A stretch of 64,000 nt of DNA from the NCBI GenBank assembly GCA_041744215.1, contig JBGTLG010000032.1, positions 1 through 64,000 on the forward strand. The letters run 5' to 3'. The DNA is from Fimbriimonadales bacterium (GTDB lineage: Bacteria > Armatimonadota > Fimbriimonadia > Fimbriimonadales > ATM1). Below the pieces are notes generated by a model. The model did no database searches. It worked only from the letters and a program-made list of their open reading frames with translations, and was not told where the DNA came from. Below, in pieces: positions 1 to 64,000 of the stretch (its first letter is position 1; each line of letters begins with the position of its first letter). The position numbers were made by a program, and so were the translations under genes.

Positions 1-873
1 GCCTTGCTGGCCCGCGGTGCTGATGTCTGGGATTCGGTAGGGTGATTCCGAGGCGCCTCCAAAGACATTTTCGGTGTTGATGTAGGCGACCACCATCAAA
101 TCGTAGCTTCCACGCAATCGAGTCCCTGTGCCTGTAATCGCGAGCCCTCGAACGCTTGCGATGTAACCGGGGATGTCATTCCATGAGCGTACGTGCGCGA
201 CGATTTGCTCGTAGGTTCCTTCAACCGTGATTCTGCCTGCGGGCAGGAAAGCGACAGGGAACGGGAGGGCCGGGTAGTTGAAGTAAAACTGTACGAGTTC
301 GTTGGCCAAGTCGGTCGGGAATGGCACTCGAATGTCGTCGTGCGGGATGTTGTGAATCATCCGGTAGCGAGCTTCCCAGTAGTTGCGATCACGCTGGAAG
401 ATGGCTTCCATCGCTGTGGAGTTGCCGCCGGCGCCAGCGTAAACGGTCGTAGCCATCTGCCTCGCTCCGTCAGTTATGTCCTGGGGAGTTGCGCTCAGAA
501 TCCGCACTCCGCTCCTGACGATCCAATCGCGGATGTCGCGCTCAACTTGCCCATGCCACTGTCTGGCATCAACTGTGAGTTGCCAGCGGTGTGGCGTGAG
601 GTCGATCCGGCTGGAGGCAGGCGTCTTGCGTTCTGCGACGACCTTCCAGTCCTGCTCTGCGTCCTCAACGGTTTTCAAGGCGAGCCTTACTCGCTCTCTT
701 GCCGCTTCTTGGCTTGTCGGCGACACGATCTGCGTTAGCTTGGCGTGGTAGGCCTCATACGACTTGATTTCTTCCTTGGTCTTTTGAATCGACAGGAAGT
801 AGAAGCCGGCCCAGGTAACCGCTATGAGCACCGCCGCGCAGACTATGAATGTTATTGGACTGAGTCTAAACAT
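1..873 (-). CDS. PilO-like type IV pilus assembly protein (partial, runs off window)
   Basis: Not in the ORF track. I translated from ATG 873: MFRLSPITFIVCAAVLIAVTWAGFYFLSIQKTKEEIKS... (N-terminal TM then helical region). The frame is still open at the window edge (...SPYRIPDISTAGQQG). GAGG RBS upstream; follows pilM-pilN. Confidence 0.7.
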   Translation of the reverse strand, partial: MFRLSPITFIVCAAVLIAVTWAGFYFLSIQKTKEEIKSYEAYHAKLTQIVSPTSQEAARERVRLALKTVEDAEQDWKVVAERKTPASSRIDLTPHRWQLTVDARQWHGQVERDIRDWIVRSGVRILSATPQDITDGARQMATTVYAGAGGNSTAMEAIFQRDRNYWEARYRMIHNIPHDDIRVPFPTDLANELVQFYFNYPALPFPVAFLPAGRITVEGTYEQIVAHVRSWNDIPGYIASVRGLAITGTGTRLRGSYDLMVVAYINTENVFGGASESPYRIPDISTAGQQG

Positions 874-892
874 CTGTGATATGCCTCGTCGA

Positions 893-1645
893 TTAGCCGC
901 CAGGCCCCATCATCGGGCCACCTCTTCCTCCTGCAGACGGGGCAGGTCCAGCAGGTGGCGCACCCGTTCTGGCAGCGGGGCCTCCTTGGCCGGGGGCCGG
1001 GCCGGATCCCGCAGCGGCGAGTGTTGCCCTGGCGTCGGGAGCGCGAAGATCGCGATTCAGTTGCAAAGTGATGGTGACAGCCGACCAGCCTGGGATTGCA
1101 CCTCGGTCGGACACTTCCGGGTCGTACGCGAATGGCCCTTCATCTCCTTCGGGGACGGGGCCGAATCCGTTACGGCCGATTTGGACCACGCTTGGACATC
1201 TGAGAAGGGCGATCATAACGTCGCTGTATTGCTGAAACGACCGGAGATAACCAGAGATAGTCATCACGCTGGTTCGCTCGCCGGTTGATTGCGCGTTGAA
1301 AGTTCGGACGCGGAAAAACGAGGGGATGTACTCCTTGACCTCGTCGTAGGCGTCCGGGTACGCCGTGTTCGATGCGACGATTTGATCGTAAAGCGCTTTG
1401 TTCGTCAGAACGATCTGCGCCTTGGCCACGATCTCGTCGGCTTCCTTGGTCGCCCGGACTACCTCGTCGGCCGACACCTTCATTTGAGCGGTGTCATCCT
1501 TCCAGGACTGGAGCGTCATTTGGAGGCTCTGGTTGTACATGAACGCGGCGACCAGCGAAACAAGAACGGCTGCCAGCGCGACAACAAAGATCGTCTTGCT
1601 CGCAGCGCCTTTGGCTGCCGTTTTCGGGATCAGGTTTAGCTTCAT
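893..1645 (-). CDS. pilN: PilN-like type IV pilus assembly protein
   Basis: N-terminal LNLIP (INLLP-like PilM-binding motif), TM helix, coiled coil; directly downstream of pilM. Confidence 0.8.
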   Translation of the reverse strand: MKLNLIPKTAAKGAASKTIFVVALAAVLVSLVAAFMYNQSLQMTLQSWKDDTAQMKVSADEVVRATKEADEIVAKAQIVLTNKALYDQIVASNTAYPDAYDEVKEYIPSFFRVRTFNAQSTGERTSVMTISGYLRSFQQYSDVMIALLRCPSVVQIGRNGFGPVPEGDEGPFAYDPEVSDRGAIPGWSAVTITLQLNRDLRAPDARATLAAAGSGPAPGQGGPAARTGAPPAGPAPSAGGRGGPMMGPGG

Positions 1646-1660
1646 CCGTGATCTCTCTAC

Positions 1661-2830
1661 TTAGTCATAGGCAACATGCAGGCCCATACCTACAGCCACC
1701 GAAAATTCTGATGCTCGATCGCGCCTCAAGGTTTCAGCGTCACCCGAGAGCATGACCGACAGGTTGGCAAATGGATCAACCTTTGAGGTCGGAAGCCCCA
1801 AGGATCGACCGACGTATTCAACCATACCCTTCATATTGGCTCCGCCGCCGCTCATCGCGATGGCGTCTACCTCGCCGCCTCGGCTCTTGAAGTAGTCAAT
1901 CGACCTGCGAATCTCTGCAGCGAACTCCTCAAGCGTACCCGCCATTGCCTGGTAGATTGCGCCAGCCTCAGGTGTTGGGGTGATTGCCGAGCCGGTGTCT
2001 TCGCCGCCCTCTCCACCTTCGCTAAAGGGGTTGTACGGCTGGACGATGGTCGGGCCCGCCATTCCGGCTGAGCTAGCGACTGCATCGGGGATTGATGCTT
2101 CCGAAACTTTTCGGTTCTCCGCCTCGGTCATCGTGAGGCCCATTCCATCGGAAATCGCCTTCGTGAGCATCGAGCCTCCCATCGGAACCGGTCTTGGGAA
2201 AGCGAGCACGCCCTCTCGATACATATTGATTGAGGTCGTGGAGTGGCCCATGTGAACGAAGCAGACGTTCTTGACGGCGAGATCGTTGTAGTGGCACGAT
2301 TTGATTACTCGGGCCAGGCCCAAAGGTTCGACGTCGATCGCGCCAGCCTTGCATCCGGCTGCCCGAATCAGCGTCAAAACCGTCTCGACTGCGCTTCGAG
2401 GCGAAACCGCCATAACGACTTCCATGTTTTGGGTGCCGGCGAGGCTTGGATTGTCCAGCGGTCGGAAGTCGCTGACAACGTTGGTCTCAGCGAACGGGAT
2501 GTTCCTTTGGATCTCCCACTGCATATGGTCTGCGAGCTCGCTGTCACTCATCCTCGGCACTTCAAGGATCCGGACCACGACCGCGGACTGCCCGGCAATA
2601 CAAAAGACGACGTCTTTGACCCCGCCTGATGTGGATGCGATAAGCCCCTTGACGACCGCGCCGAGCGACTGCGCATCAAAGATTCCGGTGTGGTCGACGG
2701 TGCCCTCGGGGGTGGCTGCGATTCCGAGCCCGGTAATCGCATAGCCGTCCTTGGTCGATTTAACTGTTGCTGCCTTGATGGTTTGCGTGCCGATGTCAAT
2801 GCCCACGGCCGCTGGTAGTCGTTTAGCCAT
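1661..2830 (-). CDS. pilM: Type IV pilus assembly protein PilM (actin-like)
   Basis: VGIDIGTQTIK, IDVEPLGL, VHMGHSTT, EIRRSIDYF, MSGGGA, VAVGMGL motifs. Confidence 0.95.
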   Translation of the reverse strand: MAKRLPAAVGIDIGTQTIKAATVKSTKDGYAITGLGIAATPEGTVDHTGIFDAQSLGAVVKGLIASTSGGVKDVVFCIAGQSAVVVRILEVPRMSDSELADHMQWEIQRNIPFAETNVVSDFRPLDNPSLAGTQNMEVVMAVSPRSAVETVLTLIRAAGCKAGAIDVEPLGLARVIKSCHYNDLAVKNVCFVHMGHSTTSINMYREGVLAFPRPVPMGGSMLTKAISDGMGLTMTEAENRKVSEASIPDAVASSAGMAGPTIVQPYNPFSEGGEGGEDTGSAITPTPEAGAIYQAMAGTLEEFAAEIRRSIDYFKSRGGEVDAIAMSGGGANMKGMVEYVGRSLGLPTSKVDPFANLSVMLSGDAETLRRDRASEFSVAVGMGLHVAYD

Positions 2831-2918
2831 CCGTCCTCCAATCCATGATGGATCAAGCCATCATATCTGTCCCCCAGGTTACCCGTGAACAGGGGGCACT
2901 TGCGCGTCGCGAACTAAG

Positions 2919-2944
2919 GACGAAGGAGGAGTCCCGGTTGGTTC
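2919..2944 (-). promoter_or_regulatory. ECF-sigma-type promoter GAAC-N18-CGTC upstream of pilM, inside an inverted repeat (2922-2953)
   Basis: Minus strand GAGAAC caaccgggactcctcctt CGTC; motif recurs at four other intergenic sites. Confidence 0.55.
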
Positions 2945-2984
2945 TCCTCCTTCTGTCATTTTTTGGGCGATTTTCGCCTCAGTT

Positions 2985-5900
2985 CTAGTTGCCGACGACT
3001 GTTGGTCCGAGCTTCGGCGCGAGGGATATGTAGTAGATGTCTCGGGAGCCAGCGCGCGTGCTGGTGAAGAAGAACCACACCAGGCCAGTACGAAGGTTTG
3101 CGGGGTCATCGAACATGTCGGGGGACGCCGAGACGCTGTCTTCGTCTACGGCTTGCTCGATTGGCACAGGCTGCTCGACGAGTTCTGACTGCCAGATCAC
3201 CGGGGCCGTGACGTTCGAGAACTGGAGGACTCCGTTATCGTCGCGATATCCGAAGTTCACCGTAACGATCTGCCCCTCGTCCACGACGTCGAAGTAGATA
3301 TTGCCTCTTGCTGGGTCGACTTGGTAGAACGCGCCCGTCATTCCAGCGACGCTCACGTTGGCAACTCCATTGGTGACCGCTATTGGGCCTCCCGTTTGCA
3401 CGGTGAGCCTCTGAGTCTTCATGTACGGCCGCTTGGCTTGGCCGGGGCCGGTCGCCGCCCGCTCGTAGAAGTGCCACATTCGTGAGACTCGCGGGGTCGC
3501 TCCCGGAGGAATCGGCACGTTGCCAGAGGTCATATAGAAGTTGCGATTCCAGTCGAATCGCCGATCGAGGAACGAACTCGGGTTGGTGTGCCCGCCCGTT
3601 GCTCCAAGTTCACTGATCCGAAGGATGCGCGGTGTGTACCGGATCTCGAGTGCCATGTTTGCCAGCGGCGGTTGGCTCGAGAACCGAATCACGCCGGTGT
3701 GCGGATCGAAGTAGATTTTGCCACCCAGCTGGCTGTCGGCCGAGATAACGCCGGTCGCTTCATCGATCGTCCTGCTCGCCGGGATATCGATGCGAACTGG
3801 CGCCTGATTGGGACGCCTGATCCACGCTTCGACCGGTCGACGGGCGTTCCAGTTAACGCCGCGGGTTCTGAATGTGCCATCGGCCTGGCGGAATGCGGAC
3901 TCTCTGTCGCGCTCGGGCTGCTCAATCAGATTGCGGAGCCGGCCTACTCCGTCAGTCACCCAGCCGCCATAGTAGATTTCAGGCTGAGCCGCGTCTCTGA
4001 GGAGACCGGTGAAGACGATGTCGATGCGCGTCGCTCCCACCCCGTCGCGCTCGATGGGAGTTGGAGCCCAGGTTTCGGCGAAACCCGCACCCGGATCGAC
4101 CGGGATGTTGGGCGACCAGTTCGCGGTTTGGTCACCGGAGCCTCCACCTGGGTTCAGCCGAGCGTTGTGGAACATCATCGACTTGCCATTCATGCTTGTG
4201 TGCCAGAACGCGACGAGTCCGGAAGCACCAAACGCCATCGGTCGTATCCGCTTCTTTTCAAGGTCGACGTTGGTTACCAGCCAAGACGGGCTGGCAACTT
4301 GCGGTGTGCCACCACCAGGCTGTACGGTGTATGGCGCGTAGAACAGCCGGTGCTCGCGCTTCGGTGCGGCTCCAGCATCCTTTACGGCTGTACCGCTCCA
4401 GAACACGAAGCTGTTCACAGTTTGGTTGGGCCCTGTCGGCCTGGTGTTCACCAGGAAGGACGGGTCGCTGTAGTTGGGCGTACCGACGACGACCCCGGGA
4501 GTTCCAGCGAAAAGCGTTGAGCCTGGCTCGGTGGGCATCGGCCCGGCGAACGGGTCCCAAAGCCTTGTCTGGCTGGTAGGTGTCCAGCCCATCAGGTCGC
4601 GCAACGGGCTCACACCGCCGATTTGAGAGGGGCCAATCCCAGCAAACGTTCCAAAGAACAGGTTCCAGTTGTCGACTGGCTGGCTAACTGCAGGCGAATT
4701 CGCAACTTGCGGTCGGTTCGCCATCCACGCCATGTGGAGATTGCCGAGACCATCTCGGAAGCCACTTGGCGCGGTGTTCGTCCACGTAAAGTTGCTCGGC
4801 GCAATCGTTGCGTCGATGTGCTCAGCCGTCCCTGTCGTGCGGCCTCCAGTGAGCCTCGATTCGCGGACCAGGAACTTGACGAGCATGGTCGGATCGGAGA
4901 ACGCCTCAAGCGGGAGACCATTGACGTCGATGGCAAGCGCGCGGTCGTTTTGCCCGCCCACGAGCCAGCTGTCTTCGATAACGTTGATTCGCCGAGAGTG
5001 CTCTCCAACCGGGAATCCCGGCGGGATCGCAACGCCAATCACAGGTCTGCTGTCGGGAGCAGGAGTGACGCCATAAGGAACGTCCGGCACGGTCATTCGG
5101 GTCGGGAATCGATCGCCGACGCGCGCCTTGTGGAGTGTTGCACGCGGATTGCCGCTCGCATCCAGCGCTCCGAGATTCGGAGCGTATGGCGGGTTGATGT
5201 TTGTGACGATATTCGGGAATCCATCGAGCCACGCGAGCGGGTCGTTTGCATCTGCGACGAATCCGACCGACAAGTAGTTCGGGCCTGGATACTGAGCGAC
5301 ACGAGTCGCGACACGCAGGTCAAGCAAGTTGACGTTGCCTTCGTTGTGCACCGTGAACGGCTGGAAGAAGTTTCTGAACGGCGTACCAGTGGAGATGTCC
5401 GGTATGAACAGGTTGCCTGGCGCATAAGGAGATGCCGTTGTGTATCCGAGGCTGTGCGGCAGCGCGCCGAGATCAACGGTCGGCTCTGCAATCGAGATGT
5501 TTTCGTCTACCGGCACGGAACCGCCGACAATCAAATCGCGATAGGCTTCCCTTCTCTGGACCGAGGGCGGCCCCGCCAGGGTTGACTCAAGACCGTCTGG
5601 GCGGCCGTTGTTGTTTGAGTCGACGAACAGGATTGCCTGGGATCGATAGCCACCGTTTAGCGTCTCACCCGAGGCATCTACAAACTGAGTCAGGTTCGGC
5701 GGCTGGTAGCGCTCTACGCTGAGCGTGAACTGGAACGGCACGCCTTGGATCTCGCGAACCAGCGGGTTATTCGGGTCGAAGTTGACCGGCGGCCGAAGCT
5801 GAGCTGGCGTCAATAGCGGATTTCGGGCAACGCCGAATGGATCCGCCACCAAGCCGAGATTGGATCGGTCGATATCGGGATAGTCAAGGCTGAGGTTCGG

Positions 5901-8900
5901 AATCTCGAATGGCAGCTGCTCCCAAGCAGGAACGTACGGCAACGGCTTGATGACGGCCGCTGCGCCGCCTTGCCAAACGGCGTCTCCTCGGATCATCCGT
6001 ACATTCGAGAGTCCTTGTCCGGTGAGCTCAAGGATTCGACTTCTGTCACCCACGAAGAAGTTCGTATTGCCGCTCTGCCCGTGGACCACTTGTCCGGCCG
6101 AACTCATGAGGGCCTTTCCGGGCAAGGACCCATTGAGCAAGTTCTCAGGATCGTTGGGCGTGGTCGTCCAGCCCATGGACTTGTTCGCCGGTGGAGTGCC
6201 TATGTAGCTGGTTGCAGTCGTGAACGTAATCGGGTTCGCGACTGTGACTAAGCGGGCGTCTACGAATGGCGGATTGAAGACCCGACCTTGATCGATCACT
6301 TCGATATCGACTCGAATCTGATCGCCCGGAGTGAAGAAGTTGTTGCCGGTAGCGTTGATGGGAATGCCTGCGACGGCGAAGCCGCTGCCCGGATTGCCGG
6401 GGGTTGCGCCAGCGACAAGCTCGGCGGGCCGATCCACGCGGATGTTCAGTCCGCCGGGCCCACGGACAGTGAACCGAATTGTCGGCGCGGGGTCCGGTGG
6501 CGCGGGGAATTCGAAGTCGTACGCCAGGATGTACATCGTCTCGCCCCACTCAAGCGCGGGGATCGTTGGAGGCGGGAAGAGATCTGGGATCGTCACCGGG
6601 TCGCCGACAGGCGGTGACTGGCGTAGGTTCTCGTAGTTCGGCCTCGAGATGAACTTAAACTTTATGTTGTCGTAGCCAGGGATCGGGTCGTCAGGGGTCG
6701 CGATTTGCTGACCTGGCGGCGTTGGGAATCCGGGATCGTTGGAAATCGTCCCGCCTGTCGAGAACGCGTACAAGTAGCCGTCTGTCCCTGCGTGGTACAG
6801 CCAACCATATGCGGCCGACGGGGATGCGAAGATGCTCTCGCCTCGGGACTGCCATCCCCAAGCAAGGCGGGTCCCCGCGCTGTTTTGGTGTGCCGGGTTC
6901 GCATACATGGCGAGGAACTGCCCCGCGTTCGTTCCGAAGGTCACGAGCGGGAAGGCTGCTCCGAGCCCGGATGGAACGAACTGCGTGAAGTACGGAGAGC
7001 TCTGGATTCCGGTTTGGATTTCAGGGGAATCGAAAAGCATCGTTCCGTCGGTCGCCTGCAGTCCATAGTAATGCCCGTTGTCATTGACAAAGAACACCAT
7101 GTCTGTGGGGGGGGCAGGCAAGCCGAGCCGCGCGATCGGCACGTACGCGACGGACGTGTATGTAAACGGAAAGAGTCCTGCAGCCGGCGGGTTCGGGAAC
7201 GTCCAGTTGGCTCCTGCCGCACCGGAGTTGTTCACGTCGCGCGCATAGACTCGACCATCAAACGACGGGAAGATGACTCTGCCACCACCTACCGTCGGTG
7301 TTGACGAGAGTGCTCCAACCGGAATGTCCGTCAACGCGGGCCATGCCCAATTCAGCGTTGTTTGCTGATTGCCGCTTCCAGTTGCATCAAGTGCGAAGAT
7401 TCGGCCTTCAGTTCCGGCGGCAAAAATCTGATTTGTCGCAGGGTCATACGCGACCGATGCAACGAAAGCTGGGCGCGCTGCCTCAAGCGTCACCACTCCT
7501 CCAGCAAAAGACGCGCGTGGCCATGTCCATTCTCGGCGCGCTGTACCGATCAATCCGGTGGTGGTGTCGTAATCGCCCCGGCCTTCACAATCAATAGCAT
7601 AGACGCGTCCGTTCGTTGACGCGATGAACAAGATGTCGCGTCCTCCAATGTTGTGAACCAGCATTGAAGATGCGCTAAACGAACCCGGCAACGGGATGCG
7701 ATTGCCTTCGGGTCCGTCGACAGCATCGTTCGGGTCTCTCCAGCTTGGATCGTTGACGTCGGGGATGGAGGGATAGGACCAATACACCGTCGTTCCGCCC
7801 GATCCATTACCGCGTGCATCGATACAATAGATTCTTCCGTCCTCGGCAGCGACGAACACGACCTCTGTAGGTTGGAGCGTCGTGTCGGAACGCCGAATGT
7901 TCACGTTTGCAATCGTTGGAGTCGCGTAGATTGCGGCGGTGTTTCGACCGACGAACATCACAGCATCGGCTGCAACGCGACGGCCTGCGTCTCCGGGGTT
8001 GTTGCTGTAGTTCCAAACTTGGACCTCGAGCCCGCCTGAGAGTGGATCATTTCGATAGGATCGCGTTCCGATGCGAACCCACTGGCCGCCAAGGCTGTCT
8101 TGGTCGACAAAGAATTCGTGTTGCGTTCCGTTCTCGTTGATGATGTAACGCGCGGCGCGCGCCTGCAAGACGCCTCCCCCGCTGGGCGGGAACCATACAT
8201 AGACATCAAAGAGATTGTCTTCGGCGATGGTTGGAGTCCAGCGCGCTACGGCGCCGCCCGGATAAATCAATGAGACTGGAGCATCGGCGTAGTCGGTTCC
8301 GAAGAAACCTGGAGCCGCTGGAACGGCCGGATTTGTCCAGCCGGGATCCGCGTTAAAGACTGGGTTTGAGTTGTCGTAAACGAGATTCGCGTTCGTTACG
8401 AGCGATGGCGCCCAGGTCCACCTTTGGAGGCTTGCGTTGGGGTTAGCAGCGTCGGACCAAAGACCGTAGACTCTGCCGTTCTGGATTTCGAGCGATCCAT
8501 CGGGATCGGTCGGATCGACTCGCGATTCGTTTCGGGCAGATACTACGATGGAGTCGAACGGATTCGGGCCGACGTTTCGGACGACTGGCGACGCAAAGAT
8601 CGAGCCTGGACTTGGAACGCCAAGCGCAGAGTCAGCGGCGACAATGTGATTGGGAACAGGGCCCATCAGCTGATCTTGATCGTCTCGCGGGACTGTGTTG
8701 TAAAGCGTGATTGTGATCTGGCCCGTCGGGCCTGAGTTGAAGATTCGATCTTGCGTACCGAGATTGCGCCCGATTCGCGCCCAGTAACCACCGCCCTGGT
8801 GAGGAACGATGTCTGTAAAAGTTTGTCCTGTTCCAAAACCAACTCGGTAGACTGCAAAGTTACTATTCGGTATCAGCACTCCGCCTGCTCGAGTTCCGCT

Positions 8901-9347
8901 TGTTGGGAACCAGACGTACACCGCGTAATTCGTGTTTGGCGTTCCGGTCAGTGTCCATTGCGCCGTTGCGGTTGCGCCTGCTGTCGGATCATTTGTGTTG
9001 GCGGTGCTTGGAACGACAAAAGCGTATCGGTATGGATTCGCGCCGCTGCCTCTCCAATCTGGTGATTCGTCGACGGGTGACGGTGTGAACCAAGCTCCGG
9101 TTGGCTCTGCATAACCTGCTCCGACGTTGTCGATTGTGATGTCTGCGCCTACGGTGCTTTGGAGAGGGTGCCACCATCTTAGGTTTGCGAAACCAGGTCC
9201 CGGATCGGTCGGACTTGGGTTGAGACCCTGTCGTTCGTTGTTGCCTCTGTGCGTTTGGCTGGGGCCCTGCGCAAAGGCAGCGCCGACGAGCGCTGATAGC
9301 GCGATCGTCGCCACTGCTGTCAATACTATGTTCTTTGTTCGGCTCAT
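2985..9347 (-). CDS. Giant secreted protein (2120 aa): two golvesin/xanthan-lyase-C-like domains, PQQ-like beta-propeller; candidate PilY1-like adhesin
   Basis: Signal peptide ending AFA. Two A-x-W-T...VYVWFP...GG-x-W-x-RIG...VAAD repeats; repeated DGRIY/NGRVY/EGRIF/DGYLY blades; DSNNNGRPD Ca-loop; follows the minor pilins. Confidence 0.8.
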   Translation of the reverse strand: MSRTKNIVLTAVATIALSALVGAAFAQGPSQTHRGNNERQGLNPSPTDPGPGFANLRWWHPLQSTVGADITIDNVGAGYAEPTGAWFTPSPVDESPDWRGSGANPYRYAFVVPSTANTNDPTAGATATAQWTLTGTPNTNYAVYVWFPTSGTRAGGVLIPNSNFAVYRVGFGTGQTFTDIVPHQGGGYWARIGRNLGTQDRIFNSGPTGQITITLYNTVPRDDQDQLMGPVPNHIVAADSALGVPSPGSIFASPVVRNVGPNPFDSIVVSARNESRVDPTDPDGSLEIQNGRVYGLWSDAANPNASLQRWTWAPSLVTNANLVYDNSNPVFNADPGWTNPAVPAAPGFFGTDYADAPVSLIYPGGAVARWTPTIAEDNLFDVYVWFPPSGGGVLQARAARYIINENGTQHEFFVDQDSLGGQWVRIGTRSYRNDPLSGGLEVQVWNYSNNPGDAGRRVAADAVMFVGRNTAAIYATPTIANVNIRRSDTTLQPTEVVFVAAEDGRIYCIDARGNGSGGTTVYWSYPSIPDVNDPSWRDPNDAVDGPEGNRIPLPGSFSASSMLVHNIGGRDILFIASTNGRVYAIDCEGRGDYDTTTGLIGTARREWTWPRASFAGGVVTLEAARPAFVASVAYDPATNQIFAAGTEGRIFALDATGSGNQQTTLNWAWPALTDIPVGALSSTPTVGGGRVIFPSFDGRVYARDVNNSGAAGANWTFPNPPAAGLFPFTYTSVAYVPIARLGLPAPPTDMVFFVNDNGHYYGLQATDGTMLFDSPEIQTGIQSSPYFTQFVPSGLGAAFPLVTFGTNAGQFLAMYANPAHQNSAGTRLAWGWQSRGESIFASPSAAYGWLYHAGTDGYLYAFSTGGTISNDPGFPTPPGQQIATPDDPIPGYDNIKFKFISRPNYENLRQSPPVGDPVTIPDLFPPPTIPALEWGETMYILAYDFEFPAPPDPAPTIRFTVRGPGGLNIRVDRPAELVAGATPGNPGSGFAVAGIPINATGNNFFTPGDQIRVDIEVIDQGRVFNPPFVDARLVTVANPITFTTATSYIGTPPANKSMGWTTTPNDPENLLNGSLPGKALMSSAGQVVHGQSGNTNFFVGDRSRILELTGQGLSNVRMIRGDAVWQGGAAAVIKPLPYVPAWEQLPFEIPNLSLDYPDIDRSNLGLVADPFGVARNPLLTPAQLRPPVNFDPNNPLVREIQGVPFQFTLSVERYQPPNLTQFVDASGETLNGGYRSQAILFVDSNNNGRPDGLESTLAGPPSVQRREAYRDLIVGGSVPVDENISIAEPTVDLGALPHSLGYTTASPYAPGNLFIPDISTGTPFRNFFQPFTVHNEGNVNLLDLRVATRVAQYPGPNYLSVGFVADANDPLAWLDGFPNIVTNINPPYAPNLGALDASGNPRATLHKARVGDRFPTRMTVPDVPYGVTPAPDSRPVIGVAIPPGFPVGEHSRRINVIEDSWLVGGQNDRALAIDVNGLPLEAFSDPTMLVKFLVRESRLTGGRTTGTAEHIDATIAPSNFTWTNTAPSGFRDGLGNLHMAWMANRPQVANSPAVSQPVDNWNLFFGTFAGIGPSQIGGVSPLRDLMGWTPTSQTRLWDPFAGPMPTEPGSTLFAGTPGVVVGTPNYSDPSFLVNTRPTGPNQTVNSFVFWSGTAVKDAGAAPKREHRLFYAPYTVQPGGGTPQVASPSWLVTNVDLEKKRIRPMAFGASGLVAFWHTSMNGKSMMFHNARLNPGGGSGDQTANWSPNIPVDPGAGFAETWAPTPIERDGVGATRIDIVFTGLLRDAAQPEIYYGGWVTDGVGRLRNLIEQPERDRESAFRQADGTFRTRGVNWNARRPVEAWIRRPNQAPVRIDIPASRTIDEATGVISADSQLGGKIYFDPHTGVIRFSSQPPLANMALEIRYTPRILRISELGATGGHTNPSSFLDRRFDWNRNFYMTSGNVPIPPGATPRVSRMWHFYERAATGPGQAKRPYMKTQRLTVQTGGPIAVTNGVANVSVAGMTGAFYQVDPARGNIYFDVVDEGQIVTVNFGYRDDNGVLQFSNVTAPVIWQSELVEQPVPIEQAVDEDSVSASPDMFDDPANLRTGLVWFFFTSTRAGSRDIYYISLAPKLGPTVVGN

Positions 9348-9365
9348 GGTCTCGTTCTCGTCCTT

Positions 9366-12300
9366 TTAGAACCTGTCGGCAAACTGCGGGACTCTGAGGC
9401 CGCGAGTGCCGACGATCGGCGGGAGTTCCGCGCGAACGCTGTTGATGCTAAACCCAAGGTTTGGCAGGAGCGGATCGTAGTCGTCGCGCCATTGAACGAC
9501 TTCGCCATAGAACGGCGCGCCGCTGATCGTGCTTCCGTAGAAGCCATTTGTCATCAGGACTTGTCCGTTCGTCAATCGTTTCGCGCTGACTGCGCGGAGT
9601 CTGACGCCGCGAATGTTCTCGTAGACGGCGTTCGACATCATCCAGATGACTTGCCAATTCGCGCCGACCTGACGAACCTCGTATACTCCTGTCGCGTCCG
9701 TGATCATCACTGCGTAATCGAGCAGGTTCGGGTTCTGAACAACCGCTCTGAGCGAGATCGGTCTGACTGCGACTGAGTTGATTCCAAACAGCCGCTTTCT
9801 GCTTCCATCCGGCAGCACGATATCGTTGATGACTTGATTCCCTTGTCCGCTGACTGCATCGAAGACTAAGAGGCCGCCTGGTCCACCCCCTGCCTGCCGA
9901 TCACCCGCCGCGTTCGGAGTGTCAAGGCCGCTGCTAACGCGCGTCGGCATTGCATCGCCTATACCAGCGATGAAAACGAACAGCGGATTTCCGAGCGCGT
10001 CGACTCCGACTTGGAATCGTTGGACTGCTGTGTACTGCCAGCCCTTTCCGCTCAGATCGAGTGGCGTATGCCAGACGAGTTTTGCGAACTGATTGAAGCC
10101 TGCTGCGTCGCGTACTGGTGCGCCAACGACGGGATTGCCATTCGCATCAATCGTTGTTCGATATCGGTCGACGACTTCTATCAGGCGTTGATTGCCGGTG
10201 TCTGCGATGACGTAGTGAACCCAGTACTCCATTCCTGTCGGCGGCGGTCCTGTGAACGGATTCGCTGCGGGGAATACGAAGTCGCCCCATACGCTGACGT
10301 CGCGTGGCTGTCTCAATTGTATCGCGCTGCCTTCGAGCCACCCTTGCGGACGGAAGGTGAGGTCGAGGCTGATTCGGTCGATGGATCTAAGCTCGCCCGC
10401 ACCCTTGTCGATGACGACGACTCGGTCGGCGCCGGTATCGACGACGACATATTCGTTCTCCGACGACTTGTAAACTTTTGTGGGCCGCTCAAGCTTCGAC
10501 GCTTGCACGACTGTGTCGGTGGGACCGCGCTGGATGTTGTAGCTTAGGTCTGAAGTCCAGCGCACGAAGCCTGCGGAATCTACTTCGACAATACGACCTT
10601 CATCCGCGATGACTGTGTATGCAGGCCGGAATGCATAGATCCCGCGATTTGCCCAGGCGACGAGCGTGCCATCGCCTCCGATGACACCCAGCCCCTGGTC
10701 TGCGATGCCTTCTCCGATTAGCGTTTGCAGCAGGCGGACTCGGAAATCGCCAAGATTTTGAATGCCCTCGCCACTCGGCCATCGGACATGAGGATTGCTT
10801 CTAAATCCGCCGGGCGCGCTGAGGTCTTCGATGAGCCAACGCGACTGCTTGAGTCCGGGCTGTCCCTGGACGGTGATGATCGAGTCGTCGTTTGGCGAGA
10901 TGTTCGTGTCCATCGCAAACATTGCAGCGAGAGGCACAGGTGGAAATGTGCCGTTGATCAAGCTTGGAAGCGTGGACGCGCCAGCTTGGTAGATCGTAGA
11001 TCCCATCACCATCGGGGGGGCATCTGTGATGAAGCCGCTGATGCCGAAGTACCACAATAGCGGGCTCCAACGCGATCCGGTTGCATTCGGATCGATCAGG
11101 CGTTCGGGGACACCACTTCCTCCAACGATGATCGGCATTGATGTGCTGAACGCATTCTGCATTTGGCCGCCTGTGCTCGACATCATGTTTCGGAAGCGAA
11201 TCACTCCGGAGGAAGCTTCGGAATCCGCCTGGTTTGTTTGCAGCAGGTTGAACTGTTCGGGATTTGACTTGTTAGTGCTTCTTGCGATGTCCGGCTGGCG
11301 AACGCGCAGGCCCGCTGGGAGCGCTTCTCCTAAACGAATGTCGATGCGCGACGGAGCGGCGTCGAATGCGAGCAGATAGGTTGCGCGCGTCGAGAAGAAT
11401 CCAAACTGCTGATCTGCAGAAACGTTAAGGAACAACACGTCGCCTCGGATCACTGGGCTACCGTGAAAGTGGAGGCGTCTCAGACGAGGATAAGGGTTAG
11501 GTCCTGGGAAGAGGAGTCTCCACAGGTCGTCCCGGTCCTCTATCGCGGACGGAACTGTCACGCGCTGCGTGTTGTTGATCGCGACTGTAAACCCATCGTG
11601 GAGGTCCCACCGATAAACGAGCTCATATTGTCCGCGAGAGAATTCGCGGAGGCAGAACAACGTACCGTTGTTTTGCTCATTGCTTGTGACTACAAATAGG
11701 TTGCCTCGCGGAGAGAGCGCCATCGACTTTTGCATGTACCGCCGACGCTGGATGTCATCGGGCAAGAAGATTTGGCCGCGAATCACACTCGAGACGATAT
11801 TAGCTGCGCCCGTTCCCCAGTCGATGTGATAGTCGATGCGAATGCCGATCGTGTCAGGTATCGGCTGACTCAATGCGCACTGCAATTGCCCGGGCGCAAA
11901 CTGAATGACCGCTCCTGTGAAGTATGAGGCGAATGCTGCCGCGGGGAGTTCCTCGCCGGTTGTTGCATCGACCAATCGAATCCTGATGCCGTAGCTGCTT
12001 TCAAAGCCGGGCAAGTACAGCGTTAGACCCTTGCTTGCCGCTCTCGTAATGATGTTCACAGACGTCGGCGTCTTTAGCACTGTAGGCGATTCGCCTTTCG
12101 CGCCCATCCACAAGCTCGACACGCCGACCGGCGCACCTGTTAGTGTCGATCGGTTGGTCACATACATGACCTTGTCGAGTCCACCTGGGTTGTCGTCTGT
12201 AGGGATGTATCCAATCGTGGACGCGCCACCAGGCTCAGCAAGATTCGGCGAACCCGGGCCTTGAAGCGCCCATGGTGTTGCGCCAGTCTGCATCAGCGTG

Positions 12301-13928
12301 AGTGCTGAAGCGTTCACAACCCACACGCGCCCGAGCCGCTGGCCGAATCCTCCCGAGTACATATCGTAAACGTAAACCAGGCCTTCCATAAACGTTGGCG
12401 CATAGGGGCCACGATTGTCTTGCGATAGGTCGATGATGGGCGCGGCGCCCGGAGCGTTGATCGTTTGCACTGGTGGGATCGGGTTGGGGCCGAGCAGAAT
12501 TCCCGCCGCCTTGGGCAGTGCGTTGAAGACGTGAAGGCGACCCGCGCCATCAATAACGTACACCTGGTCGCTCGGCACGTTTGCAGCTGGGTCCGCAACT
12601 TCGGCGCACACCGGCGAACTGAGAGGCGCCTGCAACGGGGTCGAATGCCAAACCAAGTCACGACCCACTCCATAGCTGTAATCGGGGAATCCGTCGTCGG
12701 TCAGCCCGTCGCCATCGAGGTCGCGATTCGGATCGGTCTTGTATGCGTAAACCCGGTCGCCGGCGGTCACGAAAACGAGCCCTTTGTAAATTGCGGGAGG
12801 GACGTAATTTGTTTCGTTCGTTTGCGACAAATCGAGCGACGTATCGCTCCACGTTTCGAGCAGTGGCGCGCCGAGATCGTCAAACGAAGAGTTCAGGCGT
12901 CTGCTTCCTTTGCTTAGCGCTTGGTGTCCGGCAGCAAGAGCAAGGACGTTGTAGGCAAATTTCAGTTCATTGATCGGGATGTTTCGGAAGTTCTCTCCAC
13001 CGATCGGACCACTGTTGCGTCCGAGACCACCCAGATTTGTTCCACCTGTGGGCTCATTGATCGGCGAAGTGACGTTTCCAGAAGTGACGATCATCAGGCC
13101 ATTGCCAACCTGCGCGACTCCCGTTACGATTCCAGCCGAATTGACGACAACCGGGTTGATTCGAGTGTAGTCAGGGAAAAGCGTTGAAACGATGTTCTGA
13201 TAGCCAGCGAGCCCATAACCAGCGAGTGTTGCGGGGAGGATGGCGTGATTCCCGTTGTGGGATCCTAAACGCGCTGCTGTGCCTGCGTGAATCTTGTGCG
13301 GATAGTTGAAGAGTGGATGCTCTGGCTGGGTCGCAACCGGATTCGCGCCGGCGTTCGTCGTCAAGAACGGGATCGGAAACGCTCGAAATGCGTCGACTGT
13401 TTGCGAAGTCGATTTATCAAACCACAGAACGCCGCCGCTGTCGAGGAACGCTTGCAGTTTCGATCTGTCGATCGGGTTGATCCAAATGTTTCCGGGCGCA
13501 TGGACGATCAATACATCGTAAAGCGAAATCGCTTGGGGACTGATTTGGCTCAGCACTACTTCCCAGTAGGCTGCCATGTTCTTCGTGAGTCTTTGACCTG
13601 TGACGAAGGGGCCGGGGCCAAGTCCAAGACCAGCGTATATCGCATCCCAGCGCGCTTGAATCTGTGGCGTTATAGTTCCGCTTGCGAGTGGGTTATCGAA
13701 TTCCCAACCTGCCGGCTTGATGTCAGCACGGCGCTCAAGATTGTAAAAGACATATGGATCGGCGTTCGTAGGTACTCCGCCCGGTCCTGACGTGCTATCG
13801 ATTAACAGCATGCCCACGTTAATTTTTGTAGTTTTTCGAGCGTAGGACGTCGGTTGTGCGAATGCGCCAATCGCCAGCGCGATCGACGCAGTCACCAAAA
13901 CGAACGATTTCAGACTTCTCAGGCTCAC
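9366..13928 (-). CDS. Large secreted protein (1520 aa) with beta-propeller/NHL-like repeats; candidate second tip protein
   Basis: Signal peptide ending AFA; DLDGDGLTDD Ca-loop; VVDTGADRV and IADTGNQRL NHL-like repeats; ATGA-coupled to the PilX-like gene. Confidence 0.75.
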   Translation of the reverse strand: MSLRSLKSFVLVTASIALAIGAFAQPTSYARKTTKINVGMLLIDSTSGPGGVPTNADPYVFYNLERRADIKPAGWEFDNPLASGTITPQIQARWDAIYAGLGLGPGPFVTGQRLTKNMAAYWEVVLSQISPQAISLYDVLIVHAPGNIWINPIDRSKLQAFLDSGGVLWFDKSTSQTVDAFRAFPIPFLTTNAGANPVATQPEHPLFNYPHKIHAGTAARLGSHNGNHAILPATLAGYGLAGYQNIVSTLFPDYTRINPVVVNSAGIVTGVAQVGNGLMIVTSGNVTSPINEPTGGTNLGGLGRNSGPIGGENFRNIPINELKFAYNVLALAAGHQALSKGSRRLNSSFDDLGAPLLETWSDTSLDLSQTNETNYVPPAIYKGLVFVTAGDRVYAYKTDPNRDLDGDGLTDDGFPDYSYGVGRDLVWHSTPLQAPLSSPVCAEVADPAANVPSDQVYVIDGAGRLHVFNALPKAAGILLGPNPIPPVQTINAPGAAPIIDLSQDNRGPYAPTFMEGLVYVYDMYSGGFGQRLGRVWVVNASALTLMQTGATPWALQGPGSPNLAEPGGASTIGYIPTDDNPGGLDKVMYVTNRSTLTGAPVGVSSLWMGAKGESPTVLKTPTSVNIITRAASKGLTLYLPGFESSYGIRIRLVDATTGEELPAAAFASYFTGAVIQFAPGQLQCALSQPIPDTIGIRIDYHIDWGTGAANIVSSVIRGQIFLPDDIQRRRYMQKSMALSPRGNLFVVTSNEQNNGTLFCLREFSRGQYELVYRWDLHDGFTVAINNTQRVTVPSAIEDRDDLWRLLFPGPNPYPRLRRLHFHGSPVIRGDVLFLNVSADQQFGFFSTRATYLLAFDAAPSRIDIRLGEALPAGLRVRQPDIARSTNKSNPEQFNLLQTNQADSEASSGVIRFRNMMSSTGGQMQNAFSTSMPIIVGGSGVPERLIDPNATGSRWSPLLWYFGISGFITDAPPMVMGSTIYQAGASTLPSLINGTFPPVPLAAMFAMDTNISPNDDSIITVQGQPGLKQSRWLIEDLSAPGGFRSNPHVRWPSGEGIQNLGDFRVRLLQTLIGEGIADQGLGVIGGDGTLVAWANRGIYAFRPAYTVIADEGRIVEVDSAGFVRWTSDLSYNIQRGPTDTVVQASKLERPTKVYKSSENEYVVVDTGADRVVVIDKGAGELRSIDRISLDLTFRPQGWLEGSAIQLRQPRDVSVWGDFVFPAANPFTGPPPTGMEYWVHYVIADTGNQRLIEVVDRYRTTIDANGNPVVGAPVRDAAGFNQFAKLVWHTPLDLSGKGWQYTAVQRFQVGVDALGNPLFVFIAGIGDAMPTRVSSGLDTPNAAGDRQAGGGPGGLLVFDAVSGQGNQVINDIVLPDGSRKRLFGINSVAVRPISLRAVVQNPNLLDYAVMITDATGVYEVRQVGANWQVIWMMSNAVYENIRGVRLRAVSAKRLTNGQVLMTNGFYGSTISGAPFYGEVVQWRDDYDPLLPNLGFSINSVRAELPPIVGTRGLRVPQFADRF

Positions 13929-16837
13929 GGATTCACCTCTCCGAAGTAGAACAACTTCGTGCCCACAGGCAGTTTTGGCATCGGCGGCAGTTCTCGGCCA
14001 TAGCCATCGACTCGTATTGATGCCGACAGCGTTGGATCGAAGGATCCACCGACGCGCCCAGTAACCAACACCGGATCGTAGTTTATGAATAGATTTGGAA
14101 CGTAGGTCGCCGAGTTACTCGGGTTGTGCTGATTAGGAATACGAATTCCGGAACCCCCGTATTCGACGGGCATCCATCCCCACTTGCGCAGCCACTCGGA
14201 TTGGTCTGCCATAGATGCTGGGAAATTCTCGCTCACGCTTCCAACGATGTTGATCCGGATGTTGAGGGGTTCGCCATAGAAGGGGAAGTCGGGAGCTGCT
14301 CCGAACTGTTGGAATCGCTCATCTTCAGTTGTAAAGGCGTCGCGCCGATCGTTCGGATTCCAATTGAACCACGGTCCCGGCAGCACGTAGAATGAACCCT
14401 CTTGAGCGTAGACCATTGCCTCAATCCTGACGTCGTAGGGTTGGATCGAGAACCGGCTTACGGCGAGATCGTGCTGCCCGCCATTTGGCGAAATAGTGTT
14501 ATCCAGTTTAAGTTGGAACTCGTTCTCCGATCCTTCGACGAAGAGCGAATAACTGCCGTGGCCGGCGATCGGGAAGAACTGATGCGCGCGCTTTTCGAAA
14601 CTCGGCAGAATCTGGAATGTGTATCCGAGGCCGTATGTTGGGATCGGATCTTGTGCCGGATAGAAAGGTGCGGCAGCATTCGGCGGATTGAGCGCAGCGA
14701 ACAGGTATTCGGGGCTTGCGAATCCGACCGGATTGATCAGCAGGTTGAAGAACGAGGCTCCCGCTTGCGATGAGTTGCCTCCAGCGAGCGCAAGGAACAA
14801 CGCAGGATAAAGTTGATCTCCGCCGTTGGGGAACTGATAGCCTTGCATGTAAGATTGCCCAGTGATCGGATCAATCACGAACTGTGCCGACAGACTTAAT
14901 GGATTTGCAGCCGTCGTCGGCATGAAGTAAGGATTGTCTGGGCTCGTGCCGAAACGGGCAAAGCTGTTCGGACTCGAGTCAAACTGGTTGGTGAACAAAT
15001 GCGTCGTGTTTAGGACAGCGTTTTGCCGCGCTAGGATTGCAAGTGTTGAAAATTCTGTTGATTTGGTGATGCTGCCCTCAAGAAAGGCGTTCGCCATCGA
15101 GACGACTGTTATCTGGGCATCGGTGGGGATCACTCCGCGGACCCTGACATTCCCTTCCAATAGAATCACGCCGTTGAAGTTTCGGCCTTGATCGAAGTCG
15201 TTTGTTGTAGGTGTGGCAAAGTTGACGACGCCCGGCGTCAGCTCATTGATGACGTGGACGATTCCGTCGTTTCCATAACCAAGTTTGAAAGTTAAGCTAT
15301 GGCGGTTTGTGTTTGCGCCAACGTAATCTCTCCAGGTGTCCGGTGTGCCGCCACTCGGCGTTCGTTGCTCGCGCGTTATGACGAACCCACCCAACTCGGG
15401 AGTCGCCTGATTTCGCTCTGCGAAGAATTGGATATGCGAGGCGCGAGGCGTAAAGAAGGGTCCGTTCCACGCGCCCGAGTTCGCATTGTTCGGATTCATG
15501 ATGTCGTATCGCAATGAGCGATCGCCATCTTCAGAGTCATCGTAAACGTCACTTCGATTATCGACGTAGACACCGCGTCCGTAACCGAGTCTCCCAAGAT
15601 TGAATTGAGAACCTGGAGGGCCGACGAGCGTGCCGCTGTCGCGAGTCGCGAGTCGGTATCTGAGCTGCTGCGTATTCGGATCGACCTCGTCGACGAGCGG
15701 CGGATCCTTCTTGGGGACACTTCGTGCATATCCGCTCGGGTCAGCTTGTTCGCGGATATCGCGCAACACGCCGCCCGCAGTTGTGAAATTGGGGTCGATG
15801 CTCGGCAACGCCAGAACTGGCGTGTTTACTTCGCTTCCCGCTTGCGCGCTAATGCGGTTCACCAGCAGCGAACTGGACGGACCAGAAAATCTAAGATCGC
15901 CGTAGATATTGATTTGATCGCCAAGATCGGTGTGCAAGAAGACTTGCACGTCACCATGGATGAGCAAGTCGCCATTCGCATAAATCGGACCACCGAGCGT
16001 GATTATGTTTCCGGGATAAAGCCCTATGGGAGTTGGCGCAGGGAATCCGCCGATGAGCATCGGAACTTGCACGTTCGTTCCGTTGTAGTTGCCGCCAAAG
16101 TTGTCGGGAATACCGAGTTCGATTGGCGCCGTGCGGTTATCTTTGTTCGAAATGTAGCGCGCAGACTCCATTGTTCCGATCGACGCGATCGCTGTCAGTT
16201 GGCGAGCGCGCTGCAGGTTTGGCTCGCGCGCCGATGTCGGGTCCAAGGCGTTGAATTCGCCCGGACGTCCCACGGAATCGATGATTGTGTAGGCTCGAAG
16301 CTTCGCAGGCTGTGCGAGAGGTGTTGCGAGTCCGCCTGTGAAGAGGGAGATTCCACTCGGAGCAAACCGGACTCGAATGAGTGCACGGCCGTTGCGATAG
16401 TTAATGCGTGTGTATGCCCCGAGGCCATCGGGGCCGCCTCTGTCAAACGGATCGTTGACGACAGGGTCGACTTGTCTGCGGAGCCAGAAAAAATCGGGAT
16501 CAGGATTTGTAGCGGCCGGGTTCTCGGGATCTGAGTTCGGGCCGAGCCCTGGAGGCCGCAGAGGATCGACATCGGCCGGGACCGGCGTTGGAGGTTGCGG
16601 TCTCCAGTCTGCGCCGTCTTCTGAGAAGCGAAGCTGGGCAAACGAGTAGCGAACGCCTGCTTTCGAAAGTTCGTTCGCGACAGCCGCCTGCGATCCGGAA
16701 AGCGCTGTGGCTGTAGAGCCAGCGACAATGCGAATAAACACGAGGCCAAGAATGCCGAGGATGAACATGATCGCGAGTGAAACGACCAAGATCGTGCCGC
16801 GCTCCGTTCTGCTGTTTCTCATCGAATTCACTCTCAT
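13925..16837 (-). CDS. Giant PilX/GspK-like minor pilin (970 aa)
   Basis: ERG|TILVVSLAIMFILGIL class III signal lacking Glu5 (PilX/GspK hallmark); A-x-ELSKAGV helix; alternative start 16822. Confidence 0.8.
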   Translation of the reverse strand: MRVNSMRNSRTERGTILVVSLAIMFILGILGLVFIRIVAGSTATALSGSQAAVANELSKAGVRYSFAQLRFSEDGADWRPQPPTPVPADVDPLRPPGLGPNSDPENPAATNPDPDFFWLRRQVDPVVNDPFDRGGPDGLGAYTRINYRNGRALIRVRFAPSGISLFTGGLATPLAQPAKLRAYTIIDSVGRPGEFNALDPTSAREPNLQRARQLTAIASIGTMESARYISNKDNRTAPIELGIPDNFGGNYNGTNVQVPMLIGGFPAPTPIGLYPGNIITLGGPIYANGDLLIHGDVQVFLHTDLGDQINIYGDLRFSGPSSSLLVNRISAQAGSEVNTPVLALPSIDPNFTTAGGVLRDIREQADPSGYARSVPKKDPPLVDEVDPNTQQLRYRLATRDSGTLVGPPGSQFNLGRLGYGRGVYVDNRSDVYDDSEDGDRSLRYDIMNPNNANSGAWNGPFFTPRASHIQFFAERNQATPELGGFVITREQRTPSGGTPDTWRDYVGANTNRHSLTFKLGYGNDGIVHVINELTPGVVNFATPTTNDFDQGRNFNGVILLEGNVRVRGVIPTDAQITVVSMANAFLEGSITKSTEFSTLAILARQNAVLNTTHLFTNQFDSSPNSFARFGTSPDNPYFMPTTAANPLSLSAQFVIDPITGQSYMQGYQFPNGGDQLYPALFLALAGGNSSQAGASFFNLLINPVGFASPEYLFAALNPPNAAAPFYPAQDPIPTYGLGYTFQILPSFEKRAHQFFPIAGHGSYSLFVEGSENEFQLKLDNTISPNGGQHDLAVSRFSIQPYDVRIEAMVYAQEGSFYVLPGPWFNWNPNDRRDAFTTEDERFQQFGAAPDFPFYGEPLNIRINIVGSVSENFPASMADQSEWLRKWGWMPVEYGGSGIRIPNQHNPSNSATYVPNLFINYDPVLVTGRVGGSFDPTLSASIRVDGYGRELPPMPKLPVGTKLFYFGEVNP

Positions 16838-16842
16838 CTGCT

Positions 16843-18891
16843 CTACCTAATGAAGTTCCTTACAGAGATGACCTCTTTGACGGTCACTGCCTGCGCTGAA
16901 GCGCCCGACGAACCCGGGAACCTCCGGAGGGTCATTTCGACTGCGATGCGCTGTGCGCTGTCGTAATCCACCGTCATAACGTCGGTGGATTCATTCAATT
17001 GGAAGTCAAACTCGACCAAGATGTTCCCGTTGGGGGAGAGTGCGAGCGCTGGGTCGCTGTTGAACTCAACATAACCTTTCCTGTATCTCGGTTCGATGTA
17101 TGTTCGAACGTCAGCGTTGCCAGCGGGGTCTGGAAGTCCGATGATTGTCCAGTCGGGATCGGGAAGATCGGTGTAGTTGATCTTGTATTGGTTCAATCCT
17201 GGCGTGGAACTGGCTGAGACTCGGGTGTATCGTATCGGTTGGCCGAAGTTGGGGCCAGGTCGCTGGTCCGGCGCGACGATGATTTCAGAGCCTGGGACAA
17301 TGCGACCATCTAGCGCGTACCCCAGTCCGTTGGGCGCGAGAGGATTGAACCAGTTGCCCCCGCCGCCGCTCACTTGCCGCAGGTCGAAGAACCTGCGCGA
17401 AAGCTGCCCTTGCGGGTCGAACGATTGCCCAGTTGGCGATGCGATCCATCCGGTGTAAGTCGCGTTCACAGAGTCTGTCGAGGTCGCCGGGACCAAGCCG
17501 AGCGCGTGAAGCACCGGGAACGACATCACAACTCTTCCCCGCCTGGAATCTACTTTGAAGAGTCTCAGTTCGTTTAGCGGGGCGCCGCCAACGACGTAAT
17601 CGCCGATCAGCGGATTTCCTTGCTCGGCTGCGAGCATATAGCCGCCGATATTGAAGAAAATGTCGCCTTGCGTGTATTCGTCGGTGTTCGCGACCGGGTC
17701 GAAGTAGACGAGTTCCTGATTGAACTGCTCGAATACATTTGCGCCGCTTGATAGTTGACGCCACCTTGCGATGAAGTACGGTCCGCCAAGCTGCGGATTC
17801 GTCACGAAGAAGCGAACCAAACTGTCCTGAGTCCACCCGATCATGTCGGTGACGTAGTATTCAGGCGCGCCCCGGCGCACCGCATCCACGGCTTCGACTC
17901 CAGGCCGAACGACGTCGTTGGCCGATCCCGGCTCATTGTTGACTCGCAGAGCCTCGAACGAAATCAGAGAGCGGACACGCGGGATATAAGTGCCAGCTGT
18001 CGGTGGATACTGCTCATAAACTGCGAGCCCCGTTGATTCGTCGACTTGCGGGATGATGAAGTCAGTGCGAAGATCTTGGCTGACAATCGTCGCGATGTTC
18101 TTCCAGTTTTGCGCACGTGTTTGGTGGGCCGGAAGGTTATCGAAAAACTGATACGGATCGCGCACGAAGAAGCCGGGGTCATTGATGACTGGCGCACCGT
18201 TTGCGTCGAGCGCAAAGAAAGCGGAGTTGCCGACGTAGCGACCGAGGGCCGCATCGTAAACCCAGGGTTGAATCTCTGCCCGGTAAAGAACAAACAGATT
18301 TTCAAACCCGATCTTTGCGCCAAAGATCACAGGATCCCAGGCGTTGATATAGCGACGACCAGGCTCTTTCAACCCGATGAAGTAGCGGACGAGCGTTTGG
18401 CCAGGCGCAACGGGAACCGTGATCTGGCCAATGGGTCCTTGGAGTGTCGGATCGAACTTGCCCCGGTACGGATTGAAGTACGTGCCGCTCGCATCGCGAG
18501 CGCCCGGATCGCCCTTGGCGGCCGGAATCAAGTCAATCTTCGCATAAGACATATATATGCTGCCAACGCGGGCAGCGGGGTCTTCTGAGATCTCTGTCGA
18601 GGTCGCTGGAGGGGCGCCAGCTCCAGAAAAAACGCCCAGCGGAAGCTGCACTTCAATCGCAGCGCTATTCACTGAGTTGTCGAGCACCGCAGCCGCGGAA
18701 CCCATCTCTTTGCTGATGCGATCCATGATGTTGCGTGCACGGTCTTGGGCTTCTGCGTACGCCTGTCCCGTTCGCGTAAGTCTGAAGCCTTGGATCAGCG
18801 GAAGCGCGAGAAGCGTGAGCAAGACTGCTGTGATCGCTAAGACCACGAGCAACTCGATCAACGTAAAGCCTTTGTGAATTGTCTTCGTCAT
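16843..18891 (-). CDS. Giant PilW-like minor pilin (~682 aa)
   Basis: HKG|FTLIELLVVLAI prepilin motif; AQDRARNIMDRISKEM PilW-like helix; GAGG RBS before ATG 18891. Confidence 0.85.
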   Translation of the reverse strand: MTKTIHKGFTLIELLVVLAITAVLLTLLALPLIQGFRLTRTGQAYAEAQDRARNIMDRISKEMGSAAAVLDNSVNSAAIEVQLPLGVFSGAGAPPATSTEISEDPAARVGSIYMSYAKIDLIPAAKGDPGARDASGTYFNPYRGKFDPTLQGPIGQITVPVAPGQTLVRYFIGLKEPGRRYINAWDPVIFGAKIGFENLFVLYRAEIQPWVYDAALGRYVGNSAFFALDANGAPVINDPGFFVRDPYQFFDNLPAHQTRAQNWKNIATIVSQDLRTDFIIPQVDESTGLAVYEQYPPTAGTYIPRVRSLISFEALRVNNEPGSANDVVRPGVEAVDAVRRGAPEYYVTDMIGWTQDSLVRFFVTNPQLGGPYFIARWRQLSSGANVFEQFNQELVYFDPVANTDEYTQGDIFFNIGGYMLAAEQGNPLIGDYVVGGAPLNELRLFKVDSRRGRVVMSFPVLHALGLVPATSTDSVNATYTGWIASPTGQSFDPQGQLSRRFFDLRQVSGGGGNWFNPLAPNGLGYALDGRIVPGSEIIVAPDQRPGPNFGQPIRYTRVSASSTPGLNQYKINYTDLPDPDWTIIGLPDPAGNADVRTYIEPRYRKGYVEFNSDPALALSPNGNILVEFDFQLNESTDVMTVDYDSAQRIAVEMTLRRFPGSSGASAQAVTVKEVISVRNFIR

Positions 18892-18901
18892 GATCTTATC
18901 C

Positions 18902-20932
18902 TCAGTTCCCGTCACGCCTCGTCAAATAGGTTTCAACTGGAACGGAGCGCCACTGCTGTGTCCAATTCTCGTGGAGTCGCAATCGTTCTGCAAGAGCTGC
19001 GGGAGTGTTGCCCGGCACATCTTCTTTCGTTGACGAATTCCAAATGACTCGTGCTCGCAACGACGTGCCGCTGATGCCTCGCACCGCGTAACCGTACGTC
19101 GCGTAATCGAGGAAAGACGCGTTCAGGTCGATATCCCTGATGTCGATGAAGCCGTAGTTTGTGTTAGGAAATGGATCGCCGGCGCGAATGGGTCGCACCA
19201 TGAAATCTTGATCGCGAATCACGCGGATGTTGTTCGCGCCATCCCGATACCAGAGCTCGCGCACAGCGACCTTGCTGCCGATATCCGCGGGCGGGAAGTA
19301 GATGCGGGTTGCGAGGCCGATGCCATCCACCGGGTTCCATGCGTACGCCTGACCCACGGAGAGCGGCAACCCAAAGATCACGCTGTAACGACTTGGCGAT
19401 TTGAAAACTTGGACTGCCCAGTCGTTGTGAGCTTGATAGAAGACTCTGAAGTTCCGTCCTGCAGGATCGACTCCGAGAATCGGCAGTTGGCCTGTTCCCA
19501 CAGGCAAAATCGTGAGGCCGAGCTGACTCAGTTCAGGATCGTTTGAGCCCGGTCCGGCGAGCGCAACCGTGCCGCGAAGGTAGTCGACTTTGTAAGAACG
19601 TCCCTGCGAAGGGTCTGTAGGATCCACGAATGGGAGTACCACTCCTCCGGTATCCATGTCGACGAGCAGCACGTCTTGTGTCGTCGTGAATCCGCCCAAG
19701 CCATCCGGAATCGGAAAGTCGAGACCCCGGTGCCGTCGGTTGTCGTTCTCAATCGAGTCGAACGATTTCAACCTTTCGAGAGGAAGCTTGTGAAGTGTTG
19801 CGCGTGGGCCAAGGTTGAGCACGCCTCGGTCGCCGCGAAAATCATCGCGCAAGATGTGCCAGTTGTAAACGTCGTAGTTGACAAGCGCGCGCAGTGGCTG
19901 GCGATTGCCGCGACGCCGTTCGACGTAATCGTATCCCGCGGGGTTGAACAAGATCATTCCGAGCGTCGGGCTTAGCAGTTTGTACTCGTATGGATACGCG
20001 GGCGTGAAGCCGGCAGCGTCTGGCAGTCGATCAAAGAGCCGATTGCACTCGACGGAGAAGTCGACCATTTCGATCCAATCAGCAGGATTCCCCGCGGCGG
20101 CGCGCATATCGAACGGATACACTTCGTTGTTCGCGGAATCGTAAAACGCTTCGAGCGGGTTGCCGCCCATCGGTGTTTCGGTGACCGTCAGCACCATATC
20201 GATCACGTCGACTTTGCGATAACCGTAGGTGGGGTCATTCGCCCAATAGGAGAAGTTAACTCTAAAGCTAACAGCGCGCCCCGGGGTACCGGGCAGCCAG
20301 ATTTGGCTGTTGTCTTCGTCGTGCCTAAACTGCCAGAAATCGAAGTTTCGAATCGGATCGCCAATATCCCGGAAGACTCTGCGCCCCTCCATTGCATTGC
20401 CGTAGACTAGGAGAAGGCTTGGGTTGTCGACAATGGGACCGAAATTGAGCGTTCGAAGACCGCCGAAGTAACTGCCGACTGGCCTCGGAGCGGGAATCTT
20501 TCCTCCCTCTCCAATGACTCTGCGGAATCGGTTGGCATCGTTGTAGTAGCGATAGAAGATTTCGGTATCCGTTCCGCCCGGGTTCGTGATAACGATGTTG
20601 CCGTTCTCAAGCATGACGCTATCGCCGGGGCCGAGATCGTCTTGGCGCGAGTCAGGATCGGAAACGATTTGCAGCACCCAACTGCCACCGATAAACTGGT
20701 AAACGTAGCGCACCGCGAGGATTTGCTCAGGCAGATCGGCGGCTTGGGCCTCTAGTCTTTCGACCTCTCCGCGTGCGAGTCGCTGTGCCGTCGCGTACTC
20801 TCCGGTTACGCGCAACGAAACGAATCCACGCGGGTAGATGCGAATGACCGTCAAGATGCCGACCGCCAAAATGACGATCGTTACTAACACCTCGATGAGG
20901 CTGAATGCTCGTCGTAGCTTCTGCCTATTCAT
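18902..20932 (-). CDS. Giant PilV-like minor pilin (~676 aa)
   Basis: RRA|FSLIEVLVTIVILAVGIL; A-x-x-LARGEVERL PilV-like helix; alternative start 20992. Confidence 0.85.
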   Translation of the reverse strand: MNRQKLRRAFSLIEVLVTIVILAVGILTVIRIYPRGFVSLRVTGEYATAQRLARGEVERLEAQAADLPEQILAVRYVYQFIGGSWVLQIVSDPDSRQDDLGPGDSVMLENGNIVITNPGGTDTEIFYRYYNDANRFRRVIGEGGKIPAPRPVGSYFGGLRTLNFGPIVDNPSLLLVYGNAMEGRRVFRDIGDPIRNFDFWQFRHDEDNSQIWLPGTPGRAVSFRVNFSYWANDPTYGYRKVDVIDMVLTVTETPMGGNPLEAFYDSANNEVYPFDMRAAAGNPADWIEMVDFSVECNRLFDRLPDAAGFTPAYPYEYKLLSPTLGMILFNPAGYDYVERRRGNRQPLRALVNYDVYNWHILRDDFRGDRGVLNLGPRATLHKLPLERLKSFDSIENDNRRHRGLDFPIPDGLGGFTTTQDVLLVDMDTGGVVLPFVDPTDPSQGRSYKVDYLRGTVALAGPGSNDPELSQLGLTILPVGTGQLPILGVDPAGRNFRVFYQAHNDWAVQVFKSPSRYSVIFGLPLSVGQAYAWNPVDGIGLATRIYFPPADIGSKVAVRELWYRDGANNIRVIRDQDFMVRPIRAGDPFPNTNYGFIDIRDIDLNASFLDYATYGYAVRGISGTSLRARVIWNSSTKEDVPGNTPAALAERLRLHENWTQQWRSVPVETYLTRRDGN

Positions 20933-20998
20933 GGTCTGCTGCACTCCTGCTCGTATCCGGCCTACTCGTGTAGACAGAAAATCGTTGGTCATCGACCC

Positions 20999-21805
20999 CT
21001 ACTGTCCTACCGCGAAAGATCTTTCGTATACGTCGACCGAGTCCACACTGCGCACGTTGCCGCTCAGGTAGAGGACGATGTCAGTTCGCTCTCGCAGGGG
21101 AATCGGTGAGGGTCCTTGAGAATATCGACGGTAGTAAGTGTTCCAGGTCACGACCGTCGTGTCTGCGGGCGGGTCGTTGTAGCCGAGTTGCCTTTTGTCG
21201 TCGTTGGGTCCGCCGCCAAGTTGTCCTTCTTGGGTCCAGAACAAAATGTAGCGAAGCTCGAATCTTGGCTGCGCGCCGAAGCATCCAGCTCCGCGTACTG
21301 GCTGAATGTCCATCGAATCAAACGCGTAGAACCGAACCGGGTCGGTAACTGCGTCTCCATTGATCGCGATTGGGTTGACCCCAAGGTGCTCGTAAGTGAC
21401 GACCGTTGCGGGGCCGAACGCCTGAATTGGGTTTTGGCTATTGCTGGGCCAGCACGCTGCGACCTGGAGGGTCCTCGTGCTCTGATTCAAAACCGAGGTG
21501 AAGGACTCGGAGTCCTTGAGTCGGCTCGGAAAGAGGTAGGCCCTCTTGAGCTGGTTGACGCTCCGGTCCTGGTTGAGGACGGGGTCGTACTCCGCGCAAT
21601 TGAGGAGCATCGGCGGGAAACCGCCTTGGTCATTGCGGTACGCGAGGAGTGCCTGGCTGACCGAGGACATCCTGCTGATGTCCGTCGTTCGCTTGGCCGC
21701 TACCTTTGCACGTGCGAATACCGGAAAAAGAATAGCCGTCAAGATCGCGATGATCGCGATCACGGTGAGTAGCTCAACGAGCGTAAAACCAACTCTGCGC
21801 TTCAT
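20999..21805 (-). CDS. Prepilin-type N-methylation domain protein (268 aa)
   Basis: RVG|FTLVELLTVIAIIAILTAILFPVFARAK; GGAGG RBS. Confidence 0.9.
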   Translation of the reverse strand: MKRRVGFTLVELLTVIAIIAILTAILFPVFARAKVAAKRTTDISRMSSVSQALLAYRNDQGGFPPMLLNCAEYDPVLNQDRSVNQLKRAYLFPSRLKDSESFTSVLNQSTRTLQVAACWPSNSQNPIQAFGPATVVTYEHLGVNPIAINGDAVTDPVRFYAFDSMDIQPVRGAGCFGAQPRFELRYILFWTQEGQLGGGPNDDKRQLGYNDPPADTTVVTWNTYYRRYSQGPSPIPLRERTDIVLYLSGNVRSVDSVDVYERSFAVGQ

Positions 21806-21833
21806 GAAATGCCTCCGCGGATGCTGAATATAG

Positions 21834-21859
21834 GACGGGGCGGTTCCCTCCGTTGTTCC
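21834..21859 (-). promoter_or_regulatory. ECF-type promoter GGAAC-N17-CGTC upstream of the minor pilin cassette
   Basis: Minus strand GGAAC aacggagggaaccgccc CGTC. Confidence 0.55.
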
Positions 21860-21868
21860 CGCTGAAAG

Positions 21869-22891
21869 TTACCCGGTCGCCCATTTCCAATAAATGTCGA
21901 CCAGGCGCACTAGCGGAATTTGGAAGTATGCCGCGAAAAGGGCTCCAAGTGCCAGATAGGGGCCAAATGGAATCGTCGTTATCGTGGGCTGCCAGTCATC
22001 CTCCGCATCCTCAACGGCGGCCGGTTCTTCTCCAAACCACCACTTTTCGAGCTTGGGGACGATCTGGCCGATCGCGTCGATCGCGAGCAGGTAGCCCAAG
22101 CCGCACCAAAGGAGGCTCCTTATCGACTCCGGTGGCTCCTCTTTGAAATCCCCGTCGTCGCTCTCTGGCTCCGGCTCCCGCTTTCTGAACAGAACCTGGA
22201 TGCCCCCCAAGACTGCCCCGACGACGACAGCCAGCCCGAAGGACAGCAGCGCGGGGGCGACAAATAGGACTGCGCCGATACCTCTCGCCATCTTGATATC
22301 GCCATGTCCCATCGCGTCCCTTCCGAAGAGCAGCCTCCCAAGGAAGGCGACTCCCCAGAGCGCGAGTACTCCGGCGACTGCGCCCAGGATCGATGATGGG
22401 ATAGCGAGGCCGCCGACTCTTGTGAAGGCGTTTGGATCTCCCACCGAAACCAGCCAGGCGTTGTAGGCGAGTCCCAAGACGAGCATCCATGCGTTGATCG
22501 AGTCCGGGATGATGTACCAGGCGAGGTCGATGAAGATCGCCGCGACAAGGCAGGAGCCGAAAAAGGCGAGGACCGCAAACCTAACCGGGTCGTCGCCAGC
22601 GATGAGATACTGCCACCAAAATCCCGCCCACACGACCCCGGTGAGAACTTCCACCCAGAAGTACCTCCACGACACCGGCTTCTTGCAGTGCCTGCACTTC
22701 TGGCCGCTCAGCAGAAAGCTGAGGAGGGGAAAGAGGTCAAGCAGGCCGAGCCTGTGCTCACAGTTTGGGCAGTGCGAGGGGGGCTGCCATAGGGACATCC
22801 CCTTGGGGAGGCGGTAGATGACCACATTCAGGAAACTGCCAATGGCAGCGCCGATGTAGAAGCCGACGACGACGGTCCACTCGGGGAACAT
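21869..22891 (-). CDS. pilD: Prepilin peptidase/N-methyltransferase PilD
   Basis: GSFLNVVIYRLP, SHCPNC..KCRHC, FIDL, MGHGDIK, IPFGPYL. Confidence 0.95.
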   Translation of the reverse strand: MFPEWTVVVGFYIGAAIGSFLNVVIYRLPKGMSLWQPPSHCPNCEHRLGLLDLFPLLSFLLSGQKCRHCKKPVSWRYFWVEVLTGVVWAGFWWQYLIAGDDPVRFAVLAFFGSCLVAAIFIDLAWYIIPDSINAWMLVLGLAYNAWLVSVGDPNAFTRVGGLAIPSSILGAVAGVLALWGVAFLGRLLFGRDAMGHGDIKMARGIGAVLFVAPALLSFGLAVVVGAVLGGIQVLFRKREPEPESDDGDFKEEPPESIRSLLWCGLGYLLAIDAIGQIVPKLEKWWFGEEPAAVEDAEDDWQPTITTIPFGPYLALGALFAAYFQIPLVRLVDIYWKWATG

Positions 22892-22986
22892 TCGAAGTTA
22901 GTGACGGAGCAGGCGCCCGCGAGGTGTCAAACCAGAAGCCGCGGCGACCAACTCGAGACCGTTTGGTTGATAAACAATAGCAAAGT

Positions 22987-23019
22987 GAATCGCCCAGCCG
23001 AGACATGGCTGGGCGATTC
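22987..23019 (-). terminator. Hairpin/intrinsic terminator after pilC
   Basis: 13-bp stem GAATCGCCCAGCC/GGCTGGGCGATTC followed by a T-rich tract on the minus strand. Confidence 0.65.
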
Positions 23020-23038
23020 TATTTGGAGCACGTCAGGA

Positions 23039-24265
23039 TCAATCTTGGAGCGCGTCTCCGGCGGACAGCTGCGTGATGGCGTCAACCAGCGGCATAAACA
23101 TCGCAATGACGATGAAGCCGACGACGAATCCGAGAATGACGATCAGTAGCGGCTCCAACGCCGCTGTGAGCGAGGCAAGCGTCGATTCGACTTCGCCTTC
23201 GTAGAAGTCGGCGATTTTCTGGAGCATGAAGTCGAGAGATCCTGATTCTTCTCCGACCGAGATCATATGAACGACCATCGGCGGGAACTGACGGCTTCGC
23301 TCAAGCGGGTCGCCGATTCGGTCGCCTTCTCGGATCCTTGCTCGCGCTTCGAGAACGGCGTCAGCGATGATGTGGTTGCCGACCGTGCCCGCCACTGTCT
23401 CCATTGCCTGAAGGATCGGAACGCCCGATGTGAGAAGCGTGCCGAGCGTACGGCTGAACCTGGCGAGGCAGATCTTGTGGTGGAGCTTGCCGAACACCGG
23501 CAGCTTCAGCTTGATTCGATCAGCGACTCGCCGCCCGAACTGCGTACTCACGAAGGCCTTGTAGATGACGATGATCAATATCAGGCCGGCGATTCCGTAG
23601 TACCACTTAGTCGTGATGAAGTTGGATATGTCGATGAGCAGCTGCGTTGCTGCGGGAAAGTCCTTGATTCCGAGGTCTTTGAAGACCTCAATGAACTGCG
23701 GGATGATGTAGCTGACCAGGAACAGCACGATCGCGAGTGCGATGATGAGAACGAGAATCGGGTAGGTGACCGCGGCTTTGATCTTCCTTCGAAGCTCCAC
23801 GTCTTTCTCCAAGAAGTGCGAAAGCCTCTGGAGCGATTCTTCCAACACACCGCCAACTTCTCCAGCGCGTACCAGTCCGATGAAGAGGTTGCTGAAGGTG
23901 CGCGGGTGTCGCTGCATTGCGCGGCTGAGGGACTCGCCTCCTTCAACTCTCTCCGAAATGTCTGCGAGGATCTTGCGGAGTTTTGGATCGTCTGTTTGCT
24001 GGCCAAGGACGTCGAGACAGCGAACCAGCGAGACGCCAGCGTCAACCATCGTCGAGAACTGACGACAGAACAGCGCCAGCTTTCCGAGCTTGACCCTGCC
24101 GTAGGTTCTGGCCTTCGCGCGCTTGGCGCGAATCATTTCGACTTCGAGGACTTGCATCCCCTGCTCGTCGAATCTCTGCCTTAGAAGTTCTTCGCTATCC
24201 GCTTCCGCCGTGCCTTTCTGAACGGCTCCTGACGGGTCTCTGAATGAATAACTAAAGACTGGCAT
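23039..24265 (-). CDS. pilC: Type IV pilus platform protein PilC (GspF family)
   Basis: FCRQFSTMVDAGV, GEVGGVL, TYP, GEESGSL, AMFMP. Confidence 0.95.
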   Translation of the reverse strand: MPVFSYSFRDPSGAVQKGTAEADSEELLRQRFDEQGMQVLEVEMIRAKRAKARTYGRVKLGKLALFCRQFSTMVDAGVSLVRCLDVLGQQTDDPKLRKILADISERVEGGESLSRAMQRHPRTFSNLFIGLVRAGEVGGVLEESLQRLSHFLEKDVELRRKIKAAVTYPILVLIIALAIVLFLVSYIIPQFIEVFKDLGIKDFPAATQLLIDISNFITTKWYYGIAGLILIIVIYKAFVSTQFGRRVADRIKLKLPVFGKLHHKICLARFSRTLGTLLTSGVPILQAMETVAGTVGNHIIADAVLEARARIREGDRIGDPLERSRQFPPMVVHMISVGEESGSLDFMLQKIADFYEGEVESTLASLTAALEPLLIVILGFVVGFIVIAMFMPLVDAITQLSAGDALQD

Positions 24266-24276
24266 TGCTGGACTCC

Positions 24277-25467
24277 TTACCTACCCGGCGAGCTGGAGGT
24301 CGTTCCAGTCGTCGTGGGTGTGTTTATCATCTTCTTGAGTTCTTCGATGTTGATAGCTCTCGCCATAGCGTCTTCGAACGTGACGAACCCTTTCATGTAG
24401 AGATCGCGGAGGTTCTGGTCCATCGACTGCATACCATGAGCTCCGCTCGTCTGAATCATAGACGGGATCTGGTGAGTTTTGTTCTCCCGGACGAGGTTTC
24501 TGATGGCAGGTGTGGCGATCATCACCTCGATGGCGGGGATTCGGCCGGGGGCACCGGCTCGCGGCAGGAGCTGTTGGGAGACGACTGCCATGAGGTTATT
24601 GGCGAGCTGGATCCGGATCTGATCCTGCTGACCTGGGGGGAAGACGTCGATGATACGGTCAATCGATTCCGCTGCGTTGTTCGTGTGCAAGGTCGCGAAA
24701 ACGAGGTGTCCCGTTTCAGCTGCGGTGATCGCCAACGCGATGGTTTCTGTGTCGCGCATTTCTCCGACCAGGATCACGTCCGGGTCTTCGCGGAGGCACG
24801 CGCGGAGAGCGTTGCTGAAGGCGTGAGTGTCGTGACCAAGCTCGCGCTGGTTGATGATTGACAGGTTGTGAGTGTGCAAGTATTCAATCGGATCTTCGAT
24901 CGTGATGATGTGCTCTGCACGCGTACGGTTGATTTGGTTGACCATCGCCGCAAGCGTCGTCGACTTGCCGTGGCCGGTGGGTCCGGTGCAAAGGATTAGT
25001 CCACGAGGCTTCTTCGAAAGCTCTTCGAGAATTGGCGGCAAGTTGAGTTCCCTGACGGTCGGGATACGGTTCGGGATCAGTCGGAATGCGGCAGCGACCG
25101 CGCCTCGATCTCGATAGTAGTTGACGCGGAAGCGCGCTTTCTTTGGAAGCGAGTAGCTGAAGTCGAGCTCCAGGGTGCGTTCAAATCGCTCGATCTGCTC
25201 ATCGTTGATGATGGCGTAGAGCAGGCGGGCAGTGTCCGTCGGCGCTAGCTTTTCATAGTTGAGCCGGACCAGCTTGCCGTCGATTCGTATGATCGGCTCC
25301 GCGTCGTAACAGATGTGCAAGTCTGACGAGTTCTTCTCTACAACGATGTTGAGTAGCTCGTCGATGTGAAGGTCATCGATCTGCTGCGGGCGCGTTGACG
25401 CGCCTTCGTCTTCCGATGCAACAACCTCGACATACCCTGGCAATTCAAAAATCAGTTCAACTTCCAT
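24277..25467 (-). CDS. pilT: Retraction ATPase PilT
   Basis: GPTGHGKSTT, TIEDPIE, LREDPDVILVGEMRD, AIRNLVRE. Confidence 0.95.
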   Translation of the reverse strand: MEVELIFELPGYVEVVASEDEGASTRPQQIDDLHIDELLNIVVEKNSSDLHICYDAEPIIRIDGKLVRLNYEKLAPTDTARLLYAIINDEQIERFERTLELDFSYSLPKKARFRVNYYRDRGAVAAAFRLIPNRIPTVRELNLPPILEELSKKPRGLILCTGPTGHGKSTTLAAMVNQINRTRAEHIITIEDPIEYLHTHNLSIINQRELGHDTHAFSNALRACLREDPDVILVGEMRDTETIALAITAAETGHLVFATLHTNNAAESIDRIIDVFPPGQQDQIRIQLANNLMAVVSQQLLPRAGAPGRIPAIEVMIATPAIRNLVRENKTHQIPSMIQTSGAHGMQSMDQNLRDLYMKGFVTFEDAMARAINIEELKKMINTPTTTGTTSSSPGR

Positions 25468-25497
25468 CTTTTGTTCTCAGTTTTGCTTTCGTTATGG

Positions 25498-27279
25498 TTA
25501 GAAGCCGGCGGTGAAGACCACGCGCATGACTTCTTCAGGCGTCGTGACACCGGCGAGAATCTTGAGCAGCCCGTCTTCACGAAGTTCTTGCATTCCGTTC
25601 GACTTTGCAGCTTCTTTGATATCTCCGAGAGGAGCGCGGCGGACGACGAGTTCTGCGAGTTCTGCGTTCATTCGCATCAACTCGTAGACGCCAATTCGTC
25701 CCCGGAAGCCTGTGAATTTGCAGTTTTCGCAGCCTCTGCCACGGTAGAGCGTAACGGGCGCAGTCGGGTCCTCAACCTTGAAACCGAAGCGGCGCAGGTC
25801 TCCCTGCTGCACTTCATAAGGTTCCTTGCACTCGGAGCAGATCCTACGACCAAGCCTCTGTGCGAGAACACCGATCACCGTCGCGGAGATGAGGTAGGTT
25901 TCAACGCCCATATCCGCCATACGCACAACGGCCGACGGCGCGTCGTTTGTGTGAAGGGTGGAGAGAACCAAGTGTCCCGTCAGCGAGGCTTCGATCGCGA
26001 TTTCCGCCGTTTCCAAGTCTCGCATTTCACCGACCATGATGATGTCAGGGTCTTGGCGCAAGAAGTGACGCAGGGCGTTAGCGAACGACAAGCCCGCTTT
26101 TCGATTGACTTGGACTTGCGCGATTCCTGAAAGCTGATACTCAATCGGGTCCTCGATCGTGATGATGTTCTTCTCAATCGAATTCAGTTTGTTCAAAACC
26201 GAGTATTGGGTGGTCGTTTTGCCAGCGCCCGTCGGACCTGTCGATAGGAACATTCCGTTCGGCTGCGTGACCAGCTCGTCGATTTGCGCTTGGTTTTCTG
26301 CGGTAAAGCCGAGCTTCTCAAGCCCGATCATGATGCTCGATTTATCGAGAATACGCATAACGATCTTTTCGCCAAAGGGCGTTGGGATCGACGAAACGCG
26401 CATATCATAGTCTTTAGAGCCGCTGCGAATCTCGATACGGCCATCTTGGGGCAGTCGCCTTTCGGCGATGTTCATCTCCGCCATGATCTTATAGCGGCTC
26501 AAGAGCGGCGCCTGCAAGTTTTTCGGGATCGTCATCGCCTCGTGCAACACGCCGTCAATTCTGTACCGAACTCGAACGCCGCGCTGCTGGGGCTCAACGT
26601 GGATGTCTGATGCTCTGTCGGAGATCGCCTGTTGGATCAAAGCGTTGGCGAGCCGGATGATAGGCGCCTGCTCGGCAACTTGAGCGGCCGCAGCGTCATC
26701 GTCTTCAACGACGATGTCCCGGCTTGCTCCCGCTTCCGCGATTGCCTTGCTAATGTCGCCGCGCATATTCACCGCGGCCATCGTGCTTCCGCCACCTGCA
26801 ACGGCGCCGGCGGTCGAACCTGCGCCGTTTGTTTCCGCGCCTTGGCCTCCATAGTTGCGGCGAATCGCGTCTTCAATCGCTCCTCGAACTGCCAGGACGG
26901 GGACCACCCGACACCCGGATGCCAGTTGAACGTCGTCGATCGCCTGGAGGTTGTTCGTATTGGCCATCGCGAGGAACAGCGATAAGCCCTCCTTCTTGAA
27001 GGGAAGGACGGAGTTGTTCCTTGCGATCCGCTCTGGGACCACGTTGAGAGCGCTACTGTCGACTTGCTCATGGTCGAGGTCGACGAAGCGAACGCCAAGC
27101 TCCTGGGCCTGAGCCTCAACGACTTCCCGTTCGCCGACGAAGCCGAGGTCGAGCAGCACTCGACCGAGATCCGAAACCTTACTTTGCTCCTTGACCTTGA
27201 GGGCTTCCTCTAATTGGTCAGAGCTCAGATAGCCTTTCTCTATGAGATAGTCCGCTAAAGGCTTGCGTGAGATTGCCAT
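25498..27279 (-). CDS. pilB: Assembly ATPase PilB (GspE family)
   Basis: ASDIHVEP, RLPQDGR, GPTGAGKTT, LRQDPDIIMVGEMRD, CSEC..CENC zinc motif. Confidence 0.95.
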   Translation of the reverse strand: MAISRKPLADYLIEKGYLSSDQLEEALKVKEQSKVSDLGRVLLDLGFVGEREVVEAQAQELGVRFVDLDHEQVDSSALNVVPERIARNNSVLPFKKEGLSLFLAMANTNNLQAIDDVQLASGCRVVPVLAVRGAIEDAIRRNYGGQGAETNGAGSTAGAVAGGGSTMAAVNMRGDISKAIAEAGASRDIVVEDDDAAAAQVAEQAPIIRLANALIQQAISDRASDIHVEPQQRGVRVRYRIDGVLHEAMTIPKNLQAPLLSRYKIMAEMNIAERRLPQDGRIEIRSGSKDYDMRVSSIPTPFGEKIVMRILDKSSIMIGLEKLGFTAENQAQIDELVTQPNGMFLSTGPTGAGKTTTQYSVLNKLNSIEKNIITIEDPIEYQLSGIAQVQVNRKAGLSFANALRHFLRQDPDIIMVGEMRDLETAEIAIEASLTGHLVLSTLHTNDAPSAVVRMADMGVETYLISATVIGVLAQRLGRRICSECKEPYEVQQGDLRRFGFKVEDPTAPVTLYRGRGCENCKFTGFRGRIGVYELMRMNAELAELVVRRAPLGDIKEAAKSNGMQELREDGLLKILAGVTTPEEVMRVVFTAGF

Positions 27280-27392
27280 GTTGTCACACCACTCCTGCTC
27301 CGTGAGTCCTGCAATGTACCGGGCACTCAGGGGCCGTTAGGATACCTCTGTGCACAATACTGTCCGATTCACCCAAGGAGCGTTGGATTAGG

Positions 27393-27420
27393 AGACGCTG
27401 AGAAGTGTCTCAAAAGTTCA
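27393..27420 (-). promoter_or_regulatory. ECF-type promoter TGAACTT-N16-CGTCT upstream of pilB
   Basis: Minus strand TGAACTT ttgagacacttctcag CGTCT. Confidence 0.6.
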
Positions 27421-27464
27421 GTTTGAGGGTGACCGGTTGACCCAAGATTTCGTATAGGGTAACG

Positions 27465-28265
27465 ATGGTGGCTTTCTTTCTTCTTGCCGTCGCCCTTCAG
27501 GGCGGCACTCCGACGGTCTCGGGTGCCCACTGCACGGCGACTCTAATCGCCGACACCCCCAGCGTCACGCCCGGCGGAAAGTTCCGCGTTGGAGTTCTAT
27601 TCAAGATGGATCCTCACTGGCACATCTACTGGACGAATCCCGGGGACTCCGGCCTGGCCACATCGGTCAAGTGGGCAGAAGCGCCCGGGCTCGCTTTTGG
27701 GAAGCTGCAGTGGCCGGCCCCGAGACGGTTCACGGGTGGCGGCGCAGTCGGATACGGCTACGAAGGATCGACCGTGCTCTTCACGGAAGCGCGAGTTGCT
27801 GAGGACGCCAAGATCGGGTCCAAGGTGCGCATCGAGGCAGACGTTTCGTGGCTCGCCTGCGAAGAGGCCTGCATCCCGGGCGGCGGCCGGGTCTCGCTGG
27901 AACTGCCTGTCGCAAAATCGCCCGGGGTCGGCGGGAGTCCTGGCCGGAAGCAAATTGACGCTGTTTCGGGGTCAGTCCCCACCCATCTCGGAGGAGCGAC
28001 TGCCCGCAAGTCAGCGAACGGCTATTTGCTGACGCTGCCGCTCGATGCGGCAACGGCCAAATCTGCCTACTTCTTCCCTTCAGATGGGGAGGTGGTCTCC
28101 CATGGCGCGGATCAGCCGAAGAGCCGCACAGGGCAGCTGACCTTAACTCTGCCGAAAAGCGAATACGCCACCAGGGAACCTGAAGCCCTGGTTGGAGTAG
28201 TAGTAGTAACTGGCCAAGACACGAAAGTGAGGGCCTACCACGTCTCTGCCGAATTGACCGGCTGA
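27465..28265 (+). CDS. DsbD N-terminal-domain protein (disulfide interchange)
   Basis: WHIYWTNPGDSGLAT, WP-x-P-x-R, WLACEEACIP. Confidence 0.85.
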   Translation: MVAFFLLAVALQGGTPTVSGAHCTATLIADTPSVTPGGKFRVGVLFKMDPHWHIYWTNPGDSGLATSVKWAEAPGLAFGKLQWPAPRRFTGGGAVGYGYEGSTVLFTEARVAEDAKIGSKVRIEADVSWLACEEACIPGGGRVSLELPVAKSPGVGGSPGRKQIDAVSGSVPTHLGGATARKSANGYLLTLPLDAATAKSAYFFPSDGEVVSHGADQPKSRTGQLTLTLPKSEYATREPEALVGVVVVTGQDTKVRAYHVSAELTG

Positions 28266-28324
28266 TTTCTACGACGATGATATTGGACGACTCCGTGGCC
28301 AGGAGCTGCGGAAGGAGGAACTTG

Positions 28325-28975
28325 ATGAAAACTATGTTGATCTTAGCGGGGCTAACGATGGTCGCCGCATGTACTATGAATGCATCGGGCAAGGTTGCCG
28401 AACAGGGTGGATCCGGCGCAGTTGCAACGGAGACAGGCGCATCGACCGGGGGCGCGCCCCTATTCACTCTCCCAACAGCTGACGGCAAGACCGTAAACCT
28501 CGCCGATCTCAAGGGCAAGTGGGTTGTGCTCGAGTGGTGGAATCATGAGTGTCCGTTCGTGGTCAAACACTATAGCTCGGGCAACATGCAGAAGCTCCAG
28601 AAGGAGTTCACCGAGAAAGGCGTCGTTTGGCTGACGATCAACTCGTCGGCTCCTGGCAAGCAGGGGCATGTCAATGGAGCGCAGGCGACCTCGCTCATGA
28701 AAGAGAAGAACGCTGCCCCGACACACGTTTTGCTCGACCATGACGGAAAGGTTGGCAAGATGTACGATGCAAAGACGACTCCTCAGATGATCTTGATTTC
28801 GCCGGAAGGGGTGGTCATGTACGACGGAGCGATCGACAGCATCCGAAGCGCGAACATCGCGGATATCCCCAAGGCAGAGAACTATCTGGTCAAAGCCTAT
28901 GGCGAAGCATCGACCGGCCAGGCGGTTACGACACCGAAGACCCAGCCCTATGGCTGCTCGGTCAAGTATCCGTAA
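28325..28975 (+). CDS. Thioredoxin-fold AhpC/TSA redoxin lipoprotein
   Basis: VVLEWWNHECPFV, YDAKTTP, YGCSVKY; VAAC lipobox; AGGAGG RBS. Confidence 0.88.
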   Translation: MKTMLILAGLTMVAACTMNASGKVAEQGGSGAVATETGASTGGAPLFTLPTADGKTVNLADLKGKWVVLEWWNHECPFVVKHYSSGNMQKLQKEFTEKGVVWLTINSSAPGKQGHVNGAQATSLMKEKNAAPTHVLLDHDGKVGKMYDAKTTPQMILISPEGVVMYDGAIDSIRSANIADIPKAENYLVKAYGEASTGQAVTTPKTQPYGCSVKYP

Positions 28976-28984
28976 GTCGAATCA

Positions 28985-29026
28985 AAACAGCCCTCCAGCG
29001 AAATAGCTGGAGGGCTGTTTGTTTTT
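28985..29026 (+). terminator. Intrinsic terminator, probably bidirectional
   Basis: AAACAGCCCTCCAGC/GCTGGAGGGCTGTTT stem plus T tract, between convergent genes. Confidence 0.85.
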
Positions 29027-29070
29027 GGTGATCGAGCAATTGTCGCGATGTCGCCGCCCGGTCGGCTCCA

Positions 29071-29736
29071 TCAGTAGCCTGCTCGCAACTCGTCAACGGG
29101 AACCTTTACCTCGGAGTGGCTGATTGCCCCGGCTAATGCGAGTTGCAATCGTTCGAGTGTATATGCCTCTCCATACTCAAACGATGAAAAAACATGTAGG
29201 TTCGAGTTTCGCATCGCATCAGCGAGTGAACGATGGAAGTCGAGGATATCTGCCGACTCGGCGCGAGCCAAAAACAACACCGCAGGAGCCGCGGCAACCG
29301 TCCACTGGCCAGACTCCGTCCTTCGGGCGTAGAACACGTACCGTCCAACATCGCGTTGGTGCGATTCGCTCCATCCGTTCGAGTTTGCTAACACATCGTA
29401 ACGGAGTCTGCCATTTGTTGCGTCAAACGATACAGCTGACCCTGCAGCCGCGACTGATCCGGACACCTGCATACCGATGCCAGAATCCCGTGTAAGGAAA
29501 TTGCAAAAGTTGATGAACTGATCTTCCGTCCATCCAATGTCCGCCCTCTCACGCTCCGGCGACAGGCGATATAGATTCTTCCAATCACGACTTTGAAGCG
29601 CAGCGAGGTGCTGCGAAGCAACGCGATTGGCCGGTGCAGGCAGGCACAAATAGACAATCACCGTGGTCGCGATCAATGCAATGGCTGCAGAGAGGAGGAG
29701 CTTCTTTGTCAATGACGTGCTTTTCAAAATCCACAC
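29071..29736 (-). CDS. Hypothetical membrane-anchored protein
   Basis: 221-aa ORF with one N-terminal TM; overlaps the end of the upstream gene. Confidence 0.6.
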   Translation of the reverse strand: MWILKSTSLTKKLLLSAAIALIATTVIVYLCLPAPANRVASQHLAALQSRDWKNLYRLSPERERADIGWTEDQFINFCNFLTRDSGIGMQVSGSVAAAGSAVSFDATNGRLRYDVLANSNGWSESHQRDVGRYVFYARRTESGQWTVAAAPAVLFLARAESADILDFHRSLADAMRNSNLHVFSSFEYGEAYTLERLQLALAGAISHSEVKVPVDELRAGY

Positions 29737-30062
29737 TGCCCAGTTGCAGTGTTACAAGTAACGGACGGGTCTGATGTTCCCGTTCCATACTCGAGCACAT
29801 TTGTTTCATCACAAGGCGACTCACATCTAACGACAGCACAATTGCGCTGGCAACACGCGCTCGATGCCATGTTACAGCATTTGTAGGTGCTAACCACGGT
29901 GATCTTTGAGCATGGCGCACATGGGTGCGCGTAAGACGAACTGCAACTCGTGTGATTCGGCGGATTCCAGACACCATAAGCCACGCTTGCCAAGCCTATA
30001 GACACGATTGCCATTAGAGCGACGTTTACAGTTGCGATGTATCTTGCATCGATTGAGTTCAT
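29724..30062 (-). CDS. Small secreted Cys-rich peptide (112 aa, 12 Cys)
   Basis: Internal ATG 30062 with GGGGAG RBS just after the upstream stop; signal peptide ending AYG; Cys-rich mature part. Confidence 0.7.
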   Translation of the reverse strand: MNSIDARYIATVNVALMAIVSIGLASVAYGVWNPPNHTSCSSSYAHPCAPCSKITVVSTYKCCNMASSACCQRNCAVVRCESPCDETNVLEYGTGTSDPSVTCNTATGQCGF

Positions 30063-30066
30063 ACGG

Positions 30067-30642
30067 TTACTCCCCGCGCGTAAAGTTGTAAGTTCTGGGT
30101 TGATCGACTCGGTTTTTCTTGACATGGCCACCAGCGCAGAGCTGAATTTCGAAACGCCCCAAAAGGCTAGAATCAGCTGAAGCTTCTCGTGGAAGGTAGT
30201 ACATCTCATCATGTATCGAACAGACCACGATAGGTGTATCAGCGCCATGCAGACGTAATTTTTCAGCGAGCATGTCAGCAACAGGGCTGCCGACAGGCGC
30301 AGACATGATTGGCCAAGAATAGGTTGACGACCAGATCTCGAACGCATCCGAAGGCGTGTCCGGGCAGTAGACAATCTTTGACGACTTCAAGTACGGCGTC
30401 AGGTCCCGATGGCTCCGAATGAGTCTGAGGTGATCGAGTCCTGGAAGTGCTTCAGCCCAATCGTTGTCCTGCGCGTACAACTCCAATGCCGCGTAAATCT
30501 GACGAAGATTCGAAATGCAAGCAGCTTGTCGTGCCTGCTCTCTCGAGGGTGTCAACGATGTGAAGATGAGGCCCGCCAGCAGCGCCAGGATCAGCAGTGC
30601 GAGCACAACATCTAATACTGTGAAAGCACGGGTTCCCCGCAT
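30067..30642 (-). CDS. Pseudopilin-like protein
   Basis: MRGTRA|FTVLDVVLALLILALL...SREQARQAACISNLRQIY..LYAQD, YCP. Confidence 0.85.
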   Translation of the reverse strand: MRGTRAFTVLDVVLALLILALLAGLIFTSLTPSREQARQAACISNLRQIYAALELYAQDNDWAEALPGLDHLRLIRSHRDLTPYLKSSKIVYCPDTPSDAFEIWSSTYSWPIMSAPVGSPVADMLAEKLRLHGADTPIVVCSIHDEMYYLPREASADSSLLGRFEIQLCAGGHVKKNRVDQPRTYNFTRGE

Positions 30643-30797
30643 GGCGAGTCGACTCCTGTCGGCGGCTTCGGGATTTGCGGCTGCGGCCGCAGCATCCCTG
30701 GCTCTGCGATGATCGCATATCCCCAGACCGCAACAGTCGCCCACACCAAAACTGAGATGAGTAACCAGTGCGCCCCTGAGGCCCTTTGCAACTTCAC
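30612..30797 (-). CDS. Small single-TM protein (61 aa)
   Basis: GTG start 6 nt after TACACT; hydrophobic helix plus Pro-rich tail. Confidence 0.45.
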   Translation of the reverse strand: MKLQRASGAHWLLISVLVWATVAVWGYAIIAEPGMLRPQPQIPKPPTGVDSPCGEPVLSQY

Positions 30798-30950
30798 GAA
30801 AGCAGTGTATCAAAAAAAAGTACTGACGTTACCCAGTATATGTACCGGTTTTTGTCTTGCCCAGAGTATCCTCGGCTGCGGTGCCTTTCTCCCCGCCCAT
30901 TCCACTGGCCGAGCACGCCGGAGCTTCGTTTCGTCTATGCTTATGCCACC

Positions 30951-31862
30951 ATGATTCCGATGTTGCTCGCAGGCTTTGTCCCGATGCAAACCGCAGAGAT
31001 TCGCTCCCAAGACCCCGAAGCGATGTCGTTGCTTGGAAAGCCGCTCTTCCGAATCGTGATTGGAGAGCGAAGCAAAACCGAACTGGAAGAACGGCTCGCG
31101 GCGGCGATGGAAGAGTCCGACGCGAAGCCTGACGACGTGGACGCATACGTTTGGGTTGGGCGTAGGATCGCGTATCTGGGTAGGTATCGCGATGCGATCG
31201 ATTGGTACACGAAGGGGTTGGATAGATTCGGTCCCAATGCGAAGCTGTTACGGCACCGAGGACATCGGTACATCTCGATCCGCGAGTTTGCAAAGGCAGT
31301 TGCCGATTCTGAACGCGCGGCGACTTTGATAGACGAAACGCAGGATGAGGTCGAGCCGGACGGAGTCCCTAACTCCAGGAACACGCCGATCAGCTCCCTG
31401 CATTCGAATGTTTGGTATCACCTCGCGTTGTCGCACTACCTGTTAGGTGATTTCGAAAAGTCACTGTTGGCCTGCGAAAGGGCGATGTCAGTTTCGAGCA
31501 ACCCGGACCGGTTGGTCAGTCAAACCTACTGGAAGTATCTTATTCTTCGTCGATTGGGAAGGCACGACGACGCCCAGAAAGCGTTGGAGCCAATACGCGC
31601 CGACCTCGACATTATTGAGAACCACGCGTACTTGCGTCTTCTGTTGGTTTATAAGGGCGAGATGACTGCAGAGGTCGCGGTCAAAGCTGCTCCTAGCGGA
31701 ATTGATGAACCCACCACAGGATATGGCCTCGGCATTTTCAACCTTCTCAATGGAAACAGAGACGCCGCGAAGCAGATGTTTGAGAACGTGATTGCTGGCC
31801 CAAACTGGCCAGCGTTCGGATTCATTGCAGCAGAAGCCGAGCTTAAGCGGATGGTTTGGTGA
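30951..31862 (+). CDS. Tetratricopeptide-repeat protein
   Basis: TPR-like helices (GRRIAYLGRY-x-DAI, RHRGHRYI, WYHLALSHYLLGDF); start inferred. Confidence 0.8.
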   Translation: MIPMLLAGFVPMQTAEIRSQDPEAMSLLGKPLFRIVIGERSKTELEERLAAAMEESDAKPDDVDAYVWVGRRIAYLGRYRDAIDWYTKGLDRFGPNAKLLRHRGHRYISIREFAKAVADSERAATLIDETQDEVEPDGVPNSRNTPISSLHSNVWYHLALSHYLLGDFEKSLLACERAMSVSSNPDRLVSQTYWKYLILRRLGRHDDAQKALEPIRADLDIIENHAYLRLLLVYKGEMTAEVAVKAAPSGIDEPTTGYGLGIFNLLNGNRDAAKQMFENVIAGPNWPAFGFIAAEAELKRMVW

Positions 31863-33227
31863 TCACCCGCCGCCACCGCCGCCGGTTCGGCGTCCGGTTT
31901 CGTTTTCATCGATCTTCATAACGCCGGAGACGTGTGTGCCCGTCATCCATTGATCGCCTTCTTTCGATGAAATGACGAGTGTCTCCGCGATCAGATCATC
32001 ACCAAGACTATTTTTTAGTTTAACATCGAGTCCGCCGGGCTCACTGAGGAGCGTGAGAATCTCTTTCTCCTCTTCGTAAATCACGGTGGGAGCTGTGACT
32101 TCTCGCCAAGCATCTCCCTGGAGCGTCTGTCTGGCCTTTGGCGATCCGGTCATCACCGCCTTTTTCATCCCTTCCGCGTAGACGTATTCGACTTTCGCGC
32201 ACGTGACGACGATGGGATACTTGCGCGCCGTATCCAAGTTTCGTGGGTCCTGCTGATTCTGCGGCTGGTTCTGTCGCAAGTTGGGCGGAAGGTTTGGCTG
32301 GGCTGGCGGAATTCCAGCGACGGACGTCACGCTCCGTTTATCCCTTTCAGGCTTGACATAAAACTTCACTGCGCCAGTCGCAACGGCGCGCCGCTCTTTG
32401 CGGTACACGACAACTTTTGGTGCAGACACGATCGCGTCGGGACCATGATATTCGACGCTACCCTCAGCCGTAACAATGTCCGTCGTTCGGTCCCAGGTGA
32501 TCGTTTTTCCGCGCAACAGAGAGTTCTTGTCAACAATCTCTGCATCGACGTAGACATCGCGATCTGGGTTCTTCAAGTGACGCCACTCTTTCATGCGAAT
32601 GTCGACATCATCTCGGCGCGTCTGTGCGACCGGCTCGAGAATCTCCCAGTTTTCTGCCGGGCCGCGCCATGTCACTCCTTCGACAAACGCTTCCTTCGAG
32701 TCGTAATCCAGAACAAACGACTGTGCTGAGAATTTGCCTCCGCGATACGTGCCTGATGCGCCGTTCTCCACAAAAACTTTTCGCTCGCCTTGGTCGATGA
32801 TGGCGCGCATACCCGTGACGTCGAAGGTTTCGTTTTTCACCCGAGGCGCGCCGGCGACATCGATCCGTTTTGTGGCTGCCTCATAAGTAGCGATGCCTGC
32901 CTCAAACTCAGTCGAAACCGCGCCGTCGTCAAAGGTCTTACCATCAGTTAAAAGTGTCATCCGGAGGTGCTGTTGATCGCGCCGTACAAGCACACGAGAA
33001 GTGTTGAAGGACGCGCGCAGCTGACCATCTTCGAAAATGCCGACGTTCACGTTCATCATGAGCGAGCCCACTCCGCCTCCGAACGGCTTGAGGTAGGCCT
33101 CTCTATACTTCACGAACGGATCGAGTGAGGACAGGTTCGTGACGCCAAAGTAAGCCGCGATCGCACCGATCCCGACTGCGACGGCTACTGCCAGCACTTT
33201 TAATCTATTCAACCAGGGTGACGTCAT
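31863..33227 (-). CDS. LptC/LptA (OstA) beta-jellyroll family protein
   Basis: N-terminal TM; repeated short beta motifs (AEGSVEY, ATGAVKF, MTGSPKA). Confidence 0.65.
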   Translation of the reverse strand: MTSPWLNRLKVLAVAVAVGIGAIAAYFGVTNLSSLDPFVKYREAYLKPFGGGVGSLMMNVNVGIFEDGQLRASFNTSRVLVRRDQQHLRMTLLTDGKTFDDGAVSTEFEAGIATYEAATKRIDVAGAPRVKNETFDVTGMRAIIDQGERKVFVENGASGTYRGGKFSAQSFVLDYDSKEAFVEGVTWRGPAENWEILEPVAQTRRDDVDIRMKEWRHLKNPDRDVYVDAEIVDKNSLLRGKTITWDRTTDIVTAEGSVEYHGPDAIVSAPKVVVYRKERRAVATGAVKFYVKPERDKRSVTSVAGIPPAQPNLPPNLRQNQPQNQQDPRNLDTARKYPIVVTCAKVEYVYAEGMKKAVMTGSPKARQTLQGDAWREVTAPTVIYEEEKEILTLLSEPGGLDVKLKNSLGDDLIAETLVISSKEGDQWMTGTHVSGVMKIDENETGRRTGGGGGG

Positions 33228-34074
33228 TTCGGATCACTTGATTTGGCTCCGTAAAGCCGGTTATCTGAATCTCGAGTGTTTGGAAGCCAGTGCGTTCGAA
33301 GCGAATCGTGTAGTCGTTGGGAATCGCCCAGAACAGATACCTTCCATCGTTTCCTACGTTGAACTGACGTATAGGAGTGCCCGATTGGATCAGCGTGACT
33401 ATTGTGCCCGACGGACTTCCCCCACCTTGCAACGAGATAACGCCCCAAAGGTTGAACGGCGGAGGAGGAGGATTGGGGTCGCTGACCTTTGCTATCAGTA
33501 GCGGCGGAAGGCTGATCACACCGGCAATCGGATCTTGATTGACAAAGAACTCGGCGGGTACGTATCCGGCCTTCTCCAATCGTCCGGCGATTCCTGTAAA
33601 CACAAACGTGTTGGCGGGGTCATAGGCGACGCCCTCGAGTGAAAACAGTCCATTGGCATCCGTCAAGGTGCGCTTTCCAGCGAACCTAACCACTACTCCC
33701 GGCACGGGCTCACTATCGGCTGCGTCTATCACCTGCCCGTTTATCGTGACCGTCGACGGCCCAATCCACAAGTCGCCCAGGTCTGTCGGCACGACAATCG
33801 CAGGAAACGAAAAGGTGAAAGTGGGAAACGCGCTCAGCACGATCGCCGTGGTTGCGCCTGCCTCCACGCTCATCACGAACAGGCCATCGCCCGCCCCCGT
33901 CTGAGCTGTTCTCGATCCGATCTGAACCGTTGCTTGCGGATTTGGAGCGTTTCCTGTAGAGATACTGAGAACTCTTCCCGTTACTTGAATCCCGCCGCCT
34001 CCTGTGCCGCCTCCGCCGCAACCCAGAAGCGACATCGCAATTGCGAGGACTGCAAGCAAAGCGAACCTAATCAT
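33205..34074 (-). CDS. Lipoprotein with carboxypeptidase-regulatory-like domains
   Basis: LLGC lipobox plus Gly linker; GQVIDA..PVPGVVV..TDANGLF repeats; ATGA-coupled to the upstream gene. Confidence 0.8.
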   Translation of the reverse strand: MIRFALLAVLAIAMSLLGCGGGGTGGGGIQVTGRVLSISTGNAPNPQATVQIGSRTAQTGAGDGLFVMSVEAGATTAIVLSAFPTFTFSFPAIVVPTDLGDLWIGPSTVTINGQVIDAADSEPVPGVVVRFAGKRTLTDANGLFSLEGVAYDPANTFVFTGIAGRLEKAGYVPAEFFVNQDPIAGVISLPPLLIAKVSDPNPPPPPFNLWGVISLQGGGSPSGTIVTLIQSGTPIRQFNVGNDGRYLFWAIPNDYTIRFERTGFQTLEIQITGFTEPNQVIRNDVTLVE

Positions 34075-36848
34075 CGCGATCCTCCGTTGACATCGATACG
34101 CAGCGTTCTTGTGTCGCTCGTCGCGGTGAATCGATAAGTTGCCTGCAGTCGCGGCATCCATGACTTGCCGCCTTCGATGTCCCTCACAGCGATCACCGGA
34201 TGAACGAATCCGCTTACGAAGCTATCGAGAGTCAAAGAGTAGCTTTGACCAGGGCGCAATCCGGTCAGGCGTACGTTCCAAGTGGTTGAACCGCGGGCGC
34301 GATAGTCTTTGTACATCGGCGAAGGGGCAATGATCTCAGCCTGCAGCGCACCTCCCCACGAAGGGGGCAACAAGCTGTCTATACCGACGTCATAGCTTGA
34401 TGTCGCACCTGTTGCGAAGCCGAACTCGACCGATGAAGTTTCGATAGTGCCAAGGGCTGCGTTGAGTTTTGCTCTCCAGGTTGGCTCGAGAGGATTCGGT
34501 GTTGCTGTTGCCGCCTGCGGGCTCCCTGGGCGAAAAGTGATTGTGACTCCTTCCGCGACCAACGACCGCACGAAGACGGCATTACCAACTGCAAACGTTG
34601 TTGTCGGCGTCATCGTGCCACCTTCCGGTACTCCGCTAAACACATCTGGGGCGCCCGGAACGAACTGGAAAATCGTCGTGTCGATCCAGCCCGCTGCGAT
34701 GGCGTCATTCCAAGTACGTGGCGATTCTGCTGCACGCTGCACGGTCACTTCCGAAAGCGAAACGGCTTGCATAAATGGATTCACAATTTGATTCCACCCA
34801 ACTTGCAGAGCAACACTTGCCGGTTGATCGCCTGGGAGCCTGCCTTCGACGGTAAAGACAGGAACAGCGCTCGGCATCCGCACGTAAAAACCTCGCCCCC
34901 AGTCGAACCTTGTGATTACCGGATAGAGATCATAACGGAAGAAGTCTTGCCGCCACTTCGCAAGCAGCGTTTGATTTGCGGGCAGATTCAACGTCTGGGA
35001 GTGATCGGTCACCCACGGCAAAATCGGCAATCCGAACATTTGCATCCCGGCTGAGAGTCCGTTTGGCGCGAAGTAGACACCTTCGTCTTCCAAGCGTATG
35101 TCCAGTCCAAGTCTGTTGCTCCAAGTATTCACGATTTCGGTGTGGATCACCGTTTCGTTTCCGTTGTCGACACTAATCACCTGGACTGTCGTTCGTCGCG
35201 GCGCGGCGAATCCCGGCGAAGCAACCGTTGCTCCGAATGCGCCGTTTCGCAATGGCGCATCGATGGTCTGACCCGTACCTGGAATTGTCAATCGCACAAT
35301 GCCAGTAAGCGTCGGTGGTCCCCCTGAGGTTTGTCCGGCAAATCCCATTACAGTTCCGTAGAAGTTGTTGGGCGTGGGGCTCTGCGCACTTGCAATCGCG
35401 CCCGCTGGCAACAAAGCTCTTGCGATGGAATCGCCGACGGGAAGCTCGACGGTCGCCTTGTACCACTGTGTCGGCCCACCAAAAACGTCTGGAATGTTTG
35501 GCGTGACAGATCCAAATCCGGCGGCAATGTCCATGCGATCTTCCTGACCCGTCAAGAATAGCCGCGCAAAAGTCGAATCCCAAAACAGCGGGTAGCACGT
35601 GCCACTAAGCAGTTGTTCGTTTCCTCCGGCAAGCGTGTCGAAGTAGCTGAGCCAAACCGCAAACACACCGAAGTCCTGCCCTGCGAGTCCGCTGGTTATC
35701 GGAATCGACTCAACGAAAGTCTTTCGGCCAAATGTGACTGTAGTGTCAAGGATGTACTGTCTACGCGACCACAGCGCAAACGATCTGCCCTCGATCGTGG
35801 AGTTCGGTCCGCCAGCGAGCGTGTTCATGGTTGACTGCGCGAGAGAATGCAGCGCTGGAACATCGCCAGAGATCGAAGGATCGACTGCGAATGCAGCGTA
35901 GTAACTTGAGAGAAATGTAGAGCAGAATGCCGGATACTCCGTTAGTACTTTTGCCCAGAGACTTCCGCCCATTCTGTATCGCATGAGATACAGTCCGCCT
36001 AACGAACCTCCTGGCGGAAGTGGTGTTTCGCGAAGATTTGGCGCGATGAAGTGCGGATTGCCTAGCGCAGGCTGGTTGTACCAACTGTATTGACCGCTTG
36101 TGTCGTAGGAGTTCTCAAGAACTTGCTGCAGTATCGTCGCGTTCAAGCCGTTAGGGACTCCATTCAGCCGCACAGTCTGCATCGTCGCAGCCCTCGCGAA
36201 GCCCTCTCCCCAAACGTCGTAATCAAACATCGACGGCCCGATGTATGCAAGCGCGAGGCAGTGAATGAAGTTGATGACATTCGATTCAGGAGCGAAGTAA
36301 ATCGGAAACCAAATCGCCTGCGCTCCTGTGCCGTCATCGGGCAAGTACAGTCCGCCAATCACTGCGTCGCGATCACTAATAGTCAGGTCTTTGTTGACGA
36401 CTTTGATAGTTCCCCCAACATACGGCTGTCCCAATATCGTGTCGAGGAACGGCTTCGCCGAGTCGAAAGCGCTTTGAAGCAAGTTCTGCTGGGAGATGCT
36501 AAACCCTTCAAAAACTAGGTTTAGAGGAGCGTCCATCCCGCCGGTCGCATCTCCCCAGAGAATACGATTCGATTCGTTCCGAAGTAGAACCACCCTGGGA
36601 AGGACGAAGGCGATGTCCGGCATTAGCCCAAGGCGAACCTTGGAATGATGGTATGCCTGAATCGTGGCGTTGGTGGCTGCGAGTTCCGCACGGATGGTGG
36701 AGAGGACACCCGGGTCTGTGCTGGCCGCCTCAGCGGGGCCAGACACGTCGACAACGATGGCTGACCCCGGCACAGACGCACGAGCCTGAGGGAAGGCCAC
36801 TCCGATCAAGGCGAGAGCGGCGAACGATGCGAAGATCAGCTTTATCAT
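34071..36848 (-). CDS. Large secreted protein (~925 aa) with a degenerate gluzincin-like motif
   Basis: Signal peptide; IHCLAL...WGEGFA; LQVGWNQIVNPF. Confidence 0.75.
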   Translation of the reverse strand: MIKLIFASFAALALIGVAFPQARASVPGSAIVVDVSGPAEAASTDPGVLSTIRAELAATNATIQAYHHSKVRLGLMPDIAFVLPRVVLLRNESNRILWGDATGGMDAPLNLVFEGFSISQQNLLQSAFDSAKPFLDTILGQPYVGGTIKVVNKDLTISDRDAVIGGLYLPDDGTGAQAIWFPIYFAPESNVINFIHCLALAYIGPSMFDYDVWGEGFARAATMQTVRLNGVPNGLNATILQQVLENSYDTSGQYSWYNQPALGNPHFIAPNLRETPLPPGGSLGGLYLMRYRMGGSLWAKVLTEYPAFCSTFLSSYYAAFAVDPSISGDVPALHSLAQSTMNTLAGGPNSTIEGRSFALWSRRQYILDTTVTFGRKTFVESIPITSGLAGQDFGVFAVWLSYFDTLAGGNEQLLSGTCYPLFWDSTFARLFLTGQEDRMDIAAGFGSVTPNIPDVFGGPTQWYKATVELPVGDSIARALLPAGAIASAQSPTPNNFYGTVMGFAGQTSGGPPTLTGIVRLTIPGTGQTIDAPLRNGAFGATVASPGFAAPRRTTVQVISVDNGNETVIHTEIVNTWSNRLGLDIRLEDEGVYFAPNGLSAGMQMFGLPILPWVTDHSQTLNLPANQTLLAKWRQDFFRYDLYPVITRFDWGRGFYVRMPSAVPVFTVEGRLPGDQPASVALQVGWNQIVNPFMQAVSLSEVTVQRAAESPRTWNDAIAAGWIDTTIFQFVPGAPDVFSGVPEGGTMTPTTTFAVGNAVFVRSLVAEGVTITFRPGSPQAATATPNPLEPTWRAKLNAALGTIETSSVEFGFATGATSSYDVGIDSLLPPSWGGALQAEIIAPSPMYKDYRARGSTTWNVRLTGLRPGQSYSLTLDSFVSGFVHPVIAVRDIEGGKSWMPRLQATYRFTATSDTRTLRIDVNGGSR

Positions 36849-36891
36849 AGGGCAGCTTGCGTCGGGGAGCATGGCATACCGACAGTTGGGT

Positions 36892-36917
36892 GACGTCCAA
36901 TCAGGGTCATTCGTTCC
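36892..36917 (-). promoter_or_regulatory. ECF-type promoter GGAAC-N17-CGTC
   Basis: Minus strand GGAAC gaatgaccctgattgga CGTC in an intergenic gap. Confidence 0.6.
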
Positions 36918-36931
36918 GCTTGGAAGCTGGG

Positions 36932-39487
36932 TTATCTCCCGCCGAATCGGAACTCAAGTTCAAGGTCGAGCCCCTGGCTACGGTAACTGGCAGAATTTCC
37001 AACGCCAGTCGCTTCCCTATCTCGAAATCTGTATGTGCCGCGAAGAGCGATGCCAGGGAGAATGTCGTAGGAGTAGCCGAGACCGAAGTACGACTCCTTG
37101 TCTGGCAGGTAGCCAGAAATGTTTCCACGTCGAAACTCGAAGAACGCGCGTTGCTTGGGATCGATCGCGTAGGTCAGACTTGCAAACAGAGAGTTGACAT
37201 TTCTGTCGAAACCGGTCAAACCGCTGCCGCCTGACGACACATACGCGTAGTCGCCTATGAGCCTCCACTTCTTCAAAAACTGCTGTTCCAGTGAGACTCC
37301 GTAGATGAGGTTATCGCTTGTTCCCGACTGATTCGTAAATGAAACTTTCATCTGCTCGACACGCGTCGTCAGCCGTGTTGTTTGAGTTGGCGACCATGTT
37401 GCGAGCAAGGACGCGCCGGTTTGATTGCTATTAGAAAGATTGTCGCCGTTCGCTTCGGATCTCATGAAGTTTACATCGAGCGATAGAGAATTCATAGGCG
37501 TCCAAGACGCGCGCAGCTGGGCGATCTTCGAGTTGCCGGGTCCTGTTCCGAATCCAAACCCTGTCCCGCCTCCGCTGAAACCGTTTCCGTTATAGCCAAA
37601 GCCGTGGCCGCCGGTGTATCCTCCGATGCCTGTCACTGCGCCGCTGTTCGTGTCAGCAAAGAGCAGTTCCATGCGAAGGCTTGGCGACGGTGTCCATTCC
37701 GTTCTGAATGAGATGTCGCGGCCGACTCCAGATTTCTCCGATGTTCGTATTGCGTTGACGCCAACCCCCGCGCTGACGTTGAGCTGCTCGGTCATGCGGT
37801 AGCCAGCAGAGAAGCGTCCGCCATAGAGGCTAGTCGTTGCAAGCTCCTGCTTCGGCTGACCGTCTGCCGGAGACCGGACTTGCGTTGCACCAATCCCGGC
37901 ATCAAATGTCAGCTTGCCACTGTTCCACTTGTATCCCGTTTGTAGGCCATGACTTTGATTGCGAATGCCGTTGTACGCTCCATCCGAAGTGAGTGCGGTG
38001 AAATACAGGCTCTCGGCGTTACCACGATCTTGCGATGCGGAGAAACGAATGTCTCGCGTGTGCCCCTTGATCGTTTCGAGTTTGCCTTCGGAGTAGCGAG
38101 GTGTCCCAATCTGAAGTTGCTGACCCGTCAGAGACAGGTTCCATCCTTGCCCGAGCTTGTAGTTCAATCGAGACTCAAAGCCCGATGTATTGCGACCAAA
38201 TCCGGTTGTCTCGACGGTGACGTAATTGCTCGGGATGTCCATCCAGCGCGCGTCAAACGTCAGCTTCTCTGACTCGAATTTGTAACGTGCCGATTTGGCT
38301 TGGCCGGTTTGCGTGCCCGTCGGAGTCGCGAGTCGGCTTTGTGCGCCAGAAAAAGACAACAACTGTCCTGGAGCGATCTTCCACATGACATCAATTCCGC
38401 TGACTTGCCGCTTGCCGTTTCCAAAAGTGCCCGGATCGGGAGACGGAGTGTAGGTGACCCGAATGATCGAACTTGGTGGCATGAAACGCGTGAAGTAGAA
38501 GACCTGCGGATTGAACTCATCGAAGAAGTAGTCAAAGCCTTCGAGTTGCAAGAGTCCGTCTACGGTGATCGTAATCGGCTGCGTTCGGAGCGGCGGATTG
38601 AGCAGGTAGTAAGGTGTATTCGGCGCGCCGTAGCCTTGGAACGCCTCTGTGGTTTGCGATAGACCCGTCGCCCCTCTCGGCTGCTGCTCGATATGCGTCG
38701 CGCCAATTGATAGCGATGGTGAAATCTTGTAAGCGACATGACCACCGTACACATCTCCGCGGCTCTGGTTCTGCCCCATCGTTTCGTATGTGCAGACAAT
38801 TGTGCTCGTCGGAGGTATAGGGCGCTCAAAGAGAATCGTTCCGCCATACGTGTTGACAGTGTAGTCTTGTCCTAATCGTTGATCAACACCATCCACCTGT
38901 ACTCGCAATGAACCGTCGATGATCATTCCCGCTTGCAGATAGTAGGGTCCAGGTGTGTTGTTCCCTGTCAACGAAATGGTTCTTGCTGCAGATCGAGACT
39001 GCGTATATAGCGTGCTAACCGTCAGCGGACCGAATGTCGTCGAAGCTTGCGCTCCTCTCATGCTTCGGCTAAAACGGACTAACTCGTTGTTGGAAGGCAG
39101 ACGAGCATTGATGTCACCGACGTCGAAGCGCATCCCATTGCGATTGTAATTGACGGAGACGCGTCGGTCCATGGGTTGGCCGAACGGGTTGTTATCAAGC
39201 TGCATGTCGAAGTTGAGTACTCCGAGCACGTTCTTCCCGGAGATTGAGACGCTGCGCTCGTCAATAAAAGTCCCCGTCTGGCCACGATTCCACTGCTCGT
39301 AGAATGCCTCTTGGTTGCCGTCGATTCTGTGGAGCCTGAGCGCAAATTTTTGGTTACCCGTGATCAGGATCTTCTTGAAGACGTTTTGCTCGATCCACTC
39401 GAACAGGTCCGGCTCCGATTCCTCGGGTTGGCCGGCTGCCGCGACCGCCAGTGCCACGGCCCCAACGAGGCACAAAAACCTGTTCAC
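36932..39487 (-). CDS. Outer-membrane beta-barrel protein (851 aa) with two SprA-like inserted domains
   Basis: Signal peptide; many amphipathic strands; C-terminal LDLELEFRF; IIDGSLRVQVDG..GQDYTVNTYGGTILF. Confidence 0.75.
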   Translation of the reverse strand: MNRFLCLVGAVALAVAAAGQPEESEPDLFEWIEQNVFKKILITGNQKFALRLHRIDGNQEAFYEQWNRGQTGTFIDERSVSISGKNVLGVLNFDMQLDNNPFGQPMDRRVSVNYNRNGMRFDVGDINARLPSNNELVRFSRSMRGAQASTTFGPLTVSTLYTQSRSAARTISLTGNNTPGPYYLQAGMIIDGSLRVQVDGVDQRLGQDYTVNTYGGTILFERPIPPTSTIVCTYETMGQNQSRGDVYGGHVAYKISPSLSIGATHIEQQPRGATGLSQTTEAFQGYGAPNTPYYLLNPPLRTQPITITVDGLLQLEGFDYFFDEFNPQVFYFTRFMPPSSIIRVTYTPSPDPGTFGNGKRQVSGIDVMWKIAPGQLLSFSGAQSRLATPTGTQTGQAKSARYKFESEKLTFDARWMDIPSNYVTVETTGFGRNTSGFESRLNYKLGQGWNLSLTGQQLQIGTPRYSEGKLETIKGHTRDIRFSASQDRGNAESLYFTALTSDGAYNGIRNQSHGLQTGYKWNSGKLTFDAGIGATQVRSPADGQPKQELATTSLYGGRFSAGYRMTEQLNVSAGVGVNAIRTSEKSGVGRDISFRTEWTPSPSLRMELLFADTNSGAVTGIGGYTGGHGFGYNGNGFSGGGTGFGFGTGPGNSKIAQLRASWTPMNSLSLDVNFMRSEANGDNLSNSNQTGASLLATWSPTQTTRLTTRVEQMKVSFTNQSGTSDNLIYGVSLEQQFLKKWRLIGDYAYVSSGGSGLTGFDRNVNSLFASLTYAIDPKQRAFFEFRRGNISGYLPDKESYFGLGYSYDILPGIALRGTYRFRDREATGVGNSASYRSQGLDLELEFRFGGR

Positions 39488-39494
39488 TTTACAG

Positions 39495-40571
39495 TTAAGA
39501 CGTCCCGGACAACGACGGGAGATGCTTTATTAGTATATCTATGTTCCGCCGGGCGAGGGCCTTCTGCTCCGGGACTTTCCTGGCAAGCGTCTCGATGTTC
39601 CGCGTACGCTCGCCCTCGAAACGCTGGAAATTTGCCCAAAGCGCATCGGCGGTCAGCCCGTCGGCTGAGATGGCGGAGCCCATGTCCATCGCCGCGGAGA
39701 ACGCTGCGACCTTCGGATCGTACGCCACCATCATGGGAGGTACGCCAACTGAGGCCGAGAGGATTCCCGCATGAAGTCGCATTGCGACGACTGAATGCAT
39801 CCGCCTAAGCCGCGACAACAGGGCTCCAGGCGTCTGAATGTTTCTCATGTCCGGAGCGCGACCGCCGTGAAGCTTCGCTATCTGATCCAGGATGGCTGTA
39901 TCCACCTTACTGTCCATTTCGACGAGAACCGGCACGTATTGGTTCTTGTAAAGCAGCTGCGCGAACCCACCGAAAGCGGCTGCGACGTCTTTTCCTTTGC
40001 CCCATGGCCTTGCAGCGATACCAACGGCTTTCATGCCGCCGATGCCGAACGTGGAGTCAGGCGTGTCGTCAGGCTCGGTAAGCCATCCGAGGTCCGCCGT
40101 AACTTCCACCGGCCGCTTCACACCTAGCGCGCGCAGGGCATTTAAGCTTCCTGCATCCCGCACAGTAATTTCATCCACCATCTTTAGTGCGTTGGACGCC
40201 ATCTGCTTTCCGAAGAACGTATTGACGGGCCCAACACCCTGCGCAAGCATCACTACACGCTTCTTGTGCTTTTTTGCAAAGTGTATGAGCTTCGTGTAAT
40301 AGCGCATGCTCATCGCACTCGTTACATCTTGGAGGATCCCGCCGCCACCAAAAACGAGCGCATCTGCCGTCTCCAGTTCCTTCGCAATTTGATCGAAGCT
40401 GCGCCGCTCGATCGCCGGAATGCCGAGAGTTCTTTGGAGTCGCTCAGGTTCGCCAGCGAGCGCGACCGGTCGAATGGGCAAGTCCTTCATGGCGGTCAGG
40501 AGCCCCATGAGTAACGCATCGTCGCCCATGTTTCCACAGCCGTAGTATCCGGCGAGAACAATTTTGCTTAC
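39495..40571 (-). CDS. csaB: Polysaccharide pyruvyl transferase CsaB
   Basis: KIVLAGYYGCGNMGDDALL (extends upstream of ATG 40529), GGGGILQDVTS, AQGVGP, TVRD, AMRLH, YDPKV; start codon uncertain. Confidence 0.85.
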   Translation of the reverse strand, partial: VSKIVLAGYYGCGNMGDDALLMGLLTAMKDLPIRPVALAGEPERLQRTLGIPAIERRSFDQIAKELETADALVFGGGGILQDVTSAMSMRYYTKLIHFAKKHKKRVVMLAQGVGPVNTFFGKQMASNALKMVDEITVRDAGSLNALRALGVKRPVEVTADLGWLTEPDDTPDSTFGIGGMKAVGIAARPWGKGKDVAAAFGGFAQLLYKNQYVPVLVEMDSKVDTAILDQIAKLHGGRAPDMRNIQTPGALLSRLRRMHSVVAMRLHAGILSASVGVPPMMVAYDPKVAAFSAAMDMGSAISADGLTADALWANFQRFEGERTRNIETLARKVPEQKALARRNIDILIKHLPSLSGTS

Positions 40572-42463
40572 GCTAGCGATGATCTGCCCCTACAGAACCT
40601 GCTCATTGCAACCCACACAAGAAGGCCAACTATACCGCCCACGACGACGCCGGTTAGAACCCGGACAACGCTCACTTCGATAGGCGTGTGGAGATGACAA
40701 AACGTGTTGACAATACTCGCCTGCCCAATTGCCGCGACCAAGCACGCGAGCGGCAGGTATCGACGTTCTCCGGTCGCCGCCATCCCCAACGCAATCACCA
40801 GCGCCGGATGACCCACGAGTGCCTCCTTGGTTCGGGGCCGTTCAGGGAAGAACCGTTCCAGGAGGTCCCGGAACTGCAATTCTAAACCACTCACCGCGCC
40901 AGGCGCCTCGTTGCCTGTGCGCAAAACCGTAAAGCCCAGCGCTGCTGCGATGGCCGTGAAGATGCCGACGTCCAACCACGTGACGTGACCACCGGCCGCA
41001 GCCCGAAAGCCCGAAGCTTCCAGAAGCAGATACCCTCCGATAAGCAACGGTGGCAAAAAGTGCGCGGCCTTGACGCCGATAAACTGGTCGACCTGAACCA
41101 TGTACTGCAGCGACGTTAGCATCGCTGCAACGTGGAGACCGCCGATGATGCTCAATCCACACACGGCGAAAAACGCTAACGTCCATTTAACGTGACTGCC
41201 TTTCGAGCCTCTCGATGAAAACAGCGGGACCATTGCAAAAAATGGAAACACCAATGCGGCAGCGAGAGCAGACAGCTTTAGAGATGGCTCCAACATTCGT
41301 CCCGTCGCGAATCCGATTACGATCATCCCCGCAAGCACGGCAAGTGCAGCGAGGCCAGTGTTGCGCAAAACGCGATCTGTCGCGATGCGCGACCACATCC
41401 AAAATCCTAGCAACAATGCGCCAAACGCTGGAATAACGCGGAGCAGCAGAGGGACATCTGGCGCTGAGATGGGTTTAGGAACTCGCGCATTCGATCCTTC
41501 GGCCAGCAGCTTGCTTCTCAGTTTCGAGATGAACTCAGTGAATGACGCCAGAGGATTTTCATCTGAAGGCCGTGGCGGACGTACTAACAGGACCCGAATG
41601 TTTCTCTCGCGAGCAGCTCGAACATACCGATCGAGGATTGCGCTCACGGAGTTTTGCGGCATCTCTGCCGCCTGCACGCTGTGGACTCTCAGGTGAGAGT
41701 CGATGAGCTTCGACTTCAATTGTCGGTCTCCGGCTTGCTTGCCAAACTCTACTGATCCGTACCAGACGTTCTTCTCGGTCAGCGATTCCGAGGCCGCCTC
41801 TATCTGTTCTTCCCAACCCAAAACCTGGTCGCCCGTAAAGATCACTCCTTTCGCGTCGACAGCGGCAAGTTCTTCCACAACCCAGCGAATCGACGTCTCG
41901 CTCGCGGCGGGTGGATTCGTAACCCTGCCAATCAGAACGAGATTCGCAGACTTGATGGAATCGCACAAAGCTCGGTTGAAACCAACGCCGACATTCTTAA
42001 GCTCGAACACCGGCGCAGGAAATACAAACTCGGCCCGTTGCGGCTCATCGGCCCTCAACGTCATACCTGTCGCCTCTCCCGATTCTTGATCCCCTCTCGG
42101 AAAACGCATCAGCAACGCGGCTCGAACGCGCTCGAACACCTCCGGATCTGAGAAGTAGTATTGCCGGTCGCCTGGCCGTTCCGGCATCGCAACCATCTGG
42201 CCGTTGACAAGCAGCTGATCGATCGTCTCTTCGCCAACAATCACCGCCGTCATCCCAGCCCTTTGCAGAGAGCTAAAGGCTTGCTCAGTTTCGAGCCCGG
42301 ATGCTGCCGCGATCAACCGGATGTCTTCAATGGGAACCGCAACGTGTACCGCACGTGCAGAGGCCTCGACGCGATGCCGCGATAACGCAACCCATCCGCT
42401 CGCCAAGGTACTCGCGAGCAACACGGCCCATAGCCACAGTGGCGGAGTCAACCTTGCGCTCAT
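40568..42463 (-). CDS. DUF5693-family membrane protein
   Basis: RAARERNIR, LRTGN, RPRTKEALVGHP, SIVNTFCHLHTP; the family is typically next to csaB. Confidence 0.85.
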   Translation of the reverse strand: MSARLTPPLWLWAVLLASTLASGWVALSRHRVEASARAVHVAVPIEDIRLIAAASGLETEQAFSSLQRAGMTAVIVGEETIDQLLVNGQMVAMPERPGDRQYYFSDPEVFERVRAALLMRFPRGDQESGEATGMTLRADEPQRAEFVFPAPVFELKNVGVGFNRALCDSIKSANLVLIGRVTNPPAASETSIRWVVEELAAVDAKGVIFTGDQVLGWEEQIEAASESLTEKNVWYGSVEFGKQAGDRQLKSKLIDSHLRVHSVQAAEMPQNSVSAILDRYVRAARERNIRVLLVRPPRPSDENPLASFTEFISKLRSKLLAEGSNARVPKPISAPDVPLLLRVIPAFGALLLGFWMWSRIATDRVLRNTGLAALAVLAGMIVIGFATGRMLEPSLKLSALAAALVFPFFAMVPLFSSRGSKGSHVKWTLAFFAVCGLSIIGGLHVAAMLTSLQYMVQVDQFIGVKAAHFLPPLLIGGYLLLEASGFRAAAGGHVTWLDVGIFTAIAAALGFTVLRTGNEAPGAVSGLELQFRDLLERFFPERPRTKEALVGHPALVIALGMAATGERRYLPLACLVAAIGQASIVNTFCHLHTPIEVSVVRVLTGVVVGGIVGLLVWVAMSRFCRGRSSLA

Positions 42464-43134
42464 GTAGGCAGCGGCTCCTTCTCTTCATCGTCCTTTTTCG
42501 CTCGACGGTCCCCGAGCAAGAGCACAAGCAGCATGCCCGCAAGGAAGCCCCCAGCGTGGGCCCAATTCGCGACGCCGGGCTGGATGAAAACAACCTGAAC
42601 AATGAACCAGAAGCCAAGCAAAAGCCAGGCCGGAACCGGGAACGTCAAGAAGAAGAGCGGGGGGACAAACACCTCGATATCGGACGCCGGATACAGCAAA
42701 AGGTAGCAACCCATGATCCCTGCGATTGCGCCGGAAGCTCCGAGCATCGGCACACCGCTCCCCGGAGTGACGAACGTCTGGGCCAGCGCGGCCGCTACTC
42801 CGAAGAAAAGGTAGAAGAGGGCATAGCGCGGCGCGGCGAAGTGCTCCTCCACCCGCGGACCGAAAACGTAAAGGAACAGCACGTTCGCGATCAGGTGCGC
42901 GAGGTTCGCGTGAAGGAAGGCGCTTGTGAACAAGGCCAGGAGCGGCTCTACGTCCCAACTCTTGAGAGCGGCGACCACTTCGACCGGCCGTACAGCCAAA
43001 TCGGTGAAAACAACGCGCTGCCCGAAAACCGCCCAATCACGATCCCACAAATAGATAACTGTGAGCAGGATGATTAGAGTGTAGGTGACCCACGGCACCT
43101 GCTTGCGTTCGGAGTGATCGCGGAGTGGGACCAT
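42460..43134 (-). CDS. Rhomboid intramembrane serine protease
   Basis: FLHANLAHLIAN, GASGA, AHAGG. Confidence 0.92.
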   Translation of the reverse strand: MVPLRDHSERKQVPWVTYTLIILLTVIYLWDRDWAVFGQRVVFTDLAVRPVEVVAALKSWDVEPLLALFTSAFLHANLAHLIANVLFLYVFGPRVEEHFAAPRYALFYLFFGVAAALAQTFVTPGSGVPMLGASGAIAGIMGCYLLLYPASDIEVFVPPLFFLTFPVPAWLLLGFWFIVQVVFIQPGVANWAHAGGFLAGMLLVLLLGDRRAKKDDEEKEPLPT

Positions 43135-43157
43135 GGACGCCGCGACAGGTTACCCGG

Positions 43158-43376
43158 CTATTCGAGAGGGTCAACTGCGGCGCAAGGTGAATGGAGCAAG
43201 ATGCCGGCAATGGTCGGGCTGCTCCCGTAGAGGCGCGCGATGCTGAGCGCGACCGAGCCTCGCTCACGAATGAACGGTCCGGGCCAGCCACAGCCGGCGC
43301 ACACAGTCCGGCTGGCGACGTCTAACCGCTCGCAACCGGGACAAACGAGTATGTGCCTCTCAGGATTGTGTTTCAT
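43158..43376 (-). CDS. Small zinc-ribbon protein (72 aa)
   Basis: CPGC..CAGC; fills a gap, co-oriented with neighbours. Confidence 0.4.
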   Translation of the reverse strand: MKHNPERHILVCPGCERLDVASRTVCAGCGWPGPFIRERGSVALSIARLYGSSPTIAGILLHSPCAAVDPLE

Positions 43377-43467
43377 GCACCCACACCTAACACCTCTTAA
43401 CTCTCGGCTACTCGAGGCGCGCGTTCAAGACCGTTCGCAGAAACCCGGCAAACGTTCCCGCGAAAAA

Positions 43468-44382
43468 CTACGGGCGCTCGGCGCGCAAAAATGACTCGAC
43501 AGCTTTGCCCACCTTGCCCAGAGACTCGGGACTGCACTTGTCTACCGTGTCTTGGCTTGTGTGCCAGTACTCGTAGTCAAAGTCGATCAGGTTCATGGTC
43601 GGGATCCCGGCTTGATTGAGGGGAATGTGGTCATCTTCGATCCACGGGCCTGCCACGTTTGGGAATGTCTCGCCAAGGCCGATCGCGTGTGCGTGCTTGT
43701 AAAAGCGGTCAACCAGGGTGCGAGCATAGTAAACCGAGTTCGGTTCGCGCGGGACTCGAAGATCCTTGTCGCCGATCATATCGAGAAGGATTCCGTACCA
43801 GTAGTCCTTTGGGTTCGCGAGCTTTGCGAAGTGTTTTGCACCGAGGAGCATCTCGGAGAGTTCGGGCCCGAGGTCTTCGCCGTCTGTAAACAGGAAAGTT
43901 ACGTTGACCGCCGGTGGATTCTCCTTGAAGACGCGCATCAACTCGAGCAGAACTGCGACGCCACTCGCGCCGTCGTTTGCGCCAATGATCGGCTGATCGC
44001 GCTTCGATGGATCGTCGTCGTACTCAGCAGATGGCCGGGTGTCCCAGTGCGCGAGCAACAGAACTGTCTTCGGCTTGCCAAAGTTCATCTCCGCGACGAC
44101 ATTCCACATCGTGAGTTCTTTGCCGGTTCGCGACCACTTGTGGGTGAACTCCTGGAGAGACACCTTGTCCGTGTACTTCTTCGCTTCCGCCGCGATGAAG
44201 TCCCGGCATTTTTTGTGCGCCTCGGAGCCAGGGGGCCGAGGGCCGAAATCGCATTGGGCCACGAGGTGAGCCCACGCCTTTGATTGGTCGAATAGGGTCT
44301 CTGGGTGCTGCGGCTCGACCGCGCTGTGGATTAGAGCACAAGCGGGCGTGGACGCTGCGCAGAGAGCGAGCGCAACGATCAG
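43468..44382 (-). CDS. M28 family peptidase / glutaminyl cyclase-like protein
   Basis: AHWDTRP, GANDGASG, DGED, LDMIG, DDH, WHT; start uncertain (CTG 44382 or ATG 44481). Confidence 0.9.
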   Translation of the reverse strand: MIVALALCAASTPACALIHSAVEPQHPETLFDQSKAWAHLVAQCDFGPRPPGSEAHKKCRDFIAAEAKKYTDKVSLQEFTHKWSRTGKELTMWNVVAEMNFGKPKTVLLLAHWDTRPSAEYDDDPSKRDQPIIGANDGASGVAVLLELMRVFKENPPAVNVTFLFTDGEDLGPELSEMLLGAKHFAKLANPKDYWYGILLDMIGDKDLRVPREPNSVYYARTLVDRFYKHAHAIGLGETFPNVAGPWIEDDHIPLNQAGIPTMNLIDFDYEYWHTSQDTVDKCSPESLGKVGKAVESFLRAERP

Positions 44383-44954
44383 CGCGCCGTGTAACGAGGA
44401 GATCGAACGGCGCCTGTTTTCCCTTTGAGCACCACTTCGAGTGTAGTCTCCGTGTTGCGTGTAATCTGAGACTTGTCCCATACCTTCCAGTATCCCACAG
44501 CTCCGCGCGCCAGACTGGCGGGCATCGCCACGGAATATGACTTCCCTGGGTTGACCGCCGTTCCGTCGATCTTCACCTCGACTACACGGGAGTTGGCGCT
44601 GGCGGAAGGATTGAATACGACCTCAACGCCAGAAACCTGGAGGAACGCATTGTTCGAGTCCGGGAAGGTGCTCACCGACCTTTCGATCGCCTCGATGACC
44701 TGCTTTCCAGTTAGGTCAACTACGACGACCTCCTCAGTGCCGTACTGGACAAACGCTGCGAGATCACCGCCGGGATCAGGAACCTTGAAAGTCGCCGCTG
44801 ACACGAATGCCGCCTCCGCTCCTGCCAATGACTTGATTTCGTCCGCCACGGCCTGGGCACGCGCATTTGGGCCTGCACCGACATCCGAGGACATCTGCGC
44901 AAAGCCTAGGCTCGCCAGCAAGGCGAACAGAAGTGTTAGGCGCGGCTTCACCAT
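44379..44954 (-). CDS. Secreted 5'-nucleotidase C-terminal-domain-only protein
   Basis: Signal peptide; LTGKQV-x-EAIE, FLQVSG, Y-x-VA...LARG..GY. Confidence 0.8.
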   Translation of the reverse strand: MVKPRLTLLFALLASLGFAQMSSDVGAGPNARAQAVADEIKSLAGAEAAFVSAATFKVPDPGGDLAAFVQYGTEEVVVVDLTGKQVIEAIERSVSTFPDSNNAFLQVSGVEVVFNPSASANSRVVEVKIDGTAVNPGKSYSVAMPASLARGAVGYWKVWDKSQITRNTETTLEVVLKGKTGAVRSPRYTAR

Positions 44955-45016
44955 ATGTTCAGTTAGACATGACTCCCACCCAATCGTTTCGGCGCTTCCT
45001 CCGAAAACTGGAGTGG

Positions 45017-46118
45017 TTAGCGAACGTCTCCTCCCCGAAGGTAGGCGTTGATAAAATCTCCGATGTTCCCTTCCAGGACAGCTTGGACGTTGCCAGTCTC
45101 CATTCCCGTTCGAGTATCTTTCACCAGGGTGTACGGCTGGAGCACGTAAGATCGAATCTGGCGACCCCACTCCGCTGACGGGGTTTCCCCTTTCAGCATC
45201 TTCAGGTGCTCCTCGGTCTTGTCACGCTCCAGTTCCACAAGTTTAGCAGCCAGGATCGACATGGCCGTCGCTCGATTCTTATGCTGGCTTCGCTCGGTCT
45301 GGCAGCCTACAACAATCCCGGTGGGGATATGGATGAATCGGACTGCGCTTTCCGTTTTGTTGACGTGCTGCCCGCCAGCCCCGCTTGCCCGGAAGGTCTC
45401 GACCCTGAGGTCCTCCGGCTTAATGTCAACTTCGCTTACCTTGACTTCGGGCAGCACCGTGACCGACGCAAACGAGGTGTGCCTGCGTCCGCTTGCATCG
45501 TACGGGCTGATACGCACCAGGCGATGGACGCCCTGCTCGCCCTTCAAGTACCCGTAAGCGAGTGATCCTGAGACCATGAACGAAATGCCGCGCAGCCCTG
45601 TGACGTCACCCGGAGACGACGTCAGGATTTCAACTTTGTAGCCGCTTTGCTCGGCGAACCGCGAGTACATGCGGAATAGCATCTCCGCCCAATCGCAAGC
45701 CTCGGTTCCTCCCGCGCCCGCCCCAATTTCGACGATGGCGTTGTTCTCGTCGTAGGGACCGCTCAGCAGCGTGGCGAGTTCAAGGGCATCCAGATCCTTG
45801 AGAAAACGGGCGGCCATCTCGCCGAGTTCCGTTTCAGCCCCAGGGTCCCGCTCGGCCTCGAGCAGATCGCGAAGCTCAATGACATCGTCGTAGGTTTGGA
45901 CCAATAGGCGATATGGCTCAAGACGAGAGCGAAGAGCCGCCATGCGGCGCATCACTTCTTGGGCTTTGTCGGGATCGTCCCAAAAATCTGGTTCTTGGGA
46001 CCGTTTATCGAGGTCTGCTATCTCGCGGTCTGCATTATCGAGGTCAAAGATGACCTCCGATAGCGTCCAGGCGACCGCGTGCCTCGGACAGCGCTTCGTG
46101 CAGATGTGCTTCGACCAT
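45017..46118 (-). CDS. prfB: Peptide chain release factor 2 (programmed +1 frameshift)
   Basis: ATG 46118 gives MVEAHLHEALSEARGRLDAIGGHL, then CTT-TGA-C; the second frame has SPY and GGQ motifs. Confidence 0.97.
46043..46058 (-). promoter_or_regulatory. prfB frameshift cassette GGAGGT-CAT-CTT-TGA-C
   Basis: Internal Shine-Dalgarno 3 nt before the slippery CTT TGA. Confidence 0.95.
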
Positions 46119-46162
46119 GCGCTGAGAGGATACCCTTCTCCTCCCAAGTGCCCGGACGGGCC

Positions 46163-46618
46163 CTACCAGTAAGGGGGCACTGAGAATCCTGCCGCGTCTC
46201 CGTCCTTAGTGTTCAGAGGGTCGATCTCCTTTAGGTGCCACCCGTCTTCTGTGCGCTCGAACTCGAGATTGTATATGTTTCGATAAACCCCGCCCCAGTC
46301 GTCCTTGGCGTCAGTAACTGCAACGACTCGCGCCGTATCTCCGAACGGGTAGCGGACCTTGATGTAGGCGAAGTCTCCGACCAACAGTCCCTTCTCCGCT
46401 GCGTACTCAACGTCACTTTTGAACTCTTTTCCGTACCGAGCTGTGCAGAACTCTACCCAGGCATAAGGCAGAGCGGAGACAAACACCCAGATAAACACAA
46501 GCCGAAAAACTGCAGGTTTTTCAGCCGAGTTCCCAACCTTTGTGAACAACACCGAAACCCACGTCACTGCCGCAGCGATCGTGAAGCAGACAATAGCGTA
46601 AAGCATCAACCCCAGCAT
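46163..46618 (-). CDS. Hypothetical membrane protein (151 aa)
   Basis: Two N-terminal TMs; GAGGG RBS. Confidence 0.7.
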   Translation of the reverse strand: MLGLMLYAIVCFTIAAAVTWVSVLFTKVGNSAEKPAVFRLVFIWVFVSALPYAWVEFCTARYGKEFKSDVEYAAEKGLLVGDFAYIKVRYPFGDTARVVAVTDAKDDWGGVYRNIYNLEFERTEDGWHLKEIDPLNTKDGDAAGFSVPPYW

Positions 46619-46969
46619 TTTTCAGAGCCCTCTCTCGCCAGAGTCTTCCGCACCCGTGCCGAGGTCGCCCCGGTATTTTTGCGAGTTTCACTCGCCTTGC
46701 TCGGCTGAGTGCGCGAGTCAGCCCGTCAATCATGTGTCTTCGGTCGAAGGCCGCAAGGCAAAAAGGAGAGTCGCGGAGTTCTCCCCGCTTTTGAGAGGGC
46801 GCTTCGCGTGAACGTGGGGGACGGCGTATGCCGTCCCCTTCCTCGTTTGCGGGAACTTTTAGGAGGTTACGGTTCGGGGTTCTCCGGGTTGCAAGGTATC
46901 CTGTGAACATCCCGCCATCAAAAAATCATCGTGCGGGGTGGGCGTCTAGCCCGAATACAGGAGATACAC

Positions 46970-47572
46970 ATGAAGAGATTTTTAGTTTTTGGAGTGGCTG
47001 CATTAGCACTCTCATTAGTCGGCTGCAACTCTGGCACCGATGAGACTGGCGAAGGCTCTGGATCACCCTCGGGTAGCACAACGCCGGGACAAGCCACAAA
47101 TACAGTCGTCGGCGAGTACGGGGCGTTTTTCACCCCAGAAATGCGAGCAGAGCTCGATAAGAACCTTGAATCCGGACGAGCCAGCTTGGCCGACCTTGAG
47201 AAGGCCGCGGCGACAAGCCCACAGGCCAAAGAGCAATACGACATGCTGAAGGCGCAGTTGGACGGCGCCGAGAAGATGATGGAAGAGATGATGAGCAAGG
47301 TTACGCTCACCCTCAACGCAGACAAGTCCGCCAAGATGACTTCTCCAAATCAGCCGACCTCGCCAACCGAGCCATCGATAGGCGTCGATACTTACGAAGG
47401 CACATGGGAAGACGCAGGAGAGAACAAAGTCAAGGTAACCATGAAAACGAAGAATGGCAAGCCCGACCCCGACATTGACAAGGAACCGAGCGTCGAGATG
47501 ACGTTCGACCCCGCAGCGGGGACCCTGACTGGCACACGTCAAGGCCAGGAAATGTCATTCAAGAAGAAGTAG
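46970..47572 (+). CDS. Hypothetical lipoprotein
   Basis: LVGC lipobox; AGGAG RBS; terminator downstream. Confidence 0.8.
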   Translation: MKRFLVFGVAALALSLVGCNSGTDETGEGSGSPSGSTTPGQATNTVVGEYGAFFTPEMRAELDKNLESGRASLADLEKAAATSPQAKEQYDMLKAQLDGAEKMMEEMMSKVTLTLNADKSAKMTSPNQPTSPTEPSIGVDTYEGTWEDAGENKVKVTMKTKNGKPDPDIDKEPSVEMTFDPAAGTLTGTRQGQEMSFKKK

Positions 47573-47599
47573 AGTCACGCGACTCATCCATACTACATT

Positions 47600-47635
47600 G
47601 AAGTCGGCTGCCATGGCGGCCGACTTCTTTTGTTT
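47600..47635 (+). terminator. Intrinsic terminator
   Basis: GAAGTCGGCTGCC/GGCGGCCGACTTC stem plus TTTTGTTT. Confidence 0.8.
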
Positions 47636-47653
47636 GCGGGTAAAAACTACCAG

Positions 47654-48349
47654 ATGAACAAAGTTGTTGCAACAGCCGCGGATGCGCTTAGGCAAGCAGG
47701 GCTGCGGGATGGTATGACCCTGATGTCGGGAGGGTTTGGGCTCTGTGGCATTCCCGAAGGACTTATTGCAGCAGTGCGTGAAGTCGGCGCAAAAAACCTA
47801 ACCGTGATTAGCAACAACGCTGGCGTTGATGACTTTGGATTGGGGGTCTTGCTGCAAACGAAGCAGATCAAGAAGATGATTTCGAGTTACGTTGGTGAGA
47901 ATGCGATCTTCGAACAGCAGTTCTTATCCGGCGAACTGGAGGTTGAGTTGGTACCGCAAGGAACGCTTGCCGAACGAATCCGCGCAGGCGGCGCGGGAAT
48001 CCCCGCATTCTTTACACCAACGGGGTACGGCACTCTTGTCGCAGAGGGGAAAGAAACACGCGAGATAGATGGACGGAACTACGTCCTCGAAAACGCGCTT
48101 TACGCAGATATCGCATTAGTGAAAGCGTGGAAGGCTGACAATATGGGCAACCTGATTTATCGGATGACCGCTCGCAACTTCAATCCGATGATGGCAACGG
48201 CCGGAAAGGTGACGATTGCAGAAGTTGAGGAGGTCGTTGAGGTCGGCAGTCTGGACCCTGACTGCATACACACTCCTGGTGTTTACGTCGACATGGTCGT
48301 TCAGGGGAAGTTTGAGAAACGCATTGAGCAACGGACCGTGCGGTCATAG
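47654..48349 (+). CDS. scoA: 3-oxoacid CoA-transferase subunit A
   Basis: GGFGLCGIP, SNNAG, SSYVGEN, PQGTLAERIRAGGAGIP, ARNFNP. Confidence 0.93.
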   Translation: MNKVVATAADALRQAGLRDGMTLMSGGFGLCGIPEGLIAAVREVGAKNLTVISNNAGVDDFGLGVLLQTKQIKKMISSYVGENAIFEQQFLSGELEVELVPQGTLAERIRAGGAGIPAFFTPTGYGTLVAEGKETREIDGRNYVLENALYADIALVKAWKADNMGNLIYRMTARNFNPMMATAGKVTIAEVEEVVEVGSLDPDCIHTPGVYVDMVVQGKFEKRIEQRTVRS

Positions 48350-48417
48350 CCGACTGAATCAGCGACTCGCCTTCGATCGCTAAGCAAAGTCCGCACATGA
48401 GCGCGTAGAATGCGCCC

Positions 48418-50340
48418 ATGTTTCGAGCACTCCTCCTGCTTTTGCCCTTTGCAACTGCATCCCATGCGTTTGCTGGACCTGCCGTCGCGGATTGGACAAT
48501 CATGTACTACATGTGTGCTGACAACGATCTCGAGTTTGCGCAGATGCAGGACCTCGAGGAGATGCTGGCTTCAAAAGGAAGCGACCGTGTCAATGTGATC
48601 GCATTGTCCGACAGACACGAGGAAGCTGAACACCCGTTCTCAGGTGCGGGCGCAGGAGGACTTGAGAATTGGACATCGGCGAAACTCTTGCAAGTCAAAC
48701 ACGAGCGGCTTGTAGAACTGGGTGATTGGGGCGAAGTCAATACAGCGGACGGAAAGACGCTGGCTCGTTTCATAGCCGAAGCAGCAAGCCGATTCCCTGC
48801 CAAGAGGTACGCACTCATTCTGGCGAATCACGGGGCTGGTTGGCCGGGTGGGTTCGTCGACGAAACGTCAGACGAATGGGATGACATGCTGACGCTCGCC
48901 GAGATCCGTGAAGCGCTGCGATCGACAAGGCGCCATTACAAACGCATGGAGATCATCGGTTTCGATGCTTGCTTGATGGCTAACATCGAGACGGCTCACG
49001 CCCTCGCTCCGTACACCAAGTTTCTGGTTGCATCGCAAGAGTTAGAGCCGTGGGAGGGTTGGTTCTACACCACCATTCTCGACGCGCTTTCGCAAAAGCC
49101 CACGATGGGGGGCAGGGAGATAGGTAAGACAATTGTGGACACATACTTCGATTTCTTCTCCTCAGGCGAGTCGCTGGCGATGAGCAAGGAATCGATGGCT
49201 ACATTGTCCGTTGTTGAGAGTGCCTATGTCTTCGCAGCAGCAAGAGCGCTCAACGATGTTGGGGCCGCAGCTGCGGCGGAGCTGACGAACGATCGACCCA
49301 AGTGGATTGAGATTGCAGCTGCGAGAAAGGTGACAGAAGAGTACGGTGTTTCCCCGATGGACGACTCCGTTGCGGCGTTTGACGCGATCTCGTTCGTTCA
49401 GAACTTAGGGCGTCGTACTTTGTCGCTGAGTGTCCGTGCAGCTGCCGCTGCCGCCGAGAAGTCGCTCCGTGCGTGCGTTGCATACACTCGATCAGGGGAG
49501 GCACGCCCCGGAGCAAATGGAATCAGCGTCTACTATCCCAAGGACCCGACGGCGCTCGAGCCGAATGGAGAGGACGGTTACGATTCGCTGACCTTCAATC
49601 GCGATGCGCGATGGTTGTCGATGCTTGAGCGGGTGGTAAGCGAGGCAGAGGAAGACGAGATGCCGCCTTTCGTCGGCACTGTACGACTGTCGGAATCTGT
49701 TGTCACCGGCGACAACACAATCAAGATTTCTGCAGACATGAAAGGCGATGATATCGCCGAGTCTTGGCTCGTGCTTGCACAGCGCATCCCATCTACCTCG
49801 CGGTATCTGGTGATCGGACGCGTCCCCGCTGACTATGGCGATGCAGAAAGCGTGACGATCGATTGGGATGGAAAGTGGTTCTTGCTTTCAGACGAGGAGA
49901 ACTTCTACGTTTGTCCCACTGTTCAAACCACACGAACGGCAGGAGGAGTGCTCTTCTATCTATCAGGTCAAGTCAAACGCAAAAACACAGCGGAGTGGAT
50001 CGACGCTACGCTCGTGTTCTTTCTCGCAGCGGAATCCGCGCAAGATGCCAGGTTTATCTATGCGATTCAGCGATCGCGATATGGAGTGGTTGAGGTGCAC
50101 ACCCAAGCTGGCGACGCGATAAGGCCGACCTATCTTATGGTTGACGAAAGCGGCGATCTCGAACTCGTTTTCGCGGAAGACGGGCCGAGCCTCATTCTTG
50201 GGGAGCGACTCCGAATAACGTATGGCGATGTGCCTGACGGAGACTACTTGATTGGAATCGTCGCGCGAGACTACGCGGATAACACCTCGGAGAGTTTCGG
50301 AAGCGTCACGATCCGTCGAACGGCTCCGATACGTAACTAG
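48418..50340 (+). CDS. Clostripain-family (C11) cysteine peptidase, secreted
   Basis: WTIMYYMCADNDLE, NHGAGW, GFDACLM, ASQELEP. Confidence 0.9.
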   Translation: MFRALLLLLPFATASHAFAGPAVADWTIMYYMCADNDLEFAQMQDLEEMLASKGSDRVNVIALSDRHEEAEHPFSGAGAGGLENWTSAKLLQVKHERLVELGDWGEVNTADGKTLARFIAEAASRFPAKRYALILANHGAGWPGGFVDETSDEWDDMLTLAEIREALRSTRRHYKRMEIIGFDACLMANIETAHALAPYTKFLVASQELEPWEGWFYTTILDALSQKPTMGGREIGKTIVDTYFDFFSSGESLAMSKESMATLSVVESAYVFAAARALNDVGAAAAAELTNDRPKWIEIAAARKVTEEYGVSPMDDSVAAFDAISFVQNLGRRTLSLSVRAAAAAAEKSLRACVAYTRSGEARPGANGISVYYPKDPTALEPNGEDGYDSLTFNRDARWLSMLERVVSEAEEDEMPPFVGTVRLSESVVTGDNTIKISADMKGDDIAESWLVLAQRIPSTSRYLVIGRVPADYGDAESVTIDWDGKWFLLSDEENFYVCPTVQTTRTAGGVLFYLSGQVKRKNTAEWIDATLVFFLAAESAQDARFIYAIQRSRYGVVEVHTQAGDAIRPTYLMVDESGDLELVFAEDGPSLILGERLRITYGDVPDGDYLIGIVARDYADNTSESFGSVTIRRTAPIRN

Positions 50341-50410
50341 TGCGCCCCCGAGCGTGATTCTGCTACCATACGGCCCCGGTCTAGTTGCCTGCCGGAGATT
50401 GGAGGGTTGC

Positions 50411-52957
50411 ATGAAAACTTTGACTTGTAGATCCGCATTCGTCGTCTGTGCTGTGATGGCTATCGCAGCAGCCACCGCTCAGTCGAGCACGGTGTTTGGT
50501 GAGATGATCCGGGGCCTTTCCGCTCGATCAATTGGGCCAGCAAACCCGTCGGGTCGAATCGTTGAACTAGCAGTCGTCGAGAGCAATCCCAGCACGTTCT
50601 ACTTTGCTGCTGCCAACGGCGGCGTCTGGAAAACGGTCGATGGTGGAAAAACGTTTGCCCCGATTTTTGACGACTACTCCGCCGTCGGGGTATGCAGCGT
50701 CGCAGTCAGCCAATCGAATCCCGACATCGTTTGGGTCGGAACTGGGGAGGGCAACATCATTCGCAGCGGATCCTGGGGCAGCGGTGTTTACAAATCGGTA
50801 GATGGCGGCAAGTCGTTCCAACACATGGGGCTACGCGAAAGTCGCCAGAACGCGCGCATCGTGATTCACCCGACTAACCCGGACATAGTCTACGTTGCTG
50901 CGCTTGGCCACGCGTGGGGTCCAAACTCTGAGCGCGGTCTCTACAAGACAGACAACGGCGGACAGACGTGGACCAAATTGCTCGGCGACGAAGAAAACAC
51001 CGGCTGTATCGAAGTCACAATGGACTCTCAGAATCCAGACATCCTTTACGCTTCGCTTTATCACTATCGACGTGACGCATTTTCCGGAACCTCTCCTCGT
51101 ATTGAATGGGGACCGGGTTCAGGGTGCTTTCGCACGGAAGACGCCGGAAAGAATTGGACGAGACTTAGCAACGGTTTCCCTGATGGAGAACTGGGTCGCG
51201 TTGGCTTCGCTGTCTACCGCAAGGATCCTAACGTCGTTTACGCAGTCGTGCAGGCGCCGACTAGGCAGGAGACTGGAACTTACAGGTCGAACGACCGAGG
51301 CAAGACTTGGGAAAAAGTTAATGATTTTCAAGCAAATCCGCCGTTCTTCTATGGGCAGATTCGCGTGGATCCAAACGATCCCGAGACGATCTTTCTATGC
51401 AACGTTCAATTGACTTGGTCGACGGACGGAGGGAAAACGTTGCAGCCTGTTCAGCAGCGCGGCGTTCACGAGGATCACCACGCACTGTGGATCAACCCGG
51501 CTGATTCAAACCACATCATCCTCGGTAATGACGGCGGCATTTACATCACGACCGACAGGGCTCAGTCTTGGACATGGGTTGCCAATTCGCCGCTCGGACA
51601 ATTCTACGCGGTTGGTTACGACATGGCGACTCCATACAATGTTATGGGCGGCGTTCAAGACAATGGAAGTTGGCACGGCCCTAGTCGCACATACAACTCC
51701 GTGGGGATACAAAACTCGGATTGGCGGCGCGTTGGCGGAGGGGATGGTTTTTACGTCTGGGCGGACCCGACAGATCATAACATCGTCTACTCCGAGAGCC
51801 AGTACGGCGTCCTGCGCCGCTATAACTTTGCAGAATCGAATCAAGCGAAGAACATCCAGCCGAGGCCTGCCACGGGCGAGGCTCGCTATCGGTTCAACTG
51901 GAACACACCTCTCTTGATCTCCTACCACGACCCAGCGACCCTCTATTTTGGTGGACATGTCCTCTTTCGATCGAAGGATCGAGGAGACACTTGGGAGACA
52001 ATCAGCGAGGACTTGACTCGTGGGATGCCCGAGGGGCGCAACGACACCGGACACACGATCACGGCGATCGACGAATCGAAGGTCAAGCAGGGAGTGATCT
52101 GGGTCGGAACTGACGACGGAAGGCTCCACGTGACCCTCGATGACGGCCAGTCCTGGACCGAGGTGACGGACAACATTCCGGGAATCCCCAATGACGGCTG
52201 GTTTTCGCGCGTCGAGACTTCCCACTTTGATGAGGCGACTGCCTTCATAGCCGTCGATAGACATCGCAACAATGATGTGTATCCTCACATCTTCAGAACG
52301 ACGGATTACGGCAAGTCATTCACTCGAATCACCGGAGATCTGCCGATGGCCAATGTCCATTCCGTACGCCAGTCTTCGAAGAACTCCAACTTGCTTTTTG
52401 CGGGCACAGAGCGTGGCGTTTACGCAACGAACAATGGTGGCGTGAATTGGCATCACTTCGTTTTGTCTGGAATGCCTCGCCACGCGATCGTTCACGATAT
52501 TCAGATTCATCCGCGTGAACGTGAACTCATCGTCGCTACACACGGCCGCAGTTTCTACATCATAGACATCGCGCCGCTGGAAGAATCCGTTACGAGCGAC
52601 GCATATCTCTTCCATATCAAACCCGCAGTCTCGTTTGATCCGGCTGACGTTGATACAGATCCGACGTCTTTCTTCGGTGAAAACCCACCGTACGGCGCTA
52701 TCATTCACTTCTGGATCAGCCCTTCAGCCAGCGAGCCCGGGCACCTGATCATTAAAGATGCGCTCGGTGTAGAACTCCGCAAAATCGACATACCCGCAAA
52801 AAGCGGCCTACATACCGCCGTATGGGATTTGGTTCACGGTGAAGGCAGAGTTGCGCCAGGCGAATACACCGTTACTCTCGTCGTCGGTGATCGCGCATCG
52901 ACTCGTACGGTCAGCGTGGTCAAGCCAAAACCAACCGGCTTGCACGAGCGCCAGTAA
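50411..52957 (+). CDS. VPS10/BNR-repeat glycosyl-hydrolase-like secreted protein
   Basis: RSIGP..SGRI; many S/T-x-D-x-G-x-T/S-W Asp-boxes; GNDGG, GGDGF, ATHGR. Confidence 0.9.
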   Translation: MKTLTCRSAFVVCAVMAIAAATAQSSTVFGEMIRGLSARSIGPANPSGRIVELAVVESNPSTFYFAAANGGVWKTVDGGKTFAPIFDDYSAVGVCSVAVSQSNPDIVWVGTGEGNIIRSGSWGSGVYKSVDGGKSFQHMGLRESRQNARIVIHPTNPDIVYVAALGHAWGPNSERGLYKTDNGGQTWTKLLGDEENTGCIEVTMDSQNPDILYASLYHYRRDAFSGTSPRIEWGPGSGCFRTEDAGKNWTRLSNGFPDGELGRVGFAVYRKDPNVVYAVVQAPTRQETGTYRSNDRGKTWEKVNDFQANPPFFYGQIRVDPNDPETIFLCNVQLTWSTDGGKTLQPVQQRGVHEDHHALWINPADSNHIILGNDGGIYITTDRAQSWTWVANSPLGQFYAVGYDMATPYNVMGGVQDNGSWHGPSRTYNSVGIQNSDWRRVGGGDGFYVWADPTDHNIVYSESQYGVLRRYNFAESNQAKNIQPRPATGEARYRFNWNTPLLISYHDPATLYFGGHVLFRSKDRGDTWETISEDLTRGMPEGRNDTGHTITAIDESKVKQGVIWVGTDDGRLHVTLDDGQSWTEVTDNIPGIPNDGWFSRVETSHFDEATAFIAVDRHRNNDVYPHIFRTTDYGKSFTRITGDLPMANVHSVRQSSKNSNLLFAGTERGVYATNNGGVNWHHFVLSGMPRHAIVHDIQIHPRERELIVATHGRSFYIIDIAPLEESVTSDAYLFHIKPAVSFDPADVDTDPTSFFGENPPYGAIIHFWISPSASEPGHLIIKDALGVELRKIDIPAKSGLHTAVWDLVHGEGRVAPGEYTVTLVVGDRASTRTVSVVKPKPTGLHERQ

Positions 52958-52994
52958 CCGTCCGTAATCGGTAATCATGCACAATGCGGGTCAG

Positions 52995-53780
52995 ATGATC
53001 CGCATTGGCACCTCGGGTTTTCATTACAATGATTGGAAAGGAAACTTCTACCCGAGCAACGTCGCAAAATCGCAGTGGTTCGACCACTACTCGCGAGAGT
53101 TTGATTGCGTTGAGCTGAATGCTTCCTACTATGCGTGGCTGACTGAAAGAACGGTTCTCAGTCTCGTCGCCCGCGCTCCCGCTGGGTTCTCATTTACAGT
53201 AAAGCTGCACCGATCGCTAACACACGAACGCGACGACCGAGAATCTGCGATTCGAAAAACTAAGGAACAAAATCGCCCGTTCGCCGAAAGCGGGATGCTT
53301 GGCACAACTCTCGCTCAGTTTCCCAACTCCTTTCGCCATAGCAAAACAAATGAAGATTACATTGCCTGGCTAGCGTACGAACTAGCGCCACTCAACGTTG
53401 AGTTTCGCCACGAGAGTTGGCACCGGTCCTCAGACCTTTATCGCAAGGTCGGAGTCGGTGCTGTCTGTGTTGATGAGCCGGAAATCCCAGGCCTAGTGCC
53501 ATGGGACGTTTCATCCGCAAGCGAGATCGGCTATGTCCGCTTCCACGGAAGAAACGCTGCCGCTTGGTACAACCACGAACACTCCTTCGAGCGCTATGAC
53601 TACCTATACTCATTAGAGCAGCTTGAGGGCCGAGTCCCCGATATTCAAACGCTTTCCGCCGAAACGAGCGCCACCTATGTGTTCTTCAATAATCACTACG
53701 GGGCGCAGGCGGTCACGAACGCGAGGCAGCTGAAGGGGCTCCTGGGTCTTGGGGGCCGGAAAAATCCCCAGCTTTTCTGA
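52995..53780 (+). CDS. DUF72 (YecE-like) protein
   Basis: IGTSGF, VELNASYY, EFRH, YVRFHGR, YDYLYS, FFNN. Confidence 0.9.
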   Translation: MIRIGTSGFHYNDWKGNFYPSNVAKSQWFDHYSREFDCVELNASYYAWLTERTVLSLVARAPAGFSFTVKLHRSLTHERDDRESAIRKTKEQNRPFAESGMLGTTLAQFPNSFRHSKTNEDYIAWLAYELAPLNVEFRHESWHRSSDLYRKVGVGAVCVDEPEIPGLVPWDVSSASEIGYVRFHGRNAAAWYNHEHSFERYDYLYSLEQLEGRVPDIQTLSAETSATYVFFNNHYGAQAVTNARQLKGLLGLGGRKNPQLF

Positions 53781-53804
53781 ACGCTCGACCCCTCAATTGG
53801 CGTC
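53778..53804 (+). promoter_or_regulatory. ECF-type promoter TGAAC-N18-CGTC
   Basis: TGAAC gctcgacccctcaattgg CGTC upstream of a secreted protein. Confidence 0.55.
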
Positions 53805-53941
53805 ATAAGCCGGGGGTACATGGAGTATCCTCGTATACTGAAAGGCGCGTTGCCCAGTCGCGATCACAGCGACAGGCACATCGATTCGGTCGGCGGCCGC
53901 GCCCTCGTCGGCCCACATACTCAAGAATGGAGGAATTTGGA

Positions 53942-55561
53942 ATGAGGAGACTTGCTATCTCTCTCGGCGCGCTGGTCATTGTTTCCGGCGCGTTCGCAGG
54001 GGGCACTCCCGACAATATCTATCGCAACATGCTTGCGATCCCTGGGTCCTTCTTTGCGTCTGGCAACGAATACGGCGACAAAGTAACCCTCGATACAGGT
54101 AGCAGAAACCTGACATCGTTTACGCTTGCCTATGTTGCCGACCTCACGACTGGCCAGAACGACGAAACTGTTCAAGTCCGAATCTACGACGCAACTGGCA
54201 CTGGCGGCGGCCCCGGCACAATGCTCTGGCAAAGTACCGATATGCCCATCCGCGACGGCCTGTGGAGCAAAACGATTGTGATCTCCGGCGGCCTCACCGT
54301 ACCAGACGACATTATCTACACGGTTGAGTTCAAGAACATGGACATGATCGCCGGCGATCGCGCTGGACTGGTACTGTCCGATCCGCCTACGAGAGGCTCA
54401 AGCACGAACGACTTTTGGATGTTCGACATGGGTGCCTGGGGTGAGTTCGAGTTCACCGGCGGCGTACCCGTCGCAAACTTCCAAGCCTCGTTCTGGGTTG
54501 ATGGTGTCGCACCGCAGCCCTACCAAAACGAGATCGTGCCGCCGGAAGATTGGGACTTCTACTTCCCCGGCTTCCATGAGTTCGGCGATCAGATCGACCT
54601 CGAAGGCACCAAGCGAAAGATCTCTGCAATCCGCTTCCCGATCTACTGCCCTGAACTCGCTGCCCCCGGCGACGAAGAACTGGTCGTCAGAATCTGGAAA
54701 CTGGATGGAGTCGACCAAGTACCGGGAACGATGCTCTGGGAGAGTGCGCCGATGCCATTCGTCGCAGACCCAGCCAATGTGCAGTTTTTCGACGTCAGCG
54801 TTCCGAACGTGACAGTCGAAGATGCGATCGTATGGACTGTTGAGTTTAGGGGTGTTGCTCAAACTTCGCCACCAAACCCGACCGACAACGCTGGACTGCT
54901 CATGACTGGCAAGTACGACTCGGCGACACAGGTCATCACTGACTTCGAGCCTCAGTTGGGATCGAGCCGCGATTTCTTCGTCGGAAGAAATGTACCGTCA
55001 CAAACCGAAGAGTGGACATTCTGGGTGTTCCGAACCGCAATGCAACCGCTCGGCCCGCAGGCCAACTTTGAAGTCGCCTTCGACGGCGTCGGCACAGAGA
55101 AGTTGGTTCCGACCGCGTTCGGCCTCTTGACAGGCGTCCAAACGGCCGGCAACCTCCAAAGCCTAATCAGTCTCGACAACGATCGCTTGTTCGTTCGTGA
55201 AGCTCCACCGCTCGCCCTCGGACTTCCGTCGGTTGCGGTTAACGTCGACACTGTTTCGCCGACGCTCAACCCATCAGCGCTGACGATCAAGGTCGTCATG
55301 AACACCAGCGGCGCGCCGGCAGGTGCAGTTCAGTTCCGCGTACTCGGAGTACTTGGTAACAACACAACCGAGCTTCTCTCGACTACGGCAGGAACGTCGA
55401 CTGACCAGACGATCACAATCACGCCGACTGGCGATCTTTCGAGATTCGTCCAGTCCGGATCAAATCGCTTGCGGGTTCGCCTGCAAATGTTCGATCCAGG
55501 CACGCTCTTCAACTTCGGTTGGAGCGCGCGGATCAACCAAGTTAGCTGGGAAATCGAGTAA
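53942..55561 (+). CDS. Secreted protein with a tandem duplicated beta domain and a distinct C-terminal domain
   Basis: GGAGG RBS; signal peptide ending AFA; two repeats (E-x-GD, VRI..PGTMLW-x-S, TVEF, AGL, GSS, ANF). Confidence 0.85.
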   Translation: MRRLAISLGALVIVSGAFAGGTPDNIYRNMLAIPGSFFASGNEYGDKVTLDTGSRNLTSFTLAYVADLTTGQNDETVQVRIYDATGTGGGPGTMLWQSTDMPIRDGLWSKTIVISGGLTVPDDIIYTVEFKNMDMIAGDRAGLVLSDPPTRGSSTNDFWMFDMGAWGEFEFTGGVPVANFQASFWVDGVAPQPYQNEIVPPEDWDFYFPGFHEFGDQIDLEGTKRKISAIRFPIYCPELAAPGDEELVVRIWKLDGVDQVPGTMLWESAPMPFVADPANVQFFDVSVPNVTVEDAIVWTVEFRGVAQTSPPNPTDNAGLLMTGKYDSATQVITDFEPQLGSSRDFFVGRNVPSQTEEWTFWVFRTAMQPLGPQANFEVAFDGVGTEKLVPTAFGLLTGVQTAGNLQSLISLDNDRLFVREAPPLALGLPSVAVNVDTVSPTLNPSALTIKVVMNTSGAPAGAVQFRVLGVLGNNTTELLSTTAGTSTDQTITITPTGDLSRFVQSGSNRLRVRLQMFDPGTLFNFGWSARINQVSWEIE

Positions 55562-55581
55562 CTTCGACTCCAAGCTGCTCT

Positions 55582-55619
55582 AGAATCGGCCGGCGGGACG
55601 CCGGCCGATTCTCTTTTTT
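55582..55619 (+). terminator. Intrinsic terminator
   Basis: 14-bp stem AGAATCGGCCGGCG/CGCCGGCCGATTCT plus T tract. Confidence 0.85.
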
Positions 55620-55968
55620 ACTTGACATAAGTTTCCGAATCCATTTCGCGCAGTTCCAAAGTCACTTTCGCGAGACCGTTCGAAATTGAATCGGAAAACA
55701 GATCGCTGACCACTTTCGCCAGTTCGCGAGCGATTCTTTGGCGCAGCTCAACGGGCCGACCCGTAAGAATCGACACTTGGCAATGAACATATCCCGGGGT
55801 TGATCCTTCTCCCATGGACCACACTTCCCTCTTCGTAAAGTATGCCTTGATCGAGGCGGCGCTGATCGTCTCGCACGACGCGAGCTGGGAACATAGCGCG
55901 TCCAGAACATTGCTCGCAGACTCGCATTCGGGAAGGTTTGAAGTTGCTTCCAAATGTATGTGTGGCAT
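55618..55968 (-). CDS. 5-carboxymethyl-2-hydroxymuconate isomerase-like tautomerase
   Basis: MPH N-terminus (catalytic Pro1), ILTGRP, ELREMD..TY-x-K. Confidence 0.8.
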   Translation of the reverse strand: MPHIHLEATSNLPECESASNVLDALCSQLASCETISAASIKAYFTKREVWSMGEGSTPGYVHCQVSILTGRPVELRQRIARELAKVVSDLFSDSISNGLAKVTLELREMDSETYVK

Positions 55969-55970
55969 TG

Positions 55971-57101
55971 CTATCCGTTATAAATGATCTTCTTGACGAC
56001 GTCGATCGTGTTCGCCGCATCGCCAGTCGACATTGCCTCGTCCAGATCGGGCTTTCTGGCGTAGATCTTGAGCGCCTTCTTCATGCTGTTTGCGAAGAAC
56101 TCCATACTAAGACGCATCGAGCGCACTTGCTCCGTGCGATAGGTGAACTGATCCTCGCCAAACCAGCCGTCATAGCCAGTATCAATCGCCGCATAGCAGA
56201 ACTCGACCAACCGCCAAATGTCGTCCGTTCCAGCAATCCGATCTTCGTCATTGCTGTTGAACTTCGCGCCGTTGATGTGGAAGTTCGCGATGGGAACGCC
56301 GAGTGTTTTCAGCATGTAGAGCGAGTCGGCGGGAGTGTTCCCCACCATCTGCTCGTGACCATAATCAATCACCACCCCCATAACAGTCTTGCCAAGATTC
56401 TTGTTGACTTCTTGCGCAACCAACGCCGCCTTAGCGACGGTGTTGACAATCATGTTGCCCTCGCGAGGTTCCTTTTGCTTTGGCTCGGTTCCGAACTTGA
56501 GCCCCAAATCATCGCAGCGTTTTGCGATCTCCGTGCAACCGTCGATATACCAAGACAGGCGTTTGCCGTAGTCAACTTCAAAGTGATAGTCCCAGCCGTC
56601 CGAACCTGGCCAGATGTTACAGCTCACGCAGCCCACCTCTTCGGCTATCTCAACTCCCTGCAAACACACAGCCAAACACTCTCGCCTCACGCTAGAATCA
56701 GGATGCGTGATTCCGCCGAACTTCCACTTTGGATCAGTCCAGGTATTCATGTTCATGTTCGTCGCGACAACCGAGTGCCTGGTCAATCCTTCTTTGACGT
56801 CGGCGATGATCGACGGGACTTTGCGATACGCCTGGTCAATAAAGACTCGCTCATGGAACTCGATTCCTCGAATGCCGGCCAATGAGACGCGCTCGATCTG
56901 CGGAAGAATGCCGTCCTCGAACGAAGGGTCGTCGCTGTTGTAGCCAATTGGGCAGAAGCGGTCAAAAAACTCACCTGCGCACCAATGCCCCGCGGCAAAC
57001 TGAATTCCGAAATCTTTAATGAACTCGTCGACGAGCTCCCCGTCGATATAACCGAGATACTTCGATTCGAGCAGCGATAAGGCGGCGGCGTCTGTTTTCA
57101 T
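55971..57101 (-). CDS. Xylose-isomerase-family sugar isomerase
   Basis: EFH, WPGSDG, EPK-x-KEPR, D-x-GHE, HIN, DED. Confidence 0.85.
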   Translation of the reverse strand: MKTDAAALSLLESKYLGYIDGELVDEFIKDFGIQFAAGHWCAGEFFDRFCPIGYNSDDPSFEDGILPQIERVSLAGIRGIEFHERVFIDQAYRKVPSIIADVKEGLTRHSVVATNMNMNTWTDPKWKFGGITHPDSSVRRECLAVCLQGVEIAEEVGCVSCNIWPGSDGWDYHFEVDYGKRLSWYIDGCTEIAKRCDDLGLKFGTEPKQKEPREGNMIVNTVAKAALVAQEVNKNLGKTVMGVVIDYGHEQMVGNTPADSLYMLKTLGVPIANFHINGAKFNSNDEDRIAGTDDIWRLVEFCYAAIDTGYDGWFGEDQFTYRTEQVRSMRLSMEFFANSMKKALKIYARKPDLDEAMSTGDAANTIDVVKKIIYNG

Positions 57102-57130
57102 TGTGGCCGACTACTTCGACAGCATCCTGG

Positions 57131-57814
57131 CTATCTCCTGCATGGCCGGAGACCGTACACATCCACCGAAACACCAGGTGAGTAGAATCCGATCGGCGCG
57201 AGATCGGGACGCTCGATCTGGTTCGCCGCGAGCATCGATTCTTCTACCTTCTGAACTTTCACTGACTGAATCTTGTATTTTGGGTGAACGACGTCCGCGG
57301 AACAGAGTTGTCCCCTCCGCATGGTGAAAAGCCGATAGCGCTCCACCAAAAACTCGTCCAGAGATCCTTCGGTAGCCTCTGACGCCGCACCGGAGATCGA
57401 GACCTCAATGGAGTGTTCTGCGGGAACCTGAGATGACCCTTTGCGCGATGACTCGTACCGAATCGTAGCCCCGACATCCAGCCGCATGCTTGCACGATGA
57501 TACGGCAGAGAGTAGAAAGCCCTCGCGATTCCGACCACCAGCGGATTCGAAGCATCGAGGCTGAAAAACCAGATGCCGATATCATCCCCCGAGCGAACAT
57601 AAGTTCTCACATTAGTCTCGTGAAGCGAGGATAAGCCAGGGATTGGTGGAAGAGCAACGTGACGAATGCCAGACATTGTGAATGGGATGAGTCCCACCCA
57701 TGCCTGACCGTCGAACGTATCGATTTCCAGTACGCCTGGCACGAGAGCCTGCAGTGACGCTGCAGGTACCGGCCAATGCAGAAACGTCAGGTGATGCCAA
57801 CTTTGACGCATCAC
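57131..57814 (-). CDS. DUF2071 (YqjF) family protein
   Basis: MRQSW..LTFLHW, ETNVRTYV, WFFSLDA, FLVERY. Confidence 0.9.
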   Translation of the reverse strand: MMRQSWHHLTFLHWPVPAASLQALVPGVLEIDTFDGQAWVGLIPFTMSGIRHVALPPIPGLSSLHETNVRTYVRSGDDIGIWFFSLDASNPLVVGIARAFYSLPYHRASMRLDVGATIRYESSRKGSSQVPAEHSIEVSISGAASEATEGSLDEFLVERYRLFTMRRGQLCSADVVHPKYKIQSVKVQKVEESMLAANQIERPDLAPIGFYSPGVSVDVYGLRPCRR

Positions 57815-57831
57815 CCTTCGACCCGAAGGGC

Positions 57832-59313
57832 TTAGTGCATTTGGAACTCTGGTGCCGAAAACAGGAGTAACGTTACCGCGCCAACCATCTTCGATGCTGA
57901 GAGCTTGTCCCTAAGCGCCCCCAATCCGCCGTTCTTCTCGCATGCTTCATACATAGGCTTCAGCTTGTCCGCAGAAATCTTCGCGTCAAGCAAATCGCAG
58001 ATACCGTCGACAAACTGAACTGGTGTGGTGGGTCGATACTCGAGCAAGACGCGCGTCCCCAATCCCTGGCCACCGTCTTTCGACTCGTTGGCCTCGCCAA
58101 AAAGCAGCGATGCGAGGTTGATGCGCTGCGTCATCGAGTCACTGCTGATCCAGTTGTTTCCCCAATTCCATCCACCAACGTCGGGTGGGTACAGCAGCAA
58201 CATTCCCTGTCCGTTCATCAAAAAGACGACGCCTCCGCTTATGTCTCTAAGGAGCTTCGGCAGCGGAGTCGTTCGCGTCGCATCAGCCCTCCGCACGGAG
58301 ACCAGAAGCGTTCCGAGATCAATCTGCCGTGTGAGAGAAACTGTAAAGTCGACCGGACTTTTCACCTTCGAACGAACGCACCTTTCAGAGTAGAACTCCG
58401 GCGACCGCGCGATAGAAAGCAGAACCTGTTTGATGTCACCATCCGTCTCTCCAAACACTTTCGCGAGCCTCTCAACAACTGATGGCTCTGGATTTTCATA
58501 AGCGAAAAATTCCCACAATTTCTTGCAGATGTGCCGAGCGGTTTCTGGCCGTGCAGACAGCATCTCCAGTAGCGAGTCGCCATCGTAGTTCGCAGTTTGT
58601 CCCAATACTGTCTTTTTGCCGTCGTCGTGTAACTCGGGGCTGTTTGCGAACACGACTGGCATTCGATCCTCAGTGATGAAGCGACGCATCGTAGGTTGCA
58701 GATTTTCGCCCCCTTGCTCGAAGACTAAGTAACGAATTCCCCAGCCTGTAAACGCTCTCGCTGCTTCTTTGATGTCGGCTTCTGAATACGCTCCCTTCCC
58801 AACCGTAAACAGCTCTAACAGCTCGCGAGAGAAGTTCTCATTTGGATTCCCGGAAAAACTCTGATCAGTATCTAGATAGCGGATCATCGCAGGTTCCTTG
58901 CTTACTGCTTTCAACAAGGTTGCGAATCTTCCGCTTGCGTTGTCACGCAGCGCGTTGAGGTACTTCAACATCATCGGGCCAAACTCGACCTTCTGCGCAC
59001 TCACTGCAAAGTGATCGTGCCAAAAGAGCGCCAGTTTCTCTTGCAATGGCCGCTTTGTAATCATCATCCGAAGCGCCCACCAAGCGGCCGGCCGGAATGG
59101 ATCCAGGTACACCTCATCCGTCCCATCCTCAAAGCAGTACTCCCACGGGCTCACAGGGAACCCCTCGTCGACCTTGCCGTAGTCGATCAAGCGGTTGACC
59201 GCTCCGTCCCGCCCGAGCGGGATGAACTCCTTCAGTTCCGTTCGCGACGCGCCGAGCCCGAAACGGCGAAGCAGGTGACGGATGCTCTCTTCTTCGTTCA
59301 TTCCCATCTGCAT
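57832..59313 (-). CDS. DUF1800 family protein
   Basis: HLLRRFGLG, LFWHDHF, PAMIRYLD, NENFSRELLELFT, KSPVDF, PPDVGGW. Confidence 0.92.
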   Translation of the reverse strand: MQMGMNEEESIRHLLRRFGLGASRTELKEFIPLGRDGAVNRLIDYGKVDEGFPVSPWEYCFEDGTDEVYLDPFRPAAWWALRMMITKRPLQEKLALFWHDHFAVSAQKVEFGPMMLKYLNALRDNASGRFATLLKAVSKEPAMIRYLDTDQSFSGNPNENFSRELLELFTVGKGAYSEADIKEAARAFTGWGIRYLVFEQGGENLQPTMRRFITEDRMPVVFANSPELHDDGKKTVLGQTANYDGDSLLEMLSARPETARHICKKLWEFFAYENPEPSVVERLAKVFGETDGDIKQVLLSIARSPEFYSERCVRSKVKSPVDFTVSLTRQIDLGTLLVSVRRADATRTTPLPKLLRDISGGVVFLMNGQGMLLLYPPDVGGWNWGNNWISSDSMTQRINLASLLFGEANESKDGGQGLGTRVLLEYRPTTPVQFVDGICDLLDAKISADKLKPMYEACEKNGGLGALRDKLSASKMVGAVTLLLFSAPEFQMH

Positions 59314-59417
59314 TGTAATCCCAATCGCGAACGGGCGTCATCAACGCGACAAGATTGGGCCCATTGCCCCAGCAGCATCGGCATTGTCACGCTACGGGCA
59401 TTCGTCATACTCACCCT

Positions 59418-60314
59418 GTGCGGCCGTCTGCGTTCAGTTTGCCCCTCTTGCTCACGGTGCTCGCCTGGGGCTTTAACTTCGTTGCGCTCAAGCTTGTTTA
59501 CGAGCAAGTGAGCCCTGCGGCGACATCGCTGATACGCTTTGTCATCACATTCGCGGCGATGATTCCGCTTTGCCTGCTCTTGAAAGAGTCACTCAGGTAC
59601 CCAAAAGGCGAAGCAGTGCGGTTCCTCTGGCTCGGCTTTGTTGCGATGGGTGCGTACATGATCTTGTTTCTTGAGGGCCTCGCGCGAACAACGCCCGCGG
59701 ACTCAGCGATCATCCTCGCGACTGCGCCGATCTTCACCTATTTTTTTGCGATTGCCGCTAAGCAGGAGTTCTTCAGCTTTCGAGCGTTTCTTGGTTCGCT
59801 CGTCGCATTTGCTGGCGTCGGCATTGTCATACTTGGAGCTGGAGCTGGCGCCGGCGGGACGTTGCTGGGCAACTCGCTCACGCTGCTGTCAAGCTTGGTG
59901 TGGGCTTACAGCGCTGTGTTTAGCAGACCACTCATGCAGGCCTACTCGCCTGCTCGCGTGTTCACGCTTGCGATGCCAGGATCGCTGCTCGCCTTGCTAC
60001 CCTATGGCGCGTATGCTGTGTATCAAACTGATTTCGCTTCGCTGACTCCGACAACGTGGGGAATGATGTTGCATGTCGCGCTTCTTGCTGGAGCGCTCGG
60101 ATTTACAGGGTTTTACATAGGTGTGCGCCAGGTTGGAGCGGCGGGCGCGATGCTGTATCAGTTCCTCGTTCCTCCGATCGCAATGCTATCTGCGGCCGCG
60201 CTGCTTGACAAGCACATCACAGCGATACAAGTGGCTGGATTTGCGCTCGTTGTCGTTGGCGTTATCTGGGCAACTCGAGCGCGACACAAAGCGGACGCGG
60301 CGCCAGCGCCGTAA
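59418..60314 (+). CDS. DMT/EamA family transporter
   Basis: WGFNF-x-x-x-K; about 10 TMs; GTG start inferred. Confidence 0.88.
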   Translation: MRPSAFSLPLLLTVLAWGFNFVALKLVYEQVSPAATSLIRFVITFAAMIPLCLLLKESLRYPKGEAVRFLWLGFVAMGAYMILFLEGLARTTPADSAIILATAPIFTYFFAIAAKQEFFSFRAFLGSLVAFAGVGIVILGAGAGAGGTLLGNSLTLLSSLVWAYSAVFSRPLMQAYSPARVFTLAMPGSLLALLPYGAYAVYQTDFASLTPTTWGMMLHVALLAGALGFTGFYIGVRQVGAAGAMLYQFLVPPIAMLSAAALLDKHITAIQVAGFALVVVGVIWATRARHKADAAPAP

Positions 60315-61400
60315 CTACGCTATCGAAATGTCGTCGCAAAGATAAACGTCTTGTATCGCGTTCAGAATTTCGACGCCATCTTCCATCGGCCGCTGGAACG
60401 CCTTGCGACCAGAGATCAGGCCCATTCCACCAGCCCGCTTATTGATCACAGCGGTCGTAACTGCATCCTTCAAATCGTTGTCTCCGCTTGCGCCGCCCGA
60501 GTTAATCAGCCCAGCGCGACCCATATAGCAGTTCGCAACCTGATACCTGCAAAGGTCAATTGGATGATCGCTTGTCAATTCTGAGTAAATGCGCTTGTCA
60601 GTTTTGCCGTAGCTACTCCCTTCCATGTTCAGCGCAAGATAACCACCATTGTTCTCCGGGAGTTTCTGTTTGATGATGTCTGCTTCGATCGTCACTCCGA
60701 GGTGATTTGCCTGCCCTGTCAAATCCGCCGCGACATGGTAATCCGTGTCGCTCTTGAATTCCGAATTGCGAAGGTAACACCATAAAACGGTCGCCATCCC
60801 GAGATCGTGCGCATGGTGAAACGCCTGGCTAACTTCGAAGATCTGCCGCCCACTCTCTTCGCTGCCAAAGTAAATGGTAGCGCCCACTGCTGCTGCGCCC
60901 ATGTCCCACGCCTGCTCCACACTCGCGAACATGATTTGATCGAACTTGTTCGGATACGTGAGCAGCTCGTTGTGATTCAGTTTTACGATGAAAGGAATCT
61001 TGTGCGCGTACTTCCTGGCGCATGCTCCCAAACCACCGAGCGTCGACGCAACCGCATTGCAGCCGCCTTCGATCGCAAGCCGCACAACGTTTTCGGGGTC
61101 GAAGTAGATGGGATTCTTTGCAAAGCTCGCGCCAGCGCTGTGCTCGATACCTTGATCGACGGGAAGGATGCTCACGTATCCCGTTCCGGCAAGCCTTCCG
61201 TGGTCGACAATCTGCTGAAGACTGCGCATAACCTGCGGTCCGCGATCGGAACAAGACACGACACGGTCGACAAAATCCGCCCCCGGCAGATGGAGCAAAT
61301 CCCGGGCAATTGTCCTGCACTCATGGCGAAGCAGGTTTTCAGAGTCTGCCCCGAGGATTTCGGCAATGCGGTCGATTTCTCTTTGTGCGGCAATGGACAT
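60315..61400 (-). CDS. fbaB: Class I fructose-bisphosphate aldolase
   Basis: [37 protein letters not shown]. Confidence 0.96.
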
Positions 61401-61446
61401 GTTTCAGTTTCCTGCGCTATTTTGACAGCATCGCGGCTTCTCCTGG

Positions 61447-62244
61447 CTAACGCCCGGAGTCGTTCGTGCGGGTGTCCTCCAAGTTGGTAGCCGAAGCAGC
61501 CGTCGGACCCGTCGTTAGATCCCGCGCCAGCCTGAGAACGCGGAACGACTCTACTTTCACAACCACCGGTCTCGTCTTCGCCGTGACGGCCAGGGAAGCC
61601 GCTACGTTTTCCTTGTCGGCCCAATCCTCCGATGAATGCACGGTGCCGACGATCTCGACCTCGCAAGTCTTCGCAATCTGCCGATACCTCGCCATAACTT
61701 TGTCTGCAACCGCCTTGAGTTCAGATCGCTTTGGGATGATGAGCACAAGCGGCGTCTCACCGACCGCATCGTATTCGGCGGTCATCGCGTTTTCCCGAAA
61801 GTGAGCCCAAGCTTTCGTCGCGCCCTCCCTCTCGATGGCCGCGACCTGTGCGCTCCACGCGTTGACGCCGTTCTGCAAGCGCGTATACGCCTCCACATCT
61901 GCGGCGCTGGCCCTGCCATCCGGATCACCTTCCAGCGACTTTGAAATCTCGTCCATCTCGTCATGGTCAGCAAAGAACGCCACCCAGTCCAGCGAGGCGT
62001 TTGGCGTGAGAACCAGCAGATAGGAGCCGCCAACTTTGTAGCTCTCGCCCTCCCCAAGCAGCCAGCCGGTCGTCGTCACTTTGGAATCGATCGACGACTC
62101 GAGCGATGCATATGGAGTGACCAAGGCATCTCCGGTGGTGCCTGTCGCCTCCGTGCCACCCCTCTGACAACCACCGAGGAGGAGTCCAAGCGACAAGCAA
62201 CTGACCGTCAGTCTATTCATTAGGCTCATCATGAAGCGAACCAC
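61447..62244 (-). CDS. Hypothetical lipoprotein
   Basis: LGGC lipobox; several possible Met starts. Confidence 0.7.
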   Translation of the reverse strand: MVRFMMSLMNRLTVSCLSLGLLLGGCQRGGTEATGTTGDALVTPYASLESSIDSKVTTTGWLLGEGESYKVGGSYLLVLTPNASLDWVAFFADHDEMDEISKSLEGDPDGRASAADVEAYTRLQNGVNAWSAQVAAIEREGATKAWAHFRENAMTAEYDAVGETPLVLIIPKRSELKAVADKVMARYRQIAKTCEVEIVGTVHSSEDWADKENVAASLAVTAKTRPVVVKVESFRVLRLARDLTTGPTAASATNLEDTRTNDSGR

Positions 62245-62246
62245 CG

Positions 62247-62861
62247 CTACTTAGCAAGGTCGGCATAGCCACCGAGTTCATAGAGTTGACTCCGAATCCA
62301 CTCAAGGATGACCTCGTCCGGCTCGTCGACGAACGTGCGGGGCGGCCCAAACCGGACGGACACGCCTCCGAAGGCGGGTCTCGGGATCACCTTGGAAAAC
62401 GGCAGGATTCGCCGCGTACCCCGAATTCCCGCACAAATCACCGGCGCACCCGCCTTCCGAATGATCATCGAAGCTCCCGCAAGGATAGGGAGCGGATTTC
62501 CGTCCTCGCTAATTTCGCCCTCTGGGAACATGGCCACACAGTCTCCACGAGTCAGATGCTCGATCGCCGTGCGGATTGCAGTGCGGTCGGCCGTGCCGCG
62601 CCGAACCGGGAACGCACCGACGGCTTTGATCAGTGGCCCGATCACCCGCATCTGAAAGAGTTCAGACTTCGCCATGAAGTGCGCTCGCCGCGGTATCGCG
62701 TGACCCAGGGCTGGCGGATCCGCATCGCTGATGTGGTTGGCCAAGATCAGCACGGCTCCCGTCCGCGGGACATTCTCGCGGCCAAAAACGCGCACCGGAC
62801 CGAAGAGAAACATCACGATGGCCGCGAGTATCTTCGCCAACCGCCAGACCACTCTCGACAT
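62247..62861 (-). CDS. plsC: 1-acyl-sn-glycerol-3-phosphate acyltransferase
   Basis: NHISDAD, MAKSEL, FPEG. Confidence 0.92.
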   Translation of the reverse strand: MSRVVWRLAKILAAIVMFLFGPVRVFGRENVPRTGAVLILANHISDADPPALGHAIPRRAHFMAKSELFQMRVIGPLIKAVGAFPVRRGTADRTAIRTAIEHLTRGDCVAMFPEGEISEDGNPLPILAGASMIIRKAGAPVICAGIRGTRRILPFSKVIPRPAFGGVSVRFGPPRTFVDEPDEVILEWIRSQLYELGGYADLAK

Positions 62862-62996
62862 CGCCGGTAGTTTAGCGCGGTGCAGACATACAGAATTTTT
62901 GCGGGGTTTTTCCCCGTGAAAGTGCGGAAAGGTGTCTCAGGGCGTGTACACCCAACAAACGCGGGCGGGGTGCGTGTGGATAGGGACTTAGCGAGG

Positions 62997-63926
62997 ATGA
63001 TGAAGCGGGAAAACTCAAGCGAGCCCCCGCACCTGGATGACTCAATGACCGGGGACGGGGCGCAGAAACTGCGCATCCTATTCAATAGGATTAGCGCGCT
63101 TCCGCGCCTCAACGACGCTGCAGTGAAGCTCGTGCGCTTGCTCGAAAACGACGCAGCGCCCATCCATCAGCTCGAGTTGATTATCTCCAGCGATCCAGCA
63201 TTGGCCACAAAAGTCTTGCGCACAGCGTCGATGCTGCTCGATATCCCTTACTCGCGACGTCAGCTCTCGATTGCAAGCGCAGTCATGCTGCTCGGCATTC
63301 GGAGCACACGTGCCGTCGCGCTGTCGTTGGCAATCAACTCGACGCTTCTTTCTTCGAGGAGAACACCATTCTTCGAACCGCGTCGATTTGTCCGTCACAA
63401 TCTATATGTCGCATTCTCCGCGGCGAACGTTTACCGTAGAATTCAAGTTGACAGATTTCCCGACGCGAAGTGGTCACCTGACGAAGTCTTCGCTGCGGGT
63501 TTGCTTTACAACTTGGGCGTTCCCATTCACTATCACGTTCATCAAGAACTGTTCAATTTCGTCGCACACCAAGCGCAAGACGAATCACTTACGTTTAACG
63601 ATATGTTTAGAAAGACCTACGGCGAGACGTTAGGCAGTCTTGCTGCGGAAACTGCTCGACTCTGGGAGTTGCCCACTCTGTTCGGCAACGTGATGCGTCA
63701 GGTCGAACAGCCGATAACGCTGAGTGAAGCATCACTGCCTGCGATTTGCGTACGCTATGGACGGTTCTTGGCACATGAATCGGGCTTTCTTGAGCTGCCC
63801 TGGGAAGCGCGTGACCAGAACGCTGACGAGATCGTTCAGTCAATCTCGTTCGACGCGGACCTGGTTCCCGTCGTTCACGAAACCGTCGCGCGCCAAGTTT
63901 CGTCGTACGAGCGCATCGCGGCGTAA
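62997..63926 (+). CDS. HDOD-domain protein
   Basis: LPRL, IISSDPALATKVLR-x-A, AVMLLG, AGLLYNLG, WELP; start uncertain. Confidence 0.88.
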   Translation: MMKRENSSEPPHLDDSMTGDGAQKLRILFNRISALPRLNDAAVKLVRLLENDAAPIHQLELIISSDPALATKVLRTASMLLDIPYSRRQLSIASAVMLLGIRSTRAVALSLAINSTLLSSRRTPFFEPRRFVRHNLYVAFSAANVYRRIQVDRFPDAKWSPDEVFAAGLLYNLGVPIHYHVHQELFNFVAHQAQDESLTFNDMFRKTYGETLGSLAAETARLWELPTLFGNVMRQVEQPITLSEASLPAICVRYGRFLAHESGFLELPWEARDQNADEIVQSISFDADLVPVVHETVARQVSSYERIAA

Positions 63927-64000
63927 TCGCTCCCTCGGTTGCCCGACCGCCCTCCCCCTTCGCCGGCCAGAGAAGCCCCTACGGGAGCCCACACCCACCA

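Follow-up and report, generated by a model that had tools for sequence, protein, structure and literature searches.

Our analysis of 64,000 nucleotides from a Fimbriimonadales bacterium (the window: contig JBGTLG010000032.1 of assembly GCA_041744215.1, positions 1 to 64,000) identifies six adjacent genes that form one conserved unit throughout the phylum Armatimonadota, not a local oddity, and that probably build an oversized, sticky pilus tip. We consider it reasonably likely that this block is the enlarged priming and tip module of an Armatimonadota type IVa pilus, with two giant proteins carried on the cap.

The six open reading frames (268, 696, 690, 970, 1520 and 2120 aa, here p268 to p2120) are co-directional and tightly packed on the minus strand, between pilB-pilT-pilC-pilD upstream and pilM-pilN-pilO downstream, all on the same strand (Table 1). 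Their coordinates give, in order, a gap of 6 nt, an overlap of 14, a gap of 5, an overlap of 4 (GTGA) and a gap of 18, and these spacings and the flanking domains confirm the preliminary description of six close or overlapping genes between pilD and pilMNO; the summed length of 6264 aa likewise bears out its estimate of about 6,200 aa. The names pilB, pilT, pilC, pilN and pilO derive from the translations and from full-length BLASTP alignments to syntenic genes, the gene in the pilN position having no Pfam or NCBIfam match above cut-off. In the two relatives examined (G010 and G040), the operon continues beyond pilO with an ORF of 265-310 aa, an STN-domain protein and a secretin, and the matching secretin of the present genome sits at a contig end (C33:178344-180002). 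A type IVa machine set is present, comprising PilM-PilN-PilO, a pilT within the operon and the secretin orthologue elsewhere in the genome, and the block lies inside such an operon and follows the minor-pilin blueprint that had been proposed for it. The genome holds four PilB/GspE-like ORFs including the operon copy, further pilT paralogues and two secretins besides the pilus-operon orthologue, so that cross-use of parts is possible. BLASTP of the genome with pilD found only pilD itself. Two short pilins encoded elsewhere in the genome are candidate major pilins.

Table 1. Genes and protein regions of the pilus operon, in positions of the window.
Feature	Coordinates	Strand	Basis
pilB-type extension ATPase, 593 aa	25498..27279	-	translation; 69-78% identity to relatives' syntenic genes
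pilT-type retraction ATPase, 396 aa	24277..25467	-	translation; 69-73% identity to relatives' syntenic genes
pilC platform protein, 408 aa	23039..24265	-	translation, BLASTP to syntenic genes
pilD prepilin peptidase, 340 aa	21869..22891	-	PF06750 6.5e-32, PF01478 1.1e-11
p268	20999..21805	-	268-aa prepilin ORF
p696	18902..20992	-	696-aa pilin-like ORF
p690	16843..18915	-	690-aa pilin-like ORF
p970	13925..16837	-	970-aa pilin-like ORF
p970 residues 15-71, predicted long N-terminal pilin helix (57 residues)	16625..16795	-	DSSP on model
p970 residues ~219-932, predicted beta-solenoid with inserted beta-sandwich (~610-800)	14042..16183	-	aligned ranges, ComZ/ice-binding proteins
p970 residues 942-970, conserved C-terminal tail with predicted last beta-strand	13928..14014	-	model, alignments
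p1520	9366..13928	-	1520-aa ORF with Sec-type leader
p1520 residues 403-412, D-L-D-G-D-G-x-x-D-D loop, candidate calcium site	12693..12722	-	conservation
p2120	2985..9347	-	2120-aa ORF with Sec-type leader
p2120 residues 325-466, Golvesin_C	7950..8375	-	PF25275 1.4e-19; in 12/19 orthologues
p2120 residues 601-769, PQQ/BamB-type propeller blades	7041..7547	-	PF13360 (PQQ_2) 6.2e-9; in 11/19 orthologues
p2120 residues ~1440-2115, predicted six-bladed sialidase-like propeller with large inserts	3003..5030	-	model
pilM, 389 aa	1661..2830	-	TIGR01175 2.5e-55, PF11104 5.2e-43
pilN-position gene, 250 aa	893..1645	-	position; 55% identity to syntenic gene of G010
pilO-position gene, cut by contig start	1..873	-	ORF list, BLASTP to syntenic genes

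The block is single-copy in this genome by BLASTP, and the conserved synteny that the preliminary description had named as a check extends well beyond it. Of 80 related loci, 63 show the identical six-gene order; one or more of the genes are absent from the remaining 17, many of which are short or end inside a gene, and there are no breaks in order. All ten genomes of the same order keep the six genes in sequence, the p690-p970-p1520 order recurs in 10/10 genomes from other Armatimonadota families (nine of which also have a p2120-like gene), and the p970 profile matches 199 of the 201 genomes of the phylum. In 11 of the 61 loci with enough upstream DNA, pilD does not precede the block and the six genes nonetheless stay together; in one genome (G035), all six are flanked by a gene for an MFS transporter on one side and by genes for ABC-2 transporters on the other.

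The first three proteins carry standard prepilin signals, each matching the N_methyl model above its 21.2-bit cut-off (p268, 4.9e-6; p696, 9.9e-6; p690, 6.6e-7), and the motifs previously named for the four pilins are all visible in the translations: VG/FTLVE, RRA/FSLIE, KG/FTLIE and RG/TILVV, the slash marking the end of the leader. The probable start of p696 is Met21 (nt 20932), giving 676 aa, with Ala at position -1, a site at which Gly prevails among the orthologues, while an alternative start at Met9 of p690 gives 682 aa; if the later start is used, the p696/p690 overlap of 14 becomes a gap of 10. The N-termini of all 55 p268 orthologues match the GspG, Myxococcus PilA and ComGC models, and the p268 profile finds the helices of major pilins in the PDB (7tgg, 7.7e-19; GspG 5wda, 5.3e-14), in each case the helix only. 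From its sequence, then, p268 appears to have a helix of the major-pilin/GspG type and may be either a fibre subunit or a connector between tip and fibre, and is not clearly the FimU that the canonical gene order had led the preliminary description to expect. The N-terminus of p696 matches the PilV model TIGR02523 (3e-6 across residues 30-84), as do those of 57/67 of its orthologues, and hhalign places it on E. coli GspI with a probability of 75% over 54 N-terminal columns, which suggests a giant PilV/GspI-class minor pilin. Orthologues of p690 match HpsC (21/55, best 6.1e-10, in the N-terminal helix region and under the curated cut-off) and, also N-terminally, ComGF (11/55); p690 is thus a putative giant PilW/GspJ/HpsC-class minor pilin, its class being assigned mainly from position. 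Verru_Chthon models are matched by both sets (B in 12/67 p696 orthologues, C and D each in 36/55 p690 orthologues), at the N-terminus only and far below the curated cut-offs (51-256 bits, where 16-26 bits were scored). Profile searches of the PDB returned no match for the globular parts of p696 and p690, their pilin matches being limited to the helix, and at about 680 aa both are far larger than E. coli GspI (125 aa) and GspJ (195 aa).

The fourth protein, p970, has Val at position +5, which confirms the earlier statement that it lacks Glu5; the consensus of its orthologues is G-Q-T-L-I-I-A. No Pfam or NCBIfam family, PilX_N, GspK and (if it is modeled there) HpsA included, matches it at E up to 0.1; hhalign gives a probability of 1% against E. 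coli GspK, and a profile search of the PDB detects no sequence similarity to ComZ. Structure prediction is more informative. The AlphaFold2 model (pLDDT 86.8, pTM 0.88) contains a pilin helix followed by strands and a beta-solenoid, and its best structural match is ComZ (6qvi_A; Z 13.1, rmsd 4.3, 272 residues aligned), followed by ice-binding beta-solenoids (Z 10.4-11.4) and, weakly and spanning residues 42-970, by GspK (3ci0_K, Z 5.5) and Streptococcus sanguinis PilA (Z 5.4). Since the model is closest to ComZ, we assign p970 from its predicted fold as a PilX/GspK/ComZ-class cap pilin with known relatives. A likeness to CBM35/36/6 modules is a lead only, as Z reaches just 6-6.7. The C-terminal tail is highly conserved, with R942, L950, P954 and P957 invariant across 85 sequences; a strand is modeled at residues 964-966, and ComZ, GspK and S. 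sanguinis PilA all stay aligned with p970 as far as residues 965-970. The last beta-strand of p970 therefore appears, in the model, to return to the pilin sheet and to be supplied in cis.

The two giants that follow begin with Sec-type leaders read by eye, '...AIGAFAQP' in p1520 and '...GAAFAQGP' in p2120. From its sequence, p1520 seems to be Sec-exported and to combine a ThuA/DUF4159-like domain with a propeller region bearing a conserved acidic loop and with a C-terminal NHL-type propeller: DUF4159 matches it at 3.9e-4 and is found in 24 of its 28 orthologues, NHL and PQQ_2 each match 4/28 orthologues, NHL alone matched the p1520 profile in the PDB (E 0.003), and ThuA and PQQ propellers are leads from the Atlas. 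Its extreme C-terminus is conserved (P-x-F-A-D-R). The preliminary description had reported D-x-[DN]-x-[DN]-G loops in the giants; these are present, but as one per protein (residue 403 in p1520, 1243 in p2120) and not several. Because one such site turns up in 12-18% of shuffled sequences, conservation was taken as the criterion, and here the two differ: the six motif positions of p1520 are kept in 23-25 of 28 orthologues, with D411 in 27/28 and D412 in 25/28, and those of p2120 in just 9-14/19.

The propeller blades claimed earlier for both giants are borne out by the NHL and PQQ_2 matches among p1520 orthologues and, in p2120, by the PQQ_2 match and the modeled six-bladed fold. Golvesin_C occupies two stretches of p2120 at a looser Pfam threshold, the better of which is tabulated. 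For residues 1000-2120 (model pLDDT 87.8, pTM 0.80), the best 50 folds are sialidase-like and other six-bladed propellers, all at Z of at least 15; the predicted propeller aligns with 3h6j_A over 316 residues (Z 24.4) and with many sialidases over 314-339 residues (Z 21-24.4, Foldseek E of about 1e-5). GH33 sialidases are marked by Asp-box repeats (S-x-D-x-G-x-T-W) and an F/Y-R-I/V-P motif, and a regular-expression scan of p2120, a loosened pattern included, found neither the Asp-box nor the RIP motif. From one lineage to another p2120 differs greatly in its N-terminal half, total length ranging from 2084 to 3590 aa, and the C-terminal half is still detectable in distant families, whose BLASTP matches cover only residues ~1031 onwards. 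PilY1, too, has a conserved C-terminal and a variable N-terminal part, a likeness that p2120 shares. Homology to PilY1 is nevertheless not supported for either giant: its domain, PF05567, has no match in p1520 or p2120 nor, at E up to 0.1, in any frame of this 93% complete genome, the best 50 folds for the C-terminal half of p2120 do not include PilY1, and the closest of those folds are sialidase-like six-bladed propellers. Of the earlier idea of two PilY1-position proteins, the position after a PilX-class gene stands and the homology is not supported.

Starting from gene content, gene order, conservation and pilin signals, which are observed, and from the predicted ComZ-like fold of p970 and propeller fold of p2120, we infer the protein contacts, the tip location and the ligands as follows. 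PilD would cleave the short leaders of p268, p696 and p690, and in the inner membrane p696, p690 and p970 may assemble an initiation complex in which p970, lacking Glu5, completes the pilin sheet with its own C-terminal strand. This complex would end as the fibre cap, with p268 either building the fibre or linking the cap to one made from a short pilin whose gene lies elsewhere, and the fibre would be extended through the secretin by PilB and retracted by PilT. After Sec export, p1520 and p2120 would fold in the periplasm and either join the cap or ride on it, like PilY1, PilC or MshQ of other pili, and the lectin-like and propeller modules that they might display there would bind polymers or surfaces. 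Position and co-inheritance are the evidence from which we infer the attachment of the giants to the tip. Their layout is also like that of tip adhesins: they follow the PilX-class gene as PilY1 or MshQ does, p2120 pairs a variable N-terminal half with a more lasting C-terminal one, and p1520 has its conserved acidic loop and extreme C-terminus. According to PMC13533445, donation of a strand by the C-terminus is the only mechanism so far shown to hold PilC/PilY1 on the tip. Since the last strand of p970 is predicted to come from p970 itself, the protein would have no need of one donated by a tip adhesin, and anchoring of the giants by strand donation seems not to be expected.

Placing the giants on the tip has a cost, in that a complex of about 6,000 residues would have to pass the secretin, and other fates for these proteins have to be weighed. 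One that we regard as rather unlikely is that the four pilins are the priming complex of a short fibre that expels p1520 and p2120 through the secretin as cargo, in the manner of a T2SS, once Sec export and periplasmic folding are complete; outside they would bind or cleave glycans, either free or loosely attached to the surface. Each begins with a Sec-type leader and lacks a pilin helix, their modules (Golvesin_C, PQQ- and sialidase-like propellers, ThuA/DUF4159-like) are usual in secreted carbohydrate-active proteins, the PilY1 domain is absent, and p970 with its own last strand would need no partner. The operon, however, encodes the type IVa set of PilT and PilM-N-O, not GspL/M, and a separate T2SS-like locus on contig C20 comprises three short pilins together with an ATPase, a platform protein and a secretin; the propeller of p2120 is devoid of the sialidase motifs, and the strict co-inheritance, the 4-nt p970/p1520 overlap and the joint movement away from the machine genes fit one complex better. 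That movement, with the six genes together in the 11 loci where pilD does not precede them, also tells against the improbable alternative that the giants never leave the envelope, being parts of the machine such as a scaffold in the periplasm or outer membrane, a gate or a wall-spanning collar. For such a role speak the place of their genes directly before pilM-N-O, the pyruvyl transferase and DUF5693 genes in the neighbourhood, and the frequency of PQQ/BamB-type and TolB-like propellers in periplasmic envelope proteins (TolB matches the C-terminal propeller of p2120 at Z 18.8), but the variable N-terminus and length of p2120 would be unusual in a fixed machine part and its lectin-like Golvesin_C domains would point outwards. 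More improbable still is an endopilus that mainly exports the cell's own polysaccharide, like cyanobacterial Hps with its enlarged PilX (HpsA), the giants handling the polymer: the HpsC matches among p690 orthologues, the beta-solenoid PilX architecture that p970 shares with HpsA (PMC13759059) and nearby polysaccharide-related genes suggest it, whereas those matches are confined to the helix region and below the curated cut-off, p970 has no NCBIfam match (HpsA included, if it is modeled there), the block contains no glycosyltransferase genes, and PilT is in the operon.

If the block does form the pilus tip, a bolder proposal may be entertained tentatively, namely that these pili end in a hitherto unseen type of machine, an estimated 600-700 kDa in size (from about 6,000 residues), in which a platform of three giant minor pilins carries two multi-propeller proteins docked without strand donation and the whole acts as a retractile grappling device. 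Docking could then occur, for example, onto the beta-solenoid of p970; polysaccharide or other cells would be caught by the lectin-like and sialidase-like modules and reeled in, and Armatimonadota would have in this device an ancestral means of feeding or attachment shared by the whole phylum.

The preliminary description knew of no characterised equivalent, which was too strong, as ComZ, the cyanobacterial PilX/HpsA proteins, MshQ and CpaL are partial precedents. PilY1/PilC and MshQ are likewise large Sec-exported beta-propeller proteins encoded directly after a PilX/PilK-class gene (PMC7541494, PMC13533445), and MshQ illustrates that the PilY1 position can be taken by a protein with no relation to PilY1; CpaL is a partial precedent from the same account (PMC13533445). 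MshQ is a single protein of about 1200 aa, however, against two giants here totalling 3640 aa (PMC13533445). The cyanobacterial FimT-PilW-PilV-PilX proteins form a four-pilin priming set in which the PilX beta-solenoid is proposed to replace the PilY1 cap, with an enlarged PilX subfamily bearing grafted extra domains, PilW proteins with long loops, and HpsA as a beta-solenoid PilX (PMC13759059). Our block resembles this set in its four pilins, its PilX-class protein with a predicted beta-solenoid and the p690 orthologues matching HpsC, whereas PilV/PilW-class proteins of about 680 aa and Sec-exported giant partners are not described in the available portions of that source (PMC13759059). The GspH-I-J-K tip (PDB 3CI0) shares the class order I, J, K, the alignment of p696 to the E. 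coli GspI N-terminus and, in GspK, a K-class protein without Glu5 that carries an inserted domain and provides the last strand itself; yet the similarity lies in the helices only, the GspK match is weak (Z 5.5), and the present operon has PilM-N-O and PilT. The Verru_Chthon cassette of another phylum encodes the uncharacterised prepilin-type proteins B, C and D (TIGR02598, TIGR02599 and TIGR02596) and includes a large protein A, and we know of no experimental data on it. The closest structural match of p970 is ComZ of Thermus thermophilus (PDB 6QVI), a pilin fold interrupted by a large triangular beta-solenoid, which binds DNA, is encoded after the three minor pilins PilA1-PilA3 and is a proposed fibre cap (PMC6561018); p970 shares with it the place after three pilins and, in the model, the beta-solenoid pilin architecture (PMC6561018). 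The solved ComZ chain has 518 residues against the 970 aa of p970, which carries extra inserts. To our knowledge, no giant secreted proteins accompany ComZ at the Thermus locus. What is known, on our reading of the block as a pilus tip, would thus be a kind of tip with relatives such as ComZ, and what is new would be its enlarged, phylum-wide variant in Armatimonadota.

Between pilB-T-C-D and pilM-N-O of this Fimbriimonadales bacterium lies a block of six genes that we favor, with moderate confidence, as the priming and tip module of a type IVa pilus in enlarged form. Its products, named here by their length in residues, are p268, p696, p690, p970 and two giants, p1520 and p2120. From the coordinates, successive genes are spaced by 6 nt, a 14-nt overlap, 5 nt, a 4-nt overlap and 18 nt, and the 14-nt overlap at the p696/p690 junction becomes a 10-nt gap if the 690-residue frame starts at Met9. 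Prepilin leaders with Glu5 are present on p268, p696 and p690, each above the N_methyl cut-off; p970 carries the leader RG|TILVV, without Glu5, and p1520 and p2120 begin with Sec-type leaders, read by eye from the translations. The preliminary description, which proposed giant PilV/W/X-like pilins and two propeller proteins as an oversized pilus tip, was correct on the six ORFs, from their sizes and prepilin leaders to the Glu5-less p970 and the Sec-type leaders of the giants. An artefact of gene calling is ruled out by the long conserved frames and full-length orthologues. In a promoter and terminator scan of nt 1-20000, site numbers were at or below shuffled expectation, and the interval between p2120 and pilM held no terminator-like site on the minus strand. 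Among sequencing runs, no RNA sample was listed for nt 9366-16837, and three DNA runs of one study contain this stretch.

Pilus genes of the window and the six-gene block
Feature	Coordinates	Strand	Remarks
pilB	27279-25498	-	ORF in one long minus-strand gene run
pilT	25467-24277	-	ORF, same minus-strand run as pilB
pilC	24265-23039	-	ORF, same minus-strand run as pilB
pilD	22891-21869	-	PF06750 6.5e-32, firm
Six-ORF block, 268 + 696 + 690 + 970 + 1520 + 2120 aa	21805-2985	-	
pilM	2830-1661	-	TIGR01175 2.5e-55, firm
pilN-position gene	1645-893	-	named by position
pilO-position gene	873-1	-	runs off contig start

The machine belongs to the type with PilM-N-O and PilT. In two relatives (G010 and G040) the operon ends in a secretin, and an orthologous secretin, 57% identical to that of G010, sits at a contig end in the source genome, which also holds a separate T2SS-like locus on another contig. 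The same two relatives encode, between pilO and the STN-domain protein/secretin, a 265-310 aa ORF without a Pfam match (L015 2356-3288 (-); L020 8428-9225 (+)), in the place expected for PilP. The source genome as a whole (2.7 Mb; contigs C15, C20, C33 and C41) contains three secretins, four PilB/GspE-like ATPases, five PilT-like ORFs and 30 N_methyl matches at E <=0.1, 27 of them above the cut-off; two short pilins of ~102-104 mature residues (C41:172111-172455 and C33:139646-140053) are candidates for the fiber subunit. Elsewhere in the window, ~3 kb upstream of pilB and on the same strand, a 248-aa ORF (30067-30813) has the prepilin-like N-terminus ...RA|FTVLDVV..., with Asp instead of Glu at +5 and no Pfam match at E <=1e-5. 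A further minus-strand run (31863-42463) encodes a 454-aa ORF of no family, a 318-aa CarboxypepD_reg protein, 933- and 851-aa ORFs without Pfam matches, a polysaccharide pyruvyl transferase (7.9e-35) and a DUF5693 protein (4.2e-122), and may be a locus for a cell-wall polymer or surface-layer anchoring. On the plus strand, 48418-52957 encodes a clostripain-family peptidase (C11, 4.8e-39) and, after it, a Sortilin-Vps10/BNR-repeat protein of 901 aa.

The block is conserved far beyond the source genome. From 254 candidate stretches with 171 confirmed matches we kept 80 loci which, by the record labels that define the taxonomy of all relatives here, are Armatimonadota, mostly Fimbriimonadales, and include records labelled only 'bacterium', several 'Chthonomonas sp.' and one 'Methanoregulaceae archaeon'. 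This last locus (L071) carries the full bacterial block with pilB-T-C-D and is probably a mis-binned contig. The named matches are MAGs. The synteny survey that the preliminary description had suggested confirmed the arrangement: 63 of the 80 loci have all six genes in the same order, the remaining 17, many of them short or ending inside a gene, miss one or more block genes, and none of the 80 breaks the order. All ten genomes sampled from the taxonomic order share the arrangement as well. Among related genomes, p970 is matched in 38 of 41 (a tally that includes the unpublished G011), including all 36 of good quality, and the three misses are genomes 65-78% complete; in a sample spanning the phylum, its profile matches 199 of 201 genomes (E from 0 to ~1e-7). 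In ten genomes, one from each of ten other Armatimonadota families, p690-p970-p1520 is always retained, and a p2120-like final gene of 2170-3590 aa is found in nine. The members vary in detail: a 936-aa ORF without similarity replaces the sixth gene in G169 (L114-L115), the p1520 gene is split into two ORFs (1135 + 579 aa) in G199 (L120-L121), where the last gene reaches 3425 aa, and the p1520 orthologue has 2433 aa in L051 and 2240 aa in L098. Where 1.5 kb or more of upstream DNA is available (61 loci), pilD does not precede the block in 11, and in G035 an MFS transporter gene lies on one side of it and ABC-2 transporter genes on the other. The block therefore moves as a whole, separately from the machine genes. 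The block is single-copy in the source genome, and this, with the phylum-wide vertical pattern, rules out a recent local expansion or a mobile element. Among 1.84 billion proteins, without taxon labels, the p970 profile found 1093 representative clusters at E <=1e-3, and in a search prefiltered by shared words the named relatives of p970 and p1520 were all from Armatimonadota and 'hypothetical' apart from two generic pseudopilin labels. Given this lack of labels and this prefiltering, we grade confinement to Armatimonadota only as likely.

The three proteins with Glu5 are recognizable through their N-terminal helices. The full helix of p268 is of the major-pilin type: all 55 orthologues match GspG, Myxococcus PilA and ComGC, its profile finds pilin helices in the PDB (best 7.7e-19), and its N-terminus resembles several paralogues of 210-370 aa in the source genome. 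In L030 (G031; 3679-6230) and in L118 (G061) the block follows a tandem pair of p268-like genes, which would fit p268 as a fiber or connector subunit able to duplicate. The N-terminus of p696 is of the PilV/GspI type (TIGR02523, 3e-6; 57 of 67 orthologues match), and hhalign aligned it with E. coli GspI over 54 columns at 75% probability; across the profiles of p696, p690 and p970, comparison with E. coli K-12 GspI, GspJ and GspK gave helix-only or no similarity. The 55 orthologues of p690 match HpsC (21), Verru_Chthon C (36), Verru_Chthon D (36) and ComGF (11) at their N-termini, and p690 is assigned to the PilW/GspJ place mainly by gene order. Beyond the helix, p690 and p696 resemble nothing known by sequence, as PDB profile searches match the pilin helix only. 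What is unusual about both is their size: they continue for ~650 residues after it, whereas E. coli GspI and GspJ have 125 and 195 aa in total. An ESM Atlas search with p690 returned its own Armatimonadota clusters and one row from Planctomycetota at 0.87, which we treat as leads.

The largest pilin, p970, can be placed by its predicted fold. In an AlphaFold2 model from 85 sequences (pLDDT 86.8, pTM 0.88), an N-terminal helix of 57 residues leads through a few strands into an extended beta-rich body, and the final strand lies at 964-966. A Foldseek search of the PDB with this model gave no match at E <=1e-3 and a PDB profile search no usable one; solely by an exhaustive aligner, the best match was ComZ of Thermus thermophilus (6qvi_A; Z 13.1, rmsd 4.3 A over 272 residues, model range 159-965), followed by four DUF3494-type ice-binding beta-solenoids (Z 10.4-11.4). 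GspK (Z 5.5) and S. sanguinis PilA (Z 5.4) align from residue 42-43 to 967-970, and a beta-sandwich insert at ~610-800 gives a weak CBM35/36/6-like match (Z 6-6.7) that serves as a lead. ComZ is described as a GspK-like pilin with an ice-binding-protein-like solenoid inserted before its last strand, as in the p970 model, and is argued to fit only at the pilus tip (PMC6561018). Every cyanobacterial PilX homologue, members of the enlarged HpsA subfamily among them, reportedly shares this architecture, and the cyanobacterial beta-solenoid PilX is proposed to substitute for the PilY1 cap (PMC13759059). We therefore predict from the model that p970 is an Armatimonadota member of the beta-solenoid PilX/ComZ class, whose known members come from Deinococcota and Cyanobacteria.

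Both giants contain recognizable domains. No match to the PilY1 family model was found in p1520, p2120 or anywhere in the genome, and phmmer searches of the PDB with both giants gave none. In p1520, a DUF4159/ThuA-like domain near the N-terminus (3.9e-4; 24 of 28 orthologues) is followed by a propeller region with the conserved loop D-L-D-G-D-G-x-x-D-D at residues 403-412, then by NHL-type blades near the C-terminus (4 of 28 orthologues; weak PDB profile match, E 0.003) and by the last residues P-x-F-A-D-R, conserved in most of the phylum. ESM Atlas matches to PQQ propellers and ThuA (0.81-0.83) are leads only. The D-x-[DN]-x-[DN]-G loops of the preliminary description are indeed present in both giants, and the p1520 site is well conserved (23-25 of 28 orthologues), but there is one site per giant, and a single site also occurs in 12-18% of shuffles. 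The N-terminal half of p2120 has a Golvesin_C domain (1.4e-19, best stretch 325-466, with two stretches at a looser threshold; 12 of 19 orthologues) and PQQ/BamB-type blades (6.2e-9; 11 of 19). BLASTP from distant families reaches p2120 only from residue ~1031 onwards; the C-terminal half is therefore detectable in distant families and the N-terminal half variable. A fold prediction for residues 1000-2120 (58 sequences; pLDDT 87.8, pTM 0.80) models ~1440-2115 as a six-bladed propeller with long inserts, and the fold search speaks for this part, residues 1000-1440 being barely covered. The propeller is closest to sialidases and related enzymes (3h6j_A, Z 24.4, 316 residues aligned; many sialidases at Z 21-24), with TolB (Z 18.8) and NHL proteins (~17) next and Foldseek E ~1e-5. 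Since propellers resemble each other widely (619 chains reach Z 8 or more), the match names a fold and not a function. A sequence scan of p2120 found no Asp-box and no RIP motif, and we therefore do not term it a sialidase.

By analogy with GspI-J-K and PilV-W-X, p696, p690 and p970 would form an initiation complex and then stay as the cap; we infer every contact and every ligand of the block proteins. A 2026 study reports that the last strand of the PilK/PilX-class sheet licenses assembly, and that PilC/PilY1 and, in its model, MshQ donate this strand in trans, whereas GspK and CpaL provide it in cis (PMC13533445). The modeled fold and strongly conserved C-terminal tail of p970 would place it in the cis group, like ComZ, and this makes the most straightforward attachment of the giants to the tip less plausible. 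Two complex predictions, made without controls and pairing p970 (40-970) with the C-terminal 45 residues of p1520, each scored 0.00, which counts neither for nor against a contact. Membership of the giants in the pilin complex is supported by their place directly after the PilX-class gene, by the 4-nt p970/p1520 overlap, by a co-inheritance with the pilins that stays strict in loci where the block lies away from the machine genes, and by the division of p2120, as in adhesins, into a variable half and one that can be detected more widely. If the block is a priming and tip module, the case for placing the giants at the tip is about evenly balanced. With their Sec-type leaders, the giants could instead be cargo pushed out through the secretin, which fits the same co-inheritance less well and which we consider unlikely; that they are envelope parts is more doubtful still. 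The least probable reading is polysaccharide export by the whole system in an Hps-like manner; HpsC matches of p690 speak for it and PilT in the operon against it.

Armatimonadota are widespread, with few cultured members. The first complete Fimbriimonadia genome came from a strain with fimbriae, for which its authors thought attachment likely because the strain is non-motile (PMC4072686). Literature on the pili and pilins of Armatimonadota and Fimbriimonadales, judged by title and the start of the abstract, contained nothing about these genes. In the literature searched, supplements aside (which might list such genes), we found no description of PilV/PilW-class subunits of ~680 aa, of two Sec-exported multi-propeller proteins, 3640 aa together, co-inherited with pilins, or of a 19-kb module conserved over a whole phylum. 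Previously 'hypothetical' genes can be read as a conserved ~19-kb six-gene minor-pilin set of the phylum's type IVa pilus, and two families of giant secreted proteins, unannotated so far and inherited along with the pilins, are now defined. If the giants do sit on the tip, they would represent a new class of pilus adhesin, a test of the maximum load of a secretin-dependent pilus, and a test of whether strand donation is the sole way to hold a tip protein. With the predicted fold of p970, the beta-solenoid cap class of Thermus ComZ and cyanobacterial PilX/HpsA reaches a third phylum. The view that the system has no characterized equivalent is too strong: p970, the key subunit, has close structural precedents, and MshQ and CpaL already show large non-PilY1 proteins acting at pilus tips (PMC13533445).
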